The notes: generated by a model not told the origin, from the letters alone. A DNA stretch of 64,000 nucleotides from Frankiaceae bacterium (GCA_019239875.1 JAFAZI010000047.1:39870-103869), one strand, 5' to 3'; shown: positions 1-64,000, counted from the first letter of the stretch. Numbers and translations are program-made.

Positions 1-2203
<2,203 letters not shown>

Positions 2204-2254
2204 GTGATCAAGTCTACGGACCGGATCCGAGCAATCCGACCGATTTCCAGCGCG

Positions 2255-2854
2255 TCAGACTTCCAGCGCGCGACGTCCTTCGAACGCGCGGCCGAGGGTG
2301 ACTTCGTCCGCGTACTCGAGGTCGCCGCCGACCGGGAGGCCGCTTGCCAGCCGGGTGACCTTGAGGTCCATCGGTTTCACCAGCCGAGCGAGATAGGTCG
2401 CGGTGGCCTCGCCCTCGAGGTTCGGGTCGGTGGCCAGGATCAGCTCCGTGACTGTGCCGTCGGCGAGGCGGGTCATCAGCTCGCGGATGCGCAGATCGTC
2501 GGGCCCGACTCCCTCGATCGGCGAGATGGCCCCGCCCAGCACGTGGTAGCGGCCGCGGAACTCGCGCGTGCGCTCGATCGCGACGACGTCCTTCGGCTCC
2601 TCGACGACGCAGATCACGGCGAGGTCGCGACGTGGGTCCCGGCAGACTCGGCACTGGCCTGCTTCGGAGACATTGCCGCAGATCGTGCAGAACTTGACCT
2701 TGTCCTTGACCTCGGTGAGGGCGTCGACGAGCCGCCGTACGTCGGCCGGGTCGGCGGCGAGCAGATAGAACGCAATCCGCTGCGCGCCCTTCGGACCCAC
2801 GCCGGGCAGCCGCCCAAGCTCGTCGATGAGGTCCTGGACAGGTCCCTCGTACAT
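2255..2854 (-). CDS. recR: recombination protein RecR
   Basis: [29 protein letters not shown]... with C4 zinc finger CxxC...CxxC and Toprim region. Start taken at internal ATG (2852-2854), matching canonical RecR N-terminus; the track ORF extends 15 codons upstream. Confidence 0.9.
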
Positions 2855-2957
2855 CGCGTTACGCCCCCCAGGAATCAGCGTGTGACTTGTCAGCCTCACC
2901 GGTCGCTATGACGACCTCAGCGGCTGACAAGTCGGTGGGTGCGGGGACGAACGGCAC

Positions 2958-3287
2958 TTACAGCCCCGGGATCCCGAGGGCGCCACCCATGCCGCCGGCC
3001 AGCGGGCCCATTGTCTTGGCGGCGAGCCCATCAGCCTCGTCCTTCGCCGCGTGGACGGCAGCGACGATCAGGTCCTGCAGGGTCTCGATATCGTCCGGGT
3101 CGACCACCTTGGGGTCGATCGCGATCGCGGTGAGCTCGCCCGCACCGGACATCGTGGCCTTGACCAGCCCGCCACCTGCAGAACCCTCGACCGACTGCTG
3201 CGCGATCTCCTCCTGGGCGGCCATCAGGTCGCGCTGCATCTTCTGAGCCTGCTTCATCAACTGCTGCATGTTCGGCTGCGGAGGCAT
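2958..3287 (-). CDS. ybaB: YbaB/EbfC nucleoid-associated protein
   Basis: 109 aa, [25 protein letters not shown]...; conserved dnaX-ybaB-recR synteny. Confidence 0.85.
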
Positions 3288-3425
3288 GGCCCGAGCCTAC
3301 GGCGCACGGGTGACACCCGCCGCGGTTCGGCGACGTGAGTTTGGTGTCGTAGCCGACCCGCACCAGATCCGCATCGCGACACCAAGTCCGCATCGCCCAG
3401 CTTCCAGGGCTGCGGGCCCGGGGTA

Positions 3426-5291
3426 CTAGTTGTTGTCGATCTCGCCGATGACCTGGCCGCCCAAGATGTCTTGCGCGAGCGCAAGCGCGGCGTCGGCGGG
3501 GTCGCCTGCCGCCGCGGACTCGACCTCGTCGGACAGGTCGATCTCGTCCGGCTCGAGGTTCTCCGACGACACGGGTGCGACCGGTGCCGCAGGCTCGCTC
3601 GCACCCGGCGCTGGGGCGGGCGCTGTGGTTGGCGGCGGAGGTGAGCCGTCCCCCGTCGTCGCGCGGACTTTCAGGTCGAGGCCGACGACCTCTCGCAACG
3701 CCTCCGTCACGAAGTCCGCCACGTCGTTCGCGAAGCGGGTGGCCAAGGTCGGTGTCTTGAAGGACAACGTGAGGACGAGGCCGTCGAGGGACTCGATTTG
3801 CGACGACATCATCAGCGCGTGTGCCGTGCGACTGCGCTGCTTCACGGCGTCGAGGACCGAATCCCAGAGCCGGCGCAGGCCCGCGACATCGAGGCCGCCG
3901 CTCGACGGCGCGGGTGCCGCAGGCGGCGTCGGGCCGGGGGTCGCAGCGGCCGGCTCGGGCTCGCTCGCCGCAACCGGTTCCTCGGGTACGACGGGAGCCG
4001 CGGGCTCGGCGTGCCCGGGCTCGTCGGGACGCCGGACCGCTGCGTCGGCGACGTCAGGCGTGTCGGTGGCGACCGGTGGCACGCCGACCGCCGGCGCAGC
4101 CGCAGCGGCAGGCACGGCCCCGACGACGCCCGCTGCGATCCGCCGCTCGAGATTGTCGAGCCGGGCGAGCAGCGCCGAGGTGTCAGAGGCAGCGCCGGGC
4201 AGCAGGACCCGGGCACAGGCCAGTTCGAGCACGAGGCGCGGCGACGTCGTACCTCTCATATCCACGAGCGCCGCTGCCATCACATCGGCGGCACGTGACA
4301 GTGACGCCCGGCCGTAGTGTTCGGCCTGCGACCGCATCCGCTCCAGCTGGTCCGCGGGCGCGTCGAGCAGGCCGCTGTCCGCCGCGTCGGGTACGGCGTC
4401 GAGCACGAGCAGGTCGCGGAACCGCTCGAGCAGATCCTGCACGAAGCGGCGCGGCTCGAGGCCAGCCTCGATCACCCGGTCGATCGCACTGAACACCGCC
4501 GCGCCATCGCCGGTGACGAACGCATCGACGACCTCGTCCTGCAACGCCGCGTCGGTGTAGCCCAACAACGACAACGCTCGCTCGTAGCCGATGCCCTCGT
4601 CGGTCGCCCCAGCAGCGAGCTGGTCGAGGATCGACTGCGCATCGCGAGCCGAGCCGGCGCCGGCGCGGACGATCAGCGGCAGCACCAGCGGGTCGATCGT
4701 GATGCCCTCCGCCTCGCACAGCTTGGCGAGGTGATCGCGCATCACGTGCGGCGGAATCAGCCGGAACCGGTAGTGGAAGGTGCGGGACTTGATCGTGGTC
4801 AGAACCTTATCGGGTTCCGTCGTCGCGAAGATGAACTTCACATGCGGCGGCGGCTCCTCCACCACCTTCAGCAACGCGTTGAACGCCGCGGTGGTGATCA
4901 TGTGCGCCTCGTCGATCACGTAGATCTTGAACTGTGACGACACCGGCGCGAAGAACGCGCGTTCGCGAAGGTCCCGGGCGTCGTCGACCAGCCCGTGCGA
5001 CGCTGCGTCGATCTCGATGACATCGAGCGAACCCGGCCCCATCGGCGCTAGCGCGACGCACGAGTCGCAGTCGCCGCACGGTGTCGACGTCGGACCCTTC
5101 TCGCAGTTCAGCGACCTCGCAAGGATTCGCGCACTCGAGGTCTTGCCGCAACCGCGCGGCCCGGAGAACAGGTAAGCGTGATGGATCCGGCCAGAGTCCA
5201 GCGCCTGGCAGATCGGCTCGGTGACGTGCTCCTGCCCGATGACCTCCGCGAAGGTGCCCGGCCGGTACTTGCGATACAGCGCCAGCGACAT
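3426..5291 (-). CDS. dnaX: DNA polymerase III subunit gamma/tau
   Basis: MSLALYRKYRPGTFAEVIGQEHV...GPRGCGKTSSARILA...CGDCDSC; AAA+ clamp-loader motifs, Pro/Ala-rich linker, C-terminal tau domain. Start set at ATG 5289-5291; the longer track ORF runs through ffs and a tRNA and is an artefact. Confidence 0.9.
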   Translation of the reverse strand: MSLALYRKYRPGTFAEVIGQEHVTEPICQALDSGRIHHAYLFSGPRGCGKTSSARILARSLNCEKGPTSTPCGDCDSCVALAPMGPGSLDVIEIDAASHGLVDDARDLRERAFFAPVSSQFKIYVIDEAHMITTAAFNALLKVVEEPPPHVKFIFATTEPDKVLTTIKSRTFHYRFRLIPPHVMRDHLAKLCEAEGITIDPLVLPLIVRAGAGSARDAQSILDQLAAGATDEGIGYERALSLLGYTDAALQDEVVDAFVTGDGAAVFSAIDRVIEAGLEPRRFVQDLLERFRDLLVLDAVPDAADSGLLDAPADQLERMRSQAEHYGRASLSRAADVMAAALVDMRGTTSPRLVLELACARVLLPGAASDTSALLARLDNLERRIAAGVVGAVPAAAAAPAVGVPPVATDTPDVADAAVRRPDEPGHAEPAAPVVPEEPVAASEPEPAAATPGPTPPAAPAPSSGGLDVAGLRRLWDSVLDAVKQRSRTAHALMMSSQIESLDGLVLTLSFKTPTLATRFANDVADFVTEALREVVGLDLKVRATTGDGSPPPPTTAPAPAPGASEPAAPVAPVSSENLEPDEIDLSDEVESAAAGDPADAALALAQDILGGQVIGEIDNN

Positions 5292-5299
5292 CCAGCCGT

Positions 5300-5398
5300 C
5301 CTCCACCAGAAAGAGGACCCCCCGCGCACCCGCCAGAGCCCACTTACCCTTGCTGCCTTCCGGCCCTGGGGGAGTTGGGCGGGATAGCGCCGCACGAG
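5300..5398 (-). ncRNA. ffs: signal recognition particle RNA (small/4.5S-type SRP RNA)
   Basis: Minus-strand sequence ...CCCAGGGCCGGAAGGCAGCAAGGGUAAGUGGGCUCUGGCGGG... matches the conserved domain-IV motif (GGAAG...CAGC.AAGG) with flanking complementary arms (CCAGGGCC/GGCUCUGG). Sits immediately upstream of dnaX, as in other Gram-positives. Confidence 0.6.
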
Positions 5399-5480
5399 GG
5401 GTCGGCGTCCACTGTAGCCACGGGGCCCGACACCTGCGAGACAGTCCACAGGCGCGACGAGCCTCGCTAGACTGGCCGAC

Positions 5481-5569
5481 GGAGGATTCGCCTAGTTGGC
5501 CTATGGCGCACGCTTGGAAAGCGTGTTGGGGGCAACCCCTCGCGAGTTCGAATCTCGCATCCTCCGCCA
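5481..5569 (+). tRNA. tRNA-Ser (anticodon GGA) with encoded CCA
   Basis: GGAGGATTCGCCTAGTTGGCC...CGCTTGGAAAGCG...long variable arm...GCGAGTTCGAATCTCGCATCCTCCGCCA; 7-bp acceptor stem GGAGGAT/ATCCTCC, anticodon loop CTTGGAAAG, T-loop TTCGAAT. Confidence 0.9.
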
Positions 5570-5631
5570 AGGGCGGCATGAGCGTCGCTGCTCGAACGTC
5601 GCTGGCCTACCCGGCAGCGCTGCGTCTGCCG

Positions 5632-6159
5632 TCAGCGAAATCTTCCGCGCGCCATGTCGAAGACGACCCGCGGCTGATTCGGCGCAAACGCGATCACGAT
5701 GCGTGGTGACCGAATCCGGATGATGGCGCCCAGACCGTAGTTGCCCGGCATGCGCACGACCTGAGTCGGACCATTCACTCGGTTGTAGATCACGACCCCT
5801 CGGGAATCGGTGCCCGGTTGGAGCCCAATCAGGATTGTGTACAGGGATCCGCGGGGGCGTCGGTATAAGGCGAATGCGCAGTTTGCCGCGCGATACACGG
5901 TCAGGAGCGGTCCGGGAATCGCGATCGACGTGCATCGGTTGAGAACCAGCTCGCGCTTGAGGAGGCTGCGCTGCGGAAAGTCCATCGGCTTGCCGTGCGA
6001 GGGAAGCCGCTCTGGTTCGGAGGTCGGCAAGTCAAGCGACGGCGACTGAGTCGGCGACCTGCGACCAGTCGTTAGGTCGGAGTGGCTGCCATGTGAACAA
6101 GCGACAAGGGCTGAGCAGGCAAGGAGTGCCCCGACCCGACGCACGGCGTGCGGTCGCAT
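5632..6159 (-). CDS. hypothetical lipoprotein
   Basis: N-terminus MRPHAVRRVGALLACSALVACSHG has a positive n-region, hydrophobic core and lipobox LVAC|S. Track ORF starts 5 codons upstream on TTG. Lies in a lower-GC stretch. Confidence 0.4.
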   Translation of the reverse strand: MRPHAVRRVGALLACSALVACSHGSHSDLTTGRRSPTQSPSLDLPTSEPERLPSHGKPMDFPQRSLLKRELVLNRCTSIAIPGPLLTVYRAANCAFALYRRPRGSLYTILIGLQPGTDSRGVVIYNRVNGPTQVVRMPGNYGLGAIIRIRSPRIVIAFAPNQPRVVFDMARGRFR

Positions 6160-6329
6160 ACGAGCAGTGAACAACGCCCTGATCGTTCTGCCTAAGGCGT
6201 GTGCTGGACCGCGAGACCTGCAAACTGCTGACGCGGTGGCAGCTGCGTCGACGGTTCGCAGCCCTTCGCATCGACGCTGGGAAATCGGTTCTAGACTTGC
6301 AGACTTCGCTAACTATGTAACATCCCTGC

Positions 6330-6689
6330 ATGGCGCTTTCAACCCCCGCGATCGCCACCGCGAAGGCATCGCTTTTCCGAGCGCTCGCTCATCCGGTCCG
6401 AATTCGCATTCTCGAGATATTGGTTGACGGCGAGCAGTCCGTTGGTTCGCTTGCGGACGCTCTCGACATCGAGCTCCCACCGCTGTCTCAACAGCTGGCG
6501 GTGCTGAGAAGAGCTCACGTGCTGGTCACTCGCCGCGAAGGTTCGATGGTCTTCTATCGAGTGGCCGACCCCCGCATGTCGCAGCTGCTGGTCACGGCCA
6601 AGCAGCTGCTTGCCACCGACCTCGTCGAAAGCCGAGAGATCCTGGACAGCCTCGAGGCCTACCTCGTCGACGCGAACCAGAAGCGCTAG
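6330..6689 (+). CDS. ArsR/SmtB-family transcriptional regulator
   Basis: 119 aa; winged-HTH signature FRALAHPVRIRILEILVDGEQSVGSLADAL; ATG verified. Confidence 0.8.
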   Translation: MALSTPAIATAKASLFRALAHPVRIRILEILVDGEQSVGSLADALDIELPPLSQQLAVLRRAHVLVTRREGSMVFYRVADPRMSQLLVTAKQLLATDLVESREILDSLEAYLVDANQKR

Positions 6690-6693
6690 CCCG

Positions 6694-7032
6694 TTGGACA
6701 TCGTGTGCAGTATCGAAGAGCGAGACGATGCGACGATCGTCCGCGTCTCCGGCGACGTTGACGTCGTCGGAGCTCCGACTCTCCGACAGACCCTGATCGA
6801 AGTTCTCGCTCACGGGCCCTCGACGCATCTGATCATCGACCTGTCGCGTGTCCCGTTCATCGACAGCACCGGCATCGGCGTCGTAGCCGCTGCCTACCGT
6901 CGTGTCACCGCACGAAACGGCCGTTTCTCCACCGTCGCGACCTCTGAGGCAGTGCTACGAGTCTTGGAAATGACCGGCCTGGTCAAGATCTTGCGGGTCA
7001 CGTCATCGCTTGACGACGCGCTCCGTGAATAG
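6694..7032 (+). CDS. STAS-domain anti-sigma-factor antagonist (SpoIIAA-like)
   Basis: ATIVRVSGDVDVVGAPTLRQTLIEVLAHGPSTHLIIDLSRVPFIDSTGIGVVAAAYRRV...EAVLRVLEMTGL is typical STAS (conserved DSTG/phospho-Ser region). Track ORF begins inside arsR in another frame; start placed at TTG 6694 (GTG 6703 also possible) just after the arsR stop. Confidence 0.65.
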   Translation: MDIVCSIEERDDATIVRVSGDVDVVGAPTLRQTLIEVLAHGPSTHLIIDLSRVPFIDSTGIGVVAAAYRRVTARNGRFSTVATSEAVLRVLEMTGLVKILRVTSSLDDALRE

Positions 7033-7243
7033 GGCCCTCGAAAGGCAGTAGGGCCGCTACCTCCGTTTTTGCCTTCTAAACCCGACGTGATGATCATCAC
7101 TTTGCGACACGAGGCCTGCCAGATTTGAGCGTGAGTGCTAACTATCGCAAGCGCCCGGCACGCACTGGGACCAGCCGATCTGGATATTTCACGCTCATCT
7201 TGTTAACGTGGTGCTTGCTCAGAGCAAACGCCTGAGACCGTGA

Positions 7244-8107
<864 letters not shown>

Positions 8108-8125
8108 CGCGCCTCTTCTCCTCGA

Positions 8126-8162
8126 TGAATGTCCGTGCGGCTCAAAGGCCGCGCGGACATTC
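8126..8162 (+). terminator. putative intrinsic terminator hairpin after rpf
   Basis: GAATGTCCGTGCGGC-tcaaag-GCCGCGCGGACATTC: 15-bp stem (1 mismatch), 6-nt loop, 19 nt after the rpf stop; no clear U-tract (common in high-GC actinobacteria). Confidence 0.45.
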
Positions 8163-8236
8163 GTCGTCTCAGCCGAACGTGAGGTACGCCGACCCGCCGC
8201 CAAACTCGCGCGATCTGATGGTCCGGAAGAAATAGA

Positions 8237-9703
8237 GTGACGAACAGTGCCGTTGCGACGGCAGCAGCCGCACCAGCGGACGCATCGGCAGAGGGGCATC
8301 CAGTGGATTGGCAACCCGACCCGGAATCCGGGGTGGGCACAGCATCGTCGACTCCCGTCCGCGGACTGCGGGCCTACCCCGAGCTGGCGAGCCGCCTCGG
8401 TGCGATCCTCGTCGCCCTCGGCGTACTGGTTGCGATCCTCGAGCGGCGCGACGCCAACCACGACCTGCTCGCAGTCGGCCTGGCGGCCGCCTTCCTCGGA
8501 CGTGGCATCGCACTGCGCCGACCGGTGCTGTGGCAGCACATCGTCGGCGCCGTCACCCTGCTGGTCATCGCACACTTCGCCGGCCGCCGCGGCGACTTCG
8601 TCTTCGAGCAGGTCGCCATCGTTCTCGCCGGTGTCGTCGCGTTGTGGCCATCTCCCCCGCCGGCCGCGGGAACTAAGCCGCAACGGCGGCACATAGCGTC
8701 GCTGGTCAACATCACCGCGAACGACTGCGTCGCGCCGTTCGCGATGCGGCACGACAAGTCCTACGTCTTCTCCCCCGACGGGCTCGCCGCAGTCGCGTAC
8801 CGGGTCCGCTTCGGTGTGGCGGTCATGTCGGGCGATCCGCTGGGCACGCCCGAGTCGCAGCAGCTCGCCGTGGCGGAGTTCATCGACCTCGCGGAGCGCA
8901 ACGGCTGGCGGATCGGCGTGCTCGGCGCGGGCGAGAGCTGGGCTGGCTGGTGGCGCAAGCGCGACCTGCGAGCGCTGCCGATCGGCCGCGACGTCGTCAT
9001 CGACGTCGCGAGCTTCGAGATGTCCGGCCGGTCCTTCCGCAACCTTCGTCAGGCGGTCCAGCGAACCCGCAACGCGGGCGTCACCACTGAGATCTTCCCG
9101 GCTGACGAGCTGCCGCTGGACCTGTGCGCCGAGCTCCGCGCGATCGTGAAAAACAGCCGTCGCAATCCGAACCGCGGCTTCGCGATGATTCTCGACGGCC
9201 TTCTCGACGCCGAACCGCACCCCGGCACCCTGATCGCGGTCGCGTTCAACGCCGACCGCGAGGTCGTCGCGTTCCACCGGTTCAGCACTGCGGACGGCGG
9301 GCGTGAGGTCAGCCAGGACCTCCCGTGGCGCAAGCCGGGTGCTCCGAACGGCGTGGACGAGCGCCTCGCTCACGACGTGTTCGAGTGGGCCAAGGAGCGC
9401 GGCGCGCGGCGGGTGTCGCTGTCCTTCGCCGCCTTCCCGGAGCTGTACGAAAACGAGCGCAAGACCCGTGTGGAACGCGTCAGCTATTGGCTCAGTCACC
9501 GGCTCGACACCTTCATCCGGCTCGAGTCGCTGTACCGCTACCTGCGCAAGTTCCACGCGCTCGGCGATCGTCGCTACGTCATGCTGCGCCTGCGGGACCT
9601 GGTCCCGGTTGCCGCCGCGATGCTGACCTTCGAGTTCGCCACCCGCCGGCGCTCGCACGGCCGGTCGAACCGCTTCCGCAGCCTGTCGGCACCGCGGCGC
9701 TAG
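8237..9703 (+). CDS. DUF2156-domain membrane protein (C-terminal domain of aminoacyl-phosphatidylglycerol synthase MprF/LysX type; aminoacyl-tRNA-dependent transferase fold)
   Basis: N-terminal TM segments (LGAILVALGVLVAIL..., VGAVTLLVIAHFAG) then a region with strong similarity to the MprF C-terminal GNAT-like transferase domain (ANDCVAPFAMRHDKSYVFSPDGLAAVAYRVRFGVAVMSGDPLG...FEWAKERGARRVSLSFAAF). GTG start at 8237 as in track; true start uncertain. Confidence 0.6.
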   Translation: MTNSAVATAAAAPADASAEGHPVDWQPDPESGVGTASSTPVRGLRAYPELASRLGAILVALGVLVAILERRDANHDLLAVGLAAAFLGRGIALRRPVLWQHIVGAVTLLVIAHFAGRRGDFVFEQVAIVLAGVVALWPSPPPAAGTKPQRRHIASLVNITANDCVAPFAMRHDKSYVFSPDGLAAVAYRVRFGVAVMSGDPLGTPESQQLAVAEFIDLAERNGWRIGVLGAGESWAGWWRKRDLRALPIGRDVVIDVASFEMSGRSFRNLRQAVQRTRNAGVTTEIFPADELPLDLCAELRAIVKNSRRNPNRGFAMILDGLLDAEPHPGTLIAVAFNADREVVAFHRFSTADGGREVSQDLPWRKPGAPNGVDERLAHDVFEWAKERGARRVSLSFAAFPELYENERKTRVERVSYWLSHRLDTFIRLESLYRYLRKFHALGDRRYVMLRLRDLVPVAAAMLTFEFATRRRSHGRSNRFRSLSAPRR

Positions 9704-9707
9704 CCCT

Positions 9708-11097
9708 GATGCCGCGCGCCGAGCGGTACGAAGCGGCCTTGGACCGCGCCGCCCTGCACGCGCGAGCCTGGCTCGATTCACTCGCCGACCGACGGATCGC
9801 CCCCGGCGCCGACGCCGACAGCGTCCTCGCGGACCTCGGCGGTTCGTTGCCGGACGGACCGACCGATCCGGCGGAGGTCGTCGACCGCCTGGCCGCCGCA
9901 ACCGACGCCGGCCTGATGGCGATGCCCGCCGGCCGGTTCTACGGCTGGGTGATCGGCGGGACGCTTCCCGCCGCTCTCGGGGCTGACTGGCTGGTGAGTG
10001 CATGGGACCAGAACAGCGGCATGCGCAACGCGACTCCCGGCGTAGTCGCAGCCGAGGAGGCAGCCGCCAGCTGGCTGCTCGACCTTCTCGGCCTGCCCGT
10101 CGGCTGTGACGTCGGCTTCGTCACCGGCGCGACGATGGCCAACTTCACCTGCTTGTCGGCCGCGAGATACGACGTGCTCGCAAGGGCCGGGTGGGACGTG
10201 AACGAGCGCGGCCTCCAGGGCTCGCCGCCGGTCCGCGTAATCGTCGGTGACGAGCGACACGCGACCATCGACCTCGCACTGCGCTATCTCGGGCTCGGCA
10301 AGCCCACCGCGGTCGCGGCCGATCGGCAGGGCAGGATCGTGGTCGACGCGCTCGCCGCAGAGCTGGCGCGCAACTCCGGTCCGACCGTCGTGTGCCTGCA
10401 GGCGGGCAACCTGCACTCCGGCGCGTTCGATGCGATCGCCGACGCAGCGGCGGTCGCCCACGAGCATGGCGCCTGGGTGCACGTCGACGGCGCATTCGGA
10501 CTGTGGGCTGCCGCGTCATCGAGCCTGCGGCACCATCTCGCGGGACACGAGGCAGCCGACTCCTGGGCGACCGATGCCCACAAGACCCTCAACGTGCCCT
10601 ACGACTGCGGGGTCGCGATCGTCGCCGATCCGGTGCCGTTGCGAGCCGCCATGGGGACGACCGCGAGCTACCTCATCGCCGCCGATGACGGCCCCGGCGA
10701 TCCCTTGGAACGCGTCCCCGAGTTCTCCCGGCGAGCCAGGGGGGTCCCGGTGTGGGCGGCCCTGAAGTCGCTCGGCCGGTCAGGAGTCGAAGCCATGGTC
10801 GACGGCTTCGTCCGTCACGCCCGCGCGCTCGCGGCCGGGATCGCCGACCTCGACGGCGCCGAGATCCTCAACGACGTCGACTTCACCCAGGTGTGCGTGT
10901 CGTTCGGCACCGATGAACGAACGCGCGAGGTCACTGCCCGGTTGCTCGCCGACGGCGCAGTCTGGATGTCCGGATCGCGGTGGCGGGGCCGCGACGTACT
11001 GCGTATCTCCGTCAGCAACTGGTCGACCGACGAGTCGGACGTCGCGGTGTCGATCGACGCGGTGAAGCGCGCCGCGGCCCACGGCCGACTGGACTGA
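9708..11097 (+). CDS. pyridoxal-phosphate-dependent amino-acid decarboxylase (group II, aromatic-L-amino-acid/DABA decarboxylase family)
   Basis: 463 aa from ATG 9708 (MPRAERYEAALDRAALHARAWLDSLADRRIAP...); PLP-lysine region SWATDAHKTLNVPYDCG; track ORF starts upstream inside the previous gene. The ATG lies 2 nt after the DUF2156 stop. Confidence 0.75.
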
Positions 11098-11104
11098 GGG
11101 TCTA

Positions 11105-11136
11105 TTGGCGGTGGAGGTGGTTGGCGGTGGAGGTGG
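11105..11136 (+). repeat. perfect tandem duplication (2 x 16 bp TTGGCGGTGGAGGTGG) of the tRNA-Ser 3' terminus
   Basis: tattGGCGGTGGAGGTGGttGGCGGTGGAGGTGGgatttgaaccc: the second copy is the genuine 3' end (acceptor strand + discriminator + CCA) of the minus-strand tRNA; the first copy is an extra, truncated 3'-end copy. Confidence 0.8.
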
Positions 11137-11211
11137 GATTTGAACCCACGGAGGAGTTGCCCCCTCACACGCTTTCGAGGCGTGCTCCTTCGACCGCTCG
11201 GACACTCCACC
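11122..11211 (-). tRNA. tRNA-Ser (anticodon CGA) with encoded CCA
   Basis: Minus strand GGTGGAGTGTCCGAGCGGTCGAAGGAGCACGCCTCGAAAGGCGTGTGAGGGGGCAACTCCTCCGTGGGTTCAAATCCCACCTCCACCGCCA; acceptor GGTGGAG/CTCCACC, anticodon loop CUCGAAA, long variable arm. Confidence 0.88.
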
Positions 11212-11232
11212 GGCGACGAGCCTAGCCGAGTG

Positions 11233-11682
11233 TCAGCCGCGCCTGGCCTCGAACCATGACGCGAGCAGTGCCCCGCATTCCGCTGCGAGGACCCCGGCGA
11301 CTACCTCTGGGCGATGGTTGAGGCGGCGATCGCGGACCACATCCCACAACGACCCGACCGCACCCGCCTTGGGATCGGTCGCGCCATAGACGAGCCGCTC
11401 GACGCGGGCCAGAACGACCGCACCCGCGCACATTGTGCACGGCTCGAGAGTCACGACGAGGCTGCAGCCGGACAGCCGCCAGCCCCCCACCGCCGCCGCT
11501 GCTTCACGGATGGCCACGACCTCGGCGTGGGCAGTCGGATCACCACGAAGCTCGCGCTGATTGTGCCCGCGGCCGATCACGACCCCGCTCGCATCGACGA
11601 CGACCGCGCCGATCGGCACATCGCCCGCGACAGCTGCGAGCTCGGCCTGCTCGAGGGCAAGCCGCATCCAGGCTTCGGTCAC
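11233..11682 (-). CDS. tadA: tRNA-specific adenosine deaminase
   Basis: EAWMRLALEQAELAAVAGDVPIGAVVV...HAEVVAIREAA...LEPCTMCAGAV; CDA zinc motifs HAE and PCxxC. GTG start overlaps upstream stop (GTGA). Confidence 0.9.
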   Translation of the reverse strand: MTEAWMRLALEQAELAAVAGDVPIGAVVVDASGVVIGRGHNQRELRGDPTAHAEVVAIREAAAAVGGWRLSGCSLVVTLEPCTMCAGAVVLARVERLVYGATDPKAGAVGSLWDVVRDRRLNHRPEVVAGVLAAECGALLASWFEARRG

Positions 11683-12194
11683 ACCCCGCGGAGCTTGTCC
11701 AGTACGTCGAGACAGCCGGCCGCCTCGCAGATCGCGCTGATGACGTCGGAGGGCAGCTGGCCCTCCTCGGCGCAGAGCTCGAGGAGCCGAGCAGCCGACG
11801 TACCGAGATCGGTCAGCAGCGCCGGATCGCCGACGGGGTCCCCGTCGACGCGGGTGCCCTCCTCCTCGTCGTCGGCCTCGCCATCAGCGTCGTCGTCCAC
11901 GTCGACGTCGGCGGTCTCGATCGCCGCCTCCGCGAACAGTCCCGCGATCTCACTTGTTGCGATGGCACGTGCATCAGAGAGGAAGACGCGCGGGTCGCCG
12001 TCGGCGTCGATCCGGACGACCGCGAACCACTCGTCGTCCTCTTCGACGAACAACAAGGCGGTGTCGGCGTCGTCGCCGACCACTTCGCGGAGCAGCTCGA
12101 CCACGCTGTCGAGGTCTTCGACCTCAGAGAGCTCGAGCTCGTCCCCGTGCCAGGCGGAATCGACGCGGGCCATCGCCGCCGTTGCGTAGGTCAC
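11679..12194 (-). CDS. tRNA adenosine deaminase-associated protein (acidic, Rv3753c-like)
   Basis: Acidic 171-aa protein translationally coupled to tadA, in the usual position of the TadA-associated protein in actinobacteria. Alternative ATG at 12173. Confidence 0.55.
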   Translation of the reverse strand: MTYATAAMARVDSAWHGDELELSEVEDLDSVVELLREVVGDDADTALLFVEEDDEWFAVVRIDADGDPRVFLSDARAIATSEIAGLFAEAAIETADVDVDDDADGEADDEEEGTRVDGDPVGDPALLTDLGTSAARLLELCAEEGQLPSDVISAICEAAGCLDVLDKLRGV

Positions 12195-12237
12195 TTCTCC
12201 CCCAGGTCGTCACGGGTGATCATGCTGGCAGTCTTGC

Positions 12238-12723
12238 TCACCGAGGTTGTGCTTCCAATGCCCTGTCGTAAACCTCTGCAAAACCGAGTTTGTCGGCAAC
12301 CGAGATGAGCATCTCGTCCGCGTAGGCGTCGAGGTCGGACAGGACGAAGCCGAGCTCCGTCTCGTCCATCCCGAGATCCGCAAAGATGCCGACGTCGCCG
12401 GCCGGCCAGATCTCGTCGGGGTCCTCGCCGGCGTGCTCGATCCCCAGTCGGTCGGCGACCTGCCGCGCCAGACCCCAGGCCGACGCTGCCGTCACGTCCG
12501 AGAGCATCAGCCGGACATCGTCACCGCGCACCCGCAACGCGACGAAGAACTCATCTGCGACGTTGACGAGGCCGATCGCTCCGCTGTCTCCAGGCTGTTG
12601 CCGCAGCACTCCGATGAGCCCGTCGAGGTCAGCGTTCACCCGCTCGGGCAGCACGCCTGACTGCCAGGTGCCGTCCTCCCGGTAGACGACGACGGCAACA
12701 CTCTCCGACTCCTCGCCGCTCAT
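12238..12723 (-). CDS. paralog of the TadA-associated acidic protein
   Basis: MSGEESESVAVVVYREDGTWQSGVL...EFFVALRVRGDDVRLMLSD shares core architecture with 11679-12194 (EWFAVVRIDADGDPRVFLSD); RBS GGGAGCGAGG before ATG 12723. Track ORF extends 19 codons upstream. Confidence 0.5.
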   Translation of the reverse strand: MSGEESESVAVVVYREDGTWQSGVLPERVNADLDGLIGVLRQQPGDSGAIGLVNVADEFFVALRVRGDDVRLMLSDVTAASAWGLARQVADRLGIEHAGEDPDEIWPAGDVGIFADLGMDETELGFVLSDLDAYADEMLISVADKLGFAEVYDRALEAQPR

Positions 12724-12792
12724 CGTCACCTCGCTCCCACGCCGTGGGCGCATCGTGACAGAAGAAGCGGGCCGCGCCAATAGCGCAACCCT

Positions 12793-12978
12793 TCAGGCTT
12801 CCGGCGCGGTCTCCCCCGCTTGCGACTGCAAGCTCTCGGGGGTGCCCGTGCCGATCATCGACAGCCGCCAGGCACGCCGGCACGACTGGCACCACCATGA
12901 ACCGGGTTTGTCGCCGATCGGTTGGATGTCCTCGTCCCCGCAGTAGGGGCAGTAGAACGGTACGGCGCGCTGGGTCAC
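12793..12978 (-). CDS. small 4-Cys zinc-ribbon protein (61 aa)
   Basis: MTQRAVPFYCPYCGDEDIQPIGDKPGSWWCQSCRRAW...; two CxxC pairs, GC3-rich codons, 10 bp downstream of the sirA stop on the same strand. Confidence 0.5.
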   Translation of the reverse strand: MTQRAVPFYCPYCGDEDIQPIGDKPGSWWCQSCRRAWRLSMIGTGTPESLQSQAGETAPEA

Positions 12979-12988
12979 GACGGTGACG

Positions 12989-14662
12989 TCACTGGACCAG
13001 TGCCTCGTCGGCGCGACGAACCCAGGTGGCGAAGCGCTCGCCGTCCACCCGGTCGCTCTCGTAGTTGCGAAGCACCCGCTCGATGTAGTCGGGCAGGTCC
13101 GCCGTACGGACCTTCAGACCACGGACCTTGCGCCCGAAACCGGAGTCGTCACCAATCGCGCCGCCGAGATGGACCTGGAAACCCTCGTCGTCGTCGACGA
13201 TCATGCCCTTGAGGCCGATGTCCGCGACCTGGAACCGGGCGCAGGAGTTCGGGCAGCCGTTGACGTTGATGGTGATTGGTGTGTCGAAGTCAGGCAGCCG
13301 CTTCTCGAGCTCGGCATACAGCTCGTTGGCTCGAGCCTTGGTCTCGACGATCGCGAGCTTGCAGAACTCCAGGCCGGTGCAGGCCATCATCCCGCGGCGG
13401 AACGCCGACGGCTTGGTCGGAAGATCCATGGCGTCGAGCGCGTCGACGAGCGCCTCGACGTGCTCGTCCGGTACGTCGAGGATCACCATCTTCTGCTCGA
13501 CGGTCGCCGCAACCCGACCACTGCCGTGCGCTGCGGCGAGGTCCGCGAGCGCGGTGAGCTCGGTGCCGCTGCTGCGGCCGTTGCGGAAGGTGAAGCCAAC
13601 GTAGTTGTTGCCGTCCTTCTGCTTGCGGACCCCGACGTGGTCGCGCTCCTTGGACACCTCGATCGGCGCCGGGCCGTCCTCCAGCCTGCGACCGAGGTAG
13701 GCATCGCTCTCCAACATCTCGCGGAACTTCTCCGCACCCCAGTCGGCGACCAGGAACTTCAGCCGCGCGTGGTTGCGCGAGCGCCGGAAGCCCCAGTCGC
13801 GGAAGATCTTGGTGACGCCGCTCCAGACCTCGACGCAGTCCTTGGACTCGATGAACACGCCGAGCCGAAGGGCCAGCTTGGGGTTCGTCGACAGGCCGCC
13901 GCCGACCCAGAGGTCATAACCGACCCGGCCGTCGTCGTGGCGGACCCCGACGAAGGACACGTCGTTGATCTCGTGCGCCGTGCACTGCACCGGGCACCCG
14001 CTGATGGCGGTCTTGTACTTGCGCGGCAAGTTGGAGTAGTCGGGGTTCAGCAGCGCATGCGAATTGATCGCGTGCAGGTCCGCCGTCGCGTCGAGGACCT
14101 CCTCCGCGTCGACGCCAGACAGCGGGCAGCTGAGCATGTTCCGGGGAGTGTCGCCGCAGGCCTCGCCGCTGGACAGACCGACGGACTCGAGCCGGCGCCA
14201 GATCTCAGGCACGTCCTCGATCCGGATGTAGTGGTACTGAACGTTCTGCCGGTCGGTGATGTCGGCGAAGTCCCGACCGAACTCGGTGGCGATGCCGGCC
14301 ACGACGCGCAGTTGCTCGTTGGTCATGGCGCCGCCCGGGATGCGGACTCGCATCATGAAGAACTCGTCGTCGAGCTCCTCGGGCTCCAGAATCGCCGTCT
14401 TACCACCTGAGATGCCGGGCCGGCGCTGGGTGTAGAGGCCCCACCACCGCATCCGGCCACGAAGGTCGCTCGGGTCGATCGAGTCGAACCCATTCTTCGA
14501 GTAGATATTCTCGATGCGAAACCGGACATTCAGCCCGTCATCGTCCTTTTTCATACGCTCCTGGGGCGTCAACGGCTCGAGATGACCGAGCGCCCACTGA
14601 CCTTGACCCCGGGGGCGACCTGCTGCTGGCATGGCTGGATTCGTTCCTGCTCGCGGTGACAT
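12989..14662 (-). CDS. sirA: ferredoxin-dependent sulfite reductase (NirA/SirA, siroheme-[4Fe-4S])
   Basis: 557 aa; GQWALGHLEPL...RFRIENIYSKNGFDSID...MRVRIPGG...CGDTPRN...NGCPNSCAR; collinear with characterised mycobacterial NirA (SirA). Confidence 0.9.
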   Translation of the reverse strand: MSPRAGTNPAMPAAGRPRGQGQWALGHLEPLTPQERMKKDDDGLNVRFRIENIYSKNGFDSIDPSDLRGRMRWWGLYTQRRPGISGGKTAILEPEELDDEFFMMRVRIPGGAMTNEQLRVVAGIATEFGRDFADITDRQNVQYHYIRIEDVPEIWRRLESVGLSSGEACGDTPRNMLSCPLSGVDAEEVLDATADLHAINSHALLNPDYSNLPRKYKTAISGCPVQCTAHEINDVSFVGVRHDDGRVGYDLWVGGGLSTNPKLALRLGVFIESKDCVEVWSGVTKIFRDWGFRRSRNHARLKFLVADWGAEKFREMLESDAYLGRRLEDGPAPIEVSKERDHVGVRKQKDGNNYVGFTFRNGRSSGTELTALADLAAAHGSGRVAATVEQKMVILDVPDEHVEALVDALDAMDLPTKPSAFRRGMMACTGLEFCKLAIVETKARANELYAELEKRLPDFDTPITINVNGCPNSCARFQVADIGLKGMIVDDDEGFQVHLGGAIGDDSGFGRKVRGLKVRTADLPDYIERVLRNYESDRVDGERFATWVRRADEALVQ

Positions 14663-14877
14663 TTTGGGCCCGACGAGACGCCGTCGTCTCAGATGGTGAG
14701 ATGAATTCCCAAGATCGCTGTCTGGGCGACCTTTCCTGTGCCAGACTACCTGTTATGTCCTCACCGCTGCTCTTGGTAGCGCGGCTGCATGTCGACCTGC
14801 AGCGCGTTCAGAGCTCGGTGTGTTGCATGCGCTGATCCTTCGCGCCCGCAACCCTTCTAACTCTGAGGACATCTTTC

Positions 14878-15627
14878 ATGACCGCCCAAATCGAGACGGT
14901 TCCGCTGTCATACCTGCACGATGACGCGCACGTCCTGCAAGACCTGTACGACGCATCCGACGGCCTCGCTCACCTGGCCGCACACGCGGGTCGCGCCCTC
15001 GAAGGAGCGACGCCGCAGGAGGTCCTCCGCTGGGCCTTCGCCCGCTTCGGCCAGCGTTTCGTTCTCACCTCGTCGATGGGTGACTCGGTGCTCGCGCACA
15101 TGGCCGCCACGGTTCACCCGGGGGCTCGAGTGCTCTTCCTCGACACCGGTTACCACTTCGCGGAGACGCTGGGTACGGCGGACGCCGTCTCCTCGACGCT
15201 TCCGATCGAGCTGATCACCGTGAAGCCGCACCTGTCGGTGGCTGAGCAGGACCAGGCCTTCGGTGAGGATCTCTTCGCCCGCGATCCAGACCTGTGCTGC
15301 GCGATGCGCAAGGTCGCGCCGCTGGCGAAGGCGCTCGCCCCGTACGTCGCGTGGGCGTCCGGCATCCGGCGGGACGAGTCGGCGACCCGCGCGGACATCG
15401 GCGTGGTCGAGTGGGACGACAAGCACCAGATGGTGAAGGTCAACCCGCTGGCAACCTGGACGCACGACGACGTGCAGCGCTACATCGTCGACAACGACAT
15501 CCTCGTGAACCCGCTGGTGTCCGAGGGCTATGGCTCGATCGGGTGCGCACCGTGCACCCGGCGTGGCGAGGGACGTACCGGTCGCTGGCTCGGGATGCCG
15601 AAGGTCGAGTGCGGGCTTCACAGCTAG
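14878..15627 (+). CDS. cysH: phosphoadenosine-phosphosulfate / adenylyl-sulfate reductase (thioredoxin-dependent)
   Basis: 249 aa; PP-loop SSMGDSV and C-terminal EC..GLH cluster motifs (CCAMRKV...GCAPCT...ECGLH). Confidence 0.9.
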   Translation: MTAQIETVPLSYLHDDAHVLQDLYDASDGLAHLAAHAGRALEGATPQEVLRWAFARFGQRFVLTSSMGDSVLAHMAATVHPGARVLFLDTGYHFAETLGTADAVSSTLPIELITVKPHLSVAEQDQAFGEDLFARDPDLCCAMRKVAPLAKALAPYVAWASGIRRDESATRADIGVVEWDDKHQMVKVNPLATWTHDDVQRYIVDNDILVNPLVSEGYGSIGCAPCTRRGEGRTGRWLGMPKVECGLHS

Positions 15628-15642
15628 TGCTCTACTGAGGGC

Positions 15643-16278
15643 GTGCCCGCCCTCGTCATCACTGCCCACGGCAGCAGCGACCCCCGGTTCGCCGCGGTCG
15701 TCGACGACCTCGCGGGCATCGTGCGTGGGGAGCGACCTGACCTCGACGTCCGCATCGGCTACCTGGACCACGGCACCCCGTTCGAGACGGTGACCGACGC
15801 CGACAGCGTCGTCGTTCCGGTGCTGCTGTCAAACGGCTACCACGTGCGCGAAGACATCCCTGGACGCTTCGCTGGGACCGTCACCCCGGCGGTCGGGCCG
15901 GACCGGCGCCTCACGCTGCTGCTCGTGCGCCGGCTTCGCGAGGCGGGCTGGGCCCGCGAGCCGCTGACGCTGGCAGCGACTGGGTCGGCAGACCCTCGGG
16001 CGCTGGCCGATGTCCACCAGATGGCGCGCGACCTGGGCGACGAACTCGGGCTCGACGTGCCGGTCGGCTTCATCAGCGCCGGCGAGCCCTCCCTCCGGGA
16101 ACTCGAGCCGGTCGCGGTGGCGACGTACCTGCTGGCGCCCGGAGCGTTCTCCGACTCGCTGATCGACTCCGGCGCGGCGATCGTCGCCGCGCCGCTTGGC
16201 GCCGATCCCTTGATCGCGGAGATCATCCTCGACCGGTTCGACGCCGCGGTGTCCGAGTGCGCCACTCGTCGGGTGTAG
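15643..16278 (+). CDS. sirB: sirohydrochlorin ferrochelatase (CbiX/SirB-type)
   Basis: LVITAHGSSDPRFAAVVDDLAGIVR...VPVLLSNGYHVREDIP...; CbiX-like tandem half-domains; GTG start after RBS GAGG; downstream of cysH as in mycobacteria (che1). Confidence 0.7.
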   Translation: MPALVITAHGSSDPRFAAVVDDLAGIVRGERPDLDVRIGYLDHGTPFETVTDADSVVVPVLLSNGYHVREDIPGRFAGTVTPAVGPDRRLTLLLVRRLREAGWAREPLTLAATGSADPRALADVHQMARDLGDELGLDVPVGFISAGEPSLRELEPVAVATYLLAPGAFSDSLIDSGAAIVAAPLGADPLIAEIILDRFDAAVSECATRRV

Positions 16279-16287
16279 CAAGGAGTC

Positions 16288-16626
16288 ATGAACGGCATCG
16301 AACCCGCAGTCACACCGAGCGGCACGGGCTGTGTCGAGTGCCTCGATGCCGGCGGCTGGTGGGTACACCTCCGCCGTTGGGCGCAATGCGGCCACATCGG
16401 CTGCTGCGACACGTCGCCGATGCAGCACGCCACCGCGCACTTCCACGAGACCGGTCACCCCATGATCCAGACCTACGAGCCCGGGGAGGACTGGTTCTGG
16501 AACTACGAGACCGACAAGGGGTTCATCGGCCCGGAGCTTGCGCCGCCCCGGCACCATCCGGTCGATCAACCCGCGCCCAGTCCGGCAGGGGCCGTGCCGG
16601 TCGACTGGCAGGACCACATCCACTAG
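16288..16626 (+). CDS. zf-UBP (ubiquitin-carboxyl-terminal-hydrolase-type zinc finger) domain protein
   Basis: TGCVECLDAGGWWVHLRRWAQCGHIGCCDTSPMQHATAHFHETGHPM is a zf-UBP signature; AAGGAG RBS 9 nt after the sirB stop. Confidence 0.65.
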   Translation: MNGIEPAVTPSGTGCVECLDAGGWWVHLRRWAQCGHIGCCDTSPMQHATAHFHETGHPMIQTYEPGEDWFWNYETDKGFIGPELAPPRHHPVDQPAPSPAGAVPVDWQDHIH

Positions 16627-17771
16627 CCGGGGCGGACGGCTCCGATGTAGTCGCTGCGGAAGGCGTACTCCTTGCGCACATAGGCACCGGTGTACGGCGC
16701 ATCGATCATCTGCCCACCGCCGACGTAGATGCCGACGTGATGGATGGTCGAGGCATCGGACGTGTTGGTTGCAAAGAAGACGAGATCACCGGGCTGCACC
16801 TGCGACTGGGCGACGTGCGTGCCCTCATTCCACTGGTCGCCGGTGTAGTGCGCGAGGTAGACACCGGCCTTGCCCCAGACGTATTGCGTCAACCCTGAGC
16901 AGTCGAAGGTGTCAGGACCGGCAGCGGCCCAGACATAGGGCTTCCCCAGCTCGAGGTAGGCCCAGTGAACGGCTGTCTGAGCCGCGGTCCCGGCTGACGG
17001 GACATGCTGCACCGGCTGTGGCGTTGGCTGCGACACGGGCTGGCTCTGCACCGCGGCGGCCGCCCGAGCCGCCGCGAGTCGCTGGGCTCGCAGCCGCGCC
17101 GCGCGCCGGGCGGCGGCGATCCTGGCCGCGCGTCGCTTCGCCGCGCGGATCAGAGCCCGCTCGCGCGCCTCGAGGTGACGCAGGATCGCCTGTTCCTTGT
17201 CAGCGGCCGCCGTGATCTGCTGCTTGTCGGCGGCGAGCTGCGCGGTCAGTCGTCGCTGCACCGCGAGTGCCGCGGTCGCGTCCGCCTGCGCCTGCTCCTC
17301 GGATCGCTGGGCCGCATCGACGCCAGCAAGGGTGCGGCTCTGCGTGGTCGCGATCGCCTCCATCGACGACGCGCGCTCCACCATCTGGCCGGACGAGCCG
17401 TCGAACAGGCTGAGCATCGAGGTGGCCGAGGTCCCCTTGTAGGCCGCCACGCTGAACTCAACGGCCGACTTCTGCAGCTTCGTGAGGCGGGACTGCGCCG
17501 ACGTGAGCCGGCCCTGCGCCGCCTGCGCCGTCTGCTGTGCGGCAGCGAGCTGGATCCGAGCGGCGTTGTAACGCTCGGCCGCGATCTCCGCCTGCGCGTT
17601 GAGCTTCGCGAGCTCCTTGTGCGCGCTGGCGATCTCGGACTTGACCACCTTCGCCTTCGCGCCGGGCGTCTTCGCAGTCGCAGCGGGGCCGACGGCAAGG
17701 ACGCCAGTGACGAGAGAGGCGGCGCTCACCGTGATGGCGATGGCACGGGGGAAGCGGACACGTCGTGCCAT
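16623..17771 (-). CDS. NlpC/P60 peptidoglycan endopeptidase with N-terminal coiled-coil (RipA-like)
   Basis: Signal peptide (MARRVRFPRAIAITVSAASLV); long Ala/Gln-rich coiled-coil; C-terminal NlpC/P60 catalytic domain (YVWAAAGPDTFDCSGLTQYVW...HHVGIYVGGGQMIDAP). ATG 17771 verified; track ORF is 17 codons longer. Confidence 0.85.
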   Translation of the reverse strand: MARRVRFPRAIAITVSAASLVTGVLAVGPAATAKTPGAKAKVVKSEIASAHKELAKLNAQAEIAAERYNAARIQLAAAQQTAQAAQGRLTSAQSRLTKLQKSAVEFSVAAYKGTSATSMLSLFDGSSGQMVERASSMEAIATTQSRTLAGVDAAQRSEEQAQADATAALAVQRRLTAQLAADKQQITAAADKEQAILRHLEARERALIRAAKRRAARIAAARRAARLRAQRLAAARAAAAVQSQPVSQPTPQPVQHVPSAGTAAQTAVHWAYLELGKPYVWAAAGPDTFDCSGLTQYVWGKAGVYLAHYTGDQWNEGTHVAQSQVQPGDLVFFATNTSDASTIHHVGIYVGGGQMIDAPYTGAYVRKEYAFRSDYIGAVRPG

Positions 17772-18056
17772 GGGGGAGCGGGGGCCTCTCTCGTGCTCAC
17801 CGCTTCCAGCGGTCAGCCACAACTGGCCGCCCGAATGGGCCGCTAGGTCACGTTGTGGTTACGCGCCACGTTATCCACAAGTGCAAGATCGACTCAAGGC
17901 ACGTCCGGCGCCGGATCCACGGCCACACGTGTCTGGCGGCGTACTGAATGGTGTCCGCCGGGTGACCAACCGGTGAAACCTGCCTTTGACCCGCGGATTC
18001 GACCCGAGCGAGGTCCTAGCGTTGACCCGAAGCCGCCCACCCGAGCAGGAGCTGTC

Positions 18057-19175
18057 GTGTCCTATCGCGGCCGCCATCGGCGGCGTCGCCCCACGGCGAT
18101 GGCAGCGCCTCCGGCGGTTCTCGCGACCGCCGCGGGCATAACGCTCGGCCTGTCGCAGGTATCAAGTGCCCACACGGGGGCAGCACGCGACGTCGCGAAC
18201 TCGCATCGACTCTCGACGGTGATGCCGGCCTTCACCGCGCATCCATCGAGCCGCCCACTCGATCGGGTCGTGACCCGAATAGCGGTAGACCTGAAAGAAA
18301 GGCACCGGCCGCAGGCGAGTGGACCCTCGGTCCGGCTGCCCCGCCACCTCGACCCCACAACCACATCGATCCCGCGCCGCGCCGTCGCCGCCTACGTGCA
18401 CGCGACCAGCCTGGCGAACGCGGCTGATCCCGCGTGCCACCTGAGCTGGCAAGTACTCGGCGGGATCGGGTTCATCGAGTCGGGGCATGCCCGCTCCGGT
18501 GGCTCCGGTGCGCCGCATTGGAACGGCGAAGCGAGCCCGCCGATCTTCGGACCGGTGCTCGACGGTTCCCGCGGCTTCGGGCGAATCGCAGACACCGACG
18601 ACGGCGCGATCGACGGCAACGCGCAGTGGGACCGCGCCGTCGGGCCGATGCAGTTCATCCCGTCGACGTGGGCACGCTACGCCGCGGACGGCAACCAGGA
18701 CGGAACCGCGGATCCACAGAACATCGACGATGCCTCGCTGGCCGCGGCCCACTACCTGTGTACGGCGCAGTCCGACCTGGGTAACGCCACCCCCTTGATC
18801 CGCGCCATCTACTCCTACAACCACTCCACGTCCTACGTACGGGCCGTCCTGACTGTCGCGGCGGGTTACGAAGGCGTCGATCCGGCCGCGCTGGGCATCA
18901 ACTCGCTGCCCAGCGACCAACCGCGGCGCCACGACCACAAGCACAGGGTCGACCACCACCGGCATCACCCAAAGGGCACGCCGTCGCCGCACCCCACGCA
19001 TCGGCACAACCCGGTTACCACGCCGACCGGCTCACCGAGGCCGACTCCGACTCCCACGCCGACCGAGTCAGAGTCGGGTACCCCGACGCCGTCGCCGACC
19101 CACCACAAGCCGAAACCGACCTCGACTCCGACGCCTGGCGGCGGACACCTGCCGCCGCCGCACCGCTCGCGCTAG
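18057..19175 (+). CDS. lytic murein transglycosylase (MltB/SLT-domain) with His- and Pro/Thr-rich C-terminal tail
   Basis: LSWQVLGGIGFIESGHARSGG...GPMQFIPSTWARYAADGNQDGTADPQNIDDASLAAAHYL; GTG 18057 preceded by RBS GGAGC; C-terminus RRHDHKHRVDHHRHHPKG..PTPTPTPTESESGTPTPSP. Track ORF is longer at the 5' end. Confidence 0.75.
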   Translation: MSYRGRHRRRRPTAMAAPPAVLATAAGITLGLSQVSSAHTGAARDVANSHRLSTVMPAFTAHPSSRPLDRVVTRIAVDLKERHRPQASGPSVRLPRHLDPTTTSIPRRAVAAYVHATSLANAADPACHLSWQVLGGIGFIESGHARSGGSGAPHWNGEASPPIFGPVLDGSRGFGRIADTDDGAIDGNAQWDRAVGPMQFIPSTWARYAADGNQDGTADPQNIDDASLAAAHYLCTAQSDLGNATPLIRAIYSYNHSTSYVRAVLTVAAGYEGVDPAALGINSLPSDQPRRHDHKHRVDHHRHHPKGTPSPHPTHRHNPVTTPTGSPRPTPTPTPTESESGTPTPSPTHHKPKPTSTPTPGGGHLPPPHRSR

Positions 19176-19185
19176 CCGGCAGGCT

Positions 19186-19911
19186 TCACGCCACGTGCGC
19201 TCCCTTGCGCCGCCTTCCCAGTCGCAGGAACAGCGCGCCGCCGCCCAACAGCACACCCGCGACGCCAATGAGCGCCGCGAGATCGAGGCCGGTCATGGGC
19301 ATCGGGCCCTTAGGGCCTGCGTGGTGGAGCCCGGCCGACGTCGGTAACACGCCTCCGGTTGGCGTCGGGCTCGAGGAAGGCGTCGCCGACTTGGTCGGGC
19401 GCGACGTCTTCGTTGCCTTCACGGAAGGGATCGTCACGACGATCGGCTGCGGGTCCTTCGTGTGCTTGACCACGACGACCGGCGCGGCAGGCGGCGCGAC
19501 CACGACGTACGGCGCGCTGCCGTGCGACGGTGCGTATCCCGAGGCCGGAGCTGGGTCGAAGTGAACGGACAGGACGTGCCGCCCTACCGACATCGATGAG
19601 GTCGACCAGCTCCACCGATACCGGTAGTTGGCTCCCGAAGCAACCTTCGTCTCGCCGTCGTACAACGTGACGCTCCCCCATGCGGCTGCCGGCTCGAGGT
19701 CGGCGATCAACGTCAAGGTGGAGTTGGGAAGGTGAGCTCGGGTCGCGGTTGACTCGAGGTCGATGTGGACAGCGGAGGACTGCAACGCTGTGGGCGAAGG
19801 GCTCGGCGAAGCGGTGGCGGCTGCGGCAGTCGTCAGCTGGCCCAGGGCACCGGCGCTCGACGCAACGATCGCCACCAGCGCCAGCGACACCGATCCCGCG
19901 GTGAGTGACAT
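19186..19911 (-). CDS. small surface protein with Ig-like domain and C-terminal sorting-signal-like tail (MPMTG + hydrophobic + RRRKG)
   Basis: ATG 19911 (RBS GGGGGA) gives a signal peptide MSLTAGSVSLALVAIVASSAGALG; C-terminus ...PTPTGGVLPTSAGLHHAGPKGPMPMTGLDLAALIGVAGVLLGGGALFLRLGRRRKGAHVA. Track ORF has a spurious 88-codon N-extension overlapping the upstream gene. Confidence 0.6.
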   Translation of the reverse strand: MSLTAGSVSLALVAIVASSAGALGQLTTAAAATASPSPSPTALQSSAVHIDLESTATRAHLPNSTLTLIADLEPAAAWGSVTLYDGETKVASGANYRYRWSWSTSSMSVGRHVLSVHFDPAPASGYAPSHGSAPYVVVAPPAAPVVVVKHTKDPQPIVVTIPSVKATKTSRPTKSATPSSSPTPTGGVLPTSAGLHHAGPKGPMPMTGLDLAALIGVAGVLLGGGALFLRLGRRRKGAHVA

Positions 19912-19982
19912 CGATCCCCCGAGACGGCGAGGCCACCGGAGCGCATGTGCTCGCCCCAGCGGCCTCGCCTTGTCCGAATCGG

Positions 19983-21170
19983 CTACTTCTTGATCTTCAC
20001 TGCCTTGGTCGTCGCCTTGCCGGACTTGTAGCCCGCCCGCTTGGCGGTGACCTTGCAGCTCAGCTTGCCGCCCTTGTCCTTCTTCGTGGGCGTGTAGGTC
20101 TTCTGCTTGGCGCCCTTGATCTTCTTGCCGTCGAGGTACCACTTGAACTTGAACTTCGTCGGCTTGGGAGACCACTTACCGGGCTTCACCTTCTCCGGCT
20201 CTCCGACCTTGTGCTTGCCTTTCAGCTTCGGATGCTTGAGGTTGTTGATCCTGGCTTTGGTCACCGTGACGGTCTTCGTCGACGAGCTCGACGAAGCGAA
20301 CGAGCTGTCAGTTGGCGTGAAGGTCGCCTTGATGACGTTCGATCCGGCTGGCAGCTTCTGGACGAGCGTTGCGACGCCGCTGCCGTTGACCGCCACGGCA
20401 GCACCCAGGTTGCCGCCGTTGTCGCTGAACTGAACGGAGCCGGCCGGGTGCGTGCCGCCGCCACCCGTCGTCGCCGTGAGCGTCACCTCGTCAGCGGTCG
20501 TCGCGGTTGTCCGGGACACGGCCAGCGCGGTCGTGGTAGCCGTCGGTGACGCACCTGGGTAGGTCTGGGTCCAGGTCCCACCGGTGACCGTGCCGTCGCC
20601 GTCCTTGGTGATGCCGCTGACCACGAAGTCCAGCGACTGATAGGTGCCGTCAGTCGACGTCTTGACGCGCAGTTGGAATGCATCGACGTAGCCAGGCGTC
20701 GACGTGTCCGTGTTGGGGAAGTCGCCCATGTACGTCGCGATGGTTTCGTCGGTGGCGCCACCGGTCACGACCGGACCGTCAGCGCTCGACACCACGGCCG
20801 GCACGCCTGCGCCTGCCGGGACCGGATAGGTCGTCGACAGGCTGATCTGCTCACCGCTCCACGCGCCTGCGGCGACACCGGTCTTGGGTGTGTAGAGATA
20901 CGCCGTGGCCTTCGTGTGCGCCGTGTCGGCGGTTGAACCGACCATGTACTTGGCGATCGGCGCGTCGGTGACGCTGCCGGTGGTGACCTGGTTACCGGAC
21001 GCGTCGTAAAGCGCGAGCGTCCCGACCTCGTTGGTGTCCTTGGTTCCGCTCGCCTCCCACGGCGGCGGTGTGTCCGCCCCGGCTTGGGAGGCGAGGATCG
21101 TTGCCGCGCCTGAGAAGAGCAGGGTCGCCGCTCCCATCGAGGCGAACGACCGAGTGAGTCGGCGATTCAT
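19983..21170 (-). CDS. secreted surface protein, paralog C (shared two-Trp N-terminal domain; Ig-like middle; Lys-rich C-terminal tail)
   Basis: Signal peptide MNRRLTRSFASMGAATLLFSGAATILASQAGA; conserved N-domain EVGTLALYDASGNQVTTGSVTD...GAWSGEQ...FQLRVKT...GGTWTQTYPG; C-terminus KHPKLKGKHKVGEPEKVKPGKWSPKPTKFKFKWYLDGKKIKGAKQK... Confidence 0.65.
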   Translation of the reverse strand: MNRRLTRSFASMGAATLLFSGAATILASQAGADTPPPWEASGTKDTNEVGTLALYDASGNQVTTGSVTDAPIAKYMVGSTADTAHTKATAYLYTPKTGVAAGAWSGEQISLSTTYPVPAGAGVPAVVSSADGPVVTGGATDETIATYMGDFPNTDTSTPGYVDAFQLRVKTSTDGTYQSLDFVVSGITKDGDGTVTGGTWTQTYPGASPTATTTALAVSRTTATTADEVTLTATTGGGGTHPAGSVQFSDNGGNLGAAVAVNGSGVATLVQKLPAGSNVIKATFTPTDSSFASSSSSTKTVTVTKARINNLKHPKLKGKHKVGEPEKVKPGKWSPKPTKFKFKWYLDGKKIKGAKQKTYTPTKKDKGGKLSCKVTAKRAGYKSGKATTKAVKIKK

Positions 21171-21294
21171 CGGATCCCTTTCCGGGTGATGTCGAGGGGA
21201 CGATCCGCCCCGACGTTAGAGCGATCAGCAGGCATGTCCTGCCGGACCGTCGATGTGTTCATGTCGGCTTCATGCGGCGTGCACGACGTGGTCG

Positions 21295-22161
21295 TCACGA
21301 CCGCCGCCGGAGTGCAAGACCGCCGCCACCGAGGGCGAGCATGGCGATGATGAGGACGACCGTCAGATTGCGGCCGGTGTGCGAGGACGAGGCACTGGCG
21401 TCACTGACCGGCCGAGCTCCAGCCGGCGCCTGCGGCGAGTCAGCAGTGGACGAGCTGTCTCCGTTCCCAGAGCTGGCGGTCGACCCACCAGATGTGGAGG
21501 GTCGCGGCGAGCCGGCCGCGACCGCCGCGTCGTACTTTCGTTGCGCCTGGCGGAACTTCTTCTTCGGAAGGGTGGCGGTCTCGATGGATACCGCCGATCC
21601 GGAACCCTTGCAGTCATCCGCACCGGGATGCAGCTGGGTCCACCTGCCGTCGCTGACCGAGAAGTACGACGCGTTGTACGTCGATCGGAGGGCGGGGGCG
21701 CCTGGCGCGCCCAGATACATCCGGACCTGGAAGACGCCTTCGGCCGCGAGCGGGAAGTCCTTCAGATATGTCGCAAATGACTCGTCGAGGATCGTACCCG
21801 CGGCCATCGGATGGTCAGCATCCGAGAACCGCGCCGAGCCCGTGAGCTGCTGCGGGCTCCACTCCGGCGGCGGCACGTTGGGGCGCGGTTGGAACGCGTA
21901 CAACGTCGCGGTCCCACCGACCCGATAGCCCTTTGGTGCGGACGCCGCGCCGATCGCGCGGTAGATCGCCGGCTTGGTCGCCAACGAACCGCTGGTGACC
22001 TGATTGCCCTGGCCGTCACAGAGAGTGAGCGGGCCGGCGACTTGCGGGTCGGGCGGCGGCGTCACGCCGGCAATCGCTGGCGCCGCCAACCCCACCGCAA
22101 TCCCCACACTGACCGCGACAGTCGCAGCTCCCGATGAGAGGCCTCGGACCAACAACCTCAC
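21295..22161 (-). CDS. secreted surface protein, paralog B (two-Trp N-terminal domain; C-terminal TM anchor + RRRS)
   Basis: GTG 22161 (RBS AAGGAGA, overlaps upstream stop as GTGA); signal peptide VRLLVRGLSSGAATVAVSVGIAVGLAAPAIA; AGPLTLCDGQGNQVTSGSLATKP...EWSPQQ...FQVRMYL...DGRWTQLHPG; C-terminus SSSHTGRNLTVVLIIAMLALGGGGLALRRRS. Confidence 0.6.
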   Translation of the reverse strand: MRLLVRGLSSGAATVAVSVGIAVGLAAPAIAGVTPPPDPQVAGPLTLCDGQGNQVTSGSLATKPAIYRAIGAASAPKGYRVGGTATLYAFQPRPNVPPPEWSPQQLTGSARFSDADHPMAAGTILDESFATYLKDFPLAAEGVFQVRMYLGAPGAPALRSTYNASYFSVSDGRWTQLHPGADDCKGSGSAVSIETATLPKKKFRQAQRKYDAAVAAGSPRPSTSGGSTASSGNGDSSSTADSPQAPAGARPVSDASASSSHTGRNLTVVLIIAMLALGGGGLALRRRS

Positions 22162-23243
22162 GCGGGATCTCCTTGCGGCTGGGTCGCGGGTGGCGGGTCG
22201 ATCCGGTGCCGCCCCGCCTGGCGGCGATGTTTCCGCCACCAGTACCTGAAAGCCAACCCGACGATGAGGAGCAGGAGGATAAGGAGCAAGAGCCAAGGGA
22301 TGGCCAAGAAATGAACGCTGGATGAAGTGGGCTTCAAGCCGGTGTCGACCGCTCCCTGCAACCCTTCCGGGTTGACCGTGACCTTGGCGTTCATCAGCAG
22401 CTCTGGGTACACGTTCGGCACGGTGACGACAACGGGATACGACGCACCAGGCAGCAACGGGGGAATGCTCGCGACCGCCCCGCTGCTGACGTCCTCCCCG
22501 AACAGTCCGTGGACTGACACGGATTGCGGACCGCCGAAGACGACGTTCCCGCCGTTGTGGACCACGTAGCTGACCTTCACGTCACCGCGCGCGAACGGAT
22601 TGACCGGTCCGTCGTACGACGCCGTCAAGTTCCGGATGTCGACTCGAGGGTGGATCGGACCGGTCACGCGGAACACCGCGCGGACGGCGATGCGCTGCAG
22701 GAACTTCTCGTTCTGCGTGCTGCCCTGCCCGAACCGGCCTTTGACCTTGCCGGCGAGCGAGACCACGACGCCTCCGACATGGTCGCCCGGTGGCGCGTTC
22801 ATCGGGATGTGGACGTGTACCGGCAGGACGTTGACCGACCGCGGCTGCAGCGTGAGCACCCCACGACCGTGCGGGGTCCCCACCGACATCCAGGCACCGG
22901 CGTCCCGTCGCTTGACGTCGGGCAGCGGGAAGGAGATCGCGCCTCTGGTGTCAGGGACCGCGTCGACGGTGTACGTCGTCACCCGCAGCGGACGGTGGGA
23001 GTAGTTGGTGATCGCGACGTGGTCGGTCGTCTGGCCGCCGGGCGTGGTGTTGAACGTCAGGTACGGCCGGCCGTCGGGCCCCTTCGCACTCGACGGTGCG
23101 GCGCCGAAGGTCGCGTTCTTCACCTTGGTCGGTGACGAAGAAAAACGATGCCCCACGGGTCCGGCCGACGCTGCCGTCAGGCCTCCCATGAGCATCGTCA
23201 GTACGACGAGCGCAACCGATCGTCTGTAGTGCTTCAGTCCCAT
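22158..23243 (-). CDS. cell-surface protein with signal peptide and C-terminal TM anchor (possible CscA/DUF916-DUF3324-like)
   Basis: 361 aa; MGLKHYRRSVALVVLTMLMGGLTAASA signal; C-terminus LAIPWLLLLILLLLIVGLAFRYWWRKHRRQ. Size, architecture and neighbourhood (WxL-like paralogs, sorting-signal protein) resemble Gram-positive csc clusters. The family name is inferred, not demonstrated. Confidence 0.4.
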   Translation of the reverse strand: MGLKHYRRSVALVVLTMLMGGLTAASAGPVGHRFSSSPTKVKNATFGAAPSSAKGPDGRPYLTFNTTPGGQTTDHVAITNYSHRPLRVTTYTVDAVPDTRGAISFPLPDVKRRDAGAWMSVGTPHGRGVLTLQPRSVNVLPVHVHIPMNAPPGDHVGGVVVSLAGKVKGRFGQGSTQNEKFLQRIAVRAVFRVTGPIHPRVDIRNLTASYDGPVNPFARGDVKVSYVVHNGGNVVFGGPQSVSVHGLFGEDVSSGAVASIPPLLPGASYPVVVTVPNVYPELLMNAKVTVNPEGLQGAVDTGLKPTSSSVHFLAIPWLLLLILLLLIVGLAFRYWWRKHRRQAGRHRIDPPPATQPQGDPA

Positions 23244-23323
23244 CTACTCCCCTGAGAACAGCCCGGTGGGCCGGGACTGATGCCCCGGCCCACCGGTGTG
23301 AACTATCTAGTGCGCGACCACGA

Positions 23324-25186
23324 TCAGTTCCCGTCTGAGACGGTGAAGACGATCGTGCCCTTGTAGGTGCCAGCAGCCGTCGACGTCGGTGCGTTGAGCG
23401 TCAGCTTGCCGTCGTAGGTAGCGGTACCGACGCCGTTCGCCGAACCCTGCAGCACGTTGTGGGCTCCGTTGCCGAGACCCGCGTTGCCGGTGTCGGACGG
23501 TGACACACCAGCAGCGGCCGTGTTGTCGGTCGCCGTGATCGAGCCAGGCTCGCCGGTGTAGCTGTTGACCGGAGTCGACCCGTCGGGGCAAGTGCCGGTC
23601 GACGGCGCGAGCGCCGTCAGGCCGACGTTCTCACCGTTGATCGACGTGTACGCACCGCTCGGCGGCGTCGGGCCACCAGACTGGAGCGACAGCGCACTGG
23701 CCGCAGCCTGCGCGATGAAGCCCGTGTTGACACCACTCGTGTCGGTCACCGTGATGCACTTGAACGTCTTGTTCCCGGTCCACAGGGTGCCGGTTCCGTT
23801 CAATGCGAGGTTGCCCAGGTCGAGCGGGTTCGCGTCCGTGTACGGGGTGCTGATGATCAGCGTTCCGGTCGGGATGCTTGCCGTGATCGTCTGGGTGTCC
23901 GTGCACCCCGGACCGCCCGCCGCCGCCTCGCTGGTGCAGACACCACCGGCGAGGACCGTGGTGAACGAGTTCGGCGCAGAGGCCGAGGCCTCGTAGTTCG
24001 CCGGGTTCGTCGGAGTGAAGTGAGCAACCACGGTGTGCGAACCGGCCGAGAAGCCACCGGTGATGGTCGCCGAGTAGTGACCGCTGCCGTCAACAGCAAC
24101 ACTCGAGCCGCCGTCGACTGGGAGTGCGGAACCCTTGTCCGTGAACGACACCGAGCCGTTCGGCGTGCCCGACCCTGAGGTCACGGCACCCGAGAGCGTT
24201 GCGGTTCCACCGGTCTGGGTGTTACCCGTGATCGTCAATGAGGTGTTGGTCGGGGTGGCCGGCGGGTTCACCGTCTGAGAGAGGGCGTTCGAGGTCGAGC
24301 CCGTGTAGTACGGGAAGACGGTGTTCGCGCTCGGGGTGTAGACGGCGGTGATGCTGTACGGCGAGCCCGACGCGGTCAGAGCTGACGTTGAGACCGACGC
24401 GTGGCCGGTGCCGTTCAGCGACTGTGCCGCACCAAGGTTGGCAGCGCCGTTCTTGAACTGCACGGTGCCGTCGGTCGGGTTGGTGCCGTCCGCGCCCGTC
24501 ACCTGCGTGGTGAAGGTCACCGAGTTGCCCTGGTTGGACGGGTTCGCCGACGAGGTCGGGGTCGAGGTGGTGGTCGCGATCGGCGAGCCGTAAACCTCGG
24601 TCCAGTCACCGCCGGTGACTGCGCCGCTGCCGTCCTTGGTGATGTTGCTGACCATGATGTCCGCGGCCCAGTACGTCCCCGTCGTGCCGGTCTTGACGCG
24701 GATCTGGTAGAGCCCGGCGTACCCGTCAGTGGTGCTGGTGTCGGTGTTCGGGAAGTCGCCGATGTACGTGGACAGCGGCAGGTCGGATCCAGCCCCGGTG
24801 ACGACCGGGTGGGTGCCCAGACCGTTCACCGGCGCGGGGGCGCTGGTGTTCGGGTAAGTGGTCGAGGCCGCTGCCTGCTCACCGCCCCAGGCACCTGGCG
24901 CGACACCAATCTGCGGCGTGTAGAAGAACTGCGTGGCCTTGGTGTGGCCGGCGTCAGTAGTAGAGGCCGCGTAGTAGGCCGCGAGCGGTCCGTCGGTGAC
25001 GTGACCGTGCGTGACTTGCTGGCCGCTCGAGTTGTAGAGGGTCAGCGTTCCGACCTGATTCGAGTCGGGGGTCGACTGGTACGGTGGCGTCGCTGCGTTG
25101 GCAGCACCCGCTCCCACCAGCAGCAACGCCCCGGTCGTGGCCAGGGTTGCCGCCCCGGCTGTGACCGCTGCGAAGCGGATCTTCAT
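23324..25186 (-). CDS. secreted surface protein, paralog A (two-Trp N-terminal domain + long Thr/Gly/Ser-rich Ig-like repeats)
   Basis: 620 aa; strong RBS AAGGGAGAA before ATG 25186; signal MKIRFAAVTAGAATLATTGALLLVGAGAANA; QVGTLTLYNSSGQQVTHGHVTD...GAWGGEQ...YQIRVKT...GGDWTEVY; C-terminal ...AGTYKGTIVFTVSDGN. Confidence 0.65.
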   Translation of the reverse strand: MKIRFAAVTAGAATLATTGALLLVGAGAANAATPPYQSTPDSNQVGTLTLYNSSGQQVTHGHVTDGPLAAYYAASTTDAGHTKATQFFYTPQIGVAPGAWGGEQAAASTTYPNTSAPAPVNGLGTHPVVTGAGSDLPLSTYIGDFPNTDTSTTDGYAGLYQIRVKTGTTGTYWAADIMVSNITKDGSGAVTGGDWTEVYGSPIATTTSTPTSSANPSNQGNSVTFTTQVTGADGTNPTDGTVQFKNGAANLGAAQSLNGTGHASVSTSALTASGSPYSITAVYTPSANTVFPYYTGSTSNALSQTVNPPATPTNTSLTITGNTQTGGTATLSGAVTSGSGTPNGSVSFTDKGSALPVDGGSSVAVDGSGHYSATITGGFSAGSHTVVAHFTPTNPANYEASASAPNSFTTVLAGGVCTSEAAAGGPGCTDTQTITASIPTGTLIISTPYTDANPLDLGNLALNGTGTLWTGNKTFKCITVTDTSGVNTGFIAQAAASALSLQSGGPTPPSGAYTSINGENVGLTALAPSTGTCPDGSTPVNSYTGEPGSITATDNTAAAGVSPSDTGNAGLGNGAHNVLQGSANGVGTATYDGKLTLNAPTSTAAGTYKGTIVFTVSDGN

Positions 25187-25265
25187 GAGTTCTCCCTTAT
25201 TTGTGATGGTCCGATTTGGAGCAGGGCGTTGCTGAGGAAGTCGGATGTTGCGTGGCGTGGTCGCT

Positions 25266-25304
25266 CCGGGGGTGGGCAGCCCTAGCTAGCTGGCCCACCC
25301 CCGG
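25266..25304 (-). terminator. putative terminator hairpin between PstS-like gene and surface-protein cluster
   Basis: CCGGGGGTGGGC-agccctagctagctg-GCCCACCCCCGG: perfect 12-bp GC-rich stem, 18 nt downstream of the minus-strand stop at 25322; no U-tract. Confidence 0.4.
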
Positions 25305-25321
25305 AGCCCCCCGGATTCGAA

Positions 25322-26500
25322 TCAGCAGCTGGTCGGGTTCAAGCCACAGTCCTTGTACGCGGGGTCCGCACCTGCCGCCGCGACGAGCGCTTGGCCCGGA
25401 GCGGTCTTGAAGTACGGGTTCGCGCCCGAGAACAAGGTCTGGATCATGTTCTTCGTGCCGCCCGGCTCGAAGATGGTCGACGAGGACAGGTCGCTCTGCT
25501 TGAACACCACGAACAGGCCGCGCGTGTCGATGTACGCGGATCCACCGGCCGGCGGAGCGCCGCTGAGGATCTTGATGCCGGCGGCCAACGCTGCGCCGCC
25601 GGGGTACGGCGTCGCAGGGTTGTGGAAGTAGCTGCTGTCGTAGAGGTTGAGCCGGCTTCCGGAGAACGGCGCGATGGCGTCCGCCGGCGTACCGAAGTTG
25701 CCACTCGTGATTGCGGACGGGTCGTTCTCCTCAGCGGTCTGCACGCAGCTGCCGAGGGTGATCGTGCCGCCGCCGGCGGTCTGCAGGTCGGTGATGAAGG
25801 TGCTGCGCGTACCCGAACCCGACTGCGGAATGATCGGCACGATGTTCGTGGCCGACGTGCCGCCGATGTTGGAGTCGTTCCACTTCCGGTAGCCCGCGTC
25901 GCACTGGTAGACGTGGAAGAGCTGCGCTGCCGTCAGCGGTACCGCGTTCGACCCCGTCTTGAGCGCTGCGAGGCGAAGGTCCTCGGTGCCGAGCCGCACG
26001 ACATGAAGCCCACCGAAACCAGCCGTGCCGGCGGTGGTCTCCTCGGCCGCAGTTGGGAGCCGCGAAGCGCGGACGAAGTTGATCTGTCCATCAGGGAACG
26101 CGGCGGTCGGCGCGTCATTCAGCAGCGCCGCGATGCCCGCACCGGAGCCGTTGGGACGCTGCACCGGGTTGGTGCCGGACCGCAGCACGATCGTGGGGTT
26201 GAGAGGTGCGAGGGAGGCGTTAGTGCTGCCGTTCAGGTAGCCCGCCCGAGCGTTGGCATCCGGCGTGGCATCGAAGCTCACCAGCTTGTTGATGGCGCCG
26301 CCGCCATTGAAGCCGAGGTCGCCCGTAGCGTCACCGTCGGCGCCGAAGTCGACGAGGTACTGCACCGTGTCGGACCCGACGCCCACTGCGTCGGCGCCCG
26401 AAGGTGCGTAGTCCGCGTGGGCCGGGGAGGCGAGTGAGACGCTCACCGCTCCCGCGACCGCGACTGCGAGACCGACTCGCAGCGAATTCTTCATGCGCAT
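25322..26500 (-). CDS. secreted PstS-family phosphate-binding protein (second copy)
   Basis: Signal peptide MRMKNSLRVGLAVAVAGAVSVSLASPAHA; type-2 periplasmic-binding fold with the phosphate-binding SGSGTR motif (IIPQSGSGTRSTFITDL). Confidence 0.65.
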   Translation of the reverse strand: MRMKNSLRVGLAVAVAGAVSVSLASPAHADYAPSGADAVGVGSDTVQYLVDFGADGDATGDLGFNGGGAINKLVSFDATPDANARAGYLNGSTNASLAPLNPTIVLRSGTNPVQRPNGSGAGIAALLNDAPTAAFPDGQINFVRASRLPTAAEETTAGTAGFGGLHVVRLGTEDLRLAALKTGSNAVPLTAAQLFHVYQCDAGYRKWNDSNIGGTSATNIVPIIPQSGSGTRSTFITDLQTAGGGTITLGSCVQTAEENDPSAITSGNFGTPADAIAPFSGSRLNLYDSSYFHNPATPYPGGAALAAGIKILSGAPPAGGSAYIDTRGLFVVFKQSDLSSSTIFEPGGTKNMIQTLFSGANPYFKTAPGQALVAAAGADPAYKDCGLNPTSC

Positions 26501-26565
26501 GTTTCTGCCTTTCGGAAGTCTTGGTGTGCGCCTGGCGAAACGACACTCGCCGACCGAAACCTCCG

Positions 26566-26587
26566 GCTAGTGCGTAGCGAATGAACC
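26566..26587 (-). promoter_or_regulatory. candidate PHO box (PhoP direct repeats GTTCACCGGGG/GTTCATTCGCT)
   Basis: Minus strand reads ...GACAAGTTCACCGGGGGTTCATTCGCTACGC... about 66-88 nt upstream of the PstS-like ATG: two 11-nt direct-repeat units with the actinobacterial PhoP core GTTCAyy. Confidence 0.5.
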
Positions 26588-26674
26588 CCCGGTGAACTTG
26601 TCGTGGCGGACACATCGAAACCGGACAAGGACGTCGAACCGGCGGACCGCTCCCGCACGCCCGGAAGGACGGCG

Positions 26675-27658
26675 TCACATCAGATTTGGGAGCAGCCTGA
26701 ACACGTTGCTGCTGACCACCCAGACCAACGCGAGAATCACGGGCGCTCCCGCAAGCCACGCCTGCCACAGACCCCACCGGCTGCTGGCCCAGACCGTTGC
26801 CCCGCCCACGATCAGCAACGCCTGAAGCCAGAGCACGAGCGACTCGAGACCGGATGTGTCGGAGTGCATCGCGGTGGCGGATGGCGCGATCACCGTCGGC
26901 CGGCCGGCTGGCGCGAGCAACGCCTTCTCCTTGAGCGCCGCATCCACGAAGACTTCGTGACTCGGTGCCCACCCGGCCCGCCAGCCGGAACCTTGGGATG
27001 AGACCAGGGTCAAGCGGCCGCCGCCATCCGGCACCGGCGGCGGCAGGGGGTCCCCGTTGTGCCTGACGTTTATGACGCTGTAGTGGAAGGTGCCCTGCTG
27101 CGTAGTCGCCGTGATGATGTCGCCCGGATGCAACGATCCGATGTCCTTGAAGGGTGCACCGAAGCTCACGCTTCGGCCCATGAGAACCGACCACCCAAGC
27201 TGACCCGGCAGCGGAGTGTTCTGCTGATGACCGGGACCGTCCCGAAGCACGGTCGACGTCGTGCCTTCCACGACGACCGCCCGGTTGAGCCCAGCCGCAG
27301 GCATGCTGATCACAGCTAATGGCGTGCCCGGTTTGATAGCACCCCCGAGCGGCGCGACCTCCTGCGCGAGCGAGAAGCGCAGCTGCGAGTAGAGCCTGTG
27401 CTGGGCGCTGCGCTCCTGAATACCGCTGAGGAACACGCCGTAGATCAGCAGCCAGACCGCGGTCACGCTCAGCATGAACAGCACGCTGACCGTGAGCGAA
27501 ACACCCGGCGAGGCCGGCGGGAGCGGTGGCGCCTCGCGGGCGGCGGCGAACCGAGTCCGGACCCGTGCGAGTCGCGACGCCGCGGCGGGCTCCGCTCGCC
27601 GCGCGCCGGACCGGGCAGGGGCCGGTCGACCAGGTTTTGCGAGGTCCGTAGCGGTCAT
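26675..27658 (-). CDS. sortase-fold membrane protein lacking catalytic Cys and His (class-E-sortase-like pseudo-sortase)
   Basis: N-terminal TM (VSLTVSVLFMLSVTAVWLLIYGVFL). The region IKPGTPLAVISMPAAGLNRAVVVEGTTSTVLRDGPGHQQNTPLPGQLGWSVLMGRSVSFGAPFKDIGSLHPGDIITATTQQGTFHYSV...RLTLVSSQGSG is collinear with the sortase-E consensus (IPxIGv..VveGt...LxkGpGHypxTxlPGqxGNsviaGHRTTyGAPFxxLdxLxxGDxI...TyxY...LTLvTCHP). The GHRTT His is replaced by Arg and the TLxTC Cys by Ser; the protein contains no Cys at all. Two extra C-terminal TM segments. ATG overlaps the upstream stop (ATGA). Confidence 0.6.
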   Translation of the reverse strand: MTATDLAKPGRPAPARSGARRAEPAAASRLARVRTRFAAAREAPPLPPASPGVSLTVSVLFMLSVTAVWLLIYGVFLSGIQERSAQHRLYSQLRFSLAQEVAPLGGAIKPGTPLAVISMPAAGLNRAVVVEGTTSTVLRDGPGHQQNTPLPGQLGWSVLMGRSVSFGAPFKDIGSLHPGDIITATTQQGTFHYSVINVRHNGDPLPPPVPDGGGRLTLVSSQGSGWRAGWAPSHEVFVDAALKEKALLAPAGRPTVIAPSATAMHSDTSGLESLVLWLQALLIVGGATVWASSRWGLWQAWLAGAPVILALVWVVSSNVFRLLPNLM

Positions 27659-30381
27659 GTCCTGCGTCGCTGGCGCACGTACCTGGTGATCGCCGGCGCC
27701 AACAAGCCGCTGAGGAGCGCAAGAGCGAGGAGGATGGGGAGCGCGACGCCGGCAAGCTTCGAGGAGCTCGCGACCGTGTTGCCCAGCGACGCCGGCGCTG
27801 GGGAGGCGACAGCAGGAGGGCTTGCTGGATCGCTGGGGCCTGGGGTGGCGGCGCCGTCGACTGCCGGCACAGTCGGAGCAGCCGACGACGGGGGCGACGA
27901 AGAGCTGCCCGTTCCATCTGGACCAGTGCCACCGTTGTTGCCGTCGTTCCCCTGGTTGTCGGCCTTCGACGGGACGAGCGATGGCACGTCACCACGCTGA
28001 GCTCGGACCGCGCTCGCCGCGCGCGTCGTGTACGCGACGAGCCGACCCAGTCCGTTCGACTTCGTCATCGGCAGATACCCAGGTGGCAAATTTCCTGGGT
28101 CGAAGCCCTGCGTCTGGCCGGGGCCGGCCGCGAAGTCGAGCAGCTTTGAGTAGTCCGTAGCGGCCGAGCTCGCAAGACCTTTGGTCGCAACGGTGGTGTA
28201 GACGATCATCGTGCCTGGATATGCGCCCTTCGCGGATGGTGCCTTGCGGAGCCGCTTCGAGTCGACGGGCCAGGTACCCGTCGTCATGTCCGGCTTCGCC
28301 GTGTCGGCAGCCGCCCGCATCGACGCCATCGTCGGCCGGACGAACGTGCGTCCGGCCAGGCTCGAGAAGTCGGACTTCGCGGCCGAGGTGGTCTGTGCCT
28401 CGAGTGACGCCATGCTGAGCCGATAGCGCTCAGCATCAGGAATGGTCGTCACGCCGAGCATGAACCGCGAGCCCAGCTGCTGGCGTCCGATGGCCACCAG
28501 CCGTTCACCCGAGCTCTGTCCCTGCAGCGGTTGGTAGCAGACGGTCTGCGAGTTCGCGATGGCGAACTGCATGGCCAGTGCGATCTGGCTCAGTCGCTGG
28601 ACCGGCGCTGCCACCAGCGGCAGGTATGGGACAGGGGTGTTGTAGAGGCAGTCGTTGAGTCCCGGCTGGTAGATGTCGGACGGAATGTATGTGTCGAGCA
28701 GCGGCCACGTGTTCACGGGGAGCTGGATGCGCTTGTAGGCCTTGTTGACCACCATCCCCCACGGGTCAGGTTTGCCGTCCAGCCATGCGCGAGCCTCGGG
28801 GTCGGCGTTGATGTAGGAGGTGAGGGCGTACATCACGTCTGACTGGCTGGAGAGGTTGAGGATCGTCGCACCGACTTGCGAGTCGGTGGTGACGCCGGGA
28901 TTGAGCGCCTCGAACTCTGGGTCGCGAGTGATGTTCAGCGGGTTCTTGGCAAGGGCCTTGTCCTTGTTCTGGATCTCGCTGATGGCCGGGTAGGACTCAG
29001 TCATCAGCTTCGCCAGCAACCGCGGATCGAGCTGGAGCTTGGTGACGGGGTCACCGTGAGCGTCGTCGATGTCGAAGGTGATCGCGAACCCGCTGACAGC
29101 GGTCGGCGCGTTGACCGTCGGGAACGGGAATCCCCCGGCCTGCGGCTGACTGGTGAAGGCTGCGTCGATCGAGCCCGACATCAGCTGAGTCCGAGCCTGC
29201 GGCTCGCCCACCTGAACGTGCTTGAAGTTGAACAGCGACTTCGTCAGGCAGAACTTCGGGGACCACTGTTGTGTGGCTTGCGTCATCAGCTCGGAGCCGT
29301 ACACGGGAACGGCCGCGCCCGCACCCACCACGTCGCAGACACTCGGCGTCTGCGCGAAGCTGAGTGGGACGGACAGCCGGTTCCGCCAGTTCGACGCGGC
29401 CCACCACAGCGCACCGCTCACCGTGGCGTCCTCGTGACCGTTCCCGTCACCAACCTCACCCGGTGCGAAGTGACCCTTCTTCACGCACTCGGCGGTGGCT
29501 TGCTCGATGTCGGGCGCTGGCGGCTTGTCGTCGTCCGGCAGCCCTTCGGCTGCGGGATCGCAGCTGATGCCCATGATCGGCACGGCGACCAGGCTGCACA
29601 CAACTCTTGCCGAGCAGCCCAATGACGTGTTCGTGTCCGCGGTCCACATGTCGAACTTCGTCGAACCCTGGCCGTTGGTCTGCGTGATGCCGTAGGTCTC
29701 GTTGCTCGGCATCGCCTGGTTGCTGTCACCGGTTGCCTCGGGCGCGGTGCCCGCGCAGCCGTTCGGCCCGCCGTAGTACTTGGTACCGCCAAGCGCGATG
29801 AAGGGGACCCAGTACTCCTCAGGCGCCGCGCCGAAACACTCCTCGGGCCTTGTTGTAGGCGCTCCGTACAGGGCGGATCGCTGTGCGGCCGAGGCGTACT
29901 TGTCCAGCCGCCACGGCGGGTAGGCCTGGTCGTTGCTCGCGTAGTTGGAATCGGACTGGAACCGCTCGGTGGTCGCGTTGGTCCAACAGGTCTGCGGCGA
30001 GAGTCGGTCGGCCTTGGGAGCGCGCTTCGAATCCAGGCCACGACACTCGAGCAGCACCATCGGATATTCCTCCTGCAGACCCAGGGAGGAGTTGATGTTT
30101 CCGACCAGACCGCCCGTCGGGTGCGCGCCGCTCCAGGACACGTCCACCTCTTGCCGATCGCGCAATCCCACCGTCTGAGCGACATGCAAGGAGACCTTGC
30201 GCTTGTCGACGACCGAGGTCGTGCCGTCCTTGGTTACGGTGCGGACAGCTGTGTGCTTGACGGTGACAGGCTTCAGATCGGCGTGCGATCGCCCGGGCGT
30301 TCCCGACGCGACACCTGTCGCAGCGGCGCCGACCGCCACCGCCGTCGCGGTGATAGCGGCCCAACGTTTTGTCAGTTTCAT
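27655..30381 (-). CDS. 909-aa secreted orphan protein, Cys-rich N-terminal region, C-terminal Ser/Pro-rich linker + TM anchor
   Basis: ATG 30381 overlaps the pstS stop (ATGA); signal peptide MKLTKRWAAITATAVAVGAAATGVASG; many paired Cys; C-terminus ...SSSPPSSAAPTVPAVDGAATPGPSDPASPPAVASPAPASLGNTVASSSKLAGVALPILLALALLSGLLAPAITRYVRQRRRT. No recognisable catalytic motif. Track ORF carries a 139-codon Arg-rich artefactual extension. Confidence 0.55.
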   Translation of the reverse strand: MKLTKRWAAITATAVAVGAAATGVASGTPGRSHADLKPVTVKHTAVRTVTKDGTTSVVDKRKVSLHVAQTVGLRDRQEVDVSWSGAHPTGGLVGNINSSLGLQEEYPMVLLECRGLDSKRAPKADRLSPQTCWTNATTERFQSDSNYASNDQAYPPWRLDKYASAAQRSALYGAPTTRPEECFGAAPEEYWVPFIALGGTKYYGGPNGCAGTAPEATGDSNQAMPSNETYGITQTNGQGSTKFDMWTADTNTSLGCSARVVCSLVAVPIMGISCDPAAEGLPDDDKPPAPDIEQATAECVKKGHFAPGEVGDGNGHEDATVSGALWWAASNWRNRLSVPLSFAQTPSVCDVVGAGAAVPVYGSELMTQATQQWSPKFCLTKSLFNFKHVQVGEPQARTQLMSGSIDAAFTSQPQAGGFPFPTVNAPTAVSGFAITFDIDDAHGDPVTKLQLDPRLLAKLMTESYPAISEIQNKDKALAKNPLNITRDPEFEALNPGVTTDSQVGATILNLSSQSDVMYALTSYINADPEARAWLDGKPDPWGMVVNKAYKRIQLPVNTWPLLDTYIPSDIYQPGLNDCLYNTPVPYLPLVAAPVQRLSQIALAMQFAIANSQTVCYQPLQGQSSGERLVAIGRQQLGSRFMLGVTTIPDAERYRLSMASLEAQTTSAAKSDFSSLAGRTFVRPTMASMRAAADTAKPDMTTGTWPVDSKRLRKAPSAKGAYPGTMIVYTTVATKGLASSAATDYSKLLDFAAGPGQTQGFDPGNLPPGYLPMTKSNGLGRLVAYTTRAASAVRAQRGDVPSLVPSKADNQGNDGNNGGTGPDGTGSSSSPPSSAAPTVPAVDGAATPGPSDPASPPAVASPAPASLGNTVASSSKLAGVALPILLALALLSGLLAPAITRYVRQRRRT

Positions 30382-32057
30382 ATCGAGTCCTTGGGCGGCG
30401 CGGTCCGCAGCCGGCGCGCCAGCATCGGCGGCCCAATCAGAATCAGCAGGAACAGAATCCCCGCCAGTGGCCCGAGCACGTCGGTGTTCTGCGAGGTTGG
30501 GATCTCGGTCGGTTGGGCCACGATGTTGGAGGTGTCCGTCGTCGTTCCACCCGGCGTGGTGTTGGTCGGGTTGGTCGGGTCGGCCACCTGACCCGGGTTC
30601 GTCGGATCGGTCTGCCCGCCGCCCCCTCCGGGAGTGGTCGGATTCGCGCCGCCGCCAGGATTGGTCGGGTTGGCACCACCACCGCCGCCGCCGGTGCCGC
30701 CGCCGTTTCCACCTCCGCCATTGCCGCCGTGGCCGCCGCCACCACTCGTCCCCGGGTCGCCGGCGTCGGTGCACGGGCCGGCACCAGCTTTGTCGCACGC
30801 CGGCGGCTTCGGTGCGATCTGCGCCAGGTGGTTGCCCTTCGGGTCACCCGGCACGAACGTGGGGTTGTGGCAGCTGTTGACGTTGCGCTTGGTGAGGTCA
30901 ACGCCGGAGTCGGCGGTCTTGAGCTCCGCAATCTGTTTGAAACCTGCCTGGACCAGGTTGACCGGGAGCGGTGAGTAGCCGATCGGGCCCATCTCGGTCT
31001 GCCCCGTGCAGATGGAGTAGAAGTCGAAGTCAGCGAGTGTCTGCCGTTTCGCCGTCGTCATGGTCTTGTCGTTCGACGCGATCGGAATGACTTGATAGGA
31101 GTACGACGACAGCGGGTAGGTGCGGACGTCCTTGTCGACGTACACGTTGTCGAGGTCCTGGAGCAGGTAGTCCTTCGAGTTCTTGTCGTAGTTGATCTTT
31201 GCCTTGAGCAGTGCGACGGCGACGTTGTACTGCGTGGGAAGCGTGAAGTAACCGGCCTTGTTCTCGATCTTCGCGACCGGGTAGTCCTTGCCCAAGGCGT
31301 AGGAGTACTCGTCGTAGCCGATGGCACCGTTGGCGGCCTTGGACGTGACGAAGTTCATCACGCCGTCGGAGCCATTCTGGGCGACCGCGTTCTTCACCTT
31401 CGATGCCGGAAAATACTCGGTGAGCTCGTCCAGGCCGTTGCCGTTCTGGTCCTTGTTGATAGAGGTCCACTCGTTCGGGAACTCGGTCGCGAGATAGCGC
31501 GTGAACTGTGCCGTCGAGCCCGAGCCCTCGGAGTGAACAACCGGAATGATCGGGATCGAGGGGAACTTGCGCCCGTTGTTGTCGGCGGTGATCTGTGGCG
31601 CGTTCCAGTTCGTGATCTTGCCGGTGAAGATTCCCGCCAACGTGGCCCCGGAGAGCCGGAGGTTGCGAACCAGCTGGCCCGCGACCTGGAGCTGGTACGG
31701 GAATGACGTACCGCCTGCGACGATCGGTAGATACGCGTACCCGCGTCCATCTGGTGAGTCGTCCGCGTTGGTGGCCGGATCCCGACCTTGGAACCCGATG
31801 TCGGTCACTGCGAAGTCGTTCTGCCGATTCGCGAAGTCCTTGCGGCCCTGCGCCGAACCGCTCGACGTGAAGACGACCTGCAGACCTTGTGATTGGACGT
31901 CCGCGATCCACTGGTTCACGGCGTTGGCACTCCAGCTCGAACCCGAGCCGGCGATCAACGCATGGCTGCCAGCCGCCTGGGCGGGTGTCGTCGCGCCGAT
32001 CGCCAGGCCGGCGACGGCGAGCGCCGCCAGGGCACGCCAGAAGGGGTTTCGCGTCAT
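30378..32057 (-). CDS. pstS: phosphate ABC transporter substrate-binding protein with C-terminal Gly-rich linker and TM anchor
   Basis: Non-lipoprotein signal peptide MTRNPFWRALAALAVAGLAIGATTPAQA|AGS; PstS fold with IIPVVHSEGSGSTAQFTRYL (SGSGT motif); C-terminus GGGGHGGNGGGGNGGGTGGGGGGANPTNPGGGANPTTPGGGGG...LGPLAGILFLLILIGPPMLARRLRTAPPKDSI; ATG overlaps the pstA stop (ATGA). Confidence 0.8.
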   Translation of the reverse strand: MTRNPFWRALAALAVAGLAIGATTPAQAAGSHALIAGSGSSWSANAVNQWIADVQSQGLQVVFTSSGSAQGRKDFANRQNDFAVTDIGFQGRDPATNADDSPDGRGYAYLPIVAGGTSFPYQLQVAGQLVRNLRLSGATLAGIFTGKITNWNAPQITADNNGRKFPSIPIIPVVHSEGSGSTAQFTRYLATEFPNEWTSINKDQNGNGLDELTEYFPASKVKNAVAQNGSDGVMNFVTSKAANGAIGYDEYSYALGKDYPVAKIENKAGYFTLPTQYNVAVALLKAKINYDKNSKDYLLQDLDNVYVDKDVRTYPLSSYSYQVIPIASNDKTMTTAKRQTLADFDFYSICTGQTEMGPIGYSPLPVNLVQAGFKQIAELKTADSGVDLTKRNVNSCHNPTFVPGDPKGNHLAQIAPKPPACDKAGAGPCTDAGDPGTSGGGGHGGNGGGGNGGGTGGGGGGANPTNPGGGANPTTPGGGGGQTDPTNPGQVADPTNPTNTTPGGTTTDTSNIVAQPTEIPTSQNTDVLGPLAGILFLLILIGPPMLARRLRTAPPKDSI

Positions 32058-33169
32058 CGCTTGGTCTTCTCCCGAGAGAGCAGTCGAGCCGCGATGAACA
32101 GGACGACGACGAGCACGAGCAGGACGCTGGCAGCGCCAAAACCTCGAGTGATGTACGTCGGTTCACCGCTGCGGACAGAGCTGAAGATGAACAACGGAAG
32201 CGAGTTCATCGGATTCTTGAGGGGGTTCGTGTTGAAGAAGGTGGAGGCGCCCGAGGTGATCAGAACGGGTGCGGTTTCACCGACAGCTCGGGCGAGGCCG
32301 AGGATCACTGCAGTCGCGAGTCCGGACCGCGCGGTCGGAAGCACGACGCGCCAGACCGTTGCCCATCGGCTGGCGCCAAGCGCAAGACTCGCTTCACGGA
32401 GACCGCCCGCCACCACCCGCAGCGAGACATCCGCCGAGCGGGCGATGATCGGCAGCATCATGATCGACAGCGCCATCGCCGCGCAGAAGCCGTTGCGCTG
32501 AAAGCCGAGCCCGAGCTGCAACACCGTGTAGATGAACAGCCCAGCGAGGATGTCCGGCAGCGCTGTCATCGCCTCCACGACGGTTCGCACCACCGTCGAG
32601 AACCGGCCACCGATCTCCACCATGTAGATCGCGGTTCCAATGCCGAGTGGCAAAGAGACTGCGGTGGCGATCGCAAGCTCGATCAGCGACCCCGCCACCG
32701 CATGCGTGATGCCACCGTGGGTGAGGGTCTCCGTCGGACCGACCCCCGCCATGTCATGGGTCCAGAAGTTGCCGTGGATCCATGCACCCTCGCCCTTGAC
32801 GAGGGTGTAGATCGCTACCGAGAGGACCGCGAAGAACACCACGCCTGCTGCGCCTGCGACGGCGGCGCCCCAGAGCCGGTCGACCACCACCGGGCGAGGG
32901 TTGCCGAAGCTGCTGACCAGGCCGTACACAGCAAGGAACGCGGCGTACCAGCAGAAGAGGAAGCCAACCTTCCCGGACAGCGGCAGCAGCTGGAAGTACA
33001 CGAGCCAGGTGAGCGCCAGCGAGCCGACGAAAGCGGCAACCAGTGATGCGATGTCGTCCTGCGTCAACCGGCCGACGGTGCGGGGCTGGTCGTCTGCACC
33101 ATCCGGATGGCTCGGGTTGACGCCCGTGCCCGATGTACCCGGCATCGGCGGCGGCGAGAGCAGTGTCAT
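32054..33169 (-). CDS. pstA: phosphate ABC transporter permease PstA
   Basis: 371 aa, 6 TM; ABC permease EAA-like region (LGASRWATVWRVVLPTARSGLATAVILGLARAVGETAPVL). Confidence 0.85.
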   Translation of the reverse strand: MTLLSPPPMPGTSGTGVNPSHPDGADDQPRTVGRLTQDDIASLVAAFVGSLALTWLVYFQLLPLSGKVGFLFCWYAAFLAVYGLVSSFGNPRPVVVDRLWGAAVAGAAGVVFFAVLSVAIYTLVKGEGAWIHGNFWTHDMAGVGPTETLTHGGITHAVAGSLIELAIATAVSLPLGIGTAIYMVEIGGRFSTVVRTVVEAMTALPDILAGLFIYTVLQLGLGFQRNGFCAAMALSIMMLPIIARSADVSLRVVAGGLREASLALGASRWATVWRVVLPTARSGLATAVILGLARAVGETAPVLITSGASTFFNTNPLKNPMNSLPLFIFSSVRSGEPTYITRGFGAASVLLVLVVVLFIAARLLSREKTKR

Positions 33170-33176
33170 GACGGCA

Positions 33177-34196
33177 TCACGCGTCCGTCTGCGCGCCGCT
33201 GCGGCTGCGGTTGACGATTATCGCGGCAACGGTGTTCACGGCGATCGTCATGACGAACAGGACGAAGCCGGCCGCGAGCAGAGCTGACAGCTGCGACGAA
33301 GACGCGTCGTTGAACTGGTTCGCGATCAGCGACGCGACGGTGATGCCACCGATCTCGAGCGGCTTGAACTTCAGGTCGTACTCCGGCGAGATGATCAGGA
33401 GCACGGCCACCGTCTCGCCCAGCGCACGGCCGAGCGCAAGCATCGTCCCGCCGATGATGCCGCCGCGACCGAACGGCAGCACGACGGACCGGATCATCCC
33501 CCAGCGCGTCGAGCCGAGGGCGTAGGCAGCCTCACGTTCCCCGATCGGCGCCTGCGCGAAGACGCCACGCATGACAGCGCAGGCCATCGGGATGACCATC
33601 ATCGAGACGATCAACGCCGCGATGAACGGCGAACTGACGTAGTTGTGCGCCGAGAAGGCCGCGGCCCGCGGGTCCGTGTCGACCTTCAGGAACGGCACCC
33701 AACCGAAGTAGGAGTTGATCCAGCGGGCGACGTACAGCGCATGCGGTGAGATCAGCAGCAAGCCCCACAGGCCATAGATGATGCTCGGCACCGCAGCCAT
33801 CAGGTCGACGAGGGCGACCAGCGTCCCCTTGAGCCAGTTCGGCGCGTACTCGCTGATGTAGACGGCGGTGCCGAGAGCAAGCGGGAACGAGATCGCCAGC
33901 GCGATCACGGCGATCTCGATCGTGCCGACGACGACACCTGAGATCCCCAGCAGGTTCTGCTCGGGGTTCCACACCGCCCGGGTGAAGAAACCCAGCCCGT
34001 AGTTGTGGAGCGTCGGGATCAGCTGATACCCGAGGAACAGCCCGATGGCACCGGTGATGACGAGTACGACGGCACCAACCCCTGTGGCGCTCACCTGAAA
34101 GACCCGGTCGGAGCCTCCGATGCCGGAGCCGAGCGAACGAGGTTTGTCGTCGTCCGGCAGAGGTGACGCCGGCGAGACGTCGGCTACTGCGGTCAT
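33177..34196 (-). CDS. pstC: phosphate ABC transporter permease PstC
   Basis: 339 aa; (YALGSTRWGMIRSVVLPFGRGGIIGGTMLALGRALGETVAVLLI). Confidence 0.85.
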   Translation of the reverse strand: MTAVADVSPASPLPDDDKPRSLGSGIGGSDRVFQVSATGVGAVVLVITGAIGLFLGYQLIPTLHNYGLGFFTRAVWNPEQNLLGISGVVVGTIEIAVIALAISFPLALGTAVYISEYAPNWLKGTLVALVDLMAAVPSIIYGLWGLLLISPHALYVARWINSYFGWVPFLKVDTDPRAAAFSAHNYVSSPFIAALIVSMMVIPMACAVMRGVFAQAPIGEREAAYALGSTRWGMIRSVVLPFGRGGIIGGTMLALGRALGETVAVLLIISPEYDLKFKPLEIGGITVASLIANQFNDASSSQLSALLAAGFVLFVMTIAVNTVAAIIVNRSRSGAQTDA

Positions 34197-34211
34197 TCCT
34201 GATGGGTCCCG

Positions 34212-35060
34212 CTACCCGAACCGGCCGTTGACGTAGTCCGAGGTCCGCTGGTCGCGCGGCCGCTCGAAGATGTCTCGGGTCGGGCCGGACTCGACGATCA
34301 CGCCCGGGGTCCCTTGCTCCGCGAGGAAGAAGGCGCACTGCTGGGAGACCCGTGCGGCCTGCTGCATGTTGTGGGTGACGATGACGATGGTGACCTGGTC
34401 GCGAAGCATCGCGATGGTCTCTTCGATCCGCCGCGTGGAGGTCGGGTCGAGCGCCGAGCACGGCTCGTCCATCAGCAGGACGTCCGGACTGACCGCGAGC
34501 GAGCGCGCGATGCACAGCCGCTGCTGCTGTCCACCTGACAGCGCGCCGCCAGGGCGGTCGAGCCGGTCCTTGACCTCTGCCCACAGCCCACCCCGCTGTA
34601 GACAGTCCTCGATCAGTGCCTCCTTGGCACTTCGGCTGACCTTCGCGCCGGTCAGTTTCAGTCCGGCGACCACGTTCTCGGCGATGCTCATCGCGGGAAA
34701 CGGGTTCGGCTTCTGAAAGACCATGCCGATGCGCTTGCGGGTCTCGGTGATCCGCTGGCCGGGCGCGTAGATGTCTTGACCGTTGAGCTGGACCTCGCCG
34801 GCGAGTTTCGCGCTCGGCACGGACTCGTGCATGCGGTTGAGGATCCGCAGGAACGTGGACTTGCCGCATCCGGACGGACCGATCAGCGCGCTCACCGTGC
34901 CGGGCGGCATCGACAGCGACACGCGGTCGAGGACCTTGTTGGTGCCGAACCATGCCGAGATGTTGACCGCGTCGAGCTGCGCGCCGGTCGGGTCTCGCTC
35001 CGGCTCGGGCTCCTCGAGCCGCGCCAGGTCGATGGTCGGCGGCGGGGCGATGGTCGTCAT
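34212..35060 (-). CDS. pstB: phosphate ABC transporter ATP-binding protein PstB
   Basis: Start at ATG 35060 (MTTIAPPPTIDLARLEEPE...); Walker A GPSGCGKST, signature LSGGQQQRLCIARSLAV, Walker B LLMDEP; track ORF 18 codons longer. Confidence 0.9.
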   Translation of the reverse strand: MTTIAPPPTIDLARLEEPEPERDPTGAQLDAVNISAWFGTNKVLDRVSLSMPPGTVSALIGPSGCGKSTFLRILNRMHESVPSAKLAGEVQLNGQDIYAPGQRITETRKRIGMVFQKPNPFPAMSIAENVVAGLKLTGAKVSRSAKEALIEDCLQRGGLWAEVKDRLDRPGGALSGGQQQRLCIARSLAVSPDVLLMDEPCSALDPTSTRRIEETIAMLRDQVTIVIVTHNMQQAARVSQQCAFFLAEQGTPGVIVESGPTRDIFERPRDQRTSDYVNGRFG

Positions 35061-35533
35061 CAGATCTCCCTGGTCAGAGCTGGGCCGGTCACAGGTTCGA
35101 CTGCCATCTGCCACGAGCGGGGTGGTTCACCGTTCGCGACCTCGGCGATGGCGGCTGCGGCCGCGAAAGCCGCCACGTTGTAGGTGCATTCGCGGTGGCG
35201 GGCGTAGCCGCGGCTCGATGTCGCGACTGCCAGCCCCTCCAGAAACAGTCGCCAGCCCCAGGTGGTCGTGTGGGGCACGGTGAGGATGTGAGCCTCCGCA
35301 TCGACGATTCGATCCCGGAGCAGCTCGGCGTGTTCGCGGGCATGGACGAGATCGGGGAACACCCTCGGGCTGCGACCGAGCTCGCGGTGGTTGGCGCCGG
35401 TGAGTCGCCAGGCGACCCAGGAACCATCCGCATTGAGCTCTCCCTCGAACTGTTGGTGCACGTCGGGCCACACCGGATGCGCCTCCGGGCCACGACCCAC
35501 GCCGACGACGAAAAGGAACCGCGGCGGCTTCAC
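35060..35533 (-). CDS. tandem DUF1508 (YegP-like) repeat protein, first gene of the pst operon
   Basis: GTG 35533 after RBS GGAGGGGGA; two internal repeats DGSWVAWRLTGANHRELGRSPRVF...AREHAELL and TTTWGWRLFLEGLAVATSSRGYARHRECTYNVAAFAAAAA match the YegP/DUF1508 pattern (W.[FW]RL...NGE.ia.S..Y.s...a..gi..v); stop overlaps the pstB ATG (ATGA). Confidence 0.5.
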   Translation of the reverse strand: MKPPRFLFVVGVGRGPEAHPVWPDVHQQFEGELNADGSWVAWRLTGANHRELGRSPRVFPDLVHAREHAELLRDRIVDAEAHILTVPHTTTWGWRLFLEGLAVATSSRGYARHRECTYNVAAFAAAAAIAEVANGEPPRSWQMAVEPVTGPALTREI

Positions 35534-35618
35534 CCGTCCCCCTCCTCGTCCTCCCCACCGCACGAGACGTTCGTCGGCTCCGTCAACGACAACTGATCTA
35601 CGACGCCACGGAGCGCAC

Positions 35619-35651
35619 GCAGGCCGAACGGCAGATGAGCGAAAGATGAAC
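35619..35651 (-). promoter_or_regulatory. candidate PHO box (three 11-nt direct-repeat units) upstream of the DUF1508-pstBCAS operon
   Basis: Minus strand TTGTTGTTCATCTTTC-GCTCATCTGCC-GTTCGGCCTGC, about 86 nt upstream of GTG 35533, in the divergent intergenic region shared with the alpha/beta hydrolase gene. Confidence 0.4.
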
Positions 35652-35752
35652 AACAAAAGACGGTCGACGGTTCGGGCGCGAGAACCCGTGCAAAAGCCTC
35701 AATCCGTACCGGCGATGGTGTGGCGAGCCGCAGCATGAGGCATCGTGGTCGT

Positions 35753-36667
35753 ATGCCCAGCACTACCTACGCCGCTGAGTCCAAGATCGTCGATCTGGAC
35801 GGTCCAACGCATTACCTCGACTTCGGCGGACCCTCCGACGGCCCGTTGATCCTCGCCGTGCATGGCCTGTCAGGCGCGGCGTGGAACTGGCTCGCGGTCG
35901 CGCCGTTGCTGACCCAGCGATGCCGGATGATCGCCGTCGACCTGGCCGGTCACGGCGAGACCCCGCGGGTCGACCGGTCCACAACCGTCCGTGCCAACCG
36001 TCGACTGCTCGACCGATTCATCCGTGAGGTCGTCGGCGAGCCGGTTGTGCTGATGGGCAACTCGATGGGCGGCCTGATCACCCTGCTCGAATCGGCGGCG
36101 GCACCGGACCTCGTCGAGGGCGCGATCCTGGTCGATCCGGCCGTCCCCGGCCCGTTGCTCACGTCGGTCGACCGACGCACGGCGATGCAGTTCGCCGTGG
36201 TGGCGATTCCGAAGCTGGGCGAGGCAGCGATGGCCCGGCGGCGTGGCCAGCAGAGCGTCGCGGAGCAGGTTCGCGAGACCCTGAAGTTCTGCACGGTCGA
36301 CGTCAACCGGATCCCGAACGAGGTCATCGAGGCCGGCATCGCCTCGATCAACTCGCGGAAGCCCGGCGACTTCACCCCCGCTGACATCATGATCGCGGGC
36401 CGATCACTGCTGCGCCTGATGAGCCGGCCACAGGCGCTGCGACGCCGGTTCCGGGCGGTCACCGCGCCGGTGCTGCTGATCCACGGTGACCGGGACCGGC
36501 TGGTGTCGATCAAGGTCGCCAAAGCGTGCGCTCGCGCATTTCCGGAATGGCGGCTGGAGATCGCGACGGACATCGGGCACGTCCCGATGCTCGAGACGCC
36601 CGAGTGGACCGCCGAGAAGGTCCTCGACTGGATGACGACCGACGCGAAGCTGCTCGATCCCGCCTAG
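35753..36667 (+). CDS. alpha/beta-fold hydrolase
   Basis: HGLSGAAWNW...LMGNSMGG (GxSxG nucleophile elbow)...IHGDRDRLV...GHVPMLE; ATG 35753. Confidence 0.75.
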   Translation: MPSTTYAAESKIVDLDGPTHYLDFGGPSDGPLILAVHGLSGAAWNWLAVAPLLTQRCRMIAVDLAGHGETPRVDRSTTVRANRRLLDRFIREVVGEPVVLMGNSMGGLITLLESAAAPDLVEGAILVDPAVPGPLLTSVDRRTAMQFAVVAIPKLGEAAMARRRGQQSVAEQVRETLKFCTVDVNRIPNEVIEAGIASINSRKPGDFTPADIMIAGRSLLRLMSRPQALRRRFRAVTAPVLLIHGDRDRLVSIKVAKACARAFPEWRLEIATDIGHVPMLETPEWTAEKVLDWMTTDAKLLDPA

Positions 36668-38467
36668 TCACAGGTGCGGGTAGACCGCCGACTCATCGGG
36701 CTGCGGCGGGAAGGTCGTGTCCTCGCCGGGGGGAAGCAGCGCGTCGGTCGTGAACGACTCGCATGGCCCGTAGGCGCTCGTGTAGGTCGTCGCGACTTTG
36801 CCGAGCTGATCGGCCGCACCGCGCAGCAGTGAACATGTCAGCCGAAGGCCGAACGTGTGCGACACGTTGAAGAAGTAGTTGTCGTTGCCGACCGGGTCGG
36901 GGCAGCCGACCGAGACGTCGCCAGCGCCACACGCCGGATCGCCGTTCGGCGGCGGGTCGCCACTGAGCACCGAGCGCCGCACCGGTTCGGGGTACGCCGA
37001 CAGCGGCGCGACGATGTAACCGAGGAAGTCACCCGCGGTGCCGATGTTGAGATATCCCTGCATCCCCCGCACGGAGTGCCTGACCTTCGCGACGATCTGC
37101 GGGTACATCTCCCCCGGACCGCCGCTGATCAGGAGGCGGCCGATCCGGCCGGAGTACGACGTGGTCCCGAGCAGTGCGCCGGTGAACCACGGAAAGCCGA
37201 TCGCCCGCGCCGCCGGCGCGCCGATGACAGTGCCGCCGTACAGCAGAGTGAGGAGCGTGGGTGAGGTGGCCGGGTCGAGCAGGAGGTAGCTCGACATCCC
37301 TACGATCGCCGGGCCTCGCACCGGCCTCGCGTGATGCACCGCATAGCGGACCTTCGCCATCACTCGAGCCGCATACTCGTCAAGCTCACACAGGTACTCC
37401 CGCGAGCCCTTTCGGTTGGGCTTGGAGCATCCGGTCCGGGCCGGCTGGGTCCGGCCGAGGGTGCCGACCTGATCGAATCCGAACCCGCCGTACCGCTTCG
37501 CGAGCTTTCGGTTGAGGCGACCGACGTAGTCGCCCGTGACCTTGGTGTTGTCGCTACCCAGAACGGTCGGGTGCGACGAGAAGTTCACATACGTGCCGAG
37601 CAACCGGTTGCCCTTGACGGTGCGCGCCTGCAGCACACGGATCTGGTCGTCGACCACCTGGTTCTTCGGATCGTTCGAGAACTGGTTCGTCAGCAGGGGA
37701 CCACCGCCGCCGCTTGCCGGATAACGCTTGTGCTCGCTCTCGACCCCCGCGTGGGCGACGCCGTACGTGAGTGTGGCGCGATGCATATGACGCCAGGCCG
37801 CGACCAGCGCGCTCACCGTGTGGTCGTGGACCAGGCGCAGATACGACGTCGGCACGCCGCCCCACACGCCGACCGTGTCCGGACCGCCGTGCGAGTGGTC
37901 CGAGTCGACGAGGATCTGTGCGGCGGTCGGCGCCGGCGCCGAGTGCTTGTGACGAGCAGCGAGCTTCGCGATCTTCGCGGCAGCGTCGTGCCGGATCTCT
38001 TCGATGCCGAACGGGCCCTGCTTGTACGACGCGAAGTAGCCCTGAGTCTCGATCTGACCGAAGGCGATCGTACGGCGACCGTCACTCACCATCATCGCGT
38101 GGCTGTGCGCGCCGTCACCGAGGATTCCGGTGGCATAACGGCCGGAGGTCCCGGGAACCTGGATCTCGTTGCCCACCTTGTAGTCACCGAGGCCGTAGCC
38201 ACCGAGGTAGAAGTCCTTGGCGGCGAGCATCCCCTTGGGGGGATTGATCGATCGTTTGGCGCCCCCGACCAGGTAGACGGCCTTGCCATGCACACGCGGG
38301 AGGACGTCGCTGGTGCGTGGCGCTGCCGCCGAGCCGGCGGTGCGAGGCGTTGCCGCCGCCGTACTGCTGGCGGCAGCCGGGATCACGGCGGCCGACAAAA
38401 CGCCAGCGGCAGCGACGGCGACGCTCAAGCGATGGTTCACAACACGATCCTTTGGCTCGGAGCTCAC
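36668..38467 (-). CDS. secreted neutral/alkaline-ceramidase-family hydrolase (paralog 1)
   Basis: Signal peptide (VNHRLSVAVAAAGVLSAAVIPAAA); QILVDSDHSHGGPDTVGVWGGVPTSYLRLVHDHTVSALVAAWRHMHRATLTYG resembles the ceramidase SATHTHSGPGG...HENLRPG block; exact start uncertain. Confidence 0.45.
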   Translation of the reverse strand: MSSEPKDRVVNHRLSVAVAAAGVLSAAVIPAAASSTAAATPRTAGSAAAPRTSDVLPRVHGKAVYLVGGAKRSINPPKGMLAAKDFYLGGYGLGDYKVGNEIQVPGTSGRYATGILGDGAHSHAMMVSDGRRTIAFGQIETQGYFASYKQGPFGIEEIRHDAAAKIAKLAARHKHSAPAPTAAQILVDSDHSHGGPDTVGVWGGVPTSYLRLVHDHTVSALVAAWRHMHRATLTYGVAHAGVESEHKRYPASGGGGPLLTNQFSNDPKNQVVDDQIRVLQARTVKGNRLLGTYVNFSSHPTVLGSDNTKVTGDYVGRLNRKLAKRYGGFGFDQVGTLGRTQPARTGCSKPNRKGSREYLCELDEYAARVMAKVRYAVHHARPVRGPAIVGMSSYLLLDPATSPTLLTLLYGGTVIGAPAARAIGFPWFTGALLGTTSYSGRIGRLLISGGPGEMYPQIVAKVRHSVRGMQGYLNIGTAGDFLGYIVAPLSAYPEPVRRSVLSGDPPPNGDPACGAGDVSVGCPDPVGNDNYFFNVSHTFGLRLTCSLLRGAADQLGKVATTYTSAYGPCESFTTDALLPPGEDTTFPPQPDESAVYPHL

Positions 38468-38547
38468 CCCGTGTAACGAGCCGGCTCGAGAAAGGATTCG
38501 CCTTCTATTGGGCGAAACCTCCTACACCCTCACTCGTTGGACGGTTC

Positions 38548-41481
38548 ATGCGACGACAGCTCACTGCCCTGGTGGCGATTGCGGTCCTCGCGGGAAGCGT
38601 CACCGCCACCCTGCCGCGAGCAGCGGCGACACCCGGGTGGACCGGCCTGCGCGCAGGAGCGGCACTCGTCGACGCCACATGGCATGTCGGGGCGTCCGCC
38701 GGACAGTACGCGAGCAACGTCGGCGAGTCCGACATCCAGGGCGAGTGGGACCCGCAGGTCTCGTCGACCGCCAAGCGATCGTCGTACGGCGTCGCATCCC
38801 GCCTGTCGATCAGCGCGATCGTGGTTCAGGACGGCAAGGGCAACCCTCCGGTCGCGCTCGTGCGCGACGACAACTACCTCGCGCAGGACATGCTCATCCG
38901 GCGGGCCGGGCAGATCCTCGCCGCCGCGCACAGTCCGGTGACCTACGACCACATCCTGTTGTCGGCCTCGCACGATCACAACTCGCCGTACTACTCCTCG
39001 CCGGCGGTCGGCGTCTGGCTGTTCCAGGACGCGATGGATCTGCGGATGTTCGAGTACCAGGCGCATCAGATCGCCACTGCGATCGAGCGCGCAACCGCCG
39101 CACTCCGGCCGGCGCGGGTCGGCGCGACCACCGTGCAGTTTCCAGGTTTTCAGGGCAACATCGCGGGCTCCGGCGTCCAAGAGGACGGATCACCGGTCGG
39201 CTACCCGTTGCAGGACAACGACCACGGCCTGGTCGTGATGCGCTTCGACGACATGTCGAACCCGAGCTCCCCGGAGCCGCTCGCGACCTGGGTCAACTAC
39301 GCCGAACACGGCGAGTCTCTCGACGAGTACGACCTGATCAGCCAGGACTGGATCGCGCCGTTCTACCGGTACCTGTCGCAGGCGACCGATGCGCCTGTCG
39401 TCTTCAGCCAGGGATCGGTCGGCTCGGCTGAGGGTCCGTACGAGGGCGCCTATCCGAAGGGACAGGTGCCGACGCTGCACGACGGCAGCGACCCGGTCGA
39501 CGCGATCTACGGCCACATGGGGTACGCGCAGGCGGAACGAGGCGCGCACCTGCTCGCCCAGCAGGCCATCAACGCCTGGCAGGCGATCGGTGGCGCCGAC
39601 AACGGCATCGACGTCCAGGCGCCGTACGACGACAACCCGACGGTGACCATGCTCACGCGCTGGTACGCCGGGCCGCTGTCGCATCCCTATCCCTCGGTGA
39701 GCAACTGCCGGAGTGACGAGACACTCGGTGGCGACCTCGGCGCACCCGTCCTCGGCATCCCCGACTGCGAACGGGTCGGGAGCGCGATCGGGCTCACCCT
39801 GCCGTTCTCACCCGACTTCTTCGGCCGGCTCAAGGCGCTCGGCCTGCCGATCCCGGACAACTATGACGCGCCTTCGGCGGTCGCGCTCGAAGAGAACTTG
39901 CGGCTGAAGCTGCAGGCGGTACGGATCGGCTCGAGCCTCCTCGCCTCATGCGCGTGCGAGCCGCAGAGCGACCTGATCAAGGACCTGGAGTCGCGCACCG
40001 ACGACCACGTCGGCAACCAGTTCTTCGGCTTCGACTACGCCAACCAGGCGGACGTGAACGAGGGGTGGCCGGTCGGCTACGACAATGGCGTGCCTGCGGC
40101 GCCGGTCAGAGCTTGCTATGCGGTCGACGCCTCGTCGTACTCGTGCCCGGACCCTGGCGACCGCCTCGGCGTGCGGCGGCTCACGGTCTCCAAGGCCGCG
40201 TTCGACCACATGGAGGCGGAGATCAACAATGACGCCGCCGGATGGAATGACTCGTCCTACGCCGATCAAGCCAACACGGAACCGGCCGACATCACTGCGA
40301 TCAAGGGGAACTTCACGCACACCGAGCTCGGCGCCGGCGAGTTCGCGTCCTGCCCGGGTTACGCACTGACCGTAGGGCTCGGGCACACGGGCGACTACAA
40401 CGGTTACACGGTGTCCTACCGCGAGTACGAAGCGCGCGACTCCTACCGCAAAGCGCTCACTGCATATGGGCCGCACACTGCCGACTACATGGTGACCAAC
40501 CTGCTCGGCATGGCGGCGAACCTGTTGTGCGGGACCCCAGTGCCGACCCAGCCGACGGACTCGATCGCCGCGGCCGACGAGCAGCGGCAGGTCAACGAGG
40601 CCAACACCCTCGGCGCCATCTCCGCCGCCTACTACCGGAGCTGGAGCGCGCAGATCCCGGACAGCGCCGGACCGGCCGCGATTCTCAAGCAGCCACACAA
40701 GCGCAAGCGGTTCGACACCGCGACCCTGACCTGGCGGGGCGGCGACAACTGGACCGACAACCCGGTCGTCCGGGTCAAGCGGCGGGTGAACGGGAAGTGG
40801 GTGCGGTACGCCGATCAGAGCGGGCAGATCCAGACCGTGCTCGACCGCAGACCGGCCGCGACATCCGAAGCGCTGAAGCACTACTCAGGTCAGCAGGAAT
40901 GGACGTGGACCGCGAACTTCGAGGTCTTCGACAGCTACCCGCGCGCCGACGTCGCCGGCGGGCAGACGCCGAACGGGCGCTACCGCTTCGTCGTGCGTGG
41001 CCACATCCATCGCGGCGGCACGGTTCGCACGTACCGCCTGGCGTCGAAGCCGTTCACCGTCCGGCCGTGGAGCGGCATCCGGATCAGCTATCAGAAATGG
41101 ACGAGACGCGGCGCGACTTTCTGGTTCGATCCGATCCACTACCCGCGGATGCCGAAGCACCGGTCGAAGTACGTGAAGTTCTACGCGGATGACAAGGGCG
41201 GCAAGGGCGATCACAGCTTGATCTGCAAGACCTGCACCTTCCTGCCGTGGGCGCAGACCGGACAGCTTGCCAGCGTCACCGTCACAGTGGTTCGGCATCG
41301 CCACGTCATCGGACAAGTTGCGGCGACCCGTGTCGGCGCACGACGCTGGTTCGTCCCGATACCGAAGACGAAGCACGAGCACCTCGTCGTCCGCCACGGC
41401 GGAGCCCGTGACACGTACGGCGAGATCAATCGCTACGCCGCCCGGGTGCACCCCGGCAGACAACCGCCGCCGCCACCCTGA
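38548..41481 (+). CDS. secreted neutral/alkaline-ceramidase-family hydrolase (paralog 2, 977 aa with C-terminal extension)
   Basis: ATG 38548 gives signal MRRQLTALVAIAVLAGSVTATLPRAAA; LLSASHDHNSPYYSSPAVGVWLFQDAMDLRMFEYQAHQIATAIERATAALRPARVG aligns with the neutral ceramidase core; track ORF has a 77-codon artefactual N-extension. Confidence 0.5.
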   Translation: MRRQLTALVAIAVLAGSVTATLPRAAATPGWTGLRAGAALVDATWHVGASAGQYASNVGESDIQGEWDPQVSSTAKRSSYGVASRLSISAIVVQDGKGNPPVALVRDDNYLAQDMLIRRAGQILAAAHSPVTYDHILLSASHDHNSPYYSSPAVGVWLFQDAMDLRMFEYQAHQIATAIERATAALRPARVGATTVQFPGFQGNIAGSGVQEDGSPVGYPLQDNDHGLVVMRFDDMSNPSSPEPLATWVNYAEHGESLDEYDLISQDWIAPFYRYLSQATDAPVVFSQGSVGSAEGPYEGAYPKGQVPTLHDGSDPVDAIYGHMGYAQAERGAHLLAQQAINAWQAIGGADNGIDVQAPYDDNPTVTMLTRWYAGPLSHPYPSVSNCRSDETLGGDLGAPVLGIPDCERVGSAIGLTLPFSPDFFGRLKALGLPIPDNYDAPSAVALEENLRLKLQAVRIGSSLLASCACEPQSDLIKDLESRTDDHVGNQFFGFDYANQADVNEGWPVGYDNGVPAAPVRACYAVDASSYSCPDPGDRLGVRRLTVSKAAFDHMEAEINNDAAGWNDSSYADQANTEPADITAIKGNFTHTELGAGEFASCPGYALTVGLGHTGDYNGYTVSYREYEARDSYRKALTAYGPHTADYMVTNLLGMAANLLCGTPVPTQPTDSIAAADEQRQVNEANTLGAISAAYYRSWSAQIPDSAGPAAILKQPHKRKRFDTATLTWRGGDNWTDNPVVRVKRRVNGKWVRYADQSGQIQTVLDRRPAATSEALKHYSGQQEWTWTANFEVFDSYPRADVAGGQTPNGRYRFVVRGHIHRGGTVRTYRLASKPFTVRPWSGIRISYQKWTRRGATFWFDPIHYPRMPKHRSKYVKFYADDKGGKGDHSLICKTCTFLPWAQTGQLASVTVTVVRHRHVIGQVAATRVGARRWFVPIPKTKHEHLVVRHGGARDTYGEINRYAARVHPGRQPPPPP

Positions 41482-41496
41482 CGTCGGCGCCCGCGG

Positions 41497-42736
41497 TCAG
41501 GCGAGCAGATCCTTCGCGATGTGCGTGATCTGGACCTCGTTGCTGCCGGCGTAGATCATCAATGACTTCGCGTCGCGTGCGAGCTGCTCCACGCGGTACT
41601 CCGACATGTAGCCGTTGCCGCCGAACAGCTGCACGGCTTCCATGGCGACCTCGGTGGCCGCCTGCGACGCGTAGTACTTCATCGCCGACGCCTCCGCGAG
41701 GGTCGGGGACTTCCCAGCCCGACGCAGCTCGAGGGCCCGGAACACCATGCCTTCCACATTGAGCCGGGCGACCTCCATGTTCGCGAGCTTCAGCTGGATC
41801 AGCTGGAAGTCACCGATTCGCTGACCCCAGAGCTCTCGCTTCTTGGCATAGTCGACGCAGAGCCGCAGACACTCCTCGATCACGCCGAGGGACATCGCGG
41901 CGATGCCGACGCGCTCGGTGACGAAGTTCGCTCGCGCGCTCTCGCGGCCGTCTTGCGCCGCCGCACCTGACGGGTCGCCGAGCAGCCGATCCGGCTCGAG
42001 ATAGACATCGGAGAAGAACAGCTGACCCGTAGGTGACGCGTGGATGCCCATCTTCTTTAACGGCTTTGACTGCGTGAACCCCGGCATGCCCGCGTCGAGA
42101 ACGAAGGTCAGGACCGGACGCTTCCGCTTGTCGACCCCGCTCCCGTCGTCGAGCTTCGCGTAGACGACAGTGGTGTCGGCGTACGGACCGTTGGTGATGA
42201 AGGTCTTCTCGCCGTTCAGGACGTAGCCGTCGCCCTGCCGGCGGACCGTCGTCGTCATGCCACCGAACGCATCGGAACCGGAGTTGGGCTCGGTGATCGC
42301 CCAGGCGCCGACCTTGTCGAAAGTCAGCAGGTCGGGCACCCACCGCTCCTTCTGCTCGATCGTGCCACGCGACATGATCGTCCCCGCCGACAGTCCGACG
42401 CTGACCCCCATGGCCGAGGTGAGGCCCATGTTCACCTTGCACAGCTCCATCGACAGGATGAGGGTCATCGCCTCGTTGTTGGCTCCCGCCGTCAGTGACT
42501 TCGGCTTCTCGACCGGTGCGTCACCCGCTGCCGCGGCACGCTCCTTCTCCATCGTCTGCTTGAAGTTGTCGAGCGCCATCGCGTCGACACCGAAGGTCGA
42601 GAACAGCTTGCGGATGATCGGGTACGGCAGCATCTCACCGTCTTCGAGCGCATCCGCGTGCGGCCGGATCTCCTTGTCGGCGAACTCCCGAATCGCTTCC
42701 TGAATGGCGAGCTCGGTGTCAGACCACCCGATCAAT
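41497..42736 (-). CDS. acyl-CoA dehydrogenase
   Basis: Start at TTG 42736 (RBS GAGGAGACGAGGAAG) giving (M)IGWSDTELAIQEAIREFADKEIRP...; C-terminal QLFGGNGYMSEYRVEQLARDAKSLMIYAGSNEVQ; track ORF N-extension overlaps the upstream gene. Confidence 0.85.
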
Positions 42737-42761
42737 GCTTCCTCGTCTCCTCGGTGATGGA

Positions 42762-43625
42762 TCAGTCGGCGATCGTCGCCAGGCCGTCGCGGATGACCAG
42801 ATCTGGTCCGACCGCAGTCTCGTACGCGTAGGTCGTCGTGCCGCCGCCGCGCGCGGTCCGCCAGAACGACGTCTCGATGTCCTGTCCGGGTAGCACCGGC
42901 TTCGAGAACCGCACCGCGAGTCGCCGGAGCCGGCGAGAATCGCCGCCGGCCAGCTCGGTCACCGCGGCCCACGAGGTGAACGCCAGGGTGCACATGCCAT
43001 GCGCGATGATCCCGGGGAGCCCGGCGGCCGTCGCAAAGTCCTCATCGAGATGGATCGGCACGGGATCCCCGGCGGCTGGTCCGTAGCGATACGTCTGATC
43101 GTGGTCGACGTGCTGAACCACCGTCGCCACCGGCGCGGTCGCCTCGGCTGATGAGTCGAAGCTGTGCTCCGGCCCGAGCTCGCCGACCTTCGGGCCGGCG
43201 TCGTAGCCACGGAAGAAGAAGGTGACGTACTGCTCGTTGACGAGCTGACCGTGCCGGTCATGGCACTCGATCTGGATCGTGCCGCGAGTACCGGTCGGCT
43301 TGCCCTCGTACCCGGTCGCCTTGCATCGCGTCGTGAGGACGTCGCCAGGACGGATCGGCCGGTGGAAGTGGAAGTCCTGCTCGCCGTGGAGCAACCGCGG
43401 CAACAGGTCGACCGGTGCGATGGAGAAGGCCGCGCTACCCATCGCTCCGAAAACCGGGACGATCGCGAAGGCCGGCGGGGCGAGCTCCCCCGATCGGTGC
43501 GCTGCGATCGGATCGTTCGTGGCCGCGGCATACTCCGCGATTCGTTCGGCGGTCACCTCGAAGGTGCTCGGTTCCTGCCAGACACCGACCCCGGCCGGGT
43601 TGAACGAGATGTCGTCCTCGCTCAT
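42762..43625 (-). CDS. MaoC-like (R)-specific enoyl-CoA hydratase / double hot-dog dehydratase
   Basis: 287 aa, two hot-dog halves (…FHFHRPIRPGDVLTT… and …AHGMCTLAFTSWAA…). Confidence 0.7.
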   Translation of the reverse strand: MSEDDISFNPAGVGVWQEPSTFEVTAERIAEYAAATNDPIAAHRSGELAPPAFAIVPVFGAMGSAAFSIAPVDLLPRLLHGEQDFHFHRPIRPGDVLTTRCKATGYEGKPTGTRGTIQIECHDRHGQLVNEQYVTFFFRGYDAGPKVGELGPEHSFDSSAEATAPVATVVQHVDHDQTYRYGPAAGDPVPIHLDEDFATAAGLPGIIAHGMCTLAFTSWAAVTELAGGDSRRLRRLAVRFSKPVLPGQDIETSFWRTARGGGTTTYAYETAVGPDLVIRDGLATIAD

Positions 43626-43636
43626 CGCCGAGACCG

Positions 43637-44833
43637 TCAGCGATTCGCGGGCTGGTAGGCGGTCACGACGACTGCGCCGCCAAGGCCGATGTTGTGTTGG
43701 AGTGCGATCTTCGCGCCGTCCACCTGACGCTTGTCCGCTTCACCTCGCAGCTGCCAGGTGAGCTCGGAGCACTGGGCTAGACCCGTGGCGCCCAGCGGAT
43801 GCCCCTTCGAGATCAGACCCCCCGACGGATTGACGACCCACCGACCGCCGTACGTCGTGTCACCCGCGTCCACCAGCTTGCCGCCGTCGCCGCCGGGACA
43901 CAGGCCAAGAGCTTCGTAGGTGAGCAGCTCGTTGGCGGAGAAGCAGTCGTGCAGCTCGATCACGTCGATCTCGTCGGGGGTGATACCCGCCTGCTCGTAG
44001 ACCTTGCGGGCAGCCTCACGTGTCATCTCCACGCCCACGACGGCCGCCGCGCTGTTGTTCTCGAACGTGCTCGTCATGTCCGTGACCATTGCCTGCCCGA
44101 CGATCTCGATGGCCTGCTCACCAAGATCGTGGTGCTCGACGAACCGCTCGCTCACAATGATCGCCGCACCCGAGCCGTCCGACGTCGGCGAGCACTGCAG
44201 GCGGGTCAGCCCCAGCGGTTCGTAGATCATCTTCGACGCCTGGATCTCCTCCAGCGTGTACTCGTCCTGGAACTGCGCGTACGGGTTGTTGACCGAATGC
44301 CTGTGATTCTTCTGGCCGATCTTTGCGAACTGCTCCGGCGTCGACCCGTACTTCTCCATGTGTTCGACGCCCGCTGCGCCGAACATCCAGGGCGCAAGCG
44401 GGAAGGTCAGTTCTCGCATCTCGCTCAGCGCGACGACATGTTTGGTCATCGGCTGCTCGCGATCGTCGTACGTGGTCGTGAGCGACCCTGCCTTCATCTT
44501 CTCGAAGCCGAGTGCGAGCGCGCAGTCGACAACGCCACTGCGAACCGCTTGGTTCGCGAGGAACAGCGCCGTTGAACCGGTCGAGCAGTTGTTGTTGACG
44601 TTGATGACGGGGATGCCGGTGAGGCCGAGCTCGTAGACCGCGCGCTGGCCAGAGGTGGACTCGCCGTACACGTATCCGACGTACGCCTGCTCCACCTCGT
44701 CGTAGGAGATTCCCGCATCCTCCAGTGCCTTGGTGCCGGCCTCCCGCGCCATGTCCGGGTAGTCCCATTCGCGGCTGCCCGGCTTCTCGAACTTCGTCAT
44801 GCCGACGCCGACGACGTAGGTCTTACCGCTCAC
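43637..44833 (-). CDS. thiolase-like lipid-transfer protein (SCP-x-type non-condensing thiolase)
   Basis: GTG 44833 (RBS GAGGAG): [37 protein letters not shown]...[18 protein letters not shown]; forms a tight minus-strand operon with the MaoC and ACAD genes. Confidence 0.8.
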
Positions 44834-44971
44834 TGCACGTGCTCCTCGACCTCGGTACGGCGCCGCAGCGTCCCCCGTTACGGCGATCCGACCGGGACAC
44901 GCCGAGTGAGGACGTCCCGATCGGGCATAGGCATCGTGGGAGTTTAACGGCATACATACCGGCCCGCTGAT

Positions 44972-45889
44972 GTGTATGCCGCGGCGGAGGAGGCAGCTGT
45001 GACCGGGACCACGACCATCTCGCGACACCGCCCGGTCAACGAGAGCTACCGCTCCTTCGGCGACGTCCGCACCCGAGTCCTCGAGGTCGCCGGATCAGGA
45101 CCGCCACTCGTGTGCCTGCACGGGTACTCCGACCAGGCGGACACGTGGCGACCGTTGATGCGTGCGCTCCGGGCCGCCGATCGCCGGGTCATCGCCGTCG
45201 ACCTTCCCGGGTTCGGTCGCGCGTCCGCCCTCCAACCTGGTCTGGTTCTCCCGCAGCTCGACCGGTTCGTCGCCGAGACCGTCCGGTCGGCGGCCGACTC
45301 GGCCGGCCAGGCCGCTGTCGTCATCGGCAACTCCCTCGGTGGTATCGCCGCGCTGCGCGCCGGCGCTGATCGCGCACTGCCGATTGCCGGCGTAGTTCCG
45401 ATCTCTCCCGCGGGCTTCGGCCACTCCCGCGCTTTACGGTGGGCGCAGCACAGCGACGCTGTGCTGCCGATGTTGCAGCGCGGGCGGCTGCCGATGCCGG
45501 TGGTGCGCAGCGTCATGACGATGGCATTCCGGCGGGCGTCATGTGGAAATCCTCGGCGAGCCGACCACGAAGCGGTGCGGGCTTACGCCGGCCAGTTCCG
45601 GACGCGCGGCGACCTGTACCGGATGCTGTCGACCGCGCCGTCACTGCTCACTGAGCTCGGGCAAGGCCACGAGGTGTCGCCGGTCGACGTGCCCGTGCTC
45701 CTCCTGTGGGGCGACCATGACCGCCTGACGCTGCACCGCGGCTCGGAGCGAGTGCTCGAGGTGATCCCCCACACGGAGCTCGTCACGCTCGCGGGCTTCG
45801 GCCACTGCCCTCAGCTCGAGGCCGCTCCCCGCGTCGCGGAGCTGATCAACGACTTCGTCGACCGCGTCACCGGACCGTCCGTCGGCTGA
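44972..45889 (+). CDS. alpha/beta-fold hydrolase
   Basis: [11 protein letters not shown]...IGNSLGG...LWGDHDRL...GHCPQLE. Confidence 0.7.
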
Positions 45890-45892
45890 GAC

Positions 45893-47434
45893 TCAGCCGA
45901 TCCGCACATCGCCGTCCCAGTAGGTGTCCTTGATCTTGCGTTTGAAGAGCTTGCCGGATTCCTCACGCGGCAGGTTGTCGTCGAAGACGACCACCTTCGG
46001 GACCTTGTAACCCGCCATCCGCTGCTTCACAAAATCTCGCACCGTCGCTTCGGTGAGGCCCGCTGCGGGATCGGCGTCGATGTGCGCGGCGAGCGCCTCA
46101 CCGAAGTCCGGGTCCGGGATGCCGAAGACCGCGACGTCACGCACCCCCTCGAGCTCATAGAGAACGTTCTCGATCTCAGCGGGGTAGATGTTGACGCCGC
46201 CCGAGATGACCATGTCGTTCTTGCGGTCGGTGAGGTACAGGTAACCGTCGGAATCGACGCGACCGACGTCGCCGACGGTCAAGAACCCGTCGAGCTCCAT
46301 GTTGCGGCGCTTCTCGTCGTCGCCCAGATACGTGAAGTTCGGCCAGCTGTCGCCAGGCTTCGCATAGACCGTGCCCACCTCACCGACCGGCACCTCGTTG
46401 CCGTCGTCGTCGACGATCTTGATCGTCGAGCCATCACATGGATGGCCCACCGTGCCCGGGTGCGCAAGCCACTCCTCGCTGTCGCACCACACGACCGGCC
46501 CGGTCTCCGACCCGCCGTAGTACTCGGTGATCACCGGGCCGAACCAATCGATCATCTGCCGCTTGACGTCGACCGGGCACGGCGCGGCGGCGTGCACCAC
46601 GGTGTCGAGCGACGACAGGTCATACTTCGACCGCCCTGCCTCGGGCAGCTGGAGCAGACGGACGAACATCGTCGGGACCATCTGGATGTGGTCGACCTTG
46701 TGCTCGTCGATGATCCTCAAGAACTCCTCCGGTTCGAACCGTGGCAGCACCACCAGATCCATCCCCAGCGCCACCGCGATCAGGGCATGGACGTTCGGCG
46801 CCGTGTGGTACATCGGCGCGGGCACCATCGTGCGGCTGTTCGGCTTCATCCCGAGCCGGTTCAGCACGACTCCGAGGCCGGCGATCCGGTCCTCGGTGCT
46901 CACCGAGTCGCGGATGATGCCCTTCGGTCTGCCGGTCGTCCCGGAGGTGTAGATCACGGACATCGCGGCGGAACTCGGCGCCTCGAGCAACGGCTGGTAC
47001 GACGCGAGCCAGCTCTCGTACTCGGGATGCCGGCCGGTCGGCTGAGCGGCCGACTGCGGAAGGCGGTACGCCTCAAGCAGGTCCGGCGCGATGGCGACCT
47101 CCACGATCGTCACCCCCTCGGGGAGCACCGCCTCGATGCCTGCGACGAAGTCGGTGTGGGCGAAGACGACCTTGCTGCCGCTGTCCGTCAGCAGGTGTGC
47201 GAGCTCATGGTCCTTCCAGTGCCAGTTGACCGGCACCGGCGCCGCGCCGGCGATGGCAGCGGCTGCACTCGCCTCGAGGAACGCGAAGTCGTTGCGAAGG
47301 ACGATGGCGATCCGATCGCCGGGCACCACACCCAGGTCGCGCAGCCCGGCGGCCACCTGTGCAGCTCGAAGATGCAGCTCGGCGTACGGTCGGGACCGCG
47401 CGCCGCAGTGGACCGCCGGCTCAGAAGAGGTCAT
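45893..47434 (-). CDS. acyl-CoA synthetase (AMP-binding, FadD-like)
   Basis: ATG 47434; AMP-binding motif VIYTSGTTGRPKG, YGGSETG, GDVGRVDSDGYLYLTDRKNDMVISGGVNIYPAEIE. Confidence 0.85.
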   Translation of the reverse strand: MTSSEPAVHCGARSRPYAELHLRAAQVAAGLRDLGVVPGDRIAIVLRNDFAFLEASAAAAIAGAAPVPVNWHWKDHELAHLLTDSGSKVVFAHTDFVAGIEAVLPEGVTIVEVAIAPDLLEAYRLPQSAAQPTGRHPEYESWLASYQPLLEAPSSAAMSVIYTSGTTGRPKGIIRDSVSTEDRIAGLGVVLNRLGMKPNSRTMVPAPMYHTAPNVHALIAVALGMDLVVLPRFEPEEFLRIIDEHKVDHIQMVPTMFVRLLQLPEAGRSKYDLSSLDTVVHAAAPCPVDVKRQMIDWFGPVITEYYGGSETGPVVWCDSEEWLAHPGTVGHPCDGSTIKIVDDDGNEVPVGEVGTVYAKPGDSWPNFTYLGDDEKRRNMELDGFLTVGDVGRVDSDGYLYLTDRKNDMVISGGVNIYPAEIENVLYELEGVRDVAVFGIPDPDFGEALAAHIDADPAAGLTEATVRDFVKQRMAGYKVPKVVVFDDNLPREESGKLFKRKIKDTYWDGDVRIG

Positions 47435-47488
47435 GGCCGCACTCTGGCAGTCCTCGCGCGCTCCCGACAAACCGGGCGGCGGGCGAGA

Positions 47489-48307
47489 TCAGCGCGTGAA
47501 AGCGGCACGTGCTGCGGCGCCACCGACTGCCGAGCGGTCCCAGAACTTCAGGGTCCCGTGGTCGAGGAACTCTCGGCCGGCTTCAACCAGACCGGCGATC
47601 GCGGCGTAGGCGAACGCACCGCCGACAGAGATCCGCCGAACACCGAGTGCGGCGAGCGCCGCGACATCCGGGCCACTGGGGAGCGCGAGAACGTTAACGG
47701 GAAGGTCGACCGAACTGACCACGGATCGAATCTCGTCGGGCTTCGAAAGACCGGGCGCGTACAGCACATCCGCGCCGGCGGCCTGGAAGGCTTCGAGTCG
47801 GGCAATGGTGTCCGCGAGGTCGACCCGGCCGTGCAGATAGTTCTCCGAGCGGGCGGTGAGGACCAGGCGAATCTCCCCACCATGAGCCGCCTCAGCTGCG
47901 GCGGCCACCCGCTCGGCGGCTTGCTCCAACGGATAGATGGGATCGTCATCGGTTCCTGTGAAGTCCTCGATCGAGCATCCCGCCAGACCGGTTCCGCGAG
48001 CGAGCGCGACCGTCTCCGCCACCCCCGCTGGATCGTGCGCGAAGCAATTCTCGAGATCGGCAGACACCGGAAGGTCGGTTGCCGCAGCGATGGCTTCGGC
48101 ATGGTCGAGGGCCTGCTCTCGCGTGATCGAGCCGTCGAGCTTGCCCAAGGTTGCCGCGAACCCGCTGCTGGTCGTCGCGAGAGCCTGGAACCCGATCGAG
48201 GCGAGGACACGAGCCGATCCGGCGTCCCAGGGGTTGGGGATCAGCAGTGGCGTCGGCCCAGCGTGCAACTCGAGGAAACGCACGGCGCGTGCTGCCCGGT
48301 CGGTCAC
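47489..48307 (-). CDS. isocitrate lyase/PEP mutase-family enzyme (2-methylisocitrate lyase / carboxyvinyl-carboxyphosphonate phosphorylmutase-like)
   Basis: PNPWDAGSARVLASIGFQALATTSSG...GCSIED...; PEP-mutase/ICL TIM-barrel N-terminal signature; GTG start. Confidence 0.6.
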   Translation of the reverse strand: MTDRAARAVRFLELHAGPTPLLIPNPWDAGSARVLASIGFQALATTSSGFAATLGKLDGSITREQALDHAEAIAAATDLPVSADLENCFAHDPAGVAETVALARGTGLAGCSIEDFTGTDDDPIYPLEQAAERVAAAAEAAHGGEIRLVLTARSENYLHGRVDLADTIARLEAFQAAGADVLYAPGLSKPDEIRSVVSSVDLPVNVLALPSGPDVAALAALGVRRISVGGAFAYAAIAGLVEAGREFLDHGTLKFWDRSAVGGAAARAAFTR

Positions 48308-48450
48308 CGCGAGACGGTATCAATCCCGGGGGCTTGATCCAGCTAGCCGCATCCGTGCGAACTGTCCATGACGGTCACGTAACGCTGCGTGAGACTCGAG
48401 GGACTACACCGCGTTAGGCCGACTACCGACACCCGCCCGAGAAGGCAGGA

Positions 48451-50193
48451 ATGACAAGCCCGTTGCTGCTACTGGTGGGATTTCTTGCCGGCCTGCTGAC
48501 GATCATCTCGCCGTGCATCCTTCCGGTCCTGCCAGCCGTGATCGCCTCAGGCATCTCCACCGGTGGGCGACGCCGCGCTCTCGCCATCGCGATCGGCCTG
48601 GCGATCGCCTTCGGCTTCACCACGTTGTTCAGTCTCCGGGTGTTGAGCGCGCTGCATCTGCCGTTGACGCTTCGGCGGGACATCGGGATCGGTGCCCTGA
48701 TCGTCCTGGCCGTGGGCTTCATCGTTCCGCAACTCGGCGCCCTCATCGAACGTCCGTTTGCCAAGCTTGGCCTCAAACGCTCACCGGATGCGACCCGCAG
48801 CGGGTTCCTGTTGGGCGCGACGCTCGGCCTGCTGTACGTCCCGTGCGGCGGCCCGATCCTGTCGGCGTTGTCCGCCGTGGGCAACACGAAGTCGTTCGGA
48901 TGGGACGCCCTCTGGTTGACCGTCGCGTACTCGCTCGGCATCGCGCTGCCGATGTTCGGGCTCGTGCTGCTGACCGAGCGGTTGAGCTCGACCACGACCT
49001 GGCTCCGCAATCGCGGCCCGGAGGTTCGTCGCGTCGGTGGCGTCCTGCTTCTCATCACCGCAGTGGCAATCGCGTTCGGCGCCGGAACCTCGTTGCAGAA
49101 GTCGTTCCCCTCGGTGACCGACTCGCTCGAGAAGCACGTCACCCGCGCCGGAACCTCGCTCGGCGACGATCTCGCGAAGATCCAGAACCCGAACGAGTCG
49201 GACCAGGCCAAGCACATCCAGTCAGGCGTGGGACACCAAGCGCCGGCGCACGCCGATCCGACGGCCGACCAGGTCCCGACCATCTCAGCCACCGCGCTGA
49301 CCGACTACGGAAAGGCGCCGGACTTCGCCGGGATTTCGCAGTGGTTCAACACGACCAGCGGCGCGCCCCTATCGCTGGCCGAGCTGCGCGGCAAGGTGGT
49401 GCTCGTCGACTTCTGGACCTACTCGTGCATCAACTGCTTGCGCAGCTTGCCGCATGTCGAGGCGTGGTACGAGCGCTACCGCTCCGCGGGTCTCGTGGTT
49501 GTCGGCGTACACACCCCCGAGTTCGATTTCGAGCACGTACCGGGCAACGTCCGGTCTGCCGTGTCCCGTCTCGGCATCAAATATCCCGTTGCGATGGACA
49601 ACGGGTACGCGACGTGGAACGCGTGGGGCAACAACTCATGGCCAGCGGAATACCTGATCGATCCGAGCGGCAACGTGCGCTACGGCTCGATCGGTGAAAG
49701 CGACTACGGCTACACCGAGGCCGCGATCCGGGCGCTGCTACCTGGGCGTCCCGCGGACCTGCCACCGACTACCGCGGTGCCGAACCGCACCCCGACCGAG
49801 CAGACCACGCCCGAGAGCTACCTCGGCTACGAACGTCTGGACCGGTACGACGGCACCCGCATCGTGCGAGATGCATCGGCGACCTACTCCTTTGCGTCGC
49901 CGCTTCCGTCGGACCACCTGACCTACTCGGGACAGTGGACCGTAGAACCACAGGACATCGTCGCCGGAAAGAATGCAGCGCTACGCATCAACGTCAGAGC
50001 GAAGAACATCTTTCTCGTGCTGTCAGGACAGGGCGATGTCACGGCCGACCTCGGCGGAAGTCAGCTCGCCACGCAACACGTCACCGGCGTTCCAAAGCTG
50101 TACACGATCGCGTCCGGGCAACAGACCCGGCGCGGTCTGCTCACCCTTCACGTCCCACCCGGGGTGAAGGCTTATGCCTTCACCTTCGGCTGA
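48451..50193 (+). CDS. dipZ: cytochrome c biogenesis protein DipZ (CcdA/DsbD TM domain fused to thioredoxin-like domain)
   Basis: N-terminal CcdA TM core with the two conserved Cys (IISPCILPVLP...LYVPCGGPIL); TlpA/redoxin domain VVLVDFWTYSCINCLRSLPHV; extra C-terminal domain as in mycobacterial DipZ. Confidence 0.8.
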   Translation: MTSPLLLLVGFLAGLLTIISPCILPVLPAVIASGISTGGRRRALAIAIGLAIAFGFTTLFSLRVLSALHLPLTLRRDIGIGALIVLAVGFIVPQLGALIERPFAKLGLKRSPDATRSGFLLGATLGLLYVPCGGPILSALSAVGNTKSFGWDALWLTVAYSLGIALPMFGLVLLTERLSSTTTWLRNRGPEVRRVGGVLLLITAVAIAFGAGTSLQKSFPSVTDSLEKHVTRAGTSLGDDLAKIQNPNESDQAKHIQSGVGHQAPAHADPTADQVPTISATALTDYGKAPDFAGISQWFNTTSGAPLSLAELRGKVVLVDFWTYSCINCLRSLPHVEAWYERYRSAGLVVVGVHTPEFDFEHVPGNVRSAVSRLGIKYPVAMDNGYATWNAWGNNSWPAEYLIDPSGNVRYGSIGESDYGYTEAAIRALLPGRPADLPPTTAVPNRTPTEQTTPESYLGYERLDRYDGTRIVRDASATYSFASPLPSDHLTYSGQWTVEPQDIVAGKNAALRINVRAKNIFLVLSGQGDVTADLGGSQLATQHVTGVPKLYTIASGQQTRRGLLTLHVPPGVKAYAFTFG

Positions 50194-50202
50194 CAGCCCG
50201 GA

Positions 50203-52863
50203 TCAGAGCTCGCACCCGATGAGGTGCTCGCCGGAGCACGTGTCCGTTCCGTCACCGCCGTCGACGATGTCCAGGTCGGCCTGGCCATCGAGGGTGTCGT
50301 TCCCGCCGTTCCCCTCGATCGTGTCGTCGCCCGACCCGCCGAGGATCGTGTTCGGTCCGTCGTCCCCACGGAGGATGTCGCCGCCCGACGAACCCACGAT
50401 GTTCTCGTCGTTGACCAAACGGTCACCGCCGTCGCCGTGGGCGAAGCCGGACCGCAGGTCGACGGACAGCGCGCCGAAGGCTTTGCTGTAGTCCAGCGTG
50501 TCGACACCGTCGCCGCCGTCGAGGATGTCGCGATCGCGGCCACCGATGAGCGTGTCGTTGCCTCCCATGCCGTCGATCAGGTCGAGGCCCGACTGCCCGT
50601 TCAGCACATTGTTCGAGGCATTGCCGGTGAGGTGGTCCGCGAACGACGTACCGACGACGTTCTCGATGTTGGCAACGGTCTCCTGATCGATGTCCGAGAC
50701 CACGCCCGTCGTGAGGTTCGCATCGATGCCGACGCTCGAGTTGCCGAACGTGATCTTGTCCTGGTCGGCACCGCCGTCATATGAGTCCGCGCCCGGGCCA
50801 TCCAACATGCTGTCGTCGCCGGCATCTCCGTTGACGACATCGTCGCCCTTGCCGCTGTCGATGAGGTCGCTGCCAGGCCCACCGTTGAAGGTGTCGTTGC
50901 CGGAGACGTCGAGGAGGACGTCAGCGCCGCCGCCACCGTTGATGGTGTCGTCACCCTGGCCGCCCCAGATCGCGTTCGGGACCGCGTCGCCCGTCAGGGT
51001 GTCATCGAAGATCGTGCCTCGGATGTTCTCCGTGTTGGCGATCGTGTCGTTGCCCTGGCCCGTCGCGGTCCCGGCGTTGAGATCGACGGTTACGGGGTCG
51101 GGCGCGCTCTTGTAGTTGAGCTCGTCCAGATCGGCCTGGCCGTCCATCGTGTCGTTTCCGGAGCCGCCCTTCAGGGTGTCGTTGCCGGCTCCCGCATTGA
51201 TCGTGTCGTCCCCTGCGGCACCCTTGAGCGTGTTGTTCTGGTCGTCGCCGACGATCGTGTCGTTGAACAACGACCCGGACACGTCCTTGGTGTTGATGAT
51301 CGTGTCGTTGCCCCACCCGGTGGCCGTACCTGCGGCGAGGTCGACGATGACGCCACCCGGTGCGTCCTCGAAGCTGACGGTGTCTGGTGCCGTGTCAGGG
51401 AAGCGAGGGTCGTCGGCGGGGTCCTGACCGTCGATCAGGTCGTCGCCGGCGCCACCGGAGACCGTGTCCGTGCTGTAGCCGCCGCGGATCGTGTCGTCGC
51501 CACCCTCACCGCGGATGAAGTCCTTGCCGCTCAAACCACGAAGGACGTTCGGCCCGTCGTCGCCGATCACGATGTCGGGGCCGTCGCTGCCCGTGACGTT
51601 CTCGATGTTGCTGAAGGAGTCGTCCTGTGCGGCGTGCGCGACGCCGACGCGCAAGTCGACGTAGACGCCACTGCGGTAGGTCCGCGTGTAATCGAGCGTG
51701 TCGCTGCCGTCGCCACCGTCGACGACCTCGTACCCACTGCCGGAGACGAACGTGTCATTGCCGCCGAGCCCGTCCTCTTCGGTCGTGCCGTCCTGCCCGC
51801 CCGAGGAGTAGAACGTGTTGTCGGCGTCGTTCCCCTTCAACACGTTGTCGTTGCGGGCGCTGTCGATCGACACGTTCTCGACGTTCGACACCTGCTGGTC
51901 GCCATCCCCTGATGCGATGCCGGCCGCGAGGTCGACGTGGATGCCGTCGCCGACCGGTTCGTTGAACCTCGGCGAGGCGTGCCACAGGTTGATGGTGTCC
52001 GAGCCCGACCCGCCGTCGATCACGTCATCCGCCCGCTGGTTCGTCTTGCGGTGGCAACTGCACGCGTCGTTGCCCGTGATGTCGTCGTTGCCGTCCCCGG
52101 CGTTGATCGTGTCCACCCCGGGACCACCGAAGATCTCATCGCCACCGATGCCGCCGATCAAGTTGTCCTTGCCGTCGTCACCGCGAAGGTTGTCGCCGCC
52201 ATCGCCGCCATCGAGGGAGTCGATGCCTGAGCCGCCGTCGAGGGAGTCGTTGCCGAGGTCACCGGTGATCGTGTCGGTGCCATTACCGCCAGACAGGCGG
52301 TCGTTGCCGTCGCCGCCGTCGAGCGTGTCATTACCGACGCCACCAGACACCGAGTAGTCGTCGCCGTTGTCGCCGCTGAGGTGGTCATCGCCGCTGCCGC
52401 CCGAGAGGCTGTCCCGGCCGCTGCCACCGGACACCGTGTCGTTACCGCGCTTGGAGTCGATGTTGTCCTGGCCACCGCGACCGAAGATGTGGTCCGCGCC
52501 GGTACCGCTGTCGATGAAGTCTGCGTCGGCTCCGCCGTCGACTCGGTCACTGCCGTGACCACCCTCGACCTCGTCTTGGCCCGCACCGCTGCAGATCAGA
52601 TCGTTGCCACCGCGGCCGACGATCTTGTCGTTCCCGCCGAGCCCGACGATGACGTCTGCGTGCTTGGTGCCCTTCAAGTCGTCGTCCTTGGGACTTCCGA
52701 CGATCGTCGCGGCATGCCCGAAGCAGGTGTGCTTCGCGGCCGGCTTGGCCGAGGCGACGCTGCTTGGGAGCATGGCAGCGACGACGACTGCGGAGACTGC
52801 TGTGAGCGGAAGCGCGCGTCGCAAGACGCGGTCAATCGCAGACTGGCTCATTTTCGCGGACAC
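50203..52863 (-). CDS. secreted RTX-type calcium-binding beta-roll repeat protein (886 aa)
   Basis: Signal peptide; dozens of hemolysin-type nonapeptide repeats (GGxGxDxLx: GGNGTDTITGDLGNDSLDGGSGIDSLDGGDGGDNLRGDDGKDNLIGGIGGDEIFGG...). GTG 52863 or ATG 52851. Confidence 0.8.
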   Translation of the reverse strand: MSAKMSQSAIDRVLRRALPLTAVSAVVVAAMLPSSVASAKPAAKHTCFGHAATIVGSPKDDDLKGTKHADVIVGLGGNDKIVGRGGNDLICSGAGQDEVEGGHGSDRVDGGADADFIDSGTGADHIFGRGGQDNIDSKRGNDTVSGGSGRDSLSGGSGDDHLSGDNGDDYSVSGGVGNDTLDGGDGNDRLSGGNGTDTITGDLGNDSLDGGSGIDSLDGGDGGDNLRGDDGKDNLIGGIGGDEIFGGPGVDTINAGDGNDDITGNDACSCHRKTNQRADDVIDGGSGSDTINLWHASPRFNEPVGDGIHVDLAAGIASGDGDQQVSNVENVSIDSARNDNVLKGNDADNTFYSSGGQDGTTEEDGLGGNDTFVSGSGYEVVDGGDGSDTLDYTRTYRSGVYVDLRVGVAHAAQDDSFSNIENVTGSDGPDIVIGDDGPNVLRGLSGKDFIRGEGGDDTIRGGYSTDTVSGGAGDDLIDGQDPADDPRFPDTAPDTVSFEDAPGGVIVDLAAGTATGWGNDTIINTKDVSGSLFNDTIVGDDQNNTLKGAAGDDTINAGAGNDTLKGGSGNDTMDGQADLDELNYKSAPDPVTVDLNAGTATGQGNDTIANTENIRGTIFDDTLTGDAVPNAIWGGQGDDTINGGGGADVLLDVSGNDTFNGGPGSDLIDSGKGDDVVNGDAGDDSMLDGPGADSYDGGADQDKITFGNSSVGIDANLTTGVVSDIDQETVANIENVVGTSFADHLTGNASNNVLNGQSGLDLIDGMGGNDTLIGGRDRDILDGGDGVDTLDYSKAFGALSVDLRSGFAHGDGGDRLVNDENIVGSSGGDILRGDDGPNTILGGSGDDTIEGNGGNDTLDGQADLDIVDGGDGTDTCSGEHLIGCEL

Positions 52864-52951
52864 CCTTCGTGGTCGACCTGCGATCTCAACGTCCCCGTGG
52901 CTCGCTGAGTTGACACGGAATCCGACAAATCAGCAGCGGTACCGTGATCAT

Positions 52952-53140
52952 GTGCCGGATGTGTGGATCACACAACAACCAGATGGCTCGTGGTGGGCGT
53001 CCGGGGACCGCGAAGGCCAGATCTATGACGGCTGGGAGGGCATCGCCGCGTTCGTCGAGTCGGGTCTGACCGTGCACTGGGAGTCACCCGAAGCGATAGA
53101 GGCGTTCACCGCTGCCCTCGGCGACCCCTCCGAGATCTGA
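52952..53140 (+). CDS. possible small protein (about 62-76 aa, VPDVWITQQPDGSWWASGDREGQIYDGWEGIAAFVESGLTVHWESPEAIEAF...)
   Basis: In-frame GTG (52952) or TTG (52910) after the RTX gene start; the Trp-rich sequence looks protein-like, but codon usage (ACA, CAA, CCA, GAT, TAT, ATA) is atypical for this genome. Confidence 0.2.
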   Translation: MPDVWITQQPDGSWWASGDREGQIYDGWEGIAAFVESGLTVHWESPEAIEAFTAALGDPSEI

Positions 53141-53155
53141 TCGCCTGACCGTCAG

Positions 53156-54847
53156 TCAACTGAGACAGATCGCCGGCAGGTCGAACCAGCGAAGCGCCTC
53201 CACGTCGGCACGCAATCCGGTGGCGGTGTCGAGACCGGTCGGCGCGCTTCGCGCAGCGGCAAGCCGTCTCGCGTCGTCGAGGTGCTGATGAAGGATCGCG
53301 GCTTCGCCGGTCGCGCGATGGCGGGGGTAGCTCATCGAAGCCGACGGCCCGTCATAGCGCACGTCGTCGAGACCGAGCGGCGCGGCGACCGCGCTCGCAT
53401 CCCGATGCCGCCACAGACCTGTCGGCGGGTCGAACCGGTAGTCCGTGAGAAAGCGGTCGCCGTACCGGGCGACGAAACGCACCGCCTCGATGATGTAGTC
53501 CGCGACAGCCTCGTCGATGAAGTAGGTGAAGTTCACCCGGACCCATCCGGGTTTGATGCCTTCGCAGCCGAGCGTTATCTCATGCTGGAACGCCTGCGAG
53601 TGCTCGATGTCGATCCCGAGCAGGCGGTGGCCATACGGCCCTGCGCACGAGCAGCCGCCACGGGACTGGATGCCGAACAGGTCGTTCAGCAGCGCCACGA
53701 CGAAGTTGTGGTGCAGGTAGTTGCCACCTGGCCGGCGGATGACGAAGGAGAGTATCGACAGCCGATCCGCATCGAGGTTGCCGAGAATCTCGATAGCGGG
53801 TTCATCCGCCCAGGCGAGCACGGCACGTCGCAACAAGGCGTCCTCCACGGCCTTGATCAGCGGGACGCCGACTGCCTCCTTGAGCTGGAAGACCAGGCCC
53901 GCGCGGATTGCGCCGATGATGTCCGGCGTACCACCCTCCTCGCGGGCAACCGGATCGTCGAGATACACGTGCTCGAGCGGATTCACGTAGGCGACGGTGC
54001 CGCCGCCCGGCACGCTCGGAACCCGGTTCGTAACGAGCTCTCGTCGTACCGCCAGCACGCCGGGGGTGCCAGGACCACCGATCAGCTTGTGCGGTGAGAG
54101 GAAGACGGCGTCGAGATGCGCACCGTCCTCCGCCGGACACATGGCGATGTCGACGTATGGCGCAGCGGCGGCGAAGTCCCAGAACGACAGCGCGCCGTGC
54201 GCATGGAGTACTCGCGCGATGCCCGCCGTGTCGCTGACGATTCCTGTGACGTTGGACGCAGCCGAGAACGACCCGATCAGCAATGGCCGAGCGGCGTAGG
54301 CGATCAGTTGCGCCTCGAGCACAGTGAGATCGATGTGACCGTCGTGATCGGCGGGAATCTCGACGACGTCTGCGATCGTCTCGCGCCAGGGCAGCTCGTT
54401 CGAGTGGTGCTCGAAGGGCCCGACGAAGACAACCGGCCGGTGCGCAGCGGGAATCCCCGCCGCCAGTGAATAAGCATCCTCGAGCTGCGACGGGATGCGC
54501 AGTCCGAGGATCCGCACCAGCTTGTCGATCGCGGCCGTCGCGCCGGAACCCGTGAAGATGACGAGCGTGTCGTCGTCTCCCCCGACCGCATCCCGGATGA
54601 CGCGACGCGCGTCCTCGCGCAGTCTGGTCGTCTGCCGGCCGGTGCCGCTGGATTCCGTATGTGTGTTCGCGTAGGTCGGCAGGACAGCATCCCGGATGAA
54701 GTCCTCGATGAACGTCAGGGCGCGACCACTCGCGGTGTAGTCGGCATAGGTCACACGCCGCGGGCCGTAGGGCCCGTCCATCATCGTGTCGTCGCCGATC
54801 ACCGCGTCGCGGATCTGGTCGAGCAGGGCCGACCTCGGCAAGGTCAC
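53156..54847 (-). CDS. aminotransferase class-V-fold PLP-dependent enzyme (cysteine-desulfurase-like, long form)
   Basis: LLDQIRDAVIGDDTMMDGPYGPRRVTYADYTASGRALTFIED...; PLP-Lys region FLSPHKLIGGPGTPG; start approximate (GTG 54847 / TTG 54841). Track ORF has about 115 spurious N-terminal codons. Confidence 0.65.
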   Translation of the reverse strand: MTLPRSALLDQIRDAVIGDDTMMDGPYGPRRVTYADYTASGRALTFIEDFIRDAVLPTYANTHTESSGTGRQTTRLREDARRVIRDAVGGDDDTLVIFTGSGATAAIDKLVRILGLRIPSQLEDAYSLAAGIPAAHRPVVFVGPFEHHSNELPWRETIADVVEIPADHDGHIDLTVLEAQLIAYAARPLLIGSFSAASNVTGIVSDTAGIARVLHAHGALSFWDFAAAAPYVDIAMCPAEDGAHLDAVFLSPHKLIGGPGTPGVLAVRRELVTNRVPSVPGGGTVAYVNPLEHVYLDDPVAREEGGTPDIIGAIRAGLVFQLKEAVGVPLIKAVEDALLRRAVLAWADEPAIEILGNLDADRLSILSFVIRRPGGNYLHHNFVVALLNDLFGIQSRGGCSCAGPYGHRLLGIDIEHSQAFQHEITLGCEGIKPGWVRVNFTYFIDEAVADYIIEAVRFVARYGDRFLTDYRFDPPTGLWRHRDASAVAAPLGLDDVRYDGPSASMSYPRHRATGEAAILHQHLDDARRLAAARSAPTGLDTATGLRADVEALRWFDLPAICLS

Positions 54848-54920
54848 GCCTGAATCGTAGGCGTTGCCAGACGACTGAACCCACTGCGCTCTGCAGCATT
54901 CCAGGCCAGACTTGCGGGCA

Positions 54921-55952
54921 ATGTACGGCGCCAAAGCATTCACCCGGCTGACGGCCGTCGGTTCGGTCATCGCGGCCGGTGCACTCGCGGCCGGTGCCCT
55001 GAGCCCGACGGCCGACGCTCGGCCGACCGCGAGCCACGAACCGGCTCTTGCGGTTACCGGCTTCCACTCAGAAGGCGACCCGCTCTCACGGATCCGGGCG
55101 AGCGCGCCGGCACTGACCACTGTCGGTGTCGATGGGGTCAACATCGCCGCCAACGGCAAACAGGTCGGCGCCCCGGACCGGCTGGCCCGCAAGGCGCTCT
55201 CGGTCGCGCATCACCAGCAGCTCCGCGCCGAGTTCTTGATCGGCAACTTCGCCAGATCAGACTTCGCGGAGCGCCGCGCCCACAAGATGCTCACTACTCC
55301 GGCCGACATCGCAGCCGTCTCCGACGCGGTCGCCCACTCCGTGAAGCGCCAGGGTTGGGACGGCGCCTCGGTCGACCTCGAGGCCCTCCGCAAGCGGGAC
55401 CAGAAGGGCCTGGTTCGCTTTCTCGCTGCGATCCGTCGAAAGCTCCCGCCAGCCGCCACGTTGTCGATCTGCATCAGCAACTCGGTGACCGCCGCGGAGT
55501 ACCACAACCGGGGATACGACTTGAAGGGGATCGCGGCCCACGTCGATCGGGTCATCCTCATGGCGTACGACGAGCACGGCTCGTGGGAGAACCACCCGGG
55601 TCCGGTCGGCGACATCGCCTGGCAGAAGCGCGGGCTCGAAGCCATGGAGAAGGCTGGGGTGCCGGCCGCGCGACTCGATCTTGGGCAGGCCGGTTACGGC
55701 TACGCGTGGCGTCCCCACGAGAACGTCGCGGTCAGCGATGCCAAGGCACGCCGGCTCGTCACCCGGACGGGCGGCAGGTCCCACTTCGACGCCTCGGTCG
55801 GTGAATGGGTCGGCCACCTTCCTGACGGCTCGACGTTGTGGTGGGCAGACTCTCGGTCATACGCCAAGCGCGCCCGCCTGGCCATTCGCCGGCACCTGCA
55901 CGGCCTCGCGGTCTGGAGCCTCGGGCTCTCCGACCCCCTCCGCAGATTCTGA
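54921..55952 (+). CDS. secreted glycoside-hydrolase-family-18-like protein (chitinase-like fold)
   Basis: Signal peptide MYGAKAFTRLTAVGSVIAAGALAAGALSPTADA; GH18-like block KRQGWDGASVDLE (DxxDxDxE variant) and MAYDEHG; may be non-catalytic. Confidence 0.5.
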   Translation: MYGAKAFTRLTAVGSVIAAGALAAGALSPTADARPTASHEPALAVTGFHSEGDPLSRIRASAPALTTVGVDGVNIAANGKQVGAPDRLARKALSVAHHQQLRAEFLIGNFARSDFAERRAHKMLTTPADIAAVSDAVAHSVKRQGWDGASVDLEALRKRDQKGLVRFLAAIRRKLPPAATLSICISNSVTAAEYHNRGYDLKGIAAHVDRVILMAYDEHGSWENHPGPVGDIAWQKRGLEAMEKAGVPAARLDLGQAGYGYAWRPHENVAVSDAKARRLVTRTGGRSHFDASVGEWVGHLPDGSTLWWADSRSYAKRARLAIRRHLHGLAVWSLGLSDPLRRF

Positions 55953-56104
55953 GTCCAACCTAAGTCTCTAAGGGGTCCTTAGATCCGAACTGAGCACCTG
56001 GACGGCGAACCCGCGCCCGAAGATAGGGATTCCTCCTGATGTGCCGGCCCTCCTCAAGCGAGCAATGTGGATCCCATCGAGGACCGGATCTACCAAGGAG
56101 AGCG

Positions 56105-56350
56105 ATGAAGATGCTGGGAAACACGCACACAGACTTCGCCCAGGCCGAGATGGCCTACCGGCGGGAGCGCCTCATCAGCGACATGACCCGGATGCCGCGG
56201 GCGCAGCGCGGTGGCCGAGTTCGCTGGGTGCAGGGCCTGATCGACGCCGTCAAGACCCACCGTGACCCGGTTCGTGGCGCGAGCCGCTACGAGCTCGACG
56301 GTCCCATCGTCCGGCCGGCAGGTGCACCCCACCACGCGACATCCCACTGA
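56105..56350 (+). CDS. small hypothetical protein (81 aa)
   Basis: Good RBS AAGGAGAGCG before ATG; MKMLGNTHTDFAQAEMAYRRERLISDMTRMPRAQRGGRVRWVQGLIDAVKTHRDP; immediately upstream of the LAL regulator gene. Confidence 0.35.
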   Translation: MKMLGNTHTDFAQAEMAYRRERLISDMTRMPRAQRGGRVRWVQGLIDAVKTHRDPVRGASRYELDGPIVRPAGAPHHATSH

Positions 56351-56415
56351 CCGGCAACGCGGAGGGCCGAGAAATCTCAGTAGGAACCGTCGCCCGCACC
56401 CGGGATGATGGATGG

Positions 56416-59370
56416 GTGCCGACCGACACTCCTGCGACGCCGCTGGTCGGCCGGGTCGACGAGCTGAAGTCACTCGCCGACACGGTCGGCGTAGGCGGGG
56501 CCGCGCACGGCGCGGTTCTGCTGGGCGGCGACGCGGGTGCCGGCAAGAGCCGCCTGGTCCGGGAGCTGACGGCGCAGGTGCTCGACGACGGGTGGCAGGT
56601 GCTGATCGGGCACTGCCTGGACTTCGGTGATGGGTCCCCGCCGTACCTCCCCTTCAGCGAGGCGCTCGGCCGTCTCGACAGTGAGGACCCGGCGACGATC
56701 GCGTCGCTCGTCGCCGAGTTCCCGCCGATCGCGGGACTGCTGCCGGCACACCGGCTGATGTCGGACTCCGCGACTGCGCCCGAACCGACCCAGCGCGCGG
56801 CGCTGTACGAGGCAGTGCATGGCGCGTTGCCTCGGCTGAGTGACGGCCGCTCGTTGCTGTTCGTCATCGAGGACGTCCACTGGGCCGACCAGTCCACTCG
56901 CGATCTGCTCCGCTTCCTCTTCACCCGGCAGTACTCCTCCCCGATCGCCATCCTCGCGACCTACCGGAGTGACGACCTCCACCGACAACACCCGCTTCGC
57001 GCCGCTCTCGCCGAATGGGTCCGCCTGCCGTCGGTGACGCGGCTTCAGCTCGGGCCGCTCCCGGATGACGACGCCCGGCAGCTGGTACATGCCCTGCACC
57101 CCGCCGAGCTGCCCAGCAACGACCTCCGCCAGATCGTCGCCCGCGCCGAAGGCAACCCCTTCTTCATCGAAGAGCTCGTCGCGGCCGCGGAGGTGAGCGG
57201 CGGGCTGCTGCCGGCCGACCTCTCGGATCTGCTGCTAGTCCGACTCGAGCAGCTCTCCGACAACGGCCGGCGGGTGGTCCGTGCCGCTTCCGTGGCGGGC
57301 CGCCGGGTGTCACACGCACTGCTCGCATCCGGCACCGACCTCGATCCGACCTCGCTCGAGGAAGCGATCCGGGCAGCCGTCGAGGCCAACATCCTGATCC
57401 CGATCGGCGCCGATGGCTACGCCTTCCGGCACGCACTCCTCGGCGAGGCGATCTACCAGGATCTGCTGCCGGGCGAGCGAGTCCGCCTCCACGCTGCGTA
57501 TGCGCATGCGATTGCCAAGCATGAAGTCGAGGGCTCCGCCGCAGAGCTGTCGCGCCACGCCCGCGCCTCCCACGACCTCGTGACGGCAACCCGCGCCAGC
57601 GTCGATGCAGGCGACGAGGCGATGGCGGTGGGCGGTCCAGAGGAAGCGCTGCGCCACTACGAGCTCGCGCTCGAGCTGCTCGCCGACCCGAGCGTCGAGG
57701 CGGGGCTCGAAGCGCAGGACACCGACGGGGAGCCGATCGGCCAGGTCAGTCTGGTGATCCGCGCCAGCAGCGCCGCCGCTGCGGCGGGGCACCTCTTCCG
57801 GGCCGTATCCCTGGCGCACGCGCAGCTCGAGGCACTACCTGACGGCGCACCTTCGATCGACCGGGCCAATCTCATCTACGCACTCGTGACGACCGCCCTC
57901 GGCATCGACAACAACCTCGACGTTCTCGCCCTCACCACCGAAGCGGTCAGGTTGCTCGCCGACGACCCGCCGAGCAAGCTGCAGGCCCAGGTCCTCTACG
58001 TGCACGCCCGGGCGAACGCGGACCGCGCTCGCGACAGCGATGCCGCAAAGTGGGCGAGCGAGGCGTTGCAGATCGCTCGCGATCTCAAGCTCGCGGGCGT
58101 CGCGACCGATGTGCAGATCCTGCTCGCGAAGCTCGACGAACGCTCGGGCGACCCGCTGCGCGCCGAGGCGGCGATCTCCGCCGCGATCGCCGAGGCGCGG
58201 GCGGCGGCTGCGCCGCTCGCTGAGCTGCGCGGCCTGTACAACCTCGGCATCCTCCAGTACGGCCAGGGACGACTGTCCTCGGCGATCAAGCTCTTCCGCG
58301 AGTGCAACGAACGCGCGGCTGCGCTCGGCCGGCAGTGGGCGCCGTACGGTCTCGACTCGGCGATCTTCGGCGCGATAGCGGCGCACGTGAACGGCGAGTG
58401 GGACCTCGCCGCCTCGATGGTGGAGGACGGCCAGAACCCGCCGGAGCTCGCCGAGGCGTTCTTCGCGGCGATCCGCCTCGAGATCGCCGCCGGCCGGGGC
58501 AACGTCGAGGACCTCGACAACCTCCAGCAGATCCGCGACTGGTGGTCGCTGGACGGGCTGGTGGCGATCACGAGTGGCGCCGCCGCGATCGAGCTGCTCG
58601 GCCAGGTCGGGAAATACACGGCGATGCAGCAGCTTCACGACGACATCGCCGAACACGTCTCGACGTTGTGGCGGCGGCCAGGCTTCCAGGCCCGGGTGCG
58701 GCTCGCCGCACTGCTGCTGGGCCACCTTGCGACTCAGGCAGGGGTGGCAACCTACGCCGAGCGAGCCGACCTCGTCGCGCGAGCGGACCAGTTGGCCGCG
58801 GGATGCGTCGACATCGTCGTCGCGGGTGTCCACACCGGACCGGAGCTCACTGCGTGGGCAGATCGCGTCGTCGCCGAGAACGCCCGGTTGCGCTGGCAAG
58901 CTGGGATCGACTCACCGCCGCTCGCCTCCCTCGTCGAAGTCTGGCGACAGTCGGTCGCGTCGATGGCGGCCTTCGGCCATGTGCACGAGACCGCGCGGTC
59001 CCGAGCAAGACTGGCGGCCGTGCTGCTAGCAGCCGGGGACACCGCCTCGGCCGAGGCCGAAGCCGGGCAGGCCTACGAGGTTGCCGAGCGGCTTGGTGCG
59101 AAGCCCCTCCTCGAGGAGCTGCGGGCGATCACCGGTACGCCGGTCGCCGGGCCTCGGGGTGGCGCGGATCCGGAAGCGACGCTGACCCGACGCGAGCGCG
59201 ACGTGCTGTCCCTCGTGGCAACTGGGCGAAGCAACCGGGAGATCGGCAACCAGCTGTTCATCAGCGCCAAGACCGTGAGCGTTCACATCTCGAACGTGCT
59301 CGCGAAGCTCGACGCGTCGAGCCGAACTGAAGCGGTCGCTATCGCCCGCCGCCGCGGCCTGATCGACTGA
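56416..59370 (+). CDS. LAL-family (large ATP-binding LuxR) transcriptional regulator
   Basis: N-terminal AAA/NB-ARC ATPase with Walker A GGDAGAGKSRL and Walker B LFVIEDVHWAD; long helical/TPR-like middle; C-terminal LuxR HTH (LTRRERDVLSLVATGRSNREIGNQLFISAKTVSVHISNVLAKL). Confidence 0.85.
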   Translation: MPTDTPATPLVGRVDELKSLADTVGVGGAAHGAVLLGGDAGAGKSRLVRELTAQVLDDGWQVLIGHCLDFGDGSPPYLPFSEALGRLDSEDPATIASLVAEFPPIAGLLPAHRLMSDSATAPEPTQRAALYEAVHGALPRLSDGRSLLFVIEDVHWADQSTRDLLRFLFTRQYSSPIAILATYRSDDLHRQHPLRAALAEWVRLPSVTRLQLGPLPDDDARQLVHALHPAELPSNDLRQIVARAEGNPFFIEELVAAAEVSGGLLPADLSDLLLVRLEQLSDNGRRVVRAASVAGRRVSHALLASGTDLDPTSLEEAIRAAVEANILIPIGADGYAFRHALLGEAIYQDLLPGERVRLHAAYAHAIAKHEVEGSAAELSRHARASHDLVTATRASVDAGDEAMAVGGPEEALRHYELALELLADPSVEAGLEAQDTDGEPIGQVSLVIRASSAAAAAGHLFRAVSLAHAQLEALPDGAPSIDRANLIYALVTTALGIDNNLDVLALTTEAVRLLADDPPSKLQAQVLYVHARANADRARDSDAAKWASEALQIARDLKLAGVATDVQILLAKLDERSGDPLRAEAAISAAIAEARAAAAPLAELRGLYNLGILQYGQGRLSSAIKLFRECNERAAALGRQWAPYGLDSAIFGAIAAHVNGEWDLAASMVEDGQNPPELAEAFFAAIRLEIAAGRGNVEDLDNLQQIRDWWSLDGLVAITSGAAAIELLGQVGKYTAMQQLHDDIAEHVSTLWRRPGFQARVRLAALLLGHLATQAGVATYAERADLVARADQLAAGCVDIVVAGVHTGPELTAWADRVVAENARLRWQAGIDSPPLASLVEVWRQSVASMAAFGHVHETARSRARLAAVLLAAGDTASAEAEAGQAYEVAERLGAKPLLEELRAITGTPVAGPRGGADPEATLTRRERDVLSLVATGRSNREIGNQLFISAKTVSVHISNVLAKLDASSRTEAVAIARRRGLID

Positions 59371-59396
59371 GTGCGCCAACTCGATACCCTCGACCG

Positions 59397-61181
59397 ATGG
59401 CTTACGACGTGCTCATTAGAGGCGGCTTGTGGTTCGACGGGACTGGCGCTCCCGGTCGAGTGAGGGACATCGGTGTCGCCGGCGGTCGCGTCGTCGAGAT
59501 CGGAGAGGCACTCGAGGCAAGTGCCGACACGGAGATCATCGAGGCCGGTGGCAAGTGGGTGATGCCTGGCTTCATCGACGTACACACCCATTACGACGCC
59601 GAAGTGCTCGTGGCCCCGGGCATCAACGAGTCGGTCCGGCACGGCGTGACCACGGTCATGATCGGAAGCTGCTCGCTGTCGACGGTCCACGTCAGTCCAC
59701 TGGATGCGGCTGACCTGTTCAGCCGGGTCGAGGCACTTCCGCGCGCGCAGGTGCTCGACGCGCTCACTGAGAAGAAGAGGTGGACCAACCCCGAGGAGTA
59801 CATCGCCGCGATCGAGTCGCTGCCGCTCGGCCCGAACATCGCCAGCATGCTTGGCCATTCCGACATCCGCGCGGCGATTATGGGCCTCGGCCGGTCCACC
59901 GACCCTGACCTCGAGCCGACCAAGGGCGAGCTGGCCGAGATGGAGCGGGCGCTGGACGACGCCCTTGACGCCGGCTATGTCGGGCTGTCGACGATGACGA
60001 ATCCTTGGGACAAGGTCGACGGCGACCGTTACCGGTCCCGCCAGCTGCCGAGCAGCTATGCCAAGTGGAGCGAGTTCCGACGGCTCAACCGCACCTTGCG
60101 CCGCCGCAACCGCGTGCTGCAGGGCATTCCGAACCTCAACACCAAGTACGACATCATCTTCTTCCTCGGCGCGTCGACCGGAATCGGCCGCAAGCCGCTC
60201 AAAGTCTCGTTGCTTGCCGCGGCCGACCCGAAGTCGGACAAGCACCTCCACAAGGTTTTCGGCAAGCTCGCCAAGCTCACCAACGGCCGGCTCAAGGGCG
60301 CGTTCCGATGGCAGCACTTGCCGACCAAATTCGAGGTGTACGCCGACGGGATCGATCTCGTCGTGTTCGAGGAGTTCGGCTCTGGCCGCGCCGCGCTGCA
60401 TCTCAAGAACGAGGTGGAGCGCAACGCACTGCTGTCCGACGAGGCCTACCGGCGCTGGTTCCGCGCCGACTTCGAGAAGAGGTTCACGTCACGGGTCTGG
60501 CACCGCGACTTCGACGACGCCGAGATCATGGGGTGTCCCGACCAGGCGCTGGTCGGCAAGACCATCGGACAGGTCGCGCGCGAGCGCGGCATCCACGTGG
60601 TCGACGCTTTCCTCGACCTGGTGGTGGAGCACGGCACCAAGTTGCGCTGGCGGACGTCGATCGCCAACGCCCGCCCGGACAAGCTGAACTACCTCGTCAC
60701 GCAGCCCGGCGTGACGATCGGCTTCTCCGACGCCGGCGCCCATCTGCGCAACATGGCCTTCTACAACTACGCCATCCGGTTGCTGACGCGGATGCATGAA
60801 GCTCGCGAGTCCTTCATCAGGAAGGAGCACGCGGTCCACAAGCTCACCGGCGAGATCGGCGACTTCTACGGCCTCGACGCGGGACATCTGCGCGTCGGCG
60901 ACCGGGCCGACATCGCCGTCATCGACCCCGCTGGTCTCAGCGAGGTCGAGACGACCAGGTACGCCGAGGCCACGATGCCGGAGTTCGGCGGGATGAGCCG
61001 GATGGTCAACCGCAACGACGATGCCGTCGCGGCCACCGTCGTCGGCGGCAAGGTCGTGTTCCGCAACGGCGAGTTCGCGCCGGGTTACGGGTCCGAGTTC
61101 GCGGCCGGCCGGTTTCTGCGTGCCGGCGAGCCGCAGGGCAGTGTTCGCGATGTTGCTGTGACGGCTACCAGCGCGGCATAG
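59397..61181 (+). CDS. N-acyl-D-amino-acid deacylase-family amidohydrolase (D-aminoacylase-like)
   Basis: YDVLIRGGLWFDGTG...GKWVMPGFIDVHTHYD (metal-binding HxH) and the extended D-aminoacylase insertion domain. Confidence 0.75.
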   Translation: MAYDVLIRGGLWFDGTGAPGRVRDIGVAGGRVVEIGEALEASADTEIIEAGGKWVMPGFIDVHTHYDAEVLVAPGINESVRHGVTTVMIGSCSLSTVHVSPLDAADLFSRVEALPRAQVLDALTEKKRWTNPEEYIAAIESLPLGPNIASMLGHSDIRAAIMGLGRSTDPDLEPTKGELAEMERALDDALDAGYVGLSTMTNPWDKVDGDRYRSRQLPSSYAKWSEFRRLNRTLRRRNRVLQGIPNLNTKYDIIFFLGASTGIGRKPLKVSLLAAADPKSDKHLHKVFGKLAKLTNGRLKGAFRWQHLPTKFEVYADGIDLVVFEEFGSGRAALHLKNEVERNALLSDEAYRRWFRADFEKRFTSRVWHRDFDDAEIMGCPDQALVGKTIGQVARERGIHVVDAFLDLVVEHGTKLRWRTSIANARPDKLNYLVTQPGVTIGFSDAGAHLRNMAFYNYAIRLLTRMHEARESFIRKEHAVHKLTGEIGDFYGLDAGHLRVGDRADIAVIDPAGLSEVETTRYAEATMPEFGGMSRMVNRNDDAVAATVVGGKVVFRNGEFAPGYGSEFAAGRFLRAGEPQGSVRDVAVTATSAA

Positions 61182-61184
61182 CGG

Positions 61185-61661
61185 TTACACCCGGTCGTCG
61201 AAACGCGCTCGCACCGAAGGCACAGCCACACCGATCAGGCCACGCAACGACGATCGCGCGATTGCCCAGAAGTCGAAGTAGTCCCGCCACAGGCTGATCT
61301 GTCCGTCCGTGATCTCAAACGTGCCGCACACCCAGAACTGCGAGCGGTACCCGCGGAAGAACAGGGCATCGGTGCGCTCGGTCAGCACCGTGCTGCCTTC
61401 CTCCGCGATCCGATGGATCCGCACGTCGAATCCGATCCCGCGAGCCGCGAACTGGCGCGCACCTTTCGCGAACCGCTCCCGGCCCCGGATGGTCGGCAGA
61501 CCAACGTTCTCGTACACGATGTCCGACGCCACCAGATCGACGGCCGTCTCCGTGTCATTCGCCGCGAGGGCTTCGAGGAAGCTGCGGACCACCTGACTCG
61601 GCGTGGGCTGCACCGTCGCAGACCTCACGCCGTTCGGGTTCGGTTCGATGGACATCGACAT
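61185..61661 (-). CDS. limonene-1,2-epoxide hydrolase-family (SnoaL-like) protein
   Basis: MSMSIEPNPNGVRSATVQPTPSQVVRSFLEALAANDTETAVDLVASDIVYENVGLPT..., NTF2-like fold; ATG 61661 or 61655. Confidence 0.55.
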   Translation of the reverse strand: MSMSIEPNPNGVRSATVQPTPSQVVRSFLEALAANDTETAVDLVASDIVYENVGLPTIRGRERFAKGARQFAARGIGFDVRIHRIAEEGSTVLTERTDALFFRGYRSQFWVCGTFEITDGQISLWRDYFDFWAIARSSLRGLIGVAVPSVRARFDDRV

Positions 61662-61759
61662 CAGTTCCCTTCGCCGCCGGTGCGAGGGCAAGAGTAGGAC
61701 AACGGGTATACAGGCGGTCCCGGGGACTCCGGGCGACTGAAGCGAAAGGGTCACCACTC

Positions 61760-62572
61760 ATGAAGCCGAATCGGACCGGCCGCGTCATCGGGCTTGGGGT
61801 AGCGAGCGCCGCCGTACTCGGAGCCGCAGTCGCGATCACTGCGTCCGTTGCCGCCGCCTCGAGCAAGGCATCCGCTGGCGTGACGCTGTGTGCGGGCAAG
61901 CATTCGACCGTCACGTACGCGCACCGTGGCTCGTGCCCCAAGCACACCAAACGGCTCACCGTTGCCGATGCTCCTCGAGTGGCAAAGCTTCAGCATCAGG
62001 TCAAGTCGCTCACCAAGCGCGTGAAGACCCTCGAATCCACCTTGACGGGCGTGAGCCGCACGCAGCACCACGGCATGCCGTTGCTCACGATCTCCGGCGA
62101 GAACGTACAGGTGGTGAACGGCACGGGTGACGAGACGGTCGTGAACGGACTAGGCAACTTGATCTTGGGTTACAACAACAATCCCGATGCGCTCGACCGG
62201 ACCGGTTCACACAACTTGGTCGTCGGCGACGACAACGGCTACTCCAGCTACGGCGGGATCGTCGCTGGCTACGGCAATCTGATCAGCGGGATCTACGCCT
62301 CGGCAAGCGGAGGCTTCGGAAACTCCGCCAGCGGCGAATATGCCTCTGTCAGCGGCGGGACCGACAACGAGGCCAGCGGACGGTGGTCGACCGTGATCGG
62401 CGGTGACAACAACATCGCCTCCGGCATCGAAGCGTCGATTACCGGCGGAGTACTCAACACCGCGGCCGGAAGCGGAGCGTCGATCCTCGGCGGCTACAAC
62501 GGCACCGTCGCCACCGACAACTGCGCCTCAATCCCCAGCAACCCGAATACGTCGTCCCAGTGCTCGCCGTGA
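61760..62572 (+). CDS. secreted protein with Hep_Hag/YadA-head-like short repeats (..ASG..AS.SGG.N.ASG..)
   Basis: Signal peptide MKPNRTGRVIGLGVASAAVLGAAVAITASVAAA; coiled segment; then 7-mer/14-mer repeats GYGNLISGIYASASGGFGNSASGEYASVSGGTDNEASGRWSTVIGGDNNIASGIEASITGGVLNTAAGSGASILGG typical of trimeric-autotransporter head or phage-fibre beta-helices. Confidence 0.5.
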   Translation: MKPNRTGRVIGLGVASAAVLGAAVAITASVAAASSKASAGVTLCAGKHSTVTYAHRGSCPKHTKRLTVADAPRVAKLQHQVKSLTKRVKTLESTLTGVSRTQHHGMPLLTISGENVQVVNGTGDETVVNGLGNLILGYNNNPDALDRTGSHNLVVGDDNGYSSYGGIVAGYGNLISGIYASASGGFGNSASGEYASVSGGTDNEASGRWSTVIGGDNNIASGIEASITGGVLNTAAGSGASILGGYNGTVATDNCASIPSNPNTSSQCSP

Positions 62573-62661
62573 GCTGACCCGCCGACCGTGTTCCGTGGCT
62601 CTTCGCCCGGTGGCGGCCGAGCGGACACCTCCCGGACACCATCCGGGAGCACCCTTGAGGC

Positions 62662-63045
62662 ATGGGCATTCACAAGACGGTGCGGCCTACCAATCGGCGA
62701 ACTCGGGCGTCGTTGCCAGCCGACTTCACCCTCGACCACGACGAGACCACCGGACACCGATTGCGACGGCTCGCGCTCGATCCGCGCATCGACGAATTCC
62801 TCCTCGACGGCCGCGCCGTCCGGGAGGTCTCCGCTCGCGCGCTCGGACTTCTCGTCGCCATCCGTCGGCTGGCCGATGCCCGCGGCGCGGTGATGGCGCT
62901 GATCGACCCGAGTCCGGAACTGATCGAATCGATCGAGAGGCGTGGATTGGCGGGCACTCTGCTGCCACCGGAGCCCGCCGCGGTGATCAGGCAGATGTGG
63001 CCACGGCCGGACCAGATGTCGCGCGTACTTGAGCCGATGGACTGA
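62662..63045 (+). CDS. STAS-domain protein (anti-sigma-factor-antagonist-like)
   Basis: RAVREVSARALGLLVAIRRLADARGAVMALIDPSPELIESIERRGLAGTL fits the STAS pattern; RBS TTGAGG before the ATG. Confidence 0.5.
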   Translation: MGIHKTVRPTNRRTRASLPADFTLDHDETTGHRLRRLALDPRIDEFLLDGRAVREVSARALGLLVAIRRLADARGAVMALIDPSPELIESIERRGLAGTLLPPEPAAVIRQMWPRPDQMSRVLEPMD

Positions 63046-63148
63046 CATCGGAGCCGCGCGGCGCGGCTCGCTCGCTCCTCTACTACCGTGACGAGCAGTC
63101 ATCCGGGGCGGTGGAAGCGAGAGCCAAGTGCGCAGCCCGAGCAGGTTC

Positions 63149-64000
63149 GTGAGGCGCCGAGTGGCGTTCGGCCTCGCCATGGTGGCGGCTGCGGCACTCA
63201 CCGGCCTCCAACCGTTGGCGCACGCCGCTGAGACCACCATCTCTGTGAACAACCTGCGGACCGGGTGGGACCCGCACGAACCCGGACTCTCGGGTCTCGC
63301 GCCGACCGAGTCCGACTTCGGTGAACGCTTCGACGTGGCCCTTGAGGGCCAGATCTACGCACAGCCACTGATCATCGACGCCACCGGCAGCACGCCGGCC
63401 ACCCTCATCGTCGCAACGGAGACCGACAAGGTCTACGCCCTCGATCCCGACACGGGAGCGGTCCGATGGACCGACGATCTCGGCGACCCGTGGCCGGTGT
63501 CAGCCGTGAACTGCGGAAACATCAACACGCGGATCGGGATCACCTCGACCCCCGTGTACGACCCGGCGACGAAGTCGGTCTACGTGATGGCGAAGACCAA
63601 CGGCGTCACCGTTACCGGCGAACCCGACTCCGACCATCCCAACTGGCGCCTTCATGCCCTGAAGGTCACTGATGGCCACGAGCGCAGGCACTGGCCGGTC
63701 GCGATCGGCGGCTATCCGGACAACGACGCGCTCAACGCCTTCAATCCGAAGACGGTCGCCCAACGTCCAGGGCTCCTGCTGCTCGATGGCAACATCTACG
63801 CAGGGTTCGCGAGCTACTGCGACGCCGGGCCGTTCGACGGGTACGTCGCAGGCATCAGCACCACGACGCACACGATCACCTCGTTGTGGACGACAGCGGC
63901 CGGTACCGACAACGGCTGGGCGGGCATCTGGCAATCCGGCGGTGGGCTGGTGTCCGATGGGCAAGGTCGGATCTTCGTCGCGACTGGTAACGGGAACGGG
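63149..64000 (+). CDS. secreted PQQ-like beta-propeller repeat protein (N-terminal part; continues beyond window end)
   Basis: GTG 63149 gives signal peptide (V)RRRVAFGLAMVAAAALTGLQPLAHA|AETT; then QIYAQPLIIDATGSTPATLIVATETDKVYALDPDTGAVRWTDDLGDPW... (PQQ/BamB-like repeats). No stop before 64000, so absent from the track. The minus-strand ORFs 63083-63277 and 63500-63964 are shadows of it. Confidence 0.5.
   Translation, partial: MRRRVAFGLAMVAAAALTGLQPLAHAAETTISVNNLRTGWDPHEPGLSGLAPTESDFGERFDVALEGQIYAQPLIIDATGSTPATLIVATETDKVYALDPDTGAVRWTDDLGDPWPVSAVNCGNINTRIGITSTPVYDPATKSVYVMAKTNGVTVTGEPDSDHPNWRLHALKVTDGHERRHWPVAIGGYPDNDALNAFNPKTVAQRPGLLLLDGNIYAGFASYCDAGPFDGYVAGISTTTHTITSLWTTAAGTDNGWAGIWQSGGGLVSDGQGRIFVATGNGNG

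What the first reader, a model, noticed from the sequence alone, without database searches (positions are those of the whole stretch)
19186..32057. Five neighbouring exported proteins share a C-terminal hydrophobic anchor plus basic tail but lack canonical LPXTG; only one has an LPXTG-like motif (MPMTG)
The C-termini are as follows. PstS: ...LGPLAGILFLLILIGPPMLARRLRTAPPKDSI. The 909-aa protein: ...KLAGVALPILLALALLSGLLAPAITRYVRQRRRT. Paralog B: ...SSHTGRNLTVVLIIAMLALGGGGLALRRRS. The DUF916-like protein: ...LAIPWLLLLILLLLIVGLAFRYWWRKHRRQ. The small Ig-like protein: ...KGPMPMTGLDLAALIGVAGVLLGGGALFLRLGRRRKG. This is the tripartite architecture of sortase sorting signals (motif, TM, positive tail), yet the only locally encoded sortase homolog is cysteine-less. 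A PstS anchored by a C-terminal TM helix is itself unusual, because actinobacterial PstS proteins are normally N-terminal lipoproteins. Possibly these proteins stay membrane-tethered by the uncleaved signal, and the pseudo-sortase recognises but does not cleave them.
Basis: partly seen in the sequence, partly recalled or inferred. Interest (0 to 1): 0.6.

Follow-up and report, generated by a model that had tools for sequence, protein, structure and literature searches.

The report
Dead sortase inside phosphate-uptake surface cluster
A gene cluster conserved across Actinomycetota joins a phosphate importer to cell-wall display proteins and a catalytically dead sortase; its phosphate-binding proteins are held by C-terminal membrane helices instead of lipid anchors, and only one small, non-conserved neighbour is an ordinary sortase substrate.

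Summary
Five minus-strand genes between 19186 and 32057 end in a hydrophobic helix plus Arg/Lys tail, and the only sortase homolog in the 64 kb has no cysteine. The five tails are not one class:

- **Ig244:** belongs to a family whose consensus at that position is LPFTG, so MPMTG is a genuine sorting signal. The gene is absent from the closest related loci.
- **DUF916 protein:** a WxL-interacting protein, for which a C-terminal helix is the normal architecture.
- **PstS and the 908-aa protein:** the latter's C-terminal half has a PstS fold. Both keep the tail in 120/120 and 116/118 homologs. Each has its own conserved pre-helix motif (VPTxL[APS]A; SLGxT). Neither has a conserved LPXTG.
- **B333:** lineage-specific.

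The sortase homolog defines a family of 201 analysed members with an intact sortase fold. The catalytic His is always Arg/Lys, the Cys is never Cys, and the Arg is not conserved. In 80 genomes it lies in one syntenic module: pstC, pstA, PstS, 908-aa protein, PBP-like protein, WxL-like protein, WxLIP, pseudo-sortase, pstB. The module carries PHO-box-like repeats.

My best reading is that the tails are permanent stop-transfer anchors of a Pst–WxL envelope module, with the pseudo-sortase as a non-catalytic subunit. Recognition of uncleaved signals remains possible but untested. I found no description of this module in the searched literature.

The parts
35619..35651 (-). PHO-box-like tandem 11-nt direct repeats (GTTCATCTTTC GCTCATCTGCC GTTCGGCCTGC) upstream of the operon start
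   Evidence: This is one of only two matches to G[GT]TCA-N6-G[GTC]TCA in the whole window on both strands. The consensus is from my memory of Sola-Landa 2005/2008. The 11-nt repeat organisation is confirmed in PMC7866108.
34212..35114 (-). pstB, ABC ATPase (true start probably the ATG near 35060)
   Evidence: TIGR00972 PstB scores 333.5 bits against a cut-off of 343.2. Pfam ABC_tran. It is 70-85% identical to the pstB next to the pseudo-sortase in the 80 loci.
33177..34196 (-). pstC permease
   Evidence: TIGR02138 scores 239.5 bits, above the cut-off of 196.45.
32054..33169 (-). pstA permease; its stop overlaps the PstS start (ATGA)
   Evidence: TIGR00974 scores 200.6 bits, above the cut-off of 193.45. 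Overlap shown.
30378..32057 (-). PstS559: Sec signal peptide without a lipobox Cys, PstS-fold domain, Cys-containing extension, Gly/Thr/Pro-rich linker, C-terminal helix, basic tail
   Evidence: PBP_like_2 at 5.6e-32. TIGR00975 scores 172.9 bits, below the cut-off of 205. Matches PDB PstS 8ods at 2e-22. Tail described. 120/120 homologs keep the tail.
30381..30515 (-). PstS C-terminal region: pre-helix motif QPTEIPTS (residues 515-522), helix, invariant PP, LARRLR, tail
   Evidence: Column statistics over 120 homologs: P 97/120; L/I/V 119/120; then A/P/S; PP 120/120 and 111/120; RR 80 and 86/120.
27655..30381 (-). P909 (908 aa): signal peptide, Cys-rich N-terminal half of unknown fold, PstS-like C-terminal half, linker, C-terminal helix, basic tail. 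ATGA overlaps on both sides.
   Evidence: No Pfam hit. hhalign against PstS gives E = 1.5e-4 over 293 columns. Foldseek of the AF2 model puts 28 phosphate-binding proteins on top, best E = 8.7e-8, TM-score per target 0.55-0.70 among the 20 best. The tail is kept in 67/69 loci and 116/118 homologs.
27658..27792 (-). P909 C-terminal region: SLGNT motif (residues 865-869), helix, RYVRQRRRT
   Evidence: In 118 homologs G is present in 109 and T in 115. T is the most conserved column of the last 75 residues, at 4.13 bits.
26675..27658 (-). Pseudo-sortase: cytoplasmic Arg-rich N-terminus, TM1, complete sortase beta-barrel lacking His/Cys/Arg, TM2-TM3 hairpin ending in the invariant LLPNL motif
   Evidence: Pfam Sortase at 1.8e-11. 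NCBIfam class E scores 64.7 bits against a cut-off of 160. PDB alignments. Catalytic-column census of 201 sequences. AF2 model with pLDDT 89.1. The 50 best Foldseek hits listed are all sortases, TM-score per target up to 0.77.
26576..26597 (-). Second PHO-box-like repeat pair (GTTCACCGGGG GTTCATTCGCT) between the pseudo-sortase and the PBP392 gene
   Evidence: Matches occur at the same intergenic position in L001 (4216) and L002 (10805, 10840).
25322..26500 (-). PBP392: secreted PBP-like protein without a C-terminal anchor
   Evidence: PBP_like_2 at 2.1e-12. No C-terminal helix. Orthologs present in most loci.
23324..25186 (-). A620: N-terminal domain shared with C395 and B333, Big_3_5 Ig domains, C-terminal WxL-like domain ending GTYKGTIVFTVSDGN; no membrane anchor
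   Evidence: Big_3_5 at 6.2e-17. The window copy itself has no Pfam WxL hit, but 6/10 orthologs do, best 1e-6. Orthologs end in AGTYTATLTLTAI.
22158..23243 (-). WxLIP-like protein (DUF916 domain, second Ig-like domain, C-terminal helix, charged cytoplasmic tail)
   Evidence: WxLIP_PGBD scores 25.9 bits, just below the cut-off of 27.3. 10/11 orthologs hit it, best 9.7e-10. The helix is kept in nearly all 57 orthologs.
21295..22296 (-). B333: paralog of the A620/C395 N-terminal domain with a C-terminal helix and RRRS tail. The true start is probably downstream of 22296.
   Evidence: Full-length homologs with the tail occur only in L001, L002 and L004.
19983..21170 (-). C395: same N-terminal domain, Big_3_5, Lys-rich C-terminal domain; no anchor
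   Evidence: The C-terminal domain recurs directly upstream of the pseudo-sortase in the Streptomyces and Actinacidiphila loci.
19186..19911 (-). Ig244: small Ig-like surface protein with a real LPXTG-type sorting signal (MPMTG at 19288-19302); not a conserved member of the module
   Evidence: Weak Big_7 hit. In 15 homologs the aligned position reads LPFTG, MPFTG or LAMTG, with T invariant and P and G nearly so. Absent from L001 and L002, where C395 is followed directly by the NlpC/P60 gene.

Best explanation
The region is one copy of a conserved actinobacterial envelope module that merges a Pst-type phosphate ABC importer (PstB, PstC, PstA) with a WxL-type wall-display set (WxL-like protein plus WxLIP) and a catalytically dead sortase.

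**Shown**
- PstS559 and P909 both have a PstS fold, a Sec signal peptide without a lipobox, a long low-complexity linker, and a conserved C-terminal helix followed by Arg/Lys.
- The WxLIP homolog has its family's normal C-terminal helix.
- Ig244 carries a variant of its family's LPFTG signal.
- The sortase homolog keeps the sortase barrel and has three membrane helices. It has lost the His, the Cys, the Arg and the class-E Tyr.

**Inferred**
- The helices of PstS, P909, WxLIP and B333 are permanent stop-transfer anchors obeying the positive-inside rule. In PstS and P909 they replace the usual lipid anchor and let the binding domains reach into the wall on a flexible tether.
- The pseudo-sortase is a non-catalytic membrane subunit, a scaffold or adaptor. 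It is made in fixed proportion with pstA, PstS and P909 and sits beside the tail-anchored PstS-fold proteins near PstCA.
- Ig244 is cleaved and wall-linked by a genuine sortase encoded elsewhere in the genome.
- The whole module is switched on by phosphate starvation.
For: **Synteny**
- In 80 loci from Nocardioides, Microbacterium, Streptomyces, Actinoplanes, Dactylosporangium, Cellulomonas and Acidimicrobiia MAGs among others, the pseudo-sortase lies in the same gene set, usually immediately upstream of pstB.
- The result holds when starting from PstS homologs on long contigs. Three of four show PstS, a roughly 900-aa protein and a Sortase-Pfam gene in that order. The fourth is frameshifted.

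**Tails**
- PstS keeps the tail in 120/120 homologs, and P909 in 116/118 homologs and 67/69 loci. WxLIP keeps it in nearly all orthologs.
- Neither PstS nor P909 has a conserved LPXTG or LAXTG.
- A C-terminal helix is the described architecture of WxLIP (PMC10599100).

**Fold and family assignments**
- PstC and PstA pass their equivalog cut-offs.
- The P909 model matches PstS structures.
- WxL and WxLIP Pfam models hit 6/10 and 10/11 orthologs.
- A Microbacterium PstS paralog carries the A620-type C-terminal domain (hhalign probability 96.8%).

**Pseudoenzyme status**
- Catalytic-column census of 201 sequences, PDB alignments, high-confidence sortase fold.

**Coupling**
- ATGA overlaps join pstA, PstS, P909 and the pseudo-sortase.
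- P909-pseudo-sortase fusions P0169 and P0175 have a topology that fits only if the P909 helix spans the membrane permanently.

**Other**
- Ig244 family consensus LPFTG.
- PHO-box-like repeats occur only at two cluster promoters in the window and recur in related loci.
Against: - Nothing here shows where the proteins sit or whether the tails are cleaved.
- PstS and P909 each have a strongly conserved short motif 10-15 residues before the helix (VPTxL[APS]A; SLGxT, with T in 115/118). A plain anchor does not need such a motif, which hints at a specific partner or a processing step.
- In Microbacteriaceae the PstS motif reads L[AP][DE]xG, which is LAXTG-like without the Thr.
- The two fusion proteins come from long-read metagenome assemblies. 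At least one neighbouring assembly in the same series is frameshift-ridden, so the fusions could be assembly artefacts.
- The window's PstS clade has His/Glu where Arg135/Asp137 bind phosphate in E. coli PstS, so its ligand is not certain.
- The PHO-box assignment rests on a consensus recalled from memory.
Confidence: 0.6

Rival explanations
1. The PstS and P909 tails are pseudo-sorting signals. The extracytoplasmic barrel of the dead sortase binds their pre-helix motifs (SLGxT; [LI][AP]xx) as a sortase binds LPXT. Lacking a nucleophile, it holds them uncleaved and so acts as a receptor that organises the tethered binding proteins.
For: - Strict co-inheritance and translational coupling.
- Possible P909-pseudo-sortase fusions.
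- Both tails are tripartite, with conserved motifs lying on the outer side of the helix, where the barrel is.
- P909's L-G-x-T, and the L[AP][DE]xG of Microbacteriaceae PstS in which the Thr position varies freely, look like LPXT/LAXTG relieved of the need for a scissile bond.
- The barrel is intact and modelled with high confidence.
Against: - The PstS and P909 motifs differ from each other and drift between lineages.
- The class-E Tyr that reads the P3 residue is not conserved: R 86, L 54, Q 34 of 201 (PMC5148588).
- Some of the strongest conservation in the PstS tail is at the cytoplasmic end of the helix (PP, LLxRRL), where the barrel cannot reach.
- Resemblances between 4-5-residue motifs are weak evidence.
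- No complex model could be built here.
Confidence: 0.25
2. The tails are generic single-pass anchors. Their neighbourhood with a sortase-like gene is incidental, and the pseudo-sortase is a decaying relic without function.
For: - A helix followed by basic residues is what the positive-inside rule produces for any type I membrane protein.
- No motif is shared by the five tails.
Against: - The pseudo-sortase family has 460 database hits at E <= 1e-5.
- It has invariant residues: D239 in 199/201, P324 in 201/201, N325 in 200/201.
- Its fold is modelled with high confidence.
- Its synteny is fixed across at least two classes (Actinomycetes and Acidimicrobiia). A relic would not be kept like this.
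- Such tails are many-fold enriched inside the cluster relative to its flanks.
Confidence: 0.08
3. PstS, P909 and B333 are real substrates of a housekeeping (class E) sortase that accepts non-canonical motifs. They are cleaved and linked to peptidoglycan.
For: - A few Microbacteriaceae PstS proteins read LADTG or LPSTG (L046, L060, L035).
- Many clusters also encode a canonical LAXTG or LPXTG protein.
- Ig244 is such a substrate.
Against: - The Thr position is unconstrained in close relatives (T, P, D, N, G, S, R).
- P909's Thr is followed by L, A, P or V, not Gly.
- The window proteins have no L[PA]xTG.
- A wall-linked PstS could not return to PstCA to deliver its ligand (inference).
Confidence: 0.05

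Closest known systems
WxL / Csc cell-surface gene clusters of Lactobacillales and Bacillales (WxL proteins, WxLIP = DUF916-DUF3324-TM, small LPXTG protein)
   Same: - A WxL-type C-terminal domain protein. Orthologs hit Pfam WxL.
- A DUF916/WxLIP protein with a C-terminal helix.
- In many genomes, a small LPXTG or LAXTG protein in the same operon.
- All are secreted surface proteins.
   Different: - It occurs in Actinomycetota, whereas the literature puts more than 91% of WxL sequences in Firmicutes (PMC9772566).
- The second Trp-x-Leu motif is replaced (TLTLT in orthologs), and the window's A620 has no Trp at either motif position by my reading.
- The set is embedded inside a pst operon with three PstS-fold proteins and a pseudo-sortase. 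None of these is part of the Firmicute clusters described in PMC1534035, PMC9772566 or PMC10599100.
Class E sortases and their LAXTG sorting signals (e.g. S. coelicolor SrtE1, S. avermitilis SrtE, C. diphtheriae SrtF)
   Same: - Best sequence and fold matches.
- An N-terminal membrane anchor.
- Shared scaffold motifs: EGT, GPGH, LPG-G, GAPF.
   Different: - His251 becomes Arg/Lys, Cys320 becomes Ala/Ser/other, and neither Arg329 nor Tyr229 is conserved, in 201/201 sequences (residue numbers from PMC5148588).
- Two extra C-terminal membrane helices ending in an invariant LLPNL.
- It scores 64.7 bits against the NCBIfam class E cut-off of 160, yet public records name it 'class E sortase'.
PstSCAB phosphate importers of Actinobacteria with lipoprotein PstS (M. 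tuberculosis PstS1-3, Streptomyces PstS)
   Same: - PstC and PstA pass their equivalog cut-offs; PstB is just below its cut-off.
- PstS fold.
- Most orthologs keep the Arg/Asp phosphate-binding pair.
- PHO-box-like repeats.
   Different: - PstS has no lipobox and is anchored by a C-terminal helix after a linker of roughly 100 residues or more.
- The gene order is pstB-C-A-S or pstC-A-S...pstB, with 5-8 surface-protein genes inserted.
- Extra PstS-fold proteins are present: P909, PBP392 and, in some genera, a PstS fused to a WxL-like domain.
- I found no paper describing a C-terminally anchored PstS.
Secreted proteins with a C-terminal helix and basic tail but no pentapeptide, encoded next to class F sortases in Actinoplanes missouriensis (AMIS_11010, AMIS_36440)
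   Same: A signal peptide, a helix and basic residues without a recognisable sorting pentapeptide, encoded next to a sortase-family gene. The authors suggested these proteins may be substrates (PMC13251363).
   Different: Those proteins were classified by InterPro as class F sortases and treated as sortase candidates in that paper. They are not in a pst/WxL context, and the proteins were not analysed further.
Dedicated C-terminal sorting systems in which a tripartite signal is paired with a co-encoded processing enzyme (exosortase/PEP-CTERM, archaeosortase/PGF-CTERM, rhombosortase/GlyGly-CTERM). Cited from my own knowledge.
   Same: A family-specific short motif, a helix and a basic cluster at the C-terminus, co-occurring with one dedicated membrane protein.
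   Different: The partner here cannot be a cysteine transpeptidase. The motifs differ between the two cargo families.

Membership tests
Sortase (cysteine transpeptidase, class E) | Eight-stranded sortase beta-barrel fold | tested here: met
   Pfam Sortase at 1.8e-11. AF2 model with pLDDT 89.1 and pTM 0.77. The 50 best Foldseek PDB hits listed are all sortases; TM-score per target is 0.77 for 4d70 and 0.70-0.71 for S. avermitilis SrtE.
Sortase (cysteine transpeptidase, class E) | Catalytic His-Cys-Arg triad (the TLxTC cysteine) | tested here: not met
   The window protein has 0 Cys. In 201 family members the His site is R 181 / K 20. The Cys site is A 105 / S 72 / T 7 / V 6 / G 5, never Cys. 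The Arg site is variable. Only 3/201 have any Cys in the domain. Alignment to 4d70 and 5go6.
Sortase (cysteine transpeptidase, class E) | Class-E Tyr in the beta3/beta4 loop that reads Ala at P3 of LAXTG | tested here: not met
   The residue after GPGH is R 86, L 54, Q 34, with others rarer. The position is defined from PMC5148588.
Sortase (cysteine transpeptidase, class E) | Score above the NCBIfam class E cut-off | tested here: not met
   NF033747 scores 64.7 bits against a cut-off of 160, and the match ends before the TLxTC region.
Sortase cell-wall sorting signal | LPXTG or LAXTG pentapeptide just before the helix | tested here: not met
   This row concerns PstS, P909, the DUF916 protein and B333. 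None has the motif in the window. It is not conserved in orthologs.
Sortase cell-wall sorting signal | LPXTG-type pentapeptide, helix and basic tail in Ig244 | tested here: met
   MPMTG aligns with LPFTG, MPFTG or LAMTG in 15 homologs. T is invariant and P and G nearly so, followed by a helix and RRR.
Sortase cell-wall sorting signal | Cleavage between T and G and linkage to peptidoglycan | not testable with these tools
   Needs C-terminal mass spectrometry and cell fractionation.
WxL gene cluster (Csc) | Protein with a C-terminal WxL domain | tested here: inconclusive
   The window's A620 has no Pfam WxL hit. However, 6/10 orthologs hit PF13731, best 1e-6, and the C-terminal motif pattern is shared. 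The second Trp-x-Leu is replaced by T-L-T in the orthologs' ends.
WxL gene cluster (Csc) | WxLIP: DUF916 domain, second Ig-like domain, C-terminal helix | tested here: met
   The window protein scores 25.9 bits, just under the cut-off of 27.3. 10/11 orthologs hit WxLIP_PGBD, best 9.7e-10. The helix is present. A DUF3324 Pfam hit was not obtained.
WxL gene cluster (Csc) | Small LPXTG protein in the cluster | tested here: inconclusive
   Present in the Streptomyces, Actinacidiphila, Actinoplanes and Dactylosporangium loci. No canonical L[PA]xTG protein other than PstS itself was found in the Microbacterium and Nocardioides loci. In the window the only candidate, Ig244, is not conserved.
PstSCAB phosphate ABC transporter | PstC, PstA and PstB equivalogs | tested here: met
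   PstC 239.5 bits (cut-off 196.45). PstA 200.6 bits (cut-off 193.45). PstB 333.5 bits, slightly below its cut-off of 343.2.
PstSCAB phosphate ABC transporter | PstS with the canonical phosphate-binding residues | tested here: inconclusive
   TIGR00975 scores 172.9 bits, below 205. Asp56 and the Ser/Thr ligands align. Arg135/Asp137 are His/Glu in the window clade but Arg/Asp in most orthologs.
PstSCAB phosphate ABC transporter | N-terminal lipoprotein anchor of PstS (the actinobacterial norm; from my own knowledge) | tested here: not met
   There is no Cys in the signal peptide region. A C-terminal helix is present instead.

The most novel reading that the evidence does not exclude
A catalytically dead sortase has been kept as a receptor. 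Its barrel binds uncleavable, LPXT-derived 'pseudo-sorting signals' (SLGxT in P909, [LI][AP]xx in PstS) just outside the membrane. In this way it assembles long-tethered phosphate-binding proteins, a WxL/WxLIP wall scaffold and the PstCA permease into one phosphate-scavenging surface machine. This would be a pseudoenzyme-pseudosubstrate pair that evolved from the sortase system.
Probability: 0.25. Interest if true: 0.8.

Novelty: new variant of a known kind. Interest (0 to 1): 0.62.

Why it matters
- **Annotation.** Sortases are treated as enzymes by definition, and public annotation calls these proteins 'class E sortase'. A family of hundreds of members across Actinomycetota, including culturable Streptomyces, Microbacterium, Nocardioides and Actinoplanes, has lost the whole active site yet is strictly conserved. 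That corrects the annotation and gives a tractable example of a bacterial surface pseudoenzyme.
- **WxL clusters.** These clusters, so far discussed as adhesion systems of gut Firmicutes, have actinobacterial relatives wired into a phosphate importer. This suggests a nutrient-capture role for that architecture.
- **PstS anchoring.** PstS can be held by a long-tethered C-terminal helix, or fused to a wall-binding domain, instead of a lipid. This bears on how monoderm bacteria with thick walls scavenge phosphate.
- **Testability.** All of this can be tested genetically in existing strains.

Tried and rejected
1. **One motif shared by the five tails.** None was found. Each family has its own.
2. 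**The invariant C-terminal LLPNL of the pseudo-sortase docking as a product mimic into its own groove.** The AF2 model puts it at the end of the TM3 helix (H297-326), not in an extended peptide. This is not supported, although coordinates could not be inspected.
3. **A third P909-sortase fusion in L082 (a 1297-aa ORF).** Translation shows garbled stretches between good ones, so it is a frameshift artefact. This also tempers trust in fusions P0169 and P0175. Their junction has no alternative-frame stop that would restore separate genes, but error cannot be excluded.
4. **Retention of the class-E Tyr as a sign of preserved LAXTG recognition.** It is not retained.
5. **Genome scan with the 19-sequence alignment A1.** Repeated with 7 sequences.
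6. **Sequence search of P909 against the PDB.** No hit. Resolved by profile-profile comparison and fold search. The N-terminal half of the P909 model is low-confidence and was not interpreted.
7. **Pfam WxL on the PstS paralogs.** Only one weak hit. Resolved by hhalign against the A620 family.
8. **Literature searches.** Nothing relevant was found for pseudo-sortases, for WxL with Actinobacteria and PstS, or for a C-terminally anchored PstS.

Full report
**Source and layout.** The window matches a Frankiaceae metagenome-assembled genome. Both the sortase homolog and the PstS are 100% identical to NCBI MAG proteins on a 109,705-bp contig. G+C is 64-70% throughout. The finding covers a run of minus-strand genes. 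In order they are:

- pstB (34212-35114)
- pstC (33177-34196)
- pstA (32054-33169)
- PstS559 (30378-32057)
- P909 (27655-30381)
- the sortase homolog (26675-27658)
- PBP392 (25322-26500)
- A620 (23324-25186)
- the DUF916-like protein (22158-23243)
- B333 (21295-22296)
- C395 (19983-21170)
- Ig244 (19186-19911)

The pairs pstA/PstS, PstS/P909 and P909/sortase homolog each overlap by ATGA.

**Check of the observation.** All five quoted tails are present. Each is a 20-30-residue hydrophobic stretch followed by two to five Arg/Lys. There are two small corrections. P909 is 908 aa, and the DUF916 tail runs 19 residues beyond the quote. None of the five has L[PA]xTG; Ig244 has MPMTG. The sortase homolog has no cysteine. 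tblastn finds no second sortase-like sequence in the window. The tails are not a background feature. In the window only the polytopic permeases PstA and PstC share the property outside this block. In 80 related loci the property marks 145 of 785 ORFs inside the cluster against 20 of 596 outside. Most of those 20 are cluster extensions or false positives, leaving about five.

**The sortase homolog is a pseudoenzyme family.**

- Pfam Sortase matches only model positions 1-83 of 125. NCBIfam class E scores 64.7 bits against a cut-off of 160.
- Alignment to solved class D and class E sortases puts Arg162 at the catalytic His, Ser221 at the TLxTC Cys, and Glu235 (HMMER alignment; 234-235 by MAFFT) at the catalytic Arg.
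- In 201 family members (120 database hits, 80 genomic loci and the window protein) the His site is Arg in 181 and Lys in 20. The Cys site is Ala 105, Ser 72, Thr 7, Val 6, Gly 5, and never Cys. The Arg site is variable. Only 3 of 201 have any Cys in the domain.
- The Tyr that class E enzymes use to read the P3 alanine follows the GH of strand beta3 in SrtE1 (PMC5148588). It is also lost.
- Even so, the fold is intact. The AF2 model has mean pLDDT 89.1, eight strands and three long helices (51-98, 269-295, 297-326). The 50 best Foldseek PDB hits listed are all sortases.
- New invariant positions exist: D239 in 199/201, and a C-terminal P-N-L in 201, 200 and 187 of 201.
- No paper in the library mentions a pseudo-sortase. 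Public records call these proteins 'class E sortase' or 'sortase A'.

**The surrounding module is conserved.** A scan of one genome per species returned 107 relatives, of which 80 loci were kept. tblastn of the window proteins against these loci shows one syntenic set everywhere. It reads pstC, pstA, PstS, P909, a PBP392-like gene, an A620-like gene and a DUF916 gene, in lineage-specific order and number, then the pseudo-sortase and pstB.

- In Microbacteriaceae, Streptomyces, Actinoplanes, Dactylosporangium and others the pseudo-sortase lies immediately upstream of pstB, so the surface-protein genes sit inside a pst operon.
- In the window's clade and in Nocardioides it follows P909.
- Starting instead from PstS homologs on megabase contigs gives the same picture. 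Three of four show PstS, a ~900-aa protein and a Sortase-Pfam gene in order. The fourth is a frameshifted assembly.

**Identity of the other genes.**

- PstC and PstA pass their NCBIfam equivalog cut-offs. PstB is just under its cut-off.
- PstS559 has the PstS fold.
- P909 has no Pfam or PDB sequence hit. Its residues ~360-755 align to PstS in a profile-profile comparison (E = 1.5e-4). The confident half of its AF2 model retrieves 28 phosphate-binding proteins as top hits (E down to 8.7e-8, TM-score per target 0.55-0.70 among the 20 best).
- PBP392 is a third PBP-like protein, without an anchor.
- The DUF916-like protein scores just under the Pfam cut-off for WxLIP_PGBD, but 10 of 11 orthologs hit it.
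- A620 itself does not hit Pfam WxL, but 6 of 10 orthologs do. The family ends in ...APTSTxAGTYTATLTLTAI, the pattern of the second WxL motif without the Trp.
- In Microbacterium and Streptomyces loci a second PstS paralog downstream of pstB carries this same C-terminal domain instead of a helix (hhalign probability 96.8%, E = 2.4e-10).

The closest known system for this part is therefore the Firmicute WxL/Csc cluster: WxL proteins, a WxLIP with a C-terminal helix, and a small LPXTG protein (PMC1534035, PMC9772566, PMC10599100). Here it is fused to a phosphate importer.

**The five tails taken one by one.**

- *Ig244.* A full-library phmmer search finds 110 relatives. In an alignment of 15 full-length relatives the MPMTG position reads LPFTG in most, with MPFTG and LAMTG variants. 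T is invariant and P and G nearly so, followed by a helix and RRR. It is an ordinary sortase substrate with a Leu-to-Met variant. It must be handled by a real sortase encoded outside the window. It is absent from the two closest loci, where C395 is followed directly by the NlpC/P60 gene.
- *DUF916.* The helix is the described third domain of WxLIP (PMC10599100) and is kept in nearly all 57 orthologs.
- *B333.* Full-length homologs with the tail exist only in L001, L002 and L004.
- *PstS.* All 120 closest homologs and about 50 of the genomic orthologs keep the tail. Column statistics over 120 homologs show a pre-helix motif V-P-T-x-L-[A/P/S]-A (P 97/120; L/I/V 119/120). They also show an invariant Pro-Pro at the inner end of the helix (120 and 111 of 120), followed by LLxRRL. 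In Microbacteriaceae the motif reads SPFTL[AP][DE]xG[WM]G. That is L[AP]xxG in 19 of 51 sequences, 8-14 residues before the helix core, with the 'Thr' position free (T, P, D, N, G, S, R). The window has QPTEIPTSQ.
- *P909.* 116 of 118 homologs and 67 of 69 loci keep the tail. The pre-helix motif is S-L-G-x-T (G 109/118, T 115/118). T is the most conserved column of the last 75 residues.

PstS and P909 therefore have genuinely tripartite C-termini. Their motifs are not LPXTG, are not the same as each other, and change between lineages.

**Links between the tails and the pseudo-sortase.** There are three beyond co-inheritance.

- The ATGA overlaps imply coupled translation.
- Two distinct metagenomic proteins (P0169, 1214 aa; P0175, 1211 aa) read straight from the P909 helix and RRR tail through a ~40-residue linker into TM1 of the pseudo-sortase. 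They occur in the expected gene context. No alternative frame restores a stop. This topology works only if the P909 helix spans the membrane with its tail inside. Because a sister assembly is frameshift-ridden, I treat the fusions as probable, not proven.
- Many clusters also hold a canonical LAXTG or LPXTG protein next to the pseudo-sortase, but Microbacterium and Nocardioides clusters do not. The conserved partner must therefore be among the universal components.

**Regulation.** The pattern G[GT]TCA-N6-G[GTC]TCA corresponds to two 11-nt PhoP repeat units. The repeat organisation is from PMC7866108; the consensus is from my memory. It occurs only twice in the 64 kb, both times on the coding strand of the cluster and in intergenic regions. 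One is upstream of the operon (35651-35619). The other lies between the pseudo-sortase and PBP392 (26597-26576). Matches sit at the same intergenic position in L001 and L002, and just upstream of the WxLIP gene in six Microbacteriaceae loci. One related locus lies next to ppk, CHAD/CYTH and NUDIX genes, and another next to phosphoesterase genes. I infer Pho-regulon control.

**Interpretation.** The best-supported reading is that the helices of PstS, P909, WxLIP and B333 are permanent stop-transfer anchors within a phosphate-starvation envelope module. The pseudo-sortase would then be a non-catalytic membrane subunit of that module (confidence 0.6). It explains why those motifs are conserved and why P909's is L-G-x-T. 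It is weakened by the loss of the class-E specificity Tyr, by the dissimilarity of the two motifs, and by strong conservation on the cytoplasmic side of the PstS helix (confidence 0.25). A relic or coincidence (0.08) and true sortase processing of PstS and P909 (0.05) fit the data poorly.

**Novelty.** Each component belongs to a known kind: a Pst transporter, a WxL/WxLIP cluster, the sortase fold and an LPXTG substrate. Three things are not described in the papers I could search: their combination, the C-terminally anchored PstS subfamily, and the conserved catalytically dead sortase family. The nearest published remark concerns proteins with a signal peptide, helix and basic tail but no pentapeptide beside class F sortases of Actinoplanes missouriensis. 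They were proposed as possible substrates and not analysed (PMC13251363). I rate this a new variant of a known kind, with moderate-to-high interest because culturable hosts make it directly testable.

Noticed in passing
window 35619-35651 (-) and 26576-26597 (-); L001 4216; L002 10805 and 10840; about 7.8-7.95 kb in L035, L050, L055, L066, L071, L078: PHO-box-like tandem 11-nt repeats occur only at two promoters of the cluster in the whole window. They recur at orthologous intergenic positions in related loci, which suggests PhoP control of both the transporter and the surface-protein genes.
   Followed up: partly
L048 11382-13253; L054 12129-13802; L041 2738-4456; also L032, L034, L056, L067 downstream of pstB: A second PstS paralog ends in the A620-type WxL-like domain (e.g. 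GWSLQ ... GSYRSTLTLTLIAR) instead of a membrane helix. This is a phosphate-binding protein fused to a putative wall-binding domain (hhalign probability 96.8%). Pfam WxL gives only a weak hit.
   Followed up: partly
P0169, P0175; L081 10001-13636: These are apparent natural fusions of P909 with the pseudo-sortase. The order is P909, helix, RRR, linker, TM1, barrel, TM2, TM3, LLPNLW. A similar long ORF in L082 (11677-15570) is a frameshift artefact, so the fusions need confirmation.
   Followed up: partly
window 26675-26700 (C-terminus of the pseudo-sortase): The family ends in an invariant L-L-P-N-L-[LVMI] (P 201/201, N 200/201). The AF2 model places it at the end of the TM3 helix. Its role is unknown.
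   Followed up: partly
window PstS559 residues ~172-181 (VVHSEGSGST), about 31515-31544: The window clade (with L002, L006, L009) has His/Glu where E. coli PstS has Arg135/Asp137. Most other orthologs keep VVRSDGSG. The ligand or affinity may differ.
   Followed up: partly
window 23324-25186, 19983-21170, 21295-22296: A620, C395 and B333 share an N-terminal domain of about 170 residues with no Pfam match (PPxxxSxDxNxVGTLxLYxxxGxQVTxG...). The Lys-rich C-terminal domain of C395 recurs directly upstream of the pseudo-sortase in the Streptomyces and Actinacidiphila loci.
   Followed up: no
window about 35063-35533 (-): A ~156-codon ORF lies just upstream of pstB, and its stop overlaps the likely pstB start. 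It has two W-x-WRL-type repeats reminiscent of DUF1508/YegP. L083 and L084 carry a faint-DUF1508 gene beside pstB, and L082 has a 168-aa gene at the same position.
   Followed up: no
window 27655-30381, N-terminal half of P909 (residues ~36-350): This is a Cys-rich region; across the whole protein 10 Cys are invariant and one more nearly so in 28 homologs, about eight of them in this region. It has no detectable homolog and a low-confidence AF2 model, so its fold and role are unknown.
   Followed up: no
window 16623-17822 (-) and 17853-19175 (+): An NlpC/P60 peptidase and an SLT-domain transglycosylase flank the cluster. NlpC/P60 also follows the cluster in L001, L002 and L082, so wall-remodelling enzymes may be associated with it.
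   Followed up: no
L015, L022, L027, L028 (11.8-14.9 kb); L019, L021, L023, L025, L037, L052, L064, L076, L077 (about 7-8.6 kb); L024, L033, L038, L039 (about 8.7-9.7 kb): Canonical LAXTG or LPXTG proteins are encoded inside the module in Dactylosporangium, Streptomyces/Actinacidiphila and Actinoplanes. They are the counterpart of the small LPXTG protein of Firmicute WxL clusters.
   Followed up: partly
L006, L007, L010 (14-21 kb): The Nocardioides loci (L006, L007) and the MAG locus L010 carry a second pstC-pstA tandem copy directly after pstB, followed by PstS and/or P909 where the locus extends far enough.
   Followed up: no

Follow-up and report, generated by a model that had tools for sequence, protein, structure and literature searches.

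A predicted actinobacterial counterpart of WxL/WxLIP (csc-type) cell-surface gene clusters in a Frankiaceae bacterium

The csc/WxL clusters (CscA-D) have been described in Lactobacillales and Bacillales (Siezen 2006, PMC1534035; Hassan & Williamson, PMC9772566, PMC10599100), and more than 91% of the WxL proteins in the literature come from Firmicutes. A published definition asks that two or more WxL proteins and one or more WxL-interacting proteins (WxLIPs) be encoded within four genes; WxLIPs are 320-380 aa in length (Hassan et al. 2023, PMC10599100). WxL domains sit C-terminally in their proteins and have a distal motif of the form YxxxΦTWxLxxxP (PMC5817068); as a positional criterion we asked for a domain in the final ~120-190 residues of a secreted protein, and the curated threshold of the Pfam WxL family (PF13731 / IPR027994) is 25 bits. 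Such domains bind peptidoglycan non-covalently.

The DNA analysed here (the window) is a stretch of 64,000 nucleotides from a Frankiaceae bacterium. The five ORFs considered first, A, D, B, C and E, are all on the minus strand and have coordinates matching those of the initial annotation, which had likened the group to csc (WxL) clusters. The comparisons reported below imply that the cassette is real, that it is conserved widely among actinobacteria and that it is related to the Gram-positive WxL/csc clusters, with a function that we infer. Taken as one explanation and judged jointly, the reading that the region encodes a cell-surface protein module of the WxL/WxLIP (csc) type in an actinobacterial form is, in our view, probable. 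The cluster-level resemblance noted initially is upheld, in that D is a predicted CscA/DUF916 (WxLIP) homologue with the WxL-type A directly upstream, as in csc/WxL; at the domain level, however, the assignment has to be moved, as the WxL-like part is the C terminus of A and not the N-terminal domain (the head) shared by A, B and C. The features of the cassette are:

23324-25186, minus strand: gene A, 620 aa; signal peptide, two-Trp head, two Big_3_5 Ig-like domains, C-terminal WxL-like domain
24575-25093, minus strand: N-terminal head (N-dom) of A, residues 32-204; a beta-sandwich in which W100, R163 and W195 are conserved
23327-23998, minus strand: WxL-like domain of A, residues 397-620; F490 and F612 at the Trp positions of WxL, distal motif Y-KGT-I-V-F-T-V
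22158-23243, minus strand: gene D, 361 aa; signal peptide, DUF916/WxLIP_PGBD, second beta domain, transmembrane helix, basic tail
22761-23066, minus strand: DUF916/WxLIP_PGBD domain of D, residues 60-161
about 22236-22301, minus strand: transmembrane helix of D, segment IPWLLLLILLLLIVGLAFRYWW, then RKHRR
21295-22161, minus strand: gene B, 288 aa; signal peptide, divergent head, Ser/Ala/Gly-rich linker, C-terminal transmembrane helix and RRRS
21619-22062, minus strand: head domain of B (divergent), from its similarity to A and C
19983-21170, minus strand: gene C, 395 aa; signal peptide, head, Big_3_5, Lys-rich basic Ig-like domain
20544-21071, minus strand: head domain of C, from its similarity to A
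20259-20522, minus strand: Big_3_5 domain of C, a profile match
19986-20255, minus strand: Lys-rich basic Ig-like domain of C (Ig_2/C2-set, E~1e-3)
19186-19911 (approx.), minus strand: gene E, ~241 aa; signal peptide, Ig-like domain, Pro/Thr linker, sorting-signal-like C terminus

Profile searches place D as a membrane-anchored WxLIP/CscA homologue. D scores 25.9 bits against PF06030 (E 1.1e-5; cut-off 27.3 bits), 18 of its 21 relatives match this family (best E 9.2e-11), and a profile of the D family matches EfmWxLIP1 in the PDB (9i1y_A, 9i25_C; E 1.1e-7), results which bear out the earlier suggestion of a CscA-like or DUF916-like neighbour. Relatives at 56-61% identity carry the public names 'DUF916' and 'WxL interacting protein', and D, with its N-terminal hydrophobic leader and C-terminal transmembrane helix, lies at 361 aa inside the 320-380 aa range. 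The conserved N-terminal strand NQIDKxxxYFDLK aligns with GPDGRPYLTFN in D, where the aromatic pair and the general pattern alone are kept. D also has a second region, rich in beta structure and of suitable size; none of the 21 relatives matches DUF3324/WxLIP_HBD (PF11797).

By the same type of comparison, the C-terminal ~200 aa of A belong to the WxL superfamily, with Phe at both of the 'Trp' positions, and A is a large WxL-type, CscC-like protein. The tail of A does not itself match PF13731, but an iterative HMM unites A-type tails with neighbours that do, converging on 81 matches in 74 of 82 loci; 69 of the 81 are directly upstream of D and 72 are at a protein C terminus. PF13731 is matched by 40 of 67 members of this family (E<=0.01; best E 9.4e-9) and is the only Pfam family that they match, with one neighbour, in Kitasatospora, scoring 33.2 bits and so passing the gathering score. 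Alignment by hhalign of the A tail with neighbours having PF13731 matches (E 0.011 to 6.7e-8) gives 98.6% probability and E 6.5e-16 over 146 columns that include both motif regions. The two Trp-x-Leu motifs are missing from the A tail and both eponymous Trp residues are gone: at the proximal motif relatives have GW or PW but A has G-F-I-A, and the distal motif, Y-KGT-I-V-F-T-V-SDG-N, keeps the spacing with W replaced by F and L by V, and without the terminal P. The domain ends at the C terminus of a protein with a signal peptide, i.e. in the position typical of WxL domains, and its AF2 model has a pLDDT of 78.5. The Big_3_5 match in A has E 6e-17, and a protein identical to A is called on two public contigs. 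This C-terminal domain had not been flagged in the first reading of the DNA.

Neither A nor D alone passes the curated Pfam threshold, and B and C lack a WxL-like domain. Of the three families for which searches had been proposed beforehand, DUF916 and WxL were recovered for the families of D and A, respectively, whereas DUF3324 was not; the outcome named beforehand as a refutation thus came about only by half. The window holds one WxLIP-like and one WxL-like gene, and so falls outside the published definition of a WxL cluster.

The N-terminal ~170-190 aa are common to A, B and C, as was proposed from the sequence, the relationships being significant by BLASTP over this region for A-C (48% identity, E 7e-61), C-B (32%, E 4e-18) and A-B (28%, E 4e-12). 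The shared blocks GTLxLYDxSGNQVT, YQxRVKT, AWGGEQ and GxWTE/QxY/HPG were all found, and the two conserved Trp residues, ~95 residues apart, are kept across the family: among 226 non-identical sequences, 88% have W100 and 95% have W195, while R163 is conserved in 99%. The head matches no Pfam or NCBIfam model, in the case of Pfam even at E<=10, and no PDB fold. It is a distinct, undescribed and unannotated domain family, separate from WxL, present in ~1,200 representative clusters in combination with many stalk types (Big_3_5, fn3, Ig_2-like) and with transmembrane or LPXTG ends, in proteins of up to ~1,200 aa.

A, B and C thus have one head and three C-terminal ends: WxL-like in A, a flexible linker and membrane helix in B, and an Ig-like plus a basic, Lys-rich Ig-like domain in C; none of the three has a sorting signal. 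The GTG start of B overlaps the D stop as GTGA, as initially described, with an AAGGAGA Shine-Dalgarno sequence 6 nt upstream and the same start in the public gene call. Of 26 related loci, 15 have an equivalent 4-nt overlap, and translational coupling of D and B is usual across loci. The Lys-rich tail of C is likewise as described, its last 90 aa having 29 K versus 2 R against a background of 3.0% K.

Gene E had been proposed as a small CscD-like protein. It has a signal peptide and ends in ...PMPMTG-LDLAALIGVAGVLLGGGALFLRLG-RRRK, i.e. motif, hydrophobic segment and basic tail, but the motif, MPMTG, is non-canonical with respect to LPXTG/LAXTG (the NCBIfam LAVTG-type model gives E 0.029, under its cut-off) and related loci have no E orthologue. 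GC3 in the E frame is 0.83, compared with 0.51 upstream of the proposed start, and GGGGGA precedes the ATG; the public annotation instead has an 89-aa ORF on the opposite strand. The E product matches Big_7 (E 1.6e-4), and its Ig domain matches C-type proteins of two related loci (L050 and L021).

Upstream of A the minus strand continues with the following features:

25263-25307, minus strand: GC-rich hairpin in the gap separating the stop of the PBP gene from the start of A, without a U-tract
25322-26500, minus strand: PBP_like_2 (divergent PstS-family) secreted protein, 392 aa (PF12849, E 2e-12); first gene of a conserved PBP-A-D-B-C unit
26580-26597, minus strand: direct repeat GTTCACCggggGTTCATT, PHO-box-like, located about 80-97 nt ahead of the start codon of the PBP gene
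26675-27658, minus strand: sortase homologue, 327 aa; TLVSS replaces TLxTC, no catalytic Arg, extra C-terminal membrane segment ending LLPNLM
27655-30384, minus strand: 909-aa anchored protein, linked upstream gene
30378-32057, minus strand: membrane-anchored PstS-like protein, linked upstream gene
32054-33169, minus strand: PstA, linked upstream gene
33177-34196, minus strand: PstC, linked upstream gene
34212-35114, minus strand: PstB, linked upstream gene

PstC and PstA pass their NCBIfam cut-offs, and PstB and the PstS-like protein come close. The hairpin, with a GC-rich stem of ~19 bp, is real (z = -3.08; 0 of 200 shuffles fold equally well) and has no T-run. Comparable hairpins of 13-17 bp occupy the same position in L018, L020, L021, L023 and L050, and are missing there from L003, L004, L007, L008, L014 and L022. 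To regard it as the sole divider between the cassette and a pst operon is misleading, as the PstS-like (PBP) gene directly upstream of it travels with A-D-B-C in related loci and pstBCA stays adjacent. A PBP orthologue is present in 20 of 27 cassette entries, directly upstream of A wherever coordinates were inspected.

The A-D-B-C order was found in about 24 further loci of Actinomycetes and Acidimicrobiia, the cassette loci all being from metagenome-assembled genomes. The unit is headed by the divergent PstS-family protein; usually this gene lies ahead, with pstBCA and the cysteine-less sortase homologue adjacent and a large anchored protein also near, and the pstBCA adjacency is kept even when the gene order is circularly permuted. 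The repeat upstream of the PBP gene reads GTTCACC/GTTCATT with 11-nt spacing, following the PHO-box definition for Streptomyces PhoP (PMC2691820). Similar repeats precede PBP orthologues in 6 of 14 loci, as against 25 of 600 random windows, the loci not being independent samples; scanned with the Streptomyces consensus, the window contains 10 PHO-box-like sites versus 6.2 expected, which is not above chance.

By analogy with the enterococcal WxLIP/WxL system, D may dock the WxL-like domain of A on peptidoglycan. B would keep its head close to the membrane, and C might be retained because its basic domain binds anionic polymers of the wall electrostatically. Given the three different C-terminal ends, an identical type of head would be displayed at three envelope depths, where the heads could bind a common ligand, or one another to give a wall-spanning complex. 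Judging from its linkage to pst and from the PHO-box-like repeat, the complex may be made under phosphate limitation and may serve the adjacent Pst-type importer.

Other explanations were weighed against this one. The A, B and C products may be lineage-specific adhesins with Ig-like stalks, their csc/WxL likeness being superficial and the pst neighbours coincidental. Heads on diverse stalks with transmembrane or LPXTG ends, in long proteins, are typical adhesin architecture, and profile searches found no enzymatic domain in A-E. However, D and the A tail are related to WxLIP and WxL at the family level, and the gene order, D-B coupling and PstS-like/pst adjacency are kept between Actinomycetes and Acidimicrobiia, even when permuted, so we consider this reading unlikely. 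A pilus or fibre-like polymer of head proteins, assembled by the sortase homologue and with linkage sites provided by E or the Lys-rich tail of C, would account for a sortase homologue within the gene string and for the extreme Lys content of the tail. The homologue keeps the catalytic His (GPGH), but it scores 64.7 bits with the class E sortase model (cut-off 160) and, like 15 of 15 complete cluster-linked orthologues, lacks the catalytic Cys and Arg, both of which are retained by true sortases in other loci. The lack of sorting signals in A, B and C, the lack of conservation of E, and pilin fold matches that are weak and generic likewise argue against such a polymer, which we regard as very improbable.

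The proposal that the shared N-terminal domain is itself a (peptidoglycan-binding) WxL domain, making A, B and C three WxL proteins, has in its favour a ~170 aa domain with two conserved Trp residues and an adjoining DUF916 gene. It is now largely refuted, and we give it hardly any credence: hhalign of the head against the WxL-like profile gives 0.2% probability, PF13731 is unmatched even at E<=10, the head lies at the N terminus, the opposite end from WxL domains (PMC5817068), the Trp contexts GxWSGE and GxWT are unlike D-x-RG...GW-x-L or YxxxΦTWxL, and a separate, bona fide WxL-like domain lies at the C terminus of A. The head was accordingly rejected as a WxL domain on both similarity and position.

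Returning to the reading as a csc-type module, the cassette resembles the csc/WxL clusters in that a large secreted protein with a C-terminal WxL-type domain adjoins a ~360-aa protein of signal peptide-DUF916-beta-transmembrane architecture, in that every product is a predicted surface protein, and in having nearby a small protein with a sorting-signal-like end. It differs in its host phylum, Actinomycetota, in having a single WxL-like protein where two or more are expected, none of them of the small WxL kind, in the Phe residues at both motif Trp positions of A, in an undetectable DUF3324, in the extra paralogues B and C, which have the head of A but other anchors, and in its linkage both to an ABC importer of the Pst type and to a sortase homologue without Cys. 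With respect to Enterococcus faecium EfmWxLIP1 (PDB 9i1y, 9i25), the D profile covers chain residues 4-150, including the N-terminal strand (…YF…) and beta-sandwich, and D has the same length and C-terminal membrane helix; its sequence is, however, very divergent, its second domain has no significant match, and it is coupled to the head-domain protein B instead of having a small WxL protein as its neighbour.

Compared with Streptomyces PstSCAB and PhoP PHO boxes (PMC2691820), the locus has PstC and PstA above cut-off and an 11-nt-spaced repeat upstream of the cassette, but its PstS-like protein is longer by an extension of ~180 aa and is anchored in the membrane at its C terminus, and the gene string also contains the WxL-type cassette and two more anchored proteins, PBP-like or unknown. 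Other actinobacterial DUF916 and WxL pairs, in Micromonospora, Kitasatospora, Streptomyces, Catenulispora and Actinocrinis, differ in their heads (HtaA, GH43 plus ricin, or Ig), in lacking B/C paralogues and, in some cases, in having true sortases and LPXTG proteins nearby, but they share the same D family, with a WxL-like tail (...AG.Y.ATLTLTL) directly upstream of D.

Profile comparisons place the WxL-like domain of this cell-surface cluster in the C-terminal tail of protein A, not in the two-Trp N-terminal domain (the "head") that A shares with the secreted proteins B and C and which the initial annotation had likened to WxL. The five genes, for all of which GC3 is 0.80-0.86 in a window of ~67% GC, are:

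23324-25186, minus strand: A, 620 aa, head-domain protein with the WxL-like tail
22158-23243, minus strand: D, 361 aa, putative WxL-interacting protein (WxLIP)
21295-22161, minus strand: B, 288 aa, head-domain paralogue
19983-21170, minus strand: C, 395 aa, head-domain paralogue with a Lys-rich C-terminal region
19186-~19911, minus strand: E, ~241 aa, sorting-signal-like protein

No Pfam model matches the last ~200 residues of A, the relatives of which carry WxL-looking motifs (D-x-R..G..(G/P)W-T and ...G.Y.GTITFTV). An HMM of the A tail, iterated over the ORFs of 80 loci fetched from reference genomes around D relatives, converged with 81 hits in 74 of 82 loci, 69 of the hits being directly upstream of D and 72 at a protein C terminus. 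The WxL family PF13731 is matched at E<=0.011 by seven of the ten D neighbours tested, with a Kitasatospora neighbour at 33.2 bits (above the 25-bit cut-off) and an Actinocrinis neighbour at 24.4, and at E<=0.01 by 40 of 67 WxL-like domain sequences, which matched no other family. Aligned profile to profile, the cassette-type tails and the PF13731-matching neighbours scored 98.6% probability (E 6.5e-16), with both motif regions in register. The anticipated PF13731 match is thus found in the tail family but not in A itself, which has Phe at both Trp positions (F490, F612) and a distal motif Y-KGT-I-V-F-T-V. PDB sequence searches with the A-tail and broad WxL-like family profiles returned no solved WxL domain. 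In cultured Actinomycetota the WxL-like domain beside DUF916 is fused to other heads, i.e. the haem-binding domain HtaA in 11 loci (L024, L036 and nine others, including the two tested Micromonospora loci) and GH43 plus a ricin lectin in Kitasatospora (L077), or stands alone in 'small WxL' proteins of ~210-230 aa (among the loci listed, L052, L046 and L044); these domains all end ...G.Y.ATLTLTL, Leu replacing the distal Trp.

The suggestion of a CscA/DUF916-like neighbour holds at the family level. D itself scores 25.9 bits against PF06030 (DUF916), just below the cut-off of 27.3, but 18 of 21 D relatives match this model (best E 9e-11), those at 56-61% identity carry precomputed PF06030 matches, and public names among the relatives include 'DUF916' and 'WxL interacting protein linking bacterial and host surfaces'. 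The D-family profile aligns over 147 positions with Enterococcus faecium EfmWxLIP1 (PDB 9i1y_A, 9i25_C; E 1.1e-7), including the N-terminal strand bearing the conserved YF, and the length, signal peptide and C-terminal membrane helix of D all fit WxLIP as described in PMC10599100. We accordingly assign D as a WxLIP (CscA/DUF916) homologue; the second published WxLIP domain, DUF3324, gave no match by sequence in any of the 21 relatives.

The proposed paralogy of A, B and C was borne out, the N-terminal ~170-190 residues being 48% identical between A and C (E 7e-61), 28% between A and B (E 4e-12) and 32% between C and B (E 4e-18). The two Trp residues are likewise conserved family-wide, W100 in 88% and W195 in 95% of 226 non-identical members (R163, 99%; G61, 98%). 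Kinship with WxL did not survive comparison: hhalign gave just 0.2% against the WxL-like family, with no relationship apparent, and 0.1% against D, and a PDB sequence search with the head profile matched no solved WxL domain. HtaA was considered because it takes the same position in Micromonospora WxL proteins, and was rejected at 0.3%. 'Ang-2' N-terminal-His metal domains have been reported near DUF916 genes (PMC12537917), a comparison that is inapplicable because the mature head begins ATPPYQ. Rarity was also entertained for the head and the A tail, a word-indexed search having yielded just 10-11 relatives; an exhaustive head-profile search instead found 1,202 representative clusters at E<=1e-3 (322 at E<=1e-30), the larger figure being an upper bound because the profile took in part of the adjacent Ig region. 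Neither Pfam nor NCBIfam holds a model matching the head, whether whole proteins or isolated domains are searched, and its confident AlphaFold model (pLDDT 89) is a ten-strand beta-sandwich. We treat the head as a separate, unannotated domain family. In the best 145 hits the head is N-terminal, on stalks of Big_3_5, fn3 or Ig_2 type; the C-terminal end is WxL-like in 25, a sorting signal in six, a membrane helix in 22 (plus three with repeated heads) and none of these in 89.

At least two head-domain genes are present in 27 of 82 entries, a set including the window and its two own contigs, and the order in the related loci is A-type, D, B-type, C-type. The hosts are Frankiaceae, Mycobacteriales, Streptosporangiaceae, Pseudonocardiales, Streptomycetales and Jatrophihabitans, and also Acidimicrobiia. 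All cassette loci (L003-L025, L031, L050, L051, L065) are from metagenome-assembled genomes, and no cultured isolate among the 80 fetched loci has the head-domain cassette. A-types end in the WxL-like domain, and B-types in a Ser/Ala/Gly-rich linker, membrane helix and Arg cluster. The translational coupling of B to D is confirmed by the GTGA overlap of the D stop and B start (AAGGAGA 6 nt upstream) and by an in-frame ATGA or GTGA equivalent in 15 of 26 related loci. C-types are variable, exceeding 1,000 aa with other repeats in Acidimicrobiia; in Frankiales-like loci they carry a basic Ig-like C-terminal domain (G.WSPK...Y.YQWLLNGK.IKGATKSSL.L...D.GK.ISCRVTA; pI about 10-11, 10-32% Lys), of which C is the most extreme case, with 29 Lys, 2 Arg and 4 acidic residues in its last 90 (Lys background 3.0%) and weak Ig_2/C2-set matches (E~1e-3). 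The abundance of lysine in what had been called a Lys-rich tail is real, but the region is therefore a folded domain and not a disordered tail.

The window matches the 'Frankiaceae bacterium' MAG GCA_019243655.1 and an ENA assembly. Public gene calls coincide with our ORFs at A, D, B and C, but in place of E they have an antisense 89-aa ORF at 19205-19564 on the plus strand. GC3 is ~0.84 in both frames, but a signal peptide, an Ig-like domain with homology to real proteins and a C terminus of anchor type are encoded on the minus strand alone, and the plus-strand call is probably wrong. We place the E start at the ATG at 19911, which is preceded by GGGGGA, because GC3 falls to 0.51 where the long ORF overlaps C. 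An E orthologue is absent from related cassette loci, only its Ig domain resembling parts of other C-type proteins; among these loci, other sorting-signal proteins were found in L011 only. Directly downstream of the cassette lie genes for two wall-remodelling enzymes: 16623-17822 (-) encodes an NlpC/P60 peptidoglycan endopeptidase whose N terminus is a long coiled coil, and 17853-19175 (+) an SLT-type lytic transglycosylase that has a tail rich in His, Pro and Thr.

Upstream of the cassette, and co-oriented with it, are the following genes and candidate regulatory repeats:

35634-35651, minus strand: weaker TTCATCT/CTCATCT repeat, 11-nt-spaced, upstream of the pst operon
34212-35114, minus strand: pstB, 333.5 bits, just below cut-off
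33177-34196, minus strand: pstC, above cut-off
32054-33169, minus strand: pstA, above cut-off
30378-32057, minus strand: PstS-like protein (TIGR00975, 172.9 bits, cut-off 205) with a C-terminal membrane anchor
27655-30384, minus strand: 909-aa anchored protein, no family match
26675-27658, minus strand: sortase homologue, His kept, Cys and Arg lost
26580-26597, minus strand: direct repeat GTTCACCggggGTTCATT, 80-97 nt before the PBP start codon
25322-26500, minus strand: secreted PBP_like_2 protein (PF12849, E 2e-12), "PBP"

The PstS-like protein, the fourth gene of a pstB-pstC-pstA-pstS' string, carries ~180 extra residues at its C-terminal end and is anchored there by a membrane helix rather than as a lipoprotein; recent paralogy among the three PstS-like proteins was looked for and not found. 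The 909-aa protein, the start of which (MKLTKRW...) overlaps the upstream gene's stop, is secreted, has a C-terminal membrane anchor and a faint PstS-like stretch, matched nothing in Pfam/NCBIfam or PDB sequence searches, and is conserved beside the PstS-like gene and sortase homologue in many loci. The sortase homologue retains its His (GPGH) and has an additional C-terminal membrane segment ending LLPNLM; TLVSS here, and TLVSS, TLVTS or TLITA in orthologues, replaces TLxTC. None of the 15 complete orthologues that accompany pst/DUF916 clusters has the catalytic Cys or Arg, whereas true sortases at other fetched loci retain both (TLTTC, QRLVV). The pst/anchored-protein/sortase-homologue block precedes the cassette in the window, L003, L008, L014, L017 and L022 and follows it in L020, L021, L023, L025, L050 and L051; the two therefore stay adjacent despite permutation. 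PBP has an orthologue in 20 of 27 cassette entries, directly upstream of A where coordinates were inspected. The small ORF 35130-35540 (-), directly upstream of pstB, has two W-x-W-R-L...G repeats and presumably resembles YegP/DUF1508-type proteins.

The hairpin between PBP and A, which had been taken to separate the cassette from the pst/surface operon, has a real ~19-bp GC stem (z = -3.08) but lacks a U-tract; hairpins of different sequence follow PBP in five other loci and are missing from six. We consider it more probably an attenuator, or an element that stabilises the transcript inside the unit, than the edge of an operon. A scan of 18900-26700 for intrinsic terminators and sigma-70 promoters gave nothing useful. 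The repeat GTTCACCggggGTTCATT fits the 11-nt-spaced GTTCACC units of Streptomyces PHO boxes (PMC2691820). Such repeats (<=3 mismatches) precede 6 of 14 PBP orthologues versus 25 of 600 random windows (Fisher p about 2e-5), the compared loci being related to one another and the background mostly coding sequence; across the whole window the motif is no more frequent than chance would give.

Given the observed domain identities, anchoring signals, conserved order, translational coupling and synteny, a mechanism can be proposed by analogy with the enterococcal WxLIP/WxL model (PMC10599100; also Galloway-Pena 2015, as far as relayed in PMC5817068). D, membrane-held and reaching into the wall, would bind the WxL-like domain of A and stabilise it on peptidoglycan; B, produced in step with D via the overlapping stop and start codons, would show its head on a flexible membrane tether; and C, which has neither a covalent nor a membrane anchor, would probably be kept on anionic wall polymers by its strongly basic domain, in which the preference for Lys over Arg, at a genomic GC content of 67%, suggests that lysine as such is under selection. 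That three conserved paralogues place one head at three anchoring depths suggests a shared ligand, or head-to-head contacts building a wall-spanning complex, and from the pst linkage and the PHO-box-like site a function when phosphate is limiting seems likely enough to propose.

We regard the identity and architecture claims as highly probable, and a phosphate-relay function as rather doubtful. Unlikely, in our estimate, is the most integrated reading, in which cassette and neighbours form one phosphate-starvation-induced, wall-spanning capture apparatus feeding a dedicated Pst-type importer, known from uncultured Actinomycetota only. The WxLIP/WxL scaffold would then show the head at three levels, with B at the membrane, A within the wall and C on the surface; the head would bind either a substrate carrying phosphate or the secreted PstS-like protein and hand it inward to the importer, and the catalytically dead sortase would serve as an assembly factor. 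WxL/csc-type clusters would, if this is true, have a definite physiological function in taking up nutrients, as Siezen et al. 2006 proposed for carbohydrates, which has since gone undemonstrated.

The resemblance to csc (WxL) clusters is one of homology rather than of literal membership. The cassette is homologous to a WxL/WxLIP module and would work in the same way, but it has one WxL-like protein where such clusters have at least two, A is without any Trp-x-Leu motif, no DUF3324 is detectable in D, and A and D both score below Pfam thresholds. In the literature searched, >91% of WxL proteins are in Firmicutes, Actinobacteria are not discussed, and WxL/WxLIP clusters, associated with host adhesion and virulence, are regarded as characteristic of Lactobacillales and Bacillales. 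Occurrence of the DUF916 family in Actinomycetota is not itself new, because databases already label some actinobacterial D relatives DUF916. New are the WxL-like subtype that lacks Trp, the unannotated family of head domains with its three-anchor paralogue set, and the conserved coupling to a Pst-type importer and cysteine-less sortase homologue. A divergent Trp-less WxL form is widespread in soil and freshwater Actinomycetota, overlooked by motif-based and threshold-based searches, and the head family, in three differently anchored copies within one conserved sub-type, offers a concrete structural and binding target. What csc/WxL complexes do is a long-standing question, and the tight linkage to a Pst-type importer and a cysteine-less sortase homologue, together with an upstream PHO-box-like site, makes their function testable as nutrient acquisition.

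What the first reader, a model, noticed from the sequence alone, without database searches (positions are those of the whole stretch)
25322..35651. Atypical, fully translationally coupled phosphate-uptake operon (DUF1508, pstB, pstC, pstA, pstS) that continues into an orphan 909-aa surface protein, a cysteine-less sortase homolog and a second PstS
Seven consecutive minus-strand genes are joined by ATGA start/stop overlaps or gaps of 15 bp or less: DUF1508-pstB ATGA, pstB-pstC gap of 15 bp, pstC-pstA gap of 7 bp, pstA-pstS ATGA, pstS-909aa ATGA, 909aa-sortase-like ATGA. A second secreted PstS-like gene follows 174 bp downstream behind its own PHO-box-like direct repeats (GTTCACCGGGG GTTCATTCGCT). 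A three-unit PHO-like repeat lies upstream of the first gene. Canonical operons are pstSCAB and M. tuberculosis has pstB-pstS-pstC-pstA; here the binding protein is last among the transporter genes and is physically coupled to non-transport genes. This suggests a phosphate-starvation-induced cell-surface module of unknown function that is co-translated with the Pi transporter.
Basis: partly seen in the sequence, partly recalled or inferred. Interest (0 to 1): 0.85.

Follow-up and report, generated by a model that had tools for sequence, protein, structure and literature searches.

The report
Phosphate transporter operon with dead sortase
A phosphate-type uptake operon in a soil actinobacterium is fused, gene to gene, to a giant phosphate-binding-protein look-alike and a sortase that has lost all its catalytic residues. 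The same unstudied package turns up in at least 321 species-representative genomes and probably forms a phosphate-starvation surface apparatus.

Summary
The gene chain is real. On the minus strand, orfX, pstB, pstC, pstA, pstS-like, a 908-aa protein and a sortase-like gene are joined by overlaps or gaps of 15 nt or less. A secreted PBP_like_2 gene follows, and PHO-box-like 11-nt repeats precede both transcription units.

- "DUF1508" has no support.

The sortase homologue has the sortase fold but lacks His, Cys and Arg across 71 relatives, so it is a pseudo-sortase.

The order pstBCA, pstS, 908-aa, pseudo-sortase holds in all 80 loci examined. The loci come from two classes, Actinomycetes and Acidimicrobiia, and include cultured Nocardioides. 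The 4-nt overlaps are conserved, two natural 908-aa/pseudo-sortase fusions exist, and PHO boxes sit upstream in relatives. A WxL-interacting/Ig-like surface gene set travels with the cluster.

Best reading: a Pho-regulated Pst-type importer with a non-catalytic surface module made in fixed ratio with it. The ligand and mechanism are inferred, not shown. I found nothing on it in the searched literature. I rate it a new variant of a known kind, interest about 0.65.

The parts
35619..35651 (-). Three 11-nt PHO-box-like direct repeat units (GTTCATCTTTC GCTCATCTGCC GTTCGGCCTGC). The first base lies 118 nt upstream of the orfX GTG.
   Evidence: Sequence read. Pattern statistics. Consensus GG/TTCAYYYRG/CG from PMC2275107. 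Similar sites lie upstream of orfX/pstB in relatives.
35060..35533 (-). orfX, a small cytoplasmic protein of about 157 aa. The likely start is GTG 35533, after a GGAGG-rich stretch. Function unknown. It is present upstream of pstB in only about 20 of 80 related loci.
   Evidence: No Pfam, NCBIfam or PDB match; DUF1508 not confirmed.
34212..35060 (-). pstB-type ABC ATPase (282 aa). Its start overlaps the orfX stop by 1 nt (TGATG).
   Evidence: TIGR00972 333.8 bits against a cut-off of 343.2; Pfam ABC_tran.
33177..34196 (-). pstC permease (339 aa).
   Evidence: TIGR02138 239.5 bits, above the cut-off of 196.45. Several hydrophobic segments predicted.
32054..33169 (-). pstA permease (371 aa).
   Evidence: TIGR00974 200.6 bits, above the cut-off of 193.45.
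30378..32057 (-). PstS-like binding protein (559 aa). It has a signal peptide, a PstS domain, a Gly/Thr/Pro-rich linker of about 130 aa, a C-terminal TM helix (527-545) and a basic tail.
   Evidence: PBP_like_2 at 5.6e-32; TIGR00975 172.9 bits, below the cut-off of 205. PDB PstS hits at 2e-22. Pocket residues and their covariation. Tail and linker.
27655..30381 (-). 908-aa surface protein. It has a signal peptide, a family-specific Cys-rich beta domain (about 35-340), a PstS-fold domain (about 340-800) whose anion pocket is replaced by invariant E364/E393/D515, a Pro/Ser linker, a juxtamembrane motif (LG.T...AG), a TM helix (876-894) and an Arg-rich tail.
26675..27658 (-). Pseudo-sortase (327 aa). 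It has an N-terminal TM helix, a sortase beta-barrel without the catalytic His/Cys/Arg, and a conserved C-terminal two-helix membrane hairpin (RWG..Q.W...LLPN).
   Evidence: Pfam Sortase 44.3 bits; class E sortase model 64.7 bits against a cut-off of 160. PDB alignments. Family columns. AF2 pLDDT 87.6. Foldseek hits are all sortases.
26576..26597 (-). Two PHO-box-like direct repeat units (GTTCACCGGGG GTTCATTCGCT), 97 nt upstream of the PBP_like_2 start.
   Evidence: The same kind of site lies about 95-100 nt upstream of the homologous gene in 19 related loci.
25322..26500 (-). Secreted PBP_like_2 protein (392 aa) with no membrane anchor. Conserved motifs are GSDT, NGSGAG and PQSGSGTR.
   Evidence: Pfam PBP_like_2 at 2.1e-12. 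Family motifs and partial hhalign match to PstS. Conserved next to the cluster in 52 loci.
23324..25186 (-). Secreted 620-aa protein with Big_3_5 Ig-like domains and a conserved C-terminal beta domain.
   Evidence: Pfam Big_3_5 at 6.2e-17. Homologues flank the cluster in most loci.
22158..23243 (-). 361-aa protein with a WxL-interacting-protein peptidoglycan-binding-like domain and a C-terminal TM anchor.
   Evidence: WxLIP_PGBD 25.9 bits against a cut-off of 27.3 in the window. Four of 10 homologues pass the cut-off. Conserved in 36 loci. TM 312-330.
19186..22296 (-). Three further surface-protein genes. 21295-22296 is TM-anchored. 19983-21170 has Big_3_5 plus a Lys-rich C-terminus. 19186-20175 probably starts at ATG 19911 and ends in MPMTG + TM + RRRK, which resembles a sorting signal. 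The first two share the N-terminal domain of the 620-aa protein.
   Evidence: The domain sharing was judged by eye.

Best explanation
This is a phosphate-starvation (PhoP-type) regulated, Pst-type ABC importer that carries a dedicated, non-catalytic cell-surface module.

Shown:
- PstB, PstC and PstA are ordinary Pst-type transporter parts.
- The binding protein PstS-like is tethered to the membrane by a C-terminal helix through a flexible linker of about 130 residues, not by a lipid anchor.
- Its pocket keeps most phosphate-contacting residues. It always keeps exactly one Asp, which moves from position 56 to position 38 in one subtype. Arg135 is replaced by His or Gln.
- The next two genes are made in fixed ratio with it through ATGA overlaps. 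One is a 908-aa membrane-anchored protein whose core is a PstS fold with an acidic pocket, which does not look able to bind an anion. The other is a membrane protein with a sortase fold that has lost His, Cys and Arg.

Inferred:
- The dead sortase keeps its peptide-binding groove. It holds the sorting-signal-like juxtamembrane segment of the 908-aa protein non-covalently, forming a stable membrane complex. Natural fusions of the two proteins support this pairing.
- That complex works beside PstCAB with the co-regulated secreted PBP_like_2 protein and the WxL-interacting/Ig-like wall-associated proteins. Together they would capture phosphate, or a phosphate-bearing compound, at or within the cell wall and pass it to the tethered PstS-like protein for import.
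For: Operon anatomy and coupling:
- in the window.
- 4-nt overlaps are conserved: pstS-to-908aa in 65/75 loci; 908aa-to-sortase-like in 43/74 loci, plus 24 other overlaps.
- The same overlaps appear in cultured Nocardioides conyzicola.

Synteny:
- pstB/C/A, pstS, 908aa and sortase-like sit on one strand in all 80 loci, from Actinomycetes and Acidimicrobiia.
- In the Nocardioidaceae-type loci (MAGs labelled Marmoricola sp. or Nocardioidaceae), pstB lies after the surface genes. This ties the whole set together.

Physical link: two natural 908aa/pseudo-sortase fusion proteins have a consistent membrane topology.

Pho control:
- PHO-like 11-nt repeats lie before both units.
- All five GTTCA-N6-GTTCA sites of the window lie inside the extended cluster.
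- The sites are conserved in position in relatives.
- The consensus comes from PMC2275107.

Transporter identity.

PstS-like pocket.

Pseudo-sortase:
- The His position is R54/K17.
- The Cys position is S36/A29/T4/G2.
- The Arg position is variable.
- The fold is retained.

Surface gene set conserved alongside.
Against: - There are no expression, binding or interaction data of any kind. Pho control rests on sequence motifs only.
- PstS-like and PstB score below the curated equivalog cut-offs, and Arg135 is never present, so the ligand may not be orthophosphate.
I could not inspect the model coordinates.
- The proposed groove-tail interaction is untested. The juxtamembrane motif only loosely resembles LAxTG.
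- I could not check whether these genomes also carry a canonical pstSCAB.
Confidence: 0.5

Rival explanations
1. The 908-aa/pseudo-sortase pair and the wall-associated proteins are co-regulated with the transporter but do a different job during phosphate starvation. Examples would be remodelling or guarding the cell envelope, or binding metal ions or wall polymers. They would not take part in solute delivery.
For: - The 908-aa pocket is acidic and so unlikely to bind phosphate.
- WxL-interacting-type proteins are known as wall-associated surface complex parts in Firmicutes (PMC1534035, listed).
- The surface genes have their own PHO-like sites and intergenic gaps.
Against: - The 4-nt overlap between pstS and the 908-aa gene is kept in 65/75 loci.
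- pstB is placed after the surface genes in one lineage. This argues for one functional unit rather than mere co-regulation.
- The core of the 908-aa protein is specifically PstS-like, not a generic binding-protein fold.
Confidence: 0.22
2. The transporter imports something other than orthophosphate, such as phosphite, a phosphonate, an organophosphate or another oxyanion. The three PstS-fold proteins would be specialised receptors for it.
For: - PstS-like (172.9 vs 205) and PstB (333.8 vs 343.2) miss the equivalog cut-offs.
- Arg135 is always His or Gln, and Thr141 is variable.
- Two pocket subtypes coexist in single genomes, which suggests diversified specificity.
Against: - PstC and PstA pass the phosphate-specific cut-offs.
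- Every listed pocket combination with positions 38 and 56 resolved carries exactly one acidic residue there: Asp at one or the other, or Glu at 56 in four. A single Asp is the hallmark of protonated phosphate recognition in E. coli PstS (the role of Asp56 is from my own knowledge of the PstS literature).
- PHO boxes are present.
Confidence: 0.15
3. The sortase homologue is still an enzyme. It would use Ser in place of Cys and covalently attach the 908-aa and/or PstS-like proteins to the wall through their C-terminal signal-like tails.
For: - The window protein has Ser at the Cys position (LTLVSS), as do 36 of 71 relatives.
- Both candidate substrates end in motif + hydrophobic helix + basic tail.
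Against: - The position is Ala, Gly or Thr in 35 of 71 relatives, so no nucleophile is conserved.
- The catalytic His is always Arg or Lys, and the catalytic Arg column is variable.
- Fusions keep the two proteins in one chain, which does not fit cleavage and transfer.
Confidence: 0.06
4. Chance juxtaposition of a pst operon with unrelated surface genes, or decaying gene remnants.
For: None found.
Against: - Relatives of the 908-aa protein in 321 species-representative genomes, with the gene order kept in the 80 loci examined.
- Mean column identity of 52% for the 908-aa family across two classes.
- Conserved overlaps.
Confidence: 0.01

Closest known systems
PstSCAB high-affinity phosphate ABC importer (E. 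coli, Streptomyces), and the multi-PstS pst loci of Mycobacterium tuberculosis
   Same: - PstB, PstC and PstA homologues.
- A PstS-fold binding protein with most phosphate-contacting residues.
- PHO-box-like operators.
- Several PstS paralogues at one locus, as in M. tuberculosis (from my own knowledge).
   Different: - The gene order is B-C-A-S, with the binding protein last.
- The binding protein is anchored by a C-terminal helix on a long linker, not by a lipobox.
- Arg135 is replaced by His or Gln.
- No phoU was seen next to the operon.
- Two extra translationally coupled genes follow, and a conserved surface-protein set travels with the cluster.
Class E (and D/F) sortases of Actinobacteria, such as Streptomyces SrtE (5go5, 5cuw) and C. 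diphtheriae SrtF (5uus)
   Same: - N-terminal membrane helix plus an eight-stranded sortase barrel.
- Shared VEGT, GPGH, LPGQxG and GxPF motifs.
- 31% identity to 5go5, TMt 0.70.
- Public pipelines name it "class E sortase" or "sortase A".
   Different: - Catalytic His, Cys and Arg are all absent family-wide.
- It scores 64.7 bits against a cut-off of 160 for the class E model.
- It has an extra conserved C-terminal two-helix membrane hairpin.
- It is always encoded after a PstS-fold giant in a pst operon.
WxL / Csc cell-surface complex gene clusters of Firmicutes (CscA DUF916, CscB/C WxL, CscD LPXTG; PMC1534035)
   Same: - A DUF916/WxLIP_PGBD-like protein with a C-terminal membrane anchor.
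- It lies next to secreted multi-domain surface proteins and a small protein with a sorting-signal-like end.
   Different: - No WxL domain was detected by Pfam.
- The phylum is different.
- The genes are linked to a Pst-type transporter and PHO-like operators rather than to carbohydrate genes.
Membrane-tethered or fused substrate-binding domains of Gram-positive and archaeal ABC importers (from my own knowledge)
   Same: The binding protein is held at the membrane by a protein segment, close to its transporter.
   Different: Here a second PstS-fold protein that probably does not bind an anion, plus a dead sortase, are added in fixed ratio. This is not known for any such system in the literature I could search.

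Membership tests
PstSCAB phosphate ABC transporter | PstC and PstA permeases reach the curated equivalog scores | tested here: met
   TIGR02138 239.5 vs 196.45; TIGR00974 200.6 vs 193.45.
PstSCAB phosphate ABC transporter | PstB ATPase reaches the curated equivalog score | tested here: not met
   TIGR00972 333.8 vs 343.2. It is the best hit by far but just under the cut-off.
PstSCAB phosphate ABC transporter | PstS binding protein reaches the equivalog score and has the canonical pocket (T10, S38, D56, R135, S139, G140, T141) | tested here: not met
   TIGR00975 172.9 vs 205. In the window the pocket reads S10, S38, D56, H135, S139, G140, S141. R135 is never Arg in 73 relatives. The fold and most contacts are kept.
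PstSCAB phosphate ABC transporter | Binds and imports orthophosphate | not testable with these tools
   Needs ITC and uptake assays.
Pho regulon (PhoP/PHO box, actinobacterial type) | Tandem 11-nt direct repeats matching GG/TTCAYYYRG/CG upstream of the genes | tested here: met
   Sites at 35651-35619 and 26597-26576. They are conserved in position in relatives. Consensus from PMC2275107.
Pho regulon (PhoP/PHO box, actinobacterial type) | PhoP binding and induction at low phosphate | not testable with these tools
   Needs EMSA or ChIP, and RNA-seq.
Sortase superfamily | Sortase beta-barrel fold / Pfam Sortase domain | tested here: met
   PF04203 44.3 bits vs 26.6, though only profile positions 1-83 of 125. 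Foldseek top 50 hits are all sortases, TMt up to 0.76.
Sortase superfamily | Catalytic His-Cys-Arg triad (TLxTC motif) | tested here: not met
   His is replaced by Arg/Lys (71/71). Cys is replaced by Ser/Ala/Thr/Gly (71/71). The Arg column is variable.
Class E sortase (NF033747) | Reaches the curated subfamily score | tested here: not met
   64.7 bits vs 160.
WxL/Csc surface complex cluster | DUF916 / WxLIP_PGBD protein with a C-terminal anchor | tested here: inconclusive
   The window protein scores 25.9 vs 27.3. Four of 10 homologues pass at 28.6-42.8 bits.
WxL/Csc surface complex cluster | WxL-domain proteins | tested here: not met
   No WxL Pfam hit in the 620-aa or neighbouring proteins.
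DUF1508 (YegP-like), as claimed for the first gene | Match to the Pfam DUF1508 model | tested here: not met
   No hit at E<=5 in Pfam. No NCBIfam or PDB hit.

The most novel reading that the evidence does not exclude
The sortase fold has been re-used as a non-catalytic receptor, a pseudo-sortase. It would clasp a degenerate sorting signal on a giant PstS-fold protein whose anion site has turned acidic. Together with a tethered PstS, a secreted PBP and wall-associated Ig-like/WxL-interacting proteins, it would form a wall-spanning phosphate-harvesting apparatus. The package is present in two classes of Actinomycetota. It would be the first described pseudo-sortase and a new type of accessory machinery for an ABC importer.
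Probability: 0.3. Interest if true: 0.8.

Novelty: new variant of a known kind. Interest (0 to 1): 0.65.

Why it matters
Phosphate acquisition limits growth of soil and freshwater Actinomycetota. This locus is present in at least 321 species-representative genomes, including abundant uncultured lineages (Acidimicrobiia, Nanopelagicales, Frankiales). I found nothing about it in the searched literature.

It contains what appears to be an undescribed class of catalytically dead sortases. Public pipelines currently name them "sortase A" or "class E sortase", so databases overstate sortase activity in these organisms.

If the pseudo-sortase docks a degenerate sorting signal, it shows how a transpeptidase-substrate pair can evolve into a structural pair. 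If the surface module feeds the transporter, it is a new way for monoderm bacteria to harvest a scarce nutrient through the wall.

Cultured carriers exist (Nocardioides conyzicola, N. hankookensis, Nocardioides sp. Root1257, Solihabitans fulvus), so the ideas can be tested directly.

Tried and rejected
- DUF1508 for the first gene: no Pfam hit at E<=5, no NCBIfam hit, no PDB hit. Rejected as unsupported.
- "Orphan" status of the large protein: rejected.
- Internal terminator or promoter between pstS and the downstream genes: the genes overlap. The consensus scan found no promoter-like sites and no more terminator-like sites than shuffles (5 vs 6.2 expected). This is uninformative for high-GC actinobacterial promoters.
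- AlphaFold-database fold search: the library was unavailable.
- Sequence search of the secreted PBP_like_2 protein against the PDB: no hits. hhalign to PstS aligned only the SGSGT loop region.
- Literature: searches for pseudo-sortase, inactive sortase, sortase+pseudoenzyme, WxL+PstS+sortase, and PstS+sortase+Actinobacteria found nothing on this locus.
- An active Ser-sortase was considered and rejected, because the position is not conserved.


Full report
**Observation.**
The minus strand between 35533 and 26675 carries seven consecutive ORFs:

| Gene | Coordinates | Notes |
|---|---|---|
| orfX | 35060-35533 | likely GTG start after a GGAGG-rich stretch |
| pstB | 34212-35060 | |
| pstC | 33177-34196 | |
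| pstA | 32054-33169 | |
| pstS-like | 30378-32057 | 559 aa |
| large protein | 27655-30381 | 908 aa |
| sortase-like | 26675-27658 | 327 aa, no Cys at all |

- A PBP_like_2 gene (25322-26500) follows after 174 nt.
- Pfam and NCBIfam confirm PstC and PstA above their curated cut-offs. PstB falls just below (333.8 vs 343.2) and PstS clearly below (172.9 vs 205).
- The sortase-like protein scores 44.3 bits on Pfam Sortase, covering profile positions 1-83 of 125. On the class E sortase model it scores 64.7 bits against a cut-off of 160.
- orfX matches nothing. DUF1508 is not detected in Pfam even at E<=5, and there is no PDB match.

**PHO boxes.**
- Upstream of orfX lie three 11-nt units, GTTCATCTTTC GCTCATCTGCC GTTCGGCCTGC (35651-35619). 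Upstream of the PBP_like_2 gene lie two, GTTCACCGGGG GTTCATTCGCT (26597-26576).
- They fit the Streptomyces PhoP operator: 11-nt direct repeat units with consensus GG/TTCAYYYRG/CG, and GTTCAY in most units (PMC2275107; PMC7866108).
- GTTCAYN5GYTCAY occurs only at these two places in the 64-kb window, against 0.02 expected. I derived that pattern from the two sites, so the statistic is post hoc.
- With the looser GTTCA-N6-GTTCA (one mismatch allowed), all five sites of the window fall between 20949 and 35651.
- In 80 related loci, the same kind of site lies about 95-100 nt upstream of the PBP_like_2 homologue in 19 loci. It also lies upstream of orfX/pstB and of some Ig-like genes. In all, 37 of 113 sites across 1.4 Mb lie within 350 nt upstream of a cluster gene.
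- This is phylogenetic footprinting in favour of Pho control. It is not proof.

**The large protein is not an orphan.**
- It has 1052 homologues with E<=0.001, and only the 8000 best word-sharing candidates were scored.
- tblastn-confirmed relatives occur in 321 species-representative genomes. They are mostly MAGs of Mycobacteriales/Frankiales, Acidimicrobiia, Nanopelagicales, Nocardioidaceae, Pseudonocardiales and Streptosporangiaceae.
- Mean column identity across 62 members is 52%, with ten invariant cysteines in the N-terminal third.
- Residues about 340-800 are therefore a PstS fold with large insertions.

| E. coli PstS | 908-aa protein |
|---|---|
| T10 | E364 |
| S38 | E393 |
| D56 | S411 |
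| R135 | L510 |
| G140 | D515 |
| T141 | V516 |

- E393 and D515 are invariant and E364 nearly invariant (90% or more) in the 62-sequence alignment. The anion pocket therefore appears to have been replaced by an acidic one.
- The N-terminal domain (about 35-340) occurs only in this family. It has 297 representatives among 1.84 billion proteins, always at the N-terminus of roughly 900-aa proteins or fragments.
- The C-terminus is a Pro/Ser linker, then a conserved juxtamembrane segment ([LP]G.T.[GA]..S..AG, often SLGRTLG), then a TM helix and an Arg-rich tail.

**The sortase homologue is a pseudo-enzyme.**
- PDB sequence searches align it to class D/E/F sortases at 5e-11 as a single sequence and 3.6e-19 as a family profile.
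- The catalytic His of the GHR motif aligns to Arg162. The catalytic Cys of TLxTC aligns to Ser221 (LTLVSS). The catalytic Arg of S. avermitilis SrtE aligns to a variable column, Glu235 in the window.
- In 71 homologues taken from the related loci, the His column is R54/K17, the Cys column is S36/A29/T4/G2, and the Arg column is V/L/A/T.
- Other sortase motifs are kept: VEGT, GPGH, LPGQxG, GxPF.
- The model (pLDDT 87.6) has an N-terminal TM helix, the sortase barrel, and a conserved C-terminal two-helix membrane hairpin (RWG..Q.W...LLPN) that ordinary class E sortases lack. Its Foldseek hits are all sortases, with 31% identity to 5go5.
- Public annotation calls these proteins "sortase A" or "class E sortase". 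One hit is identical to the window over the aligned 81% of the query (266 aa) and comes from a Frankiaceae bacterium MAG, which identifies the source of the window.

**Comparative genomics.**
- I ran tblastn of the window proteins against 80 loci with 10-kb flanks. The order pstB-pstC-pstA-pstS-908aa-sortase-like is on one strand in every locus where the contig reaches.
- The PBP_like_2 gene and the Ig-like (Big_3_5) genes follow the pseudo-sortase in one arrangement, which is the window's. In a second arrangement they precede pstB.
- In Nocardioidaceae-type loci, pstB sits after the surface genes. This ties the whole set into one unit.
- The pstS-to-908aa 4-nt overlap is present in 65 of 75 loci. 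The 908aa-to-pseudo-sortase 4-nt overlap is present in 43 of 74, with 24 further overlaps. The gap before the PBP_like_2 gene exceeds 60 nt in 35 of 44.
- Cultured Nocardioides conyzicola carries pstC-pstA-PstS(555)-P916-sortase(306)-PBP(404)-213aa-Big3-pstB with the same overlaps, followed by a second tandem copy.
- Two natural fusion proteins (P0049 at 1214 aa, P0055 at 1211 aa) join the 908-aa protein to the pseudo-sortase through TM, a cytoplasmic linker and a second TM. This is topologically consistent and keeps the His-to-Arg and Cys-to-Ala states.

**The PstS-like binding protein.**
- PDB PstS proteins align at 2e-22.
- Against E. coli numbering, the window protein has S10, W11, S38, D56, H135, E137, S139, G140, S141.
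- Position 135 is never Arg across 73 relatives (H49, Q20).
- Two pocket states covary. One is S38-D56-H135. The other is D38-S/A56-Q135, in all 19 cases with D38. Every listed combination with both positions resolved carries one acidic residue there: Asp at one or the other, or Glu at 56 in four.
- From the PstS literature (my own knowledge), Asp56 is the acceptor that selects protonated phosphate over sulfate. A relocated Asp therefore argues for a working pocket that recognises a phosphate-like ligand.
- The two states track the two gene arrangements and can coexist in one MAG (L005/L011, L042/L075).
- The protein has no lipobox. It is tethered by a C-terminal helix after a Gly/Thr/Pro-rich linker of about 130 residues.

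**Extended locus.**
Downstream, on the same strand, lie:
- a secreted 620-aa Big_3_5 protein (23324-25186);
- a 361-aa protein with a WxL-interacting-protein PG-binding-like domain and a C-terminal anchor (22158-23243). It scores 25.9 bits vs 27.3 in the window; four of 10 homologues pass the cut-off; it is conserved in 36 loci;
- three more surface proteins, down to about 19186. One ends in MPMTG + helix + RRRK.

This resembles the WxL/Csc surface-complex clusters of Firmicutes (PMC1534035), but no WxL domain is detected.

**Interpretation.**
- Shown: a conserved, translationally coupled Pst-type operon that includes a tethered PstS-like protein, a PstS-fold giant with an altered pocket, and a catalytically dead sortase. 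It has PHO-like operators and a co-travelling surface gene set.
- Inferred: Pho induction; phosphate or a phosphate-bearing compound as the ligand; a non-covalent complex in which the pseudo-sortase groove holds the juxtamembrane segment of the 908-aa protein; and a role for the surface module in capturing substrate in or beyond the wall for hand-off to the tethered PstS-like protein.
- Rivals, ranked below this reading: a co-regulated but transport-independent envelope function; a non-phosphate ligand; and an active Ser-sortase. The last is disfavoured because no nucleophile is conserved. Chance juxtaposition is excluded.

**Novelty.**
Full-text searches found no description of this locus or of catalytically inactive sortases. 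The transporter core is a known kind, while the coupled PstS-fold giant and pseudo-sortase pair is new to it. I file it as a new variant of a known kind, with interest about 0.65. It is widespread, unstudied and testable in cultured Nocardioides, but the mechanism is still inferred.

Noticed in passing
L005 vs L011 (one Frankiaceae MAG); L042 vs L075 (one Mycobacteriales MAG): Two subtypes of the whole cluster coexist in single genomes. One has PstS pocket S38-D56-H135 with the surface genes downstream. The other has D38-S/A56-Q135 with the surface genes upstream of pstB. This suggests diversified specificity.
   Followed up: partly
L081 3426-20921 (Nocardioides conyzicola BAABKM010000002.1): A cultured species carries two tandem copies of the cluster. 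In the first copy pstB is the last gene, after the Big_3_5 gene.
   Followed up: partly
window 20949, 21257, 22327 (plus 26597 and 35651): All five GTTCA-N6-GTTCA sites (one mismatch allowed) of the 64-kb window lie inside the extended cluster. Three are near or inside the downstream surface-protein genes.
   Followed up: partly
window 23324-25186, 21295-22296, 19983-21170: Three surface proteins share an unassigned N-terminal domain of about 190 aa (TPP..GTLTLY..G.QVT.G...). This was judged by eye. The 395-aa protein ends in Lys-rich repeats that are also seen in relatives.
   Followed up: no
window 19186-19911: A small Ig-like protein ends in MPMTG + hydrophobic helix + RRRK, which resembles a genuine sorting signal. 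Neighbours in relatives end in LPHTG or LARTG. A true sortase substrate therefore sits beside a dead sortase.
   Followed up: no
window 7239-7424 (+): c-di-AMP (ydaO-type) riboswitch, 67.7 bits against a gathering score of 38.
   Followed up: no
window 5310-5406 (-), 5481-5569 (+), 11122-11211 (-): Small SRP RNA and two tRNA-Ser genes with anticodons GGA and CGA.
   Followed up: no
window 12989-16278: By eye from the translations: sulfite-reductase-like (12989-14662, minus strand), PAPS-reductase-like (14878-15627, plus strand) and CbiX-like (15643-16278, plus strand) genes, an apparent sulfur-assimilation cluster. A coiled-coil NlpC/P60-like hydrolase lies at 16623-17822. None of these was tested with family models.
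   Followed up: no
window 26675-27658 and homologues P0121-P0240: Public pipelines name every member of this catalytically dead family "sortase A" or "class E sortase".
   Followed up: yes
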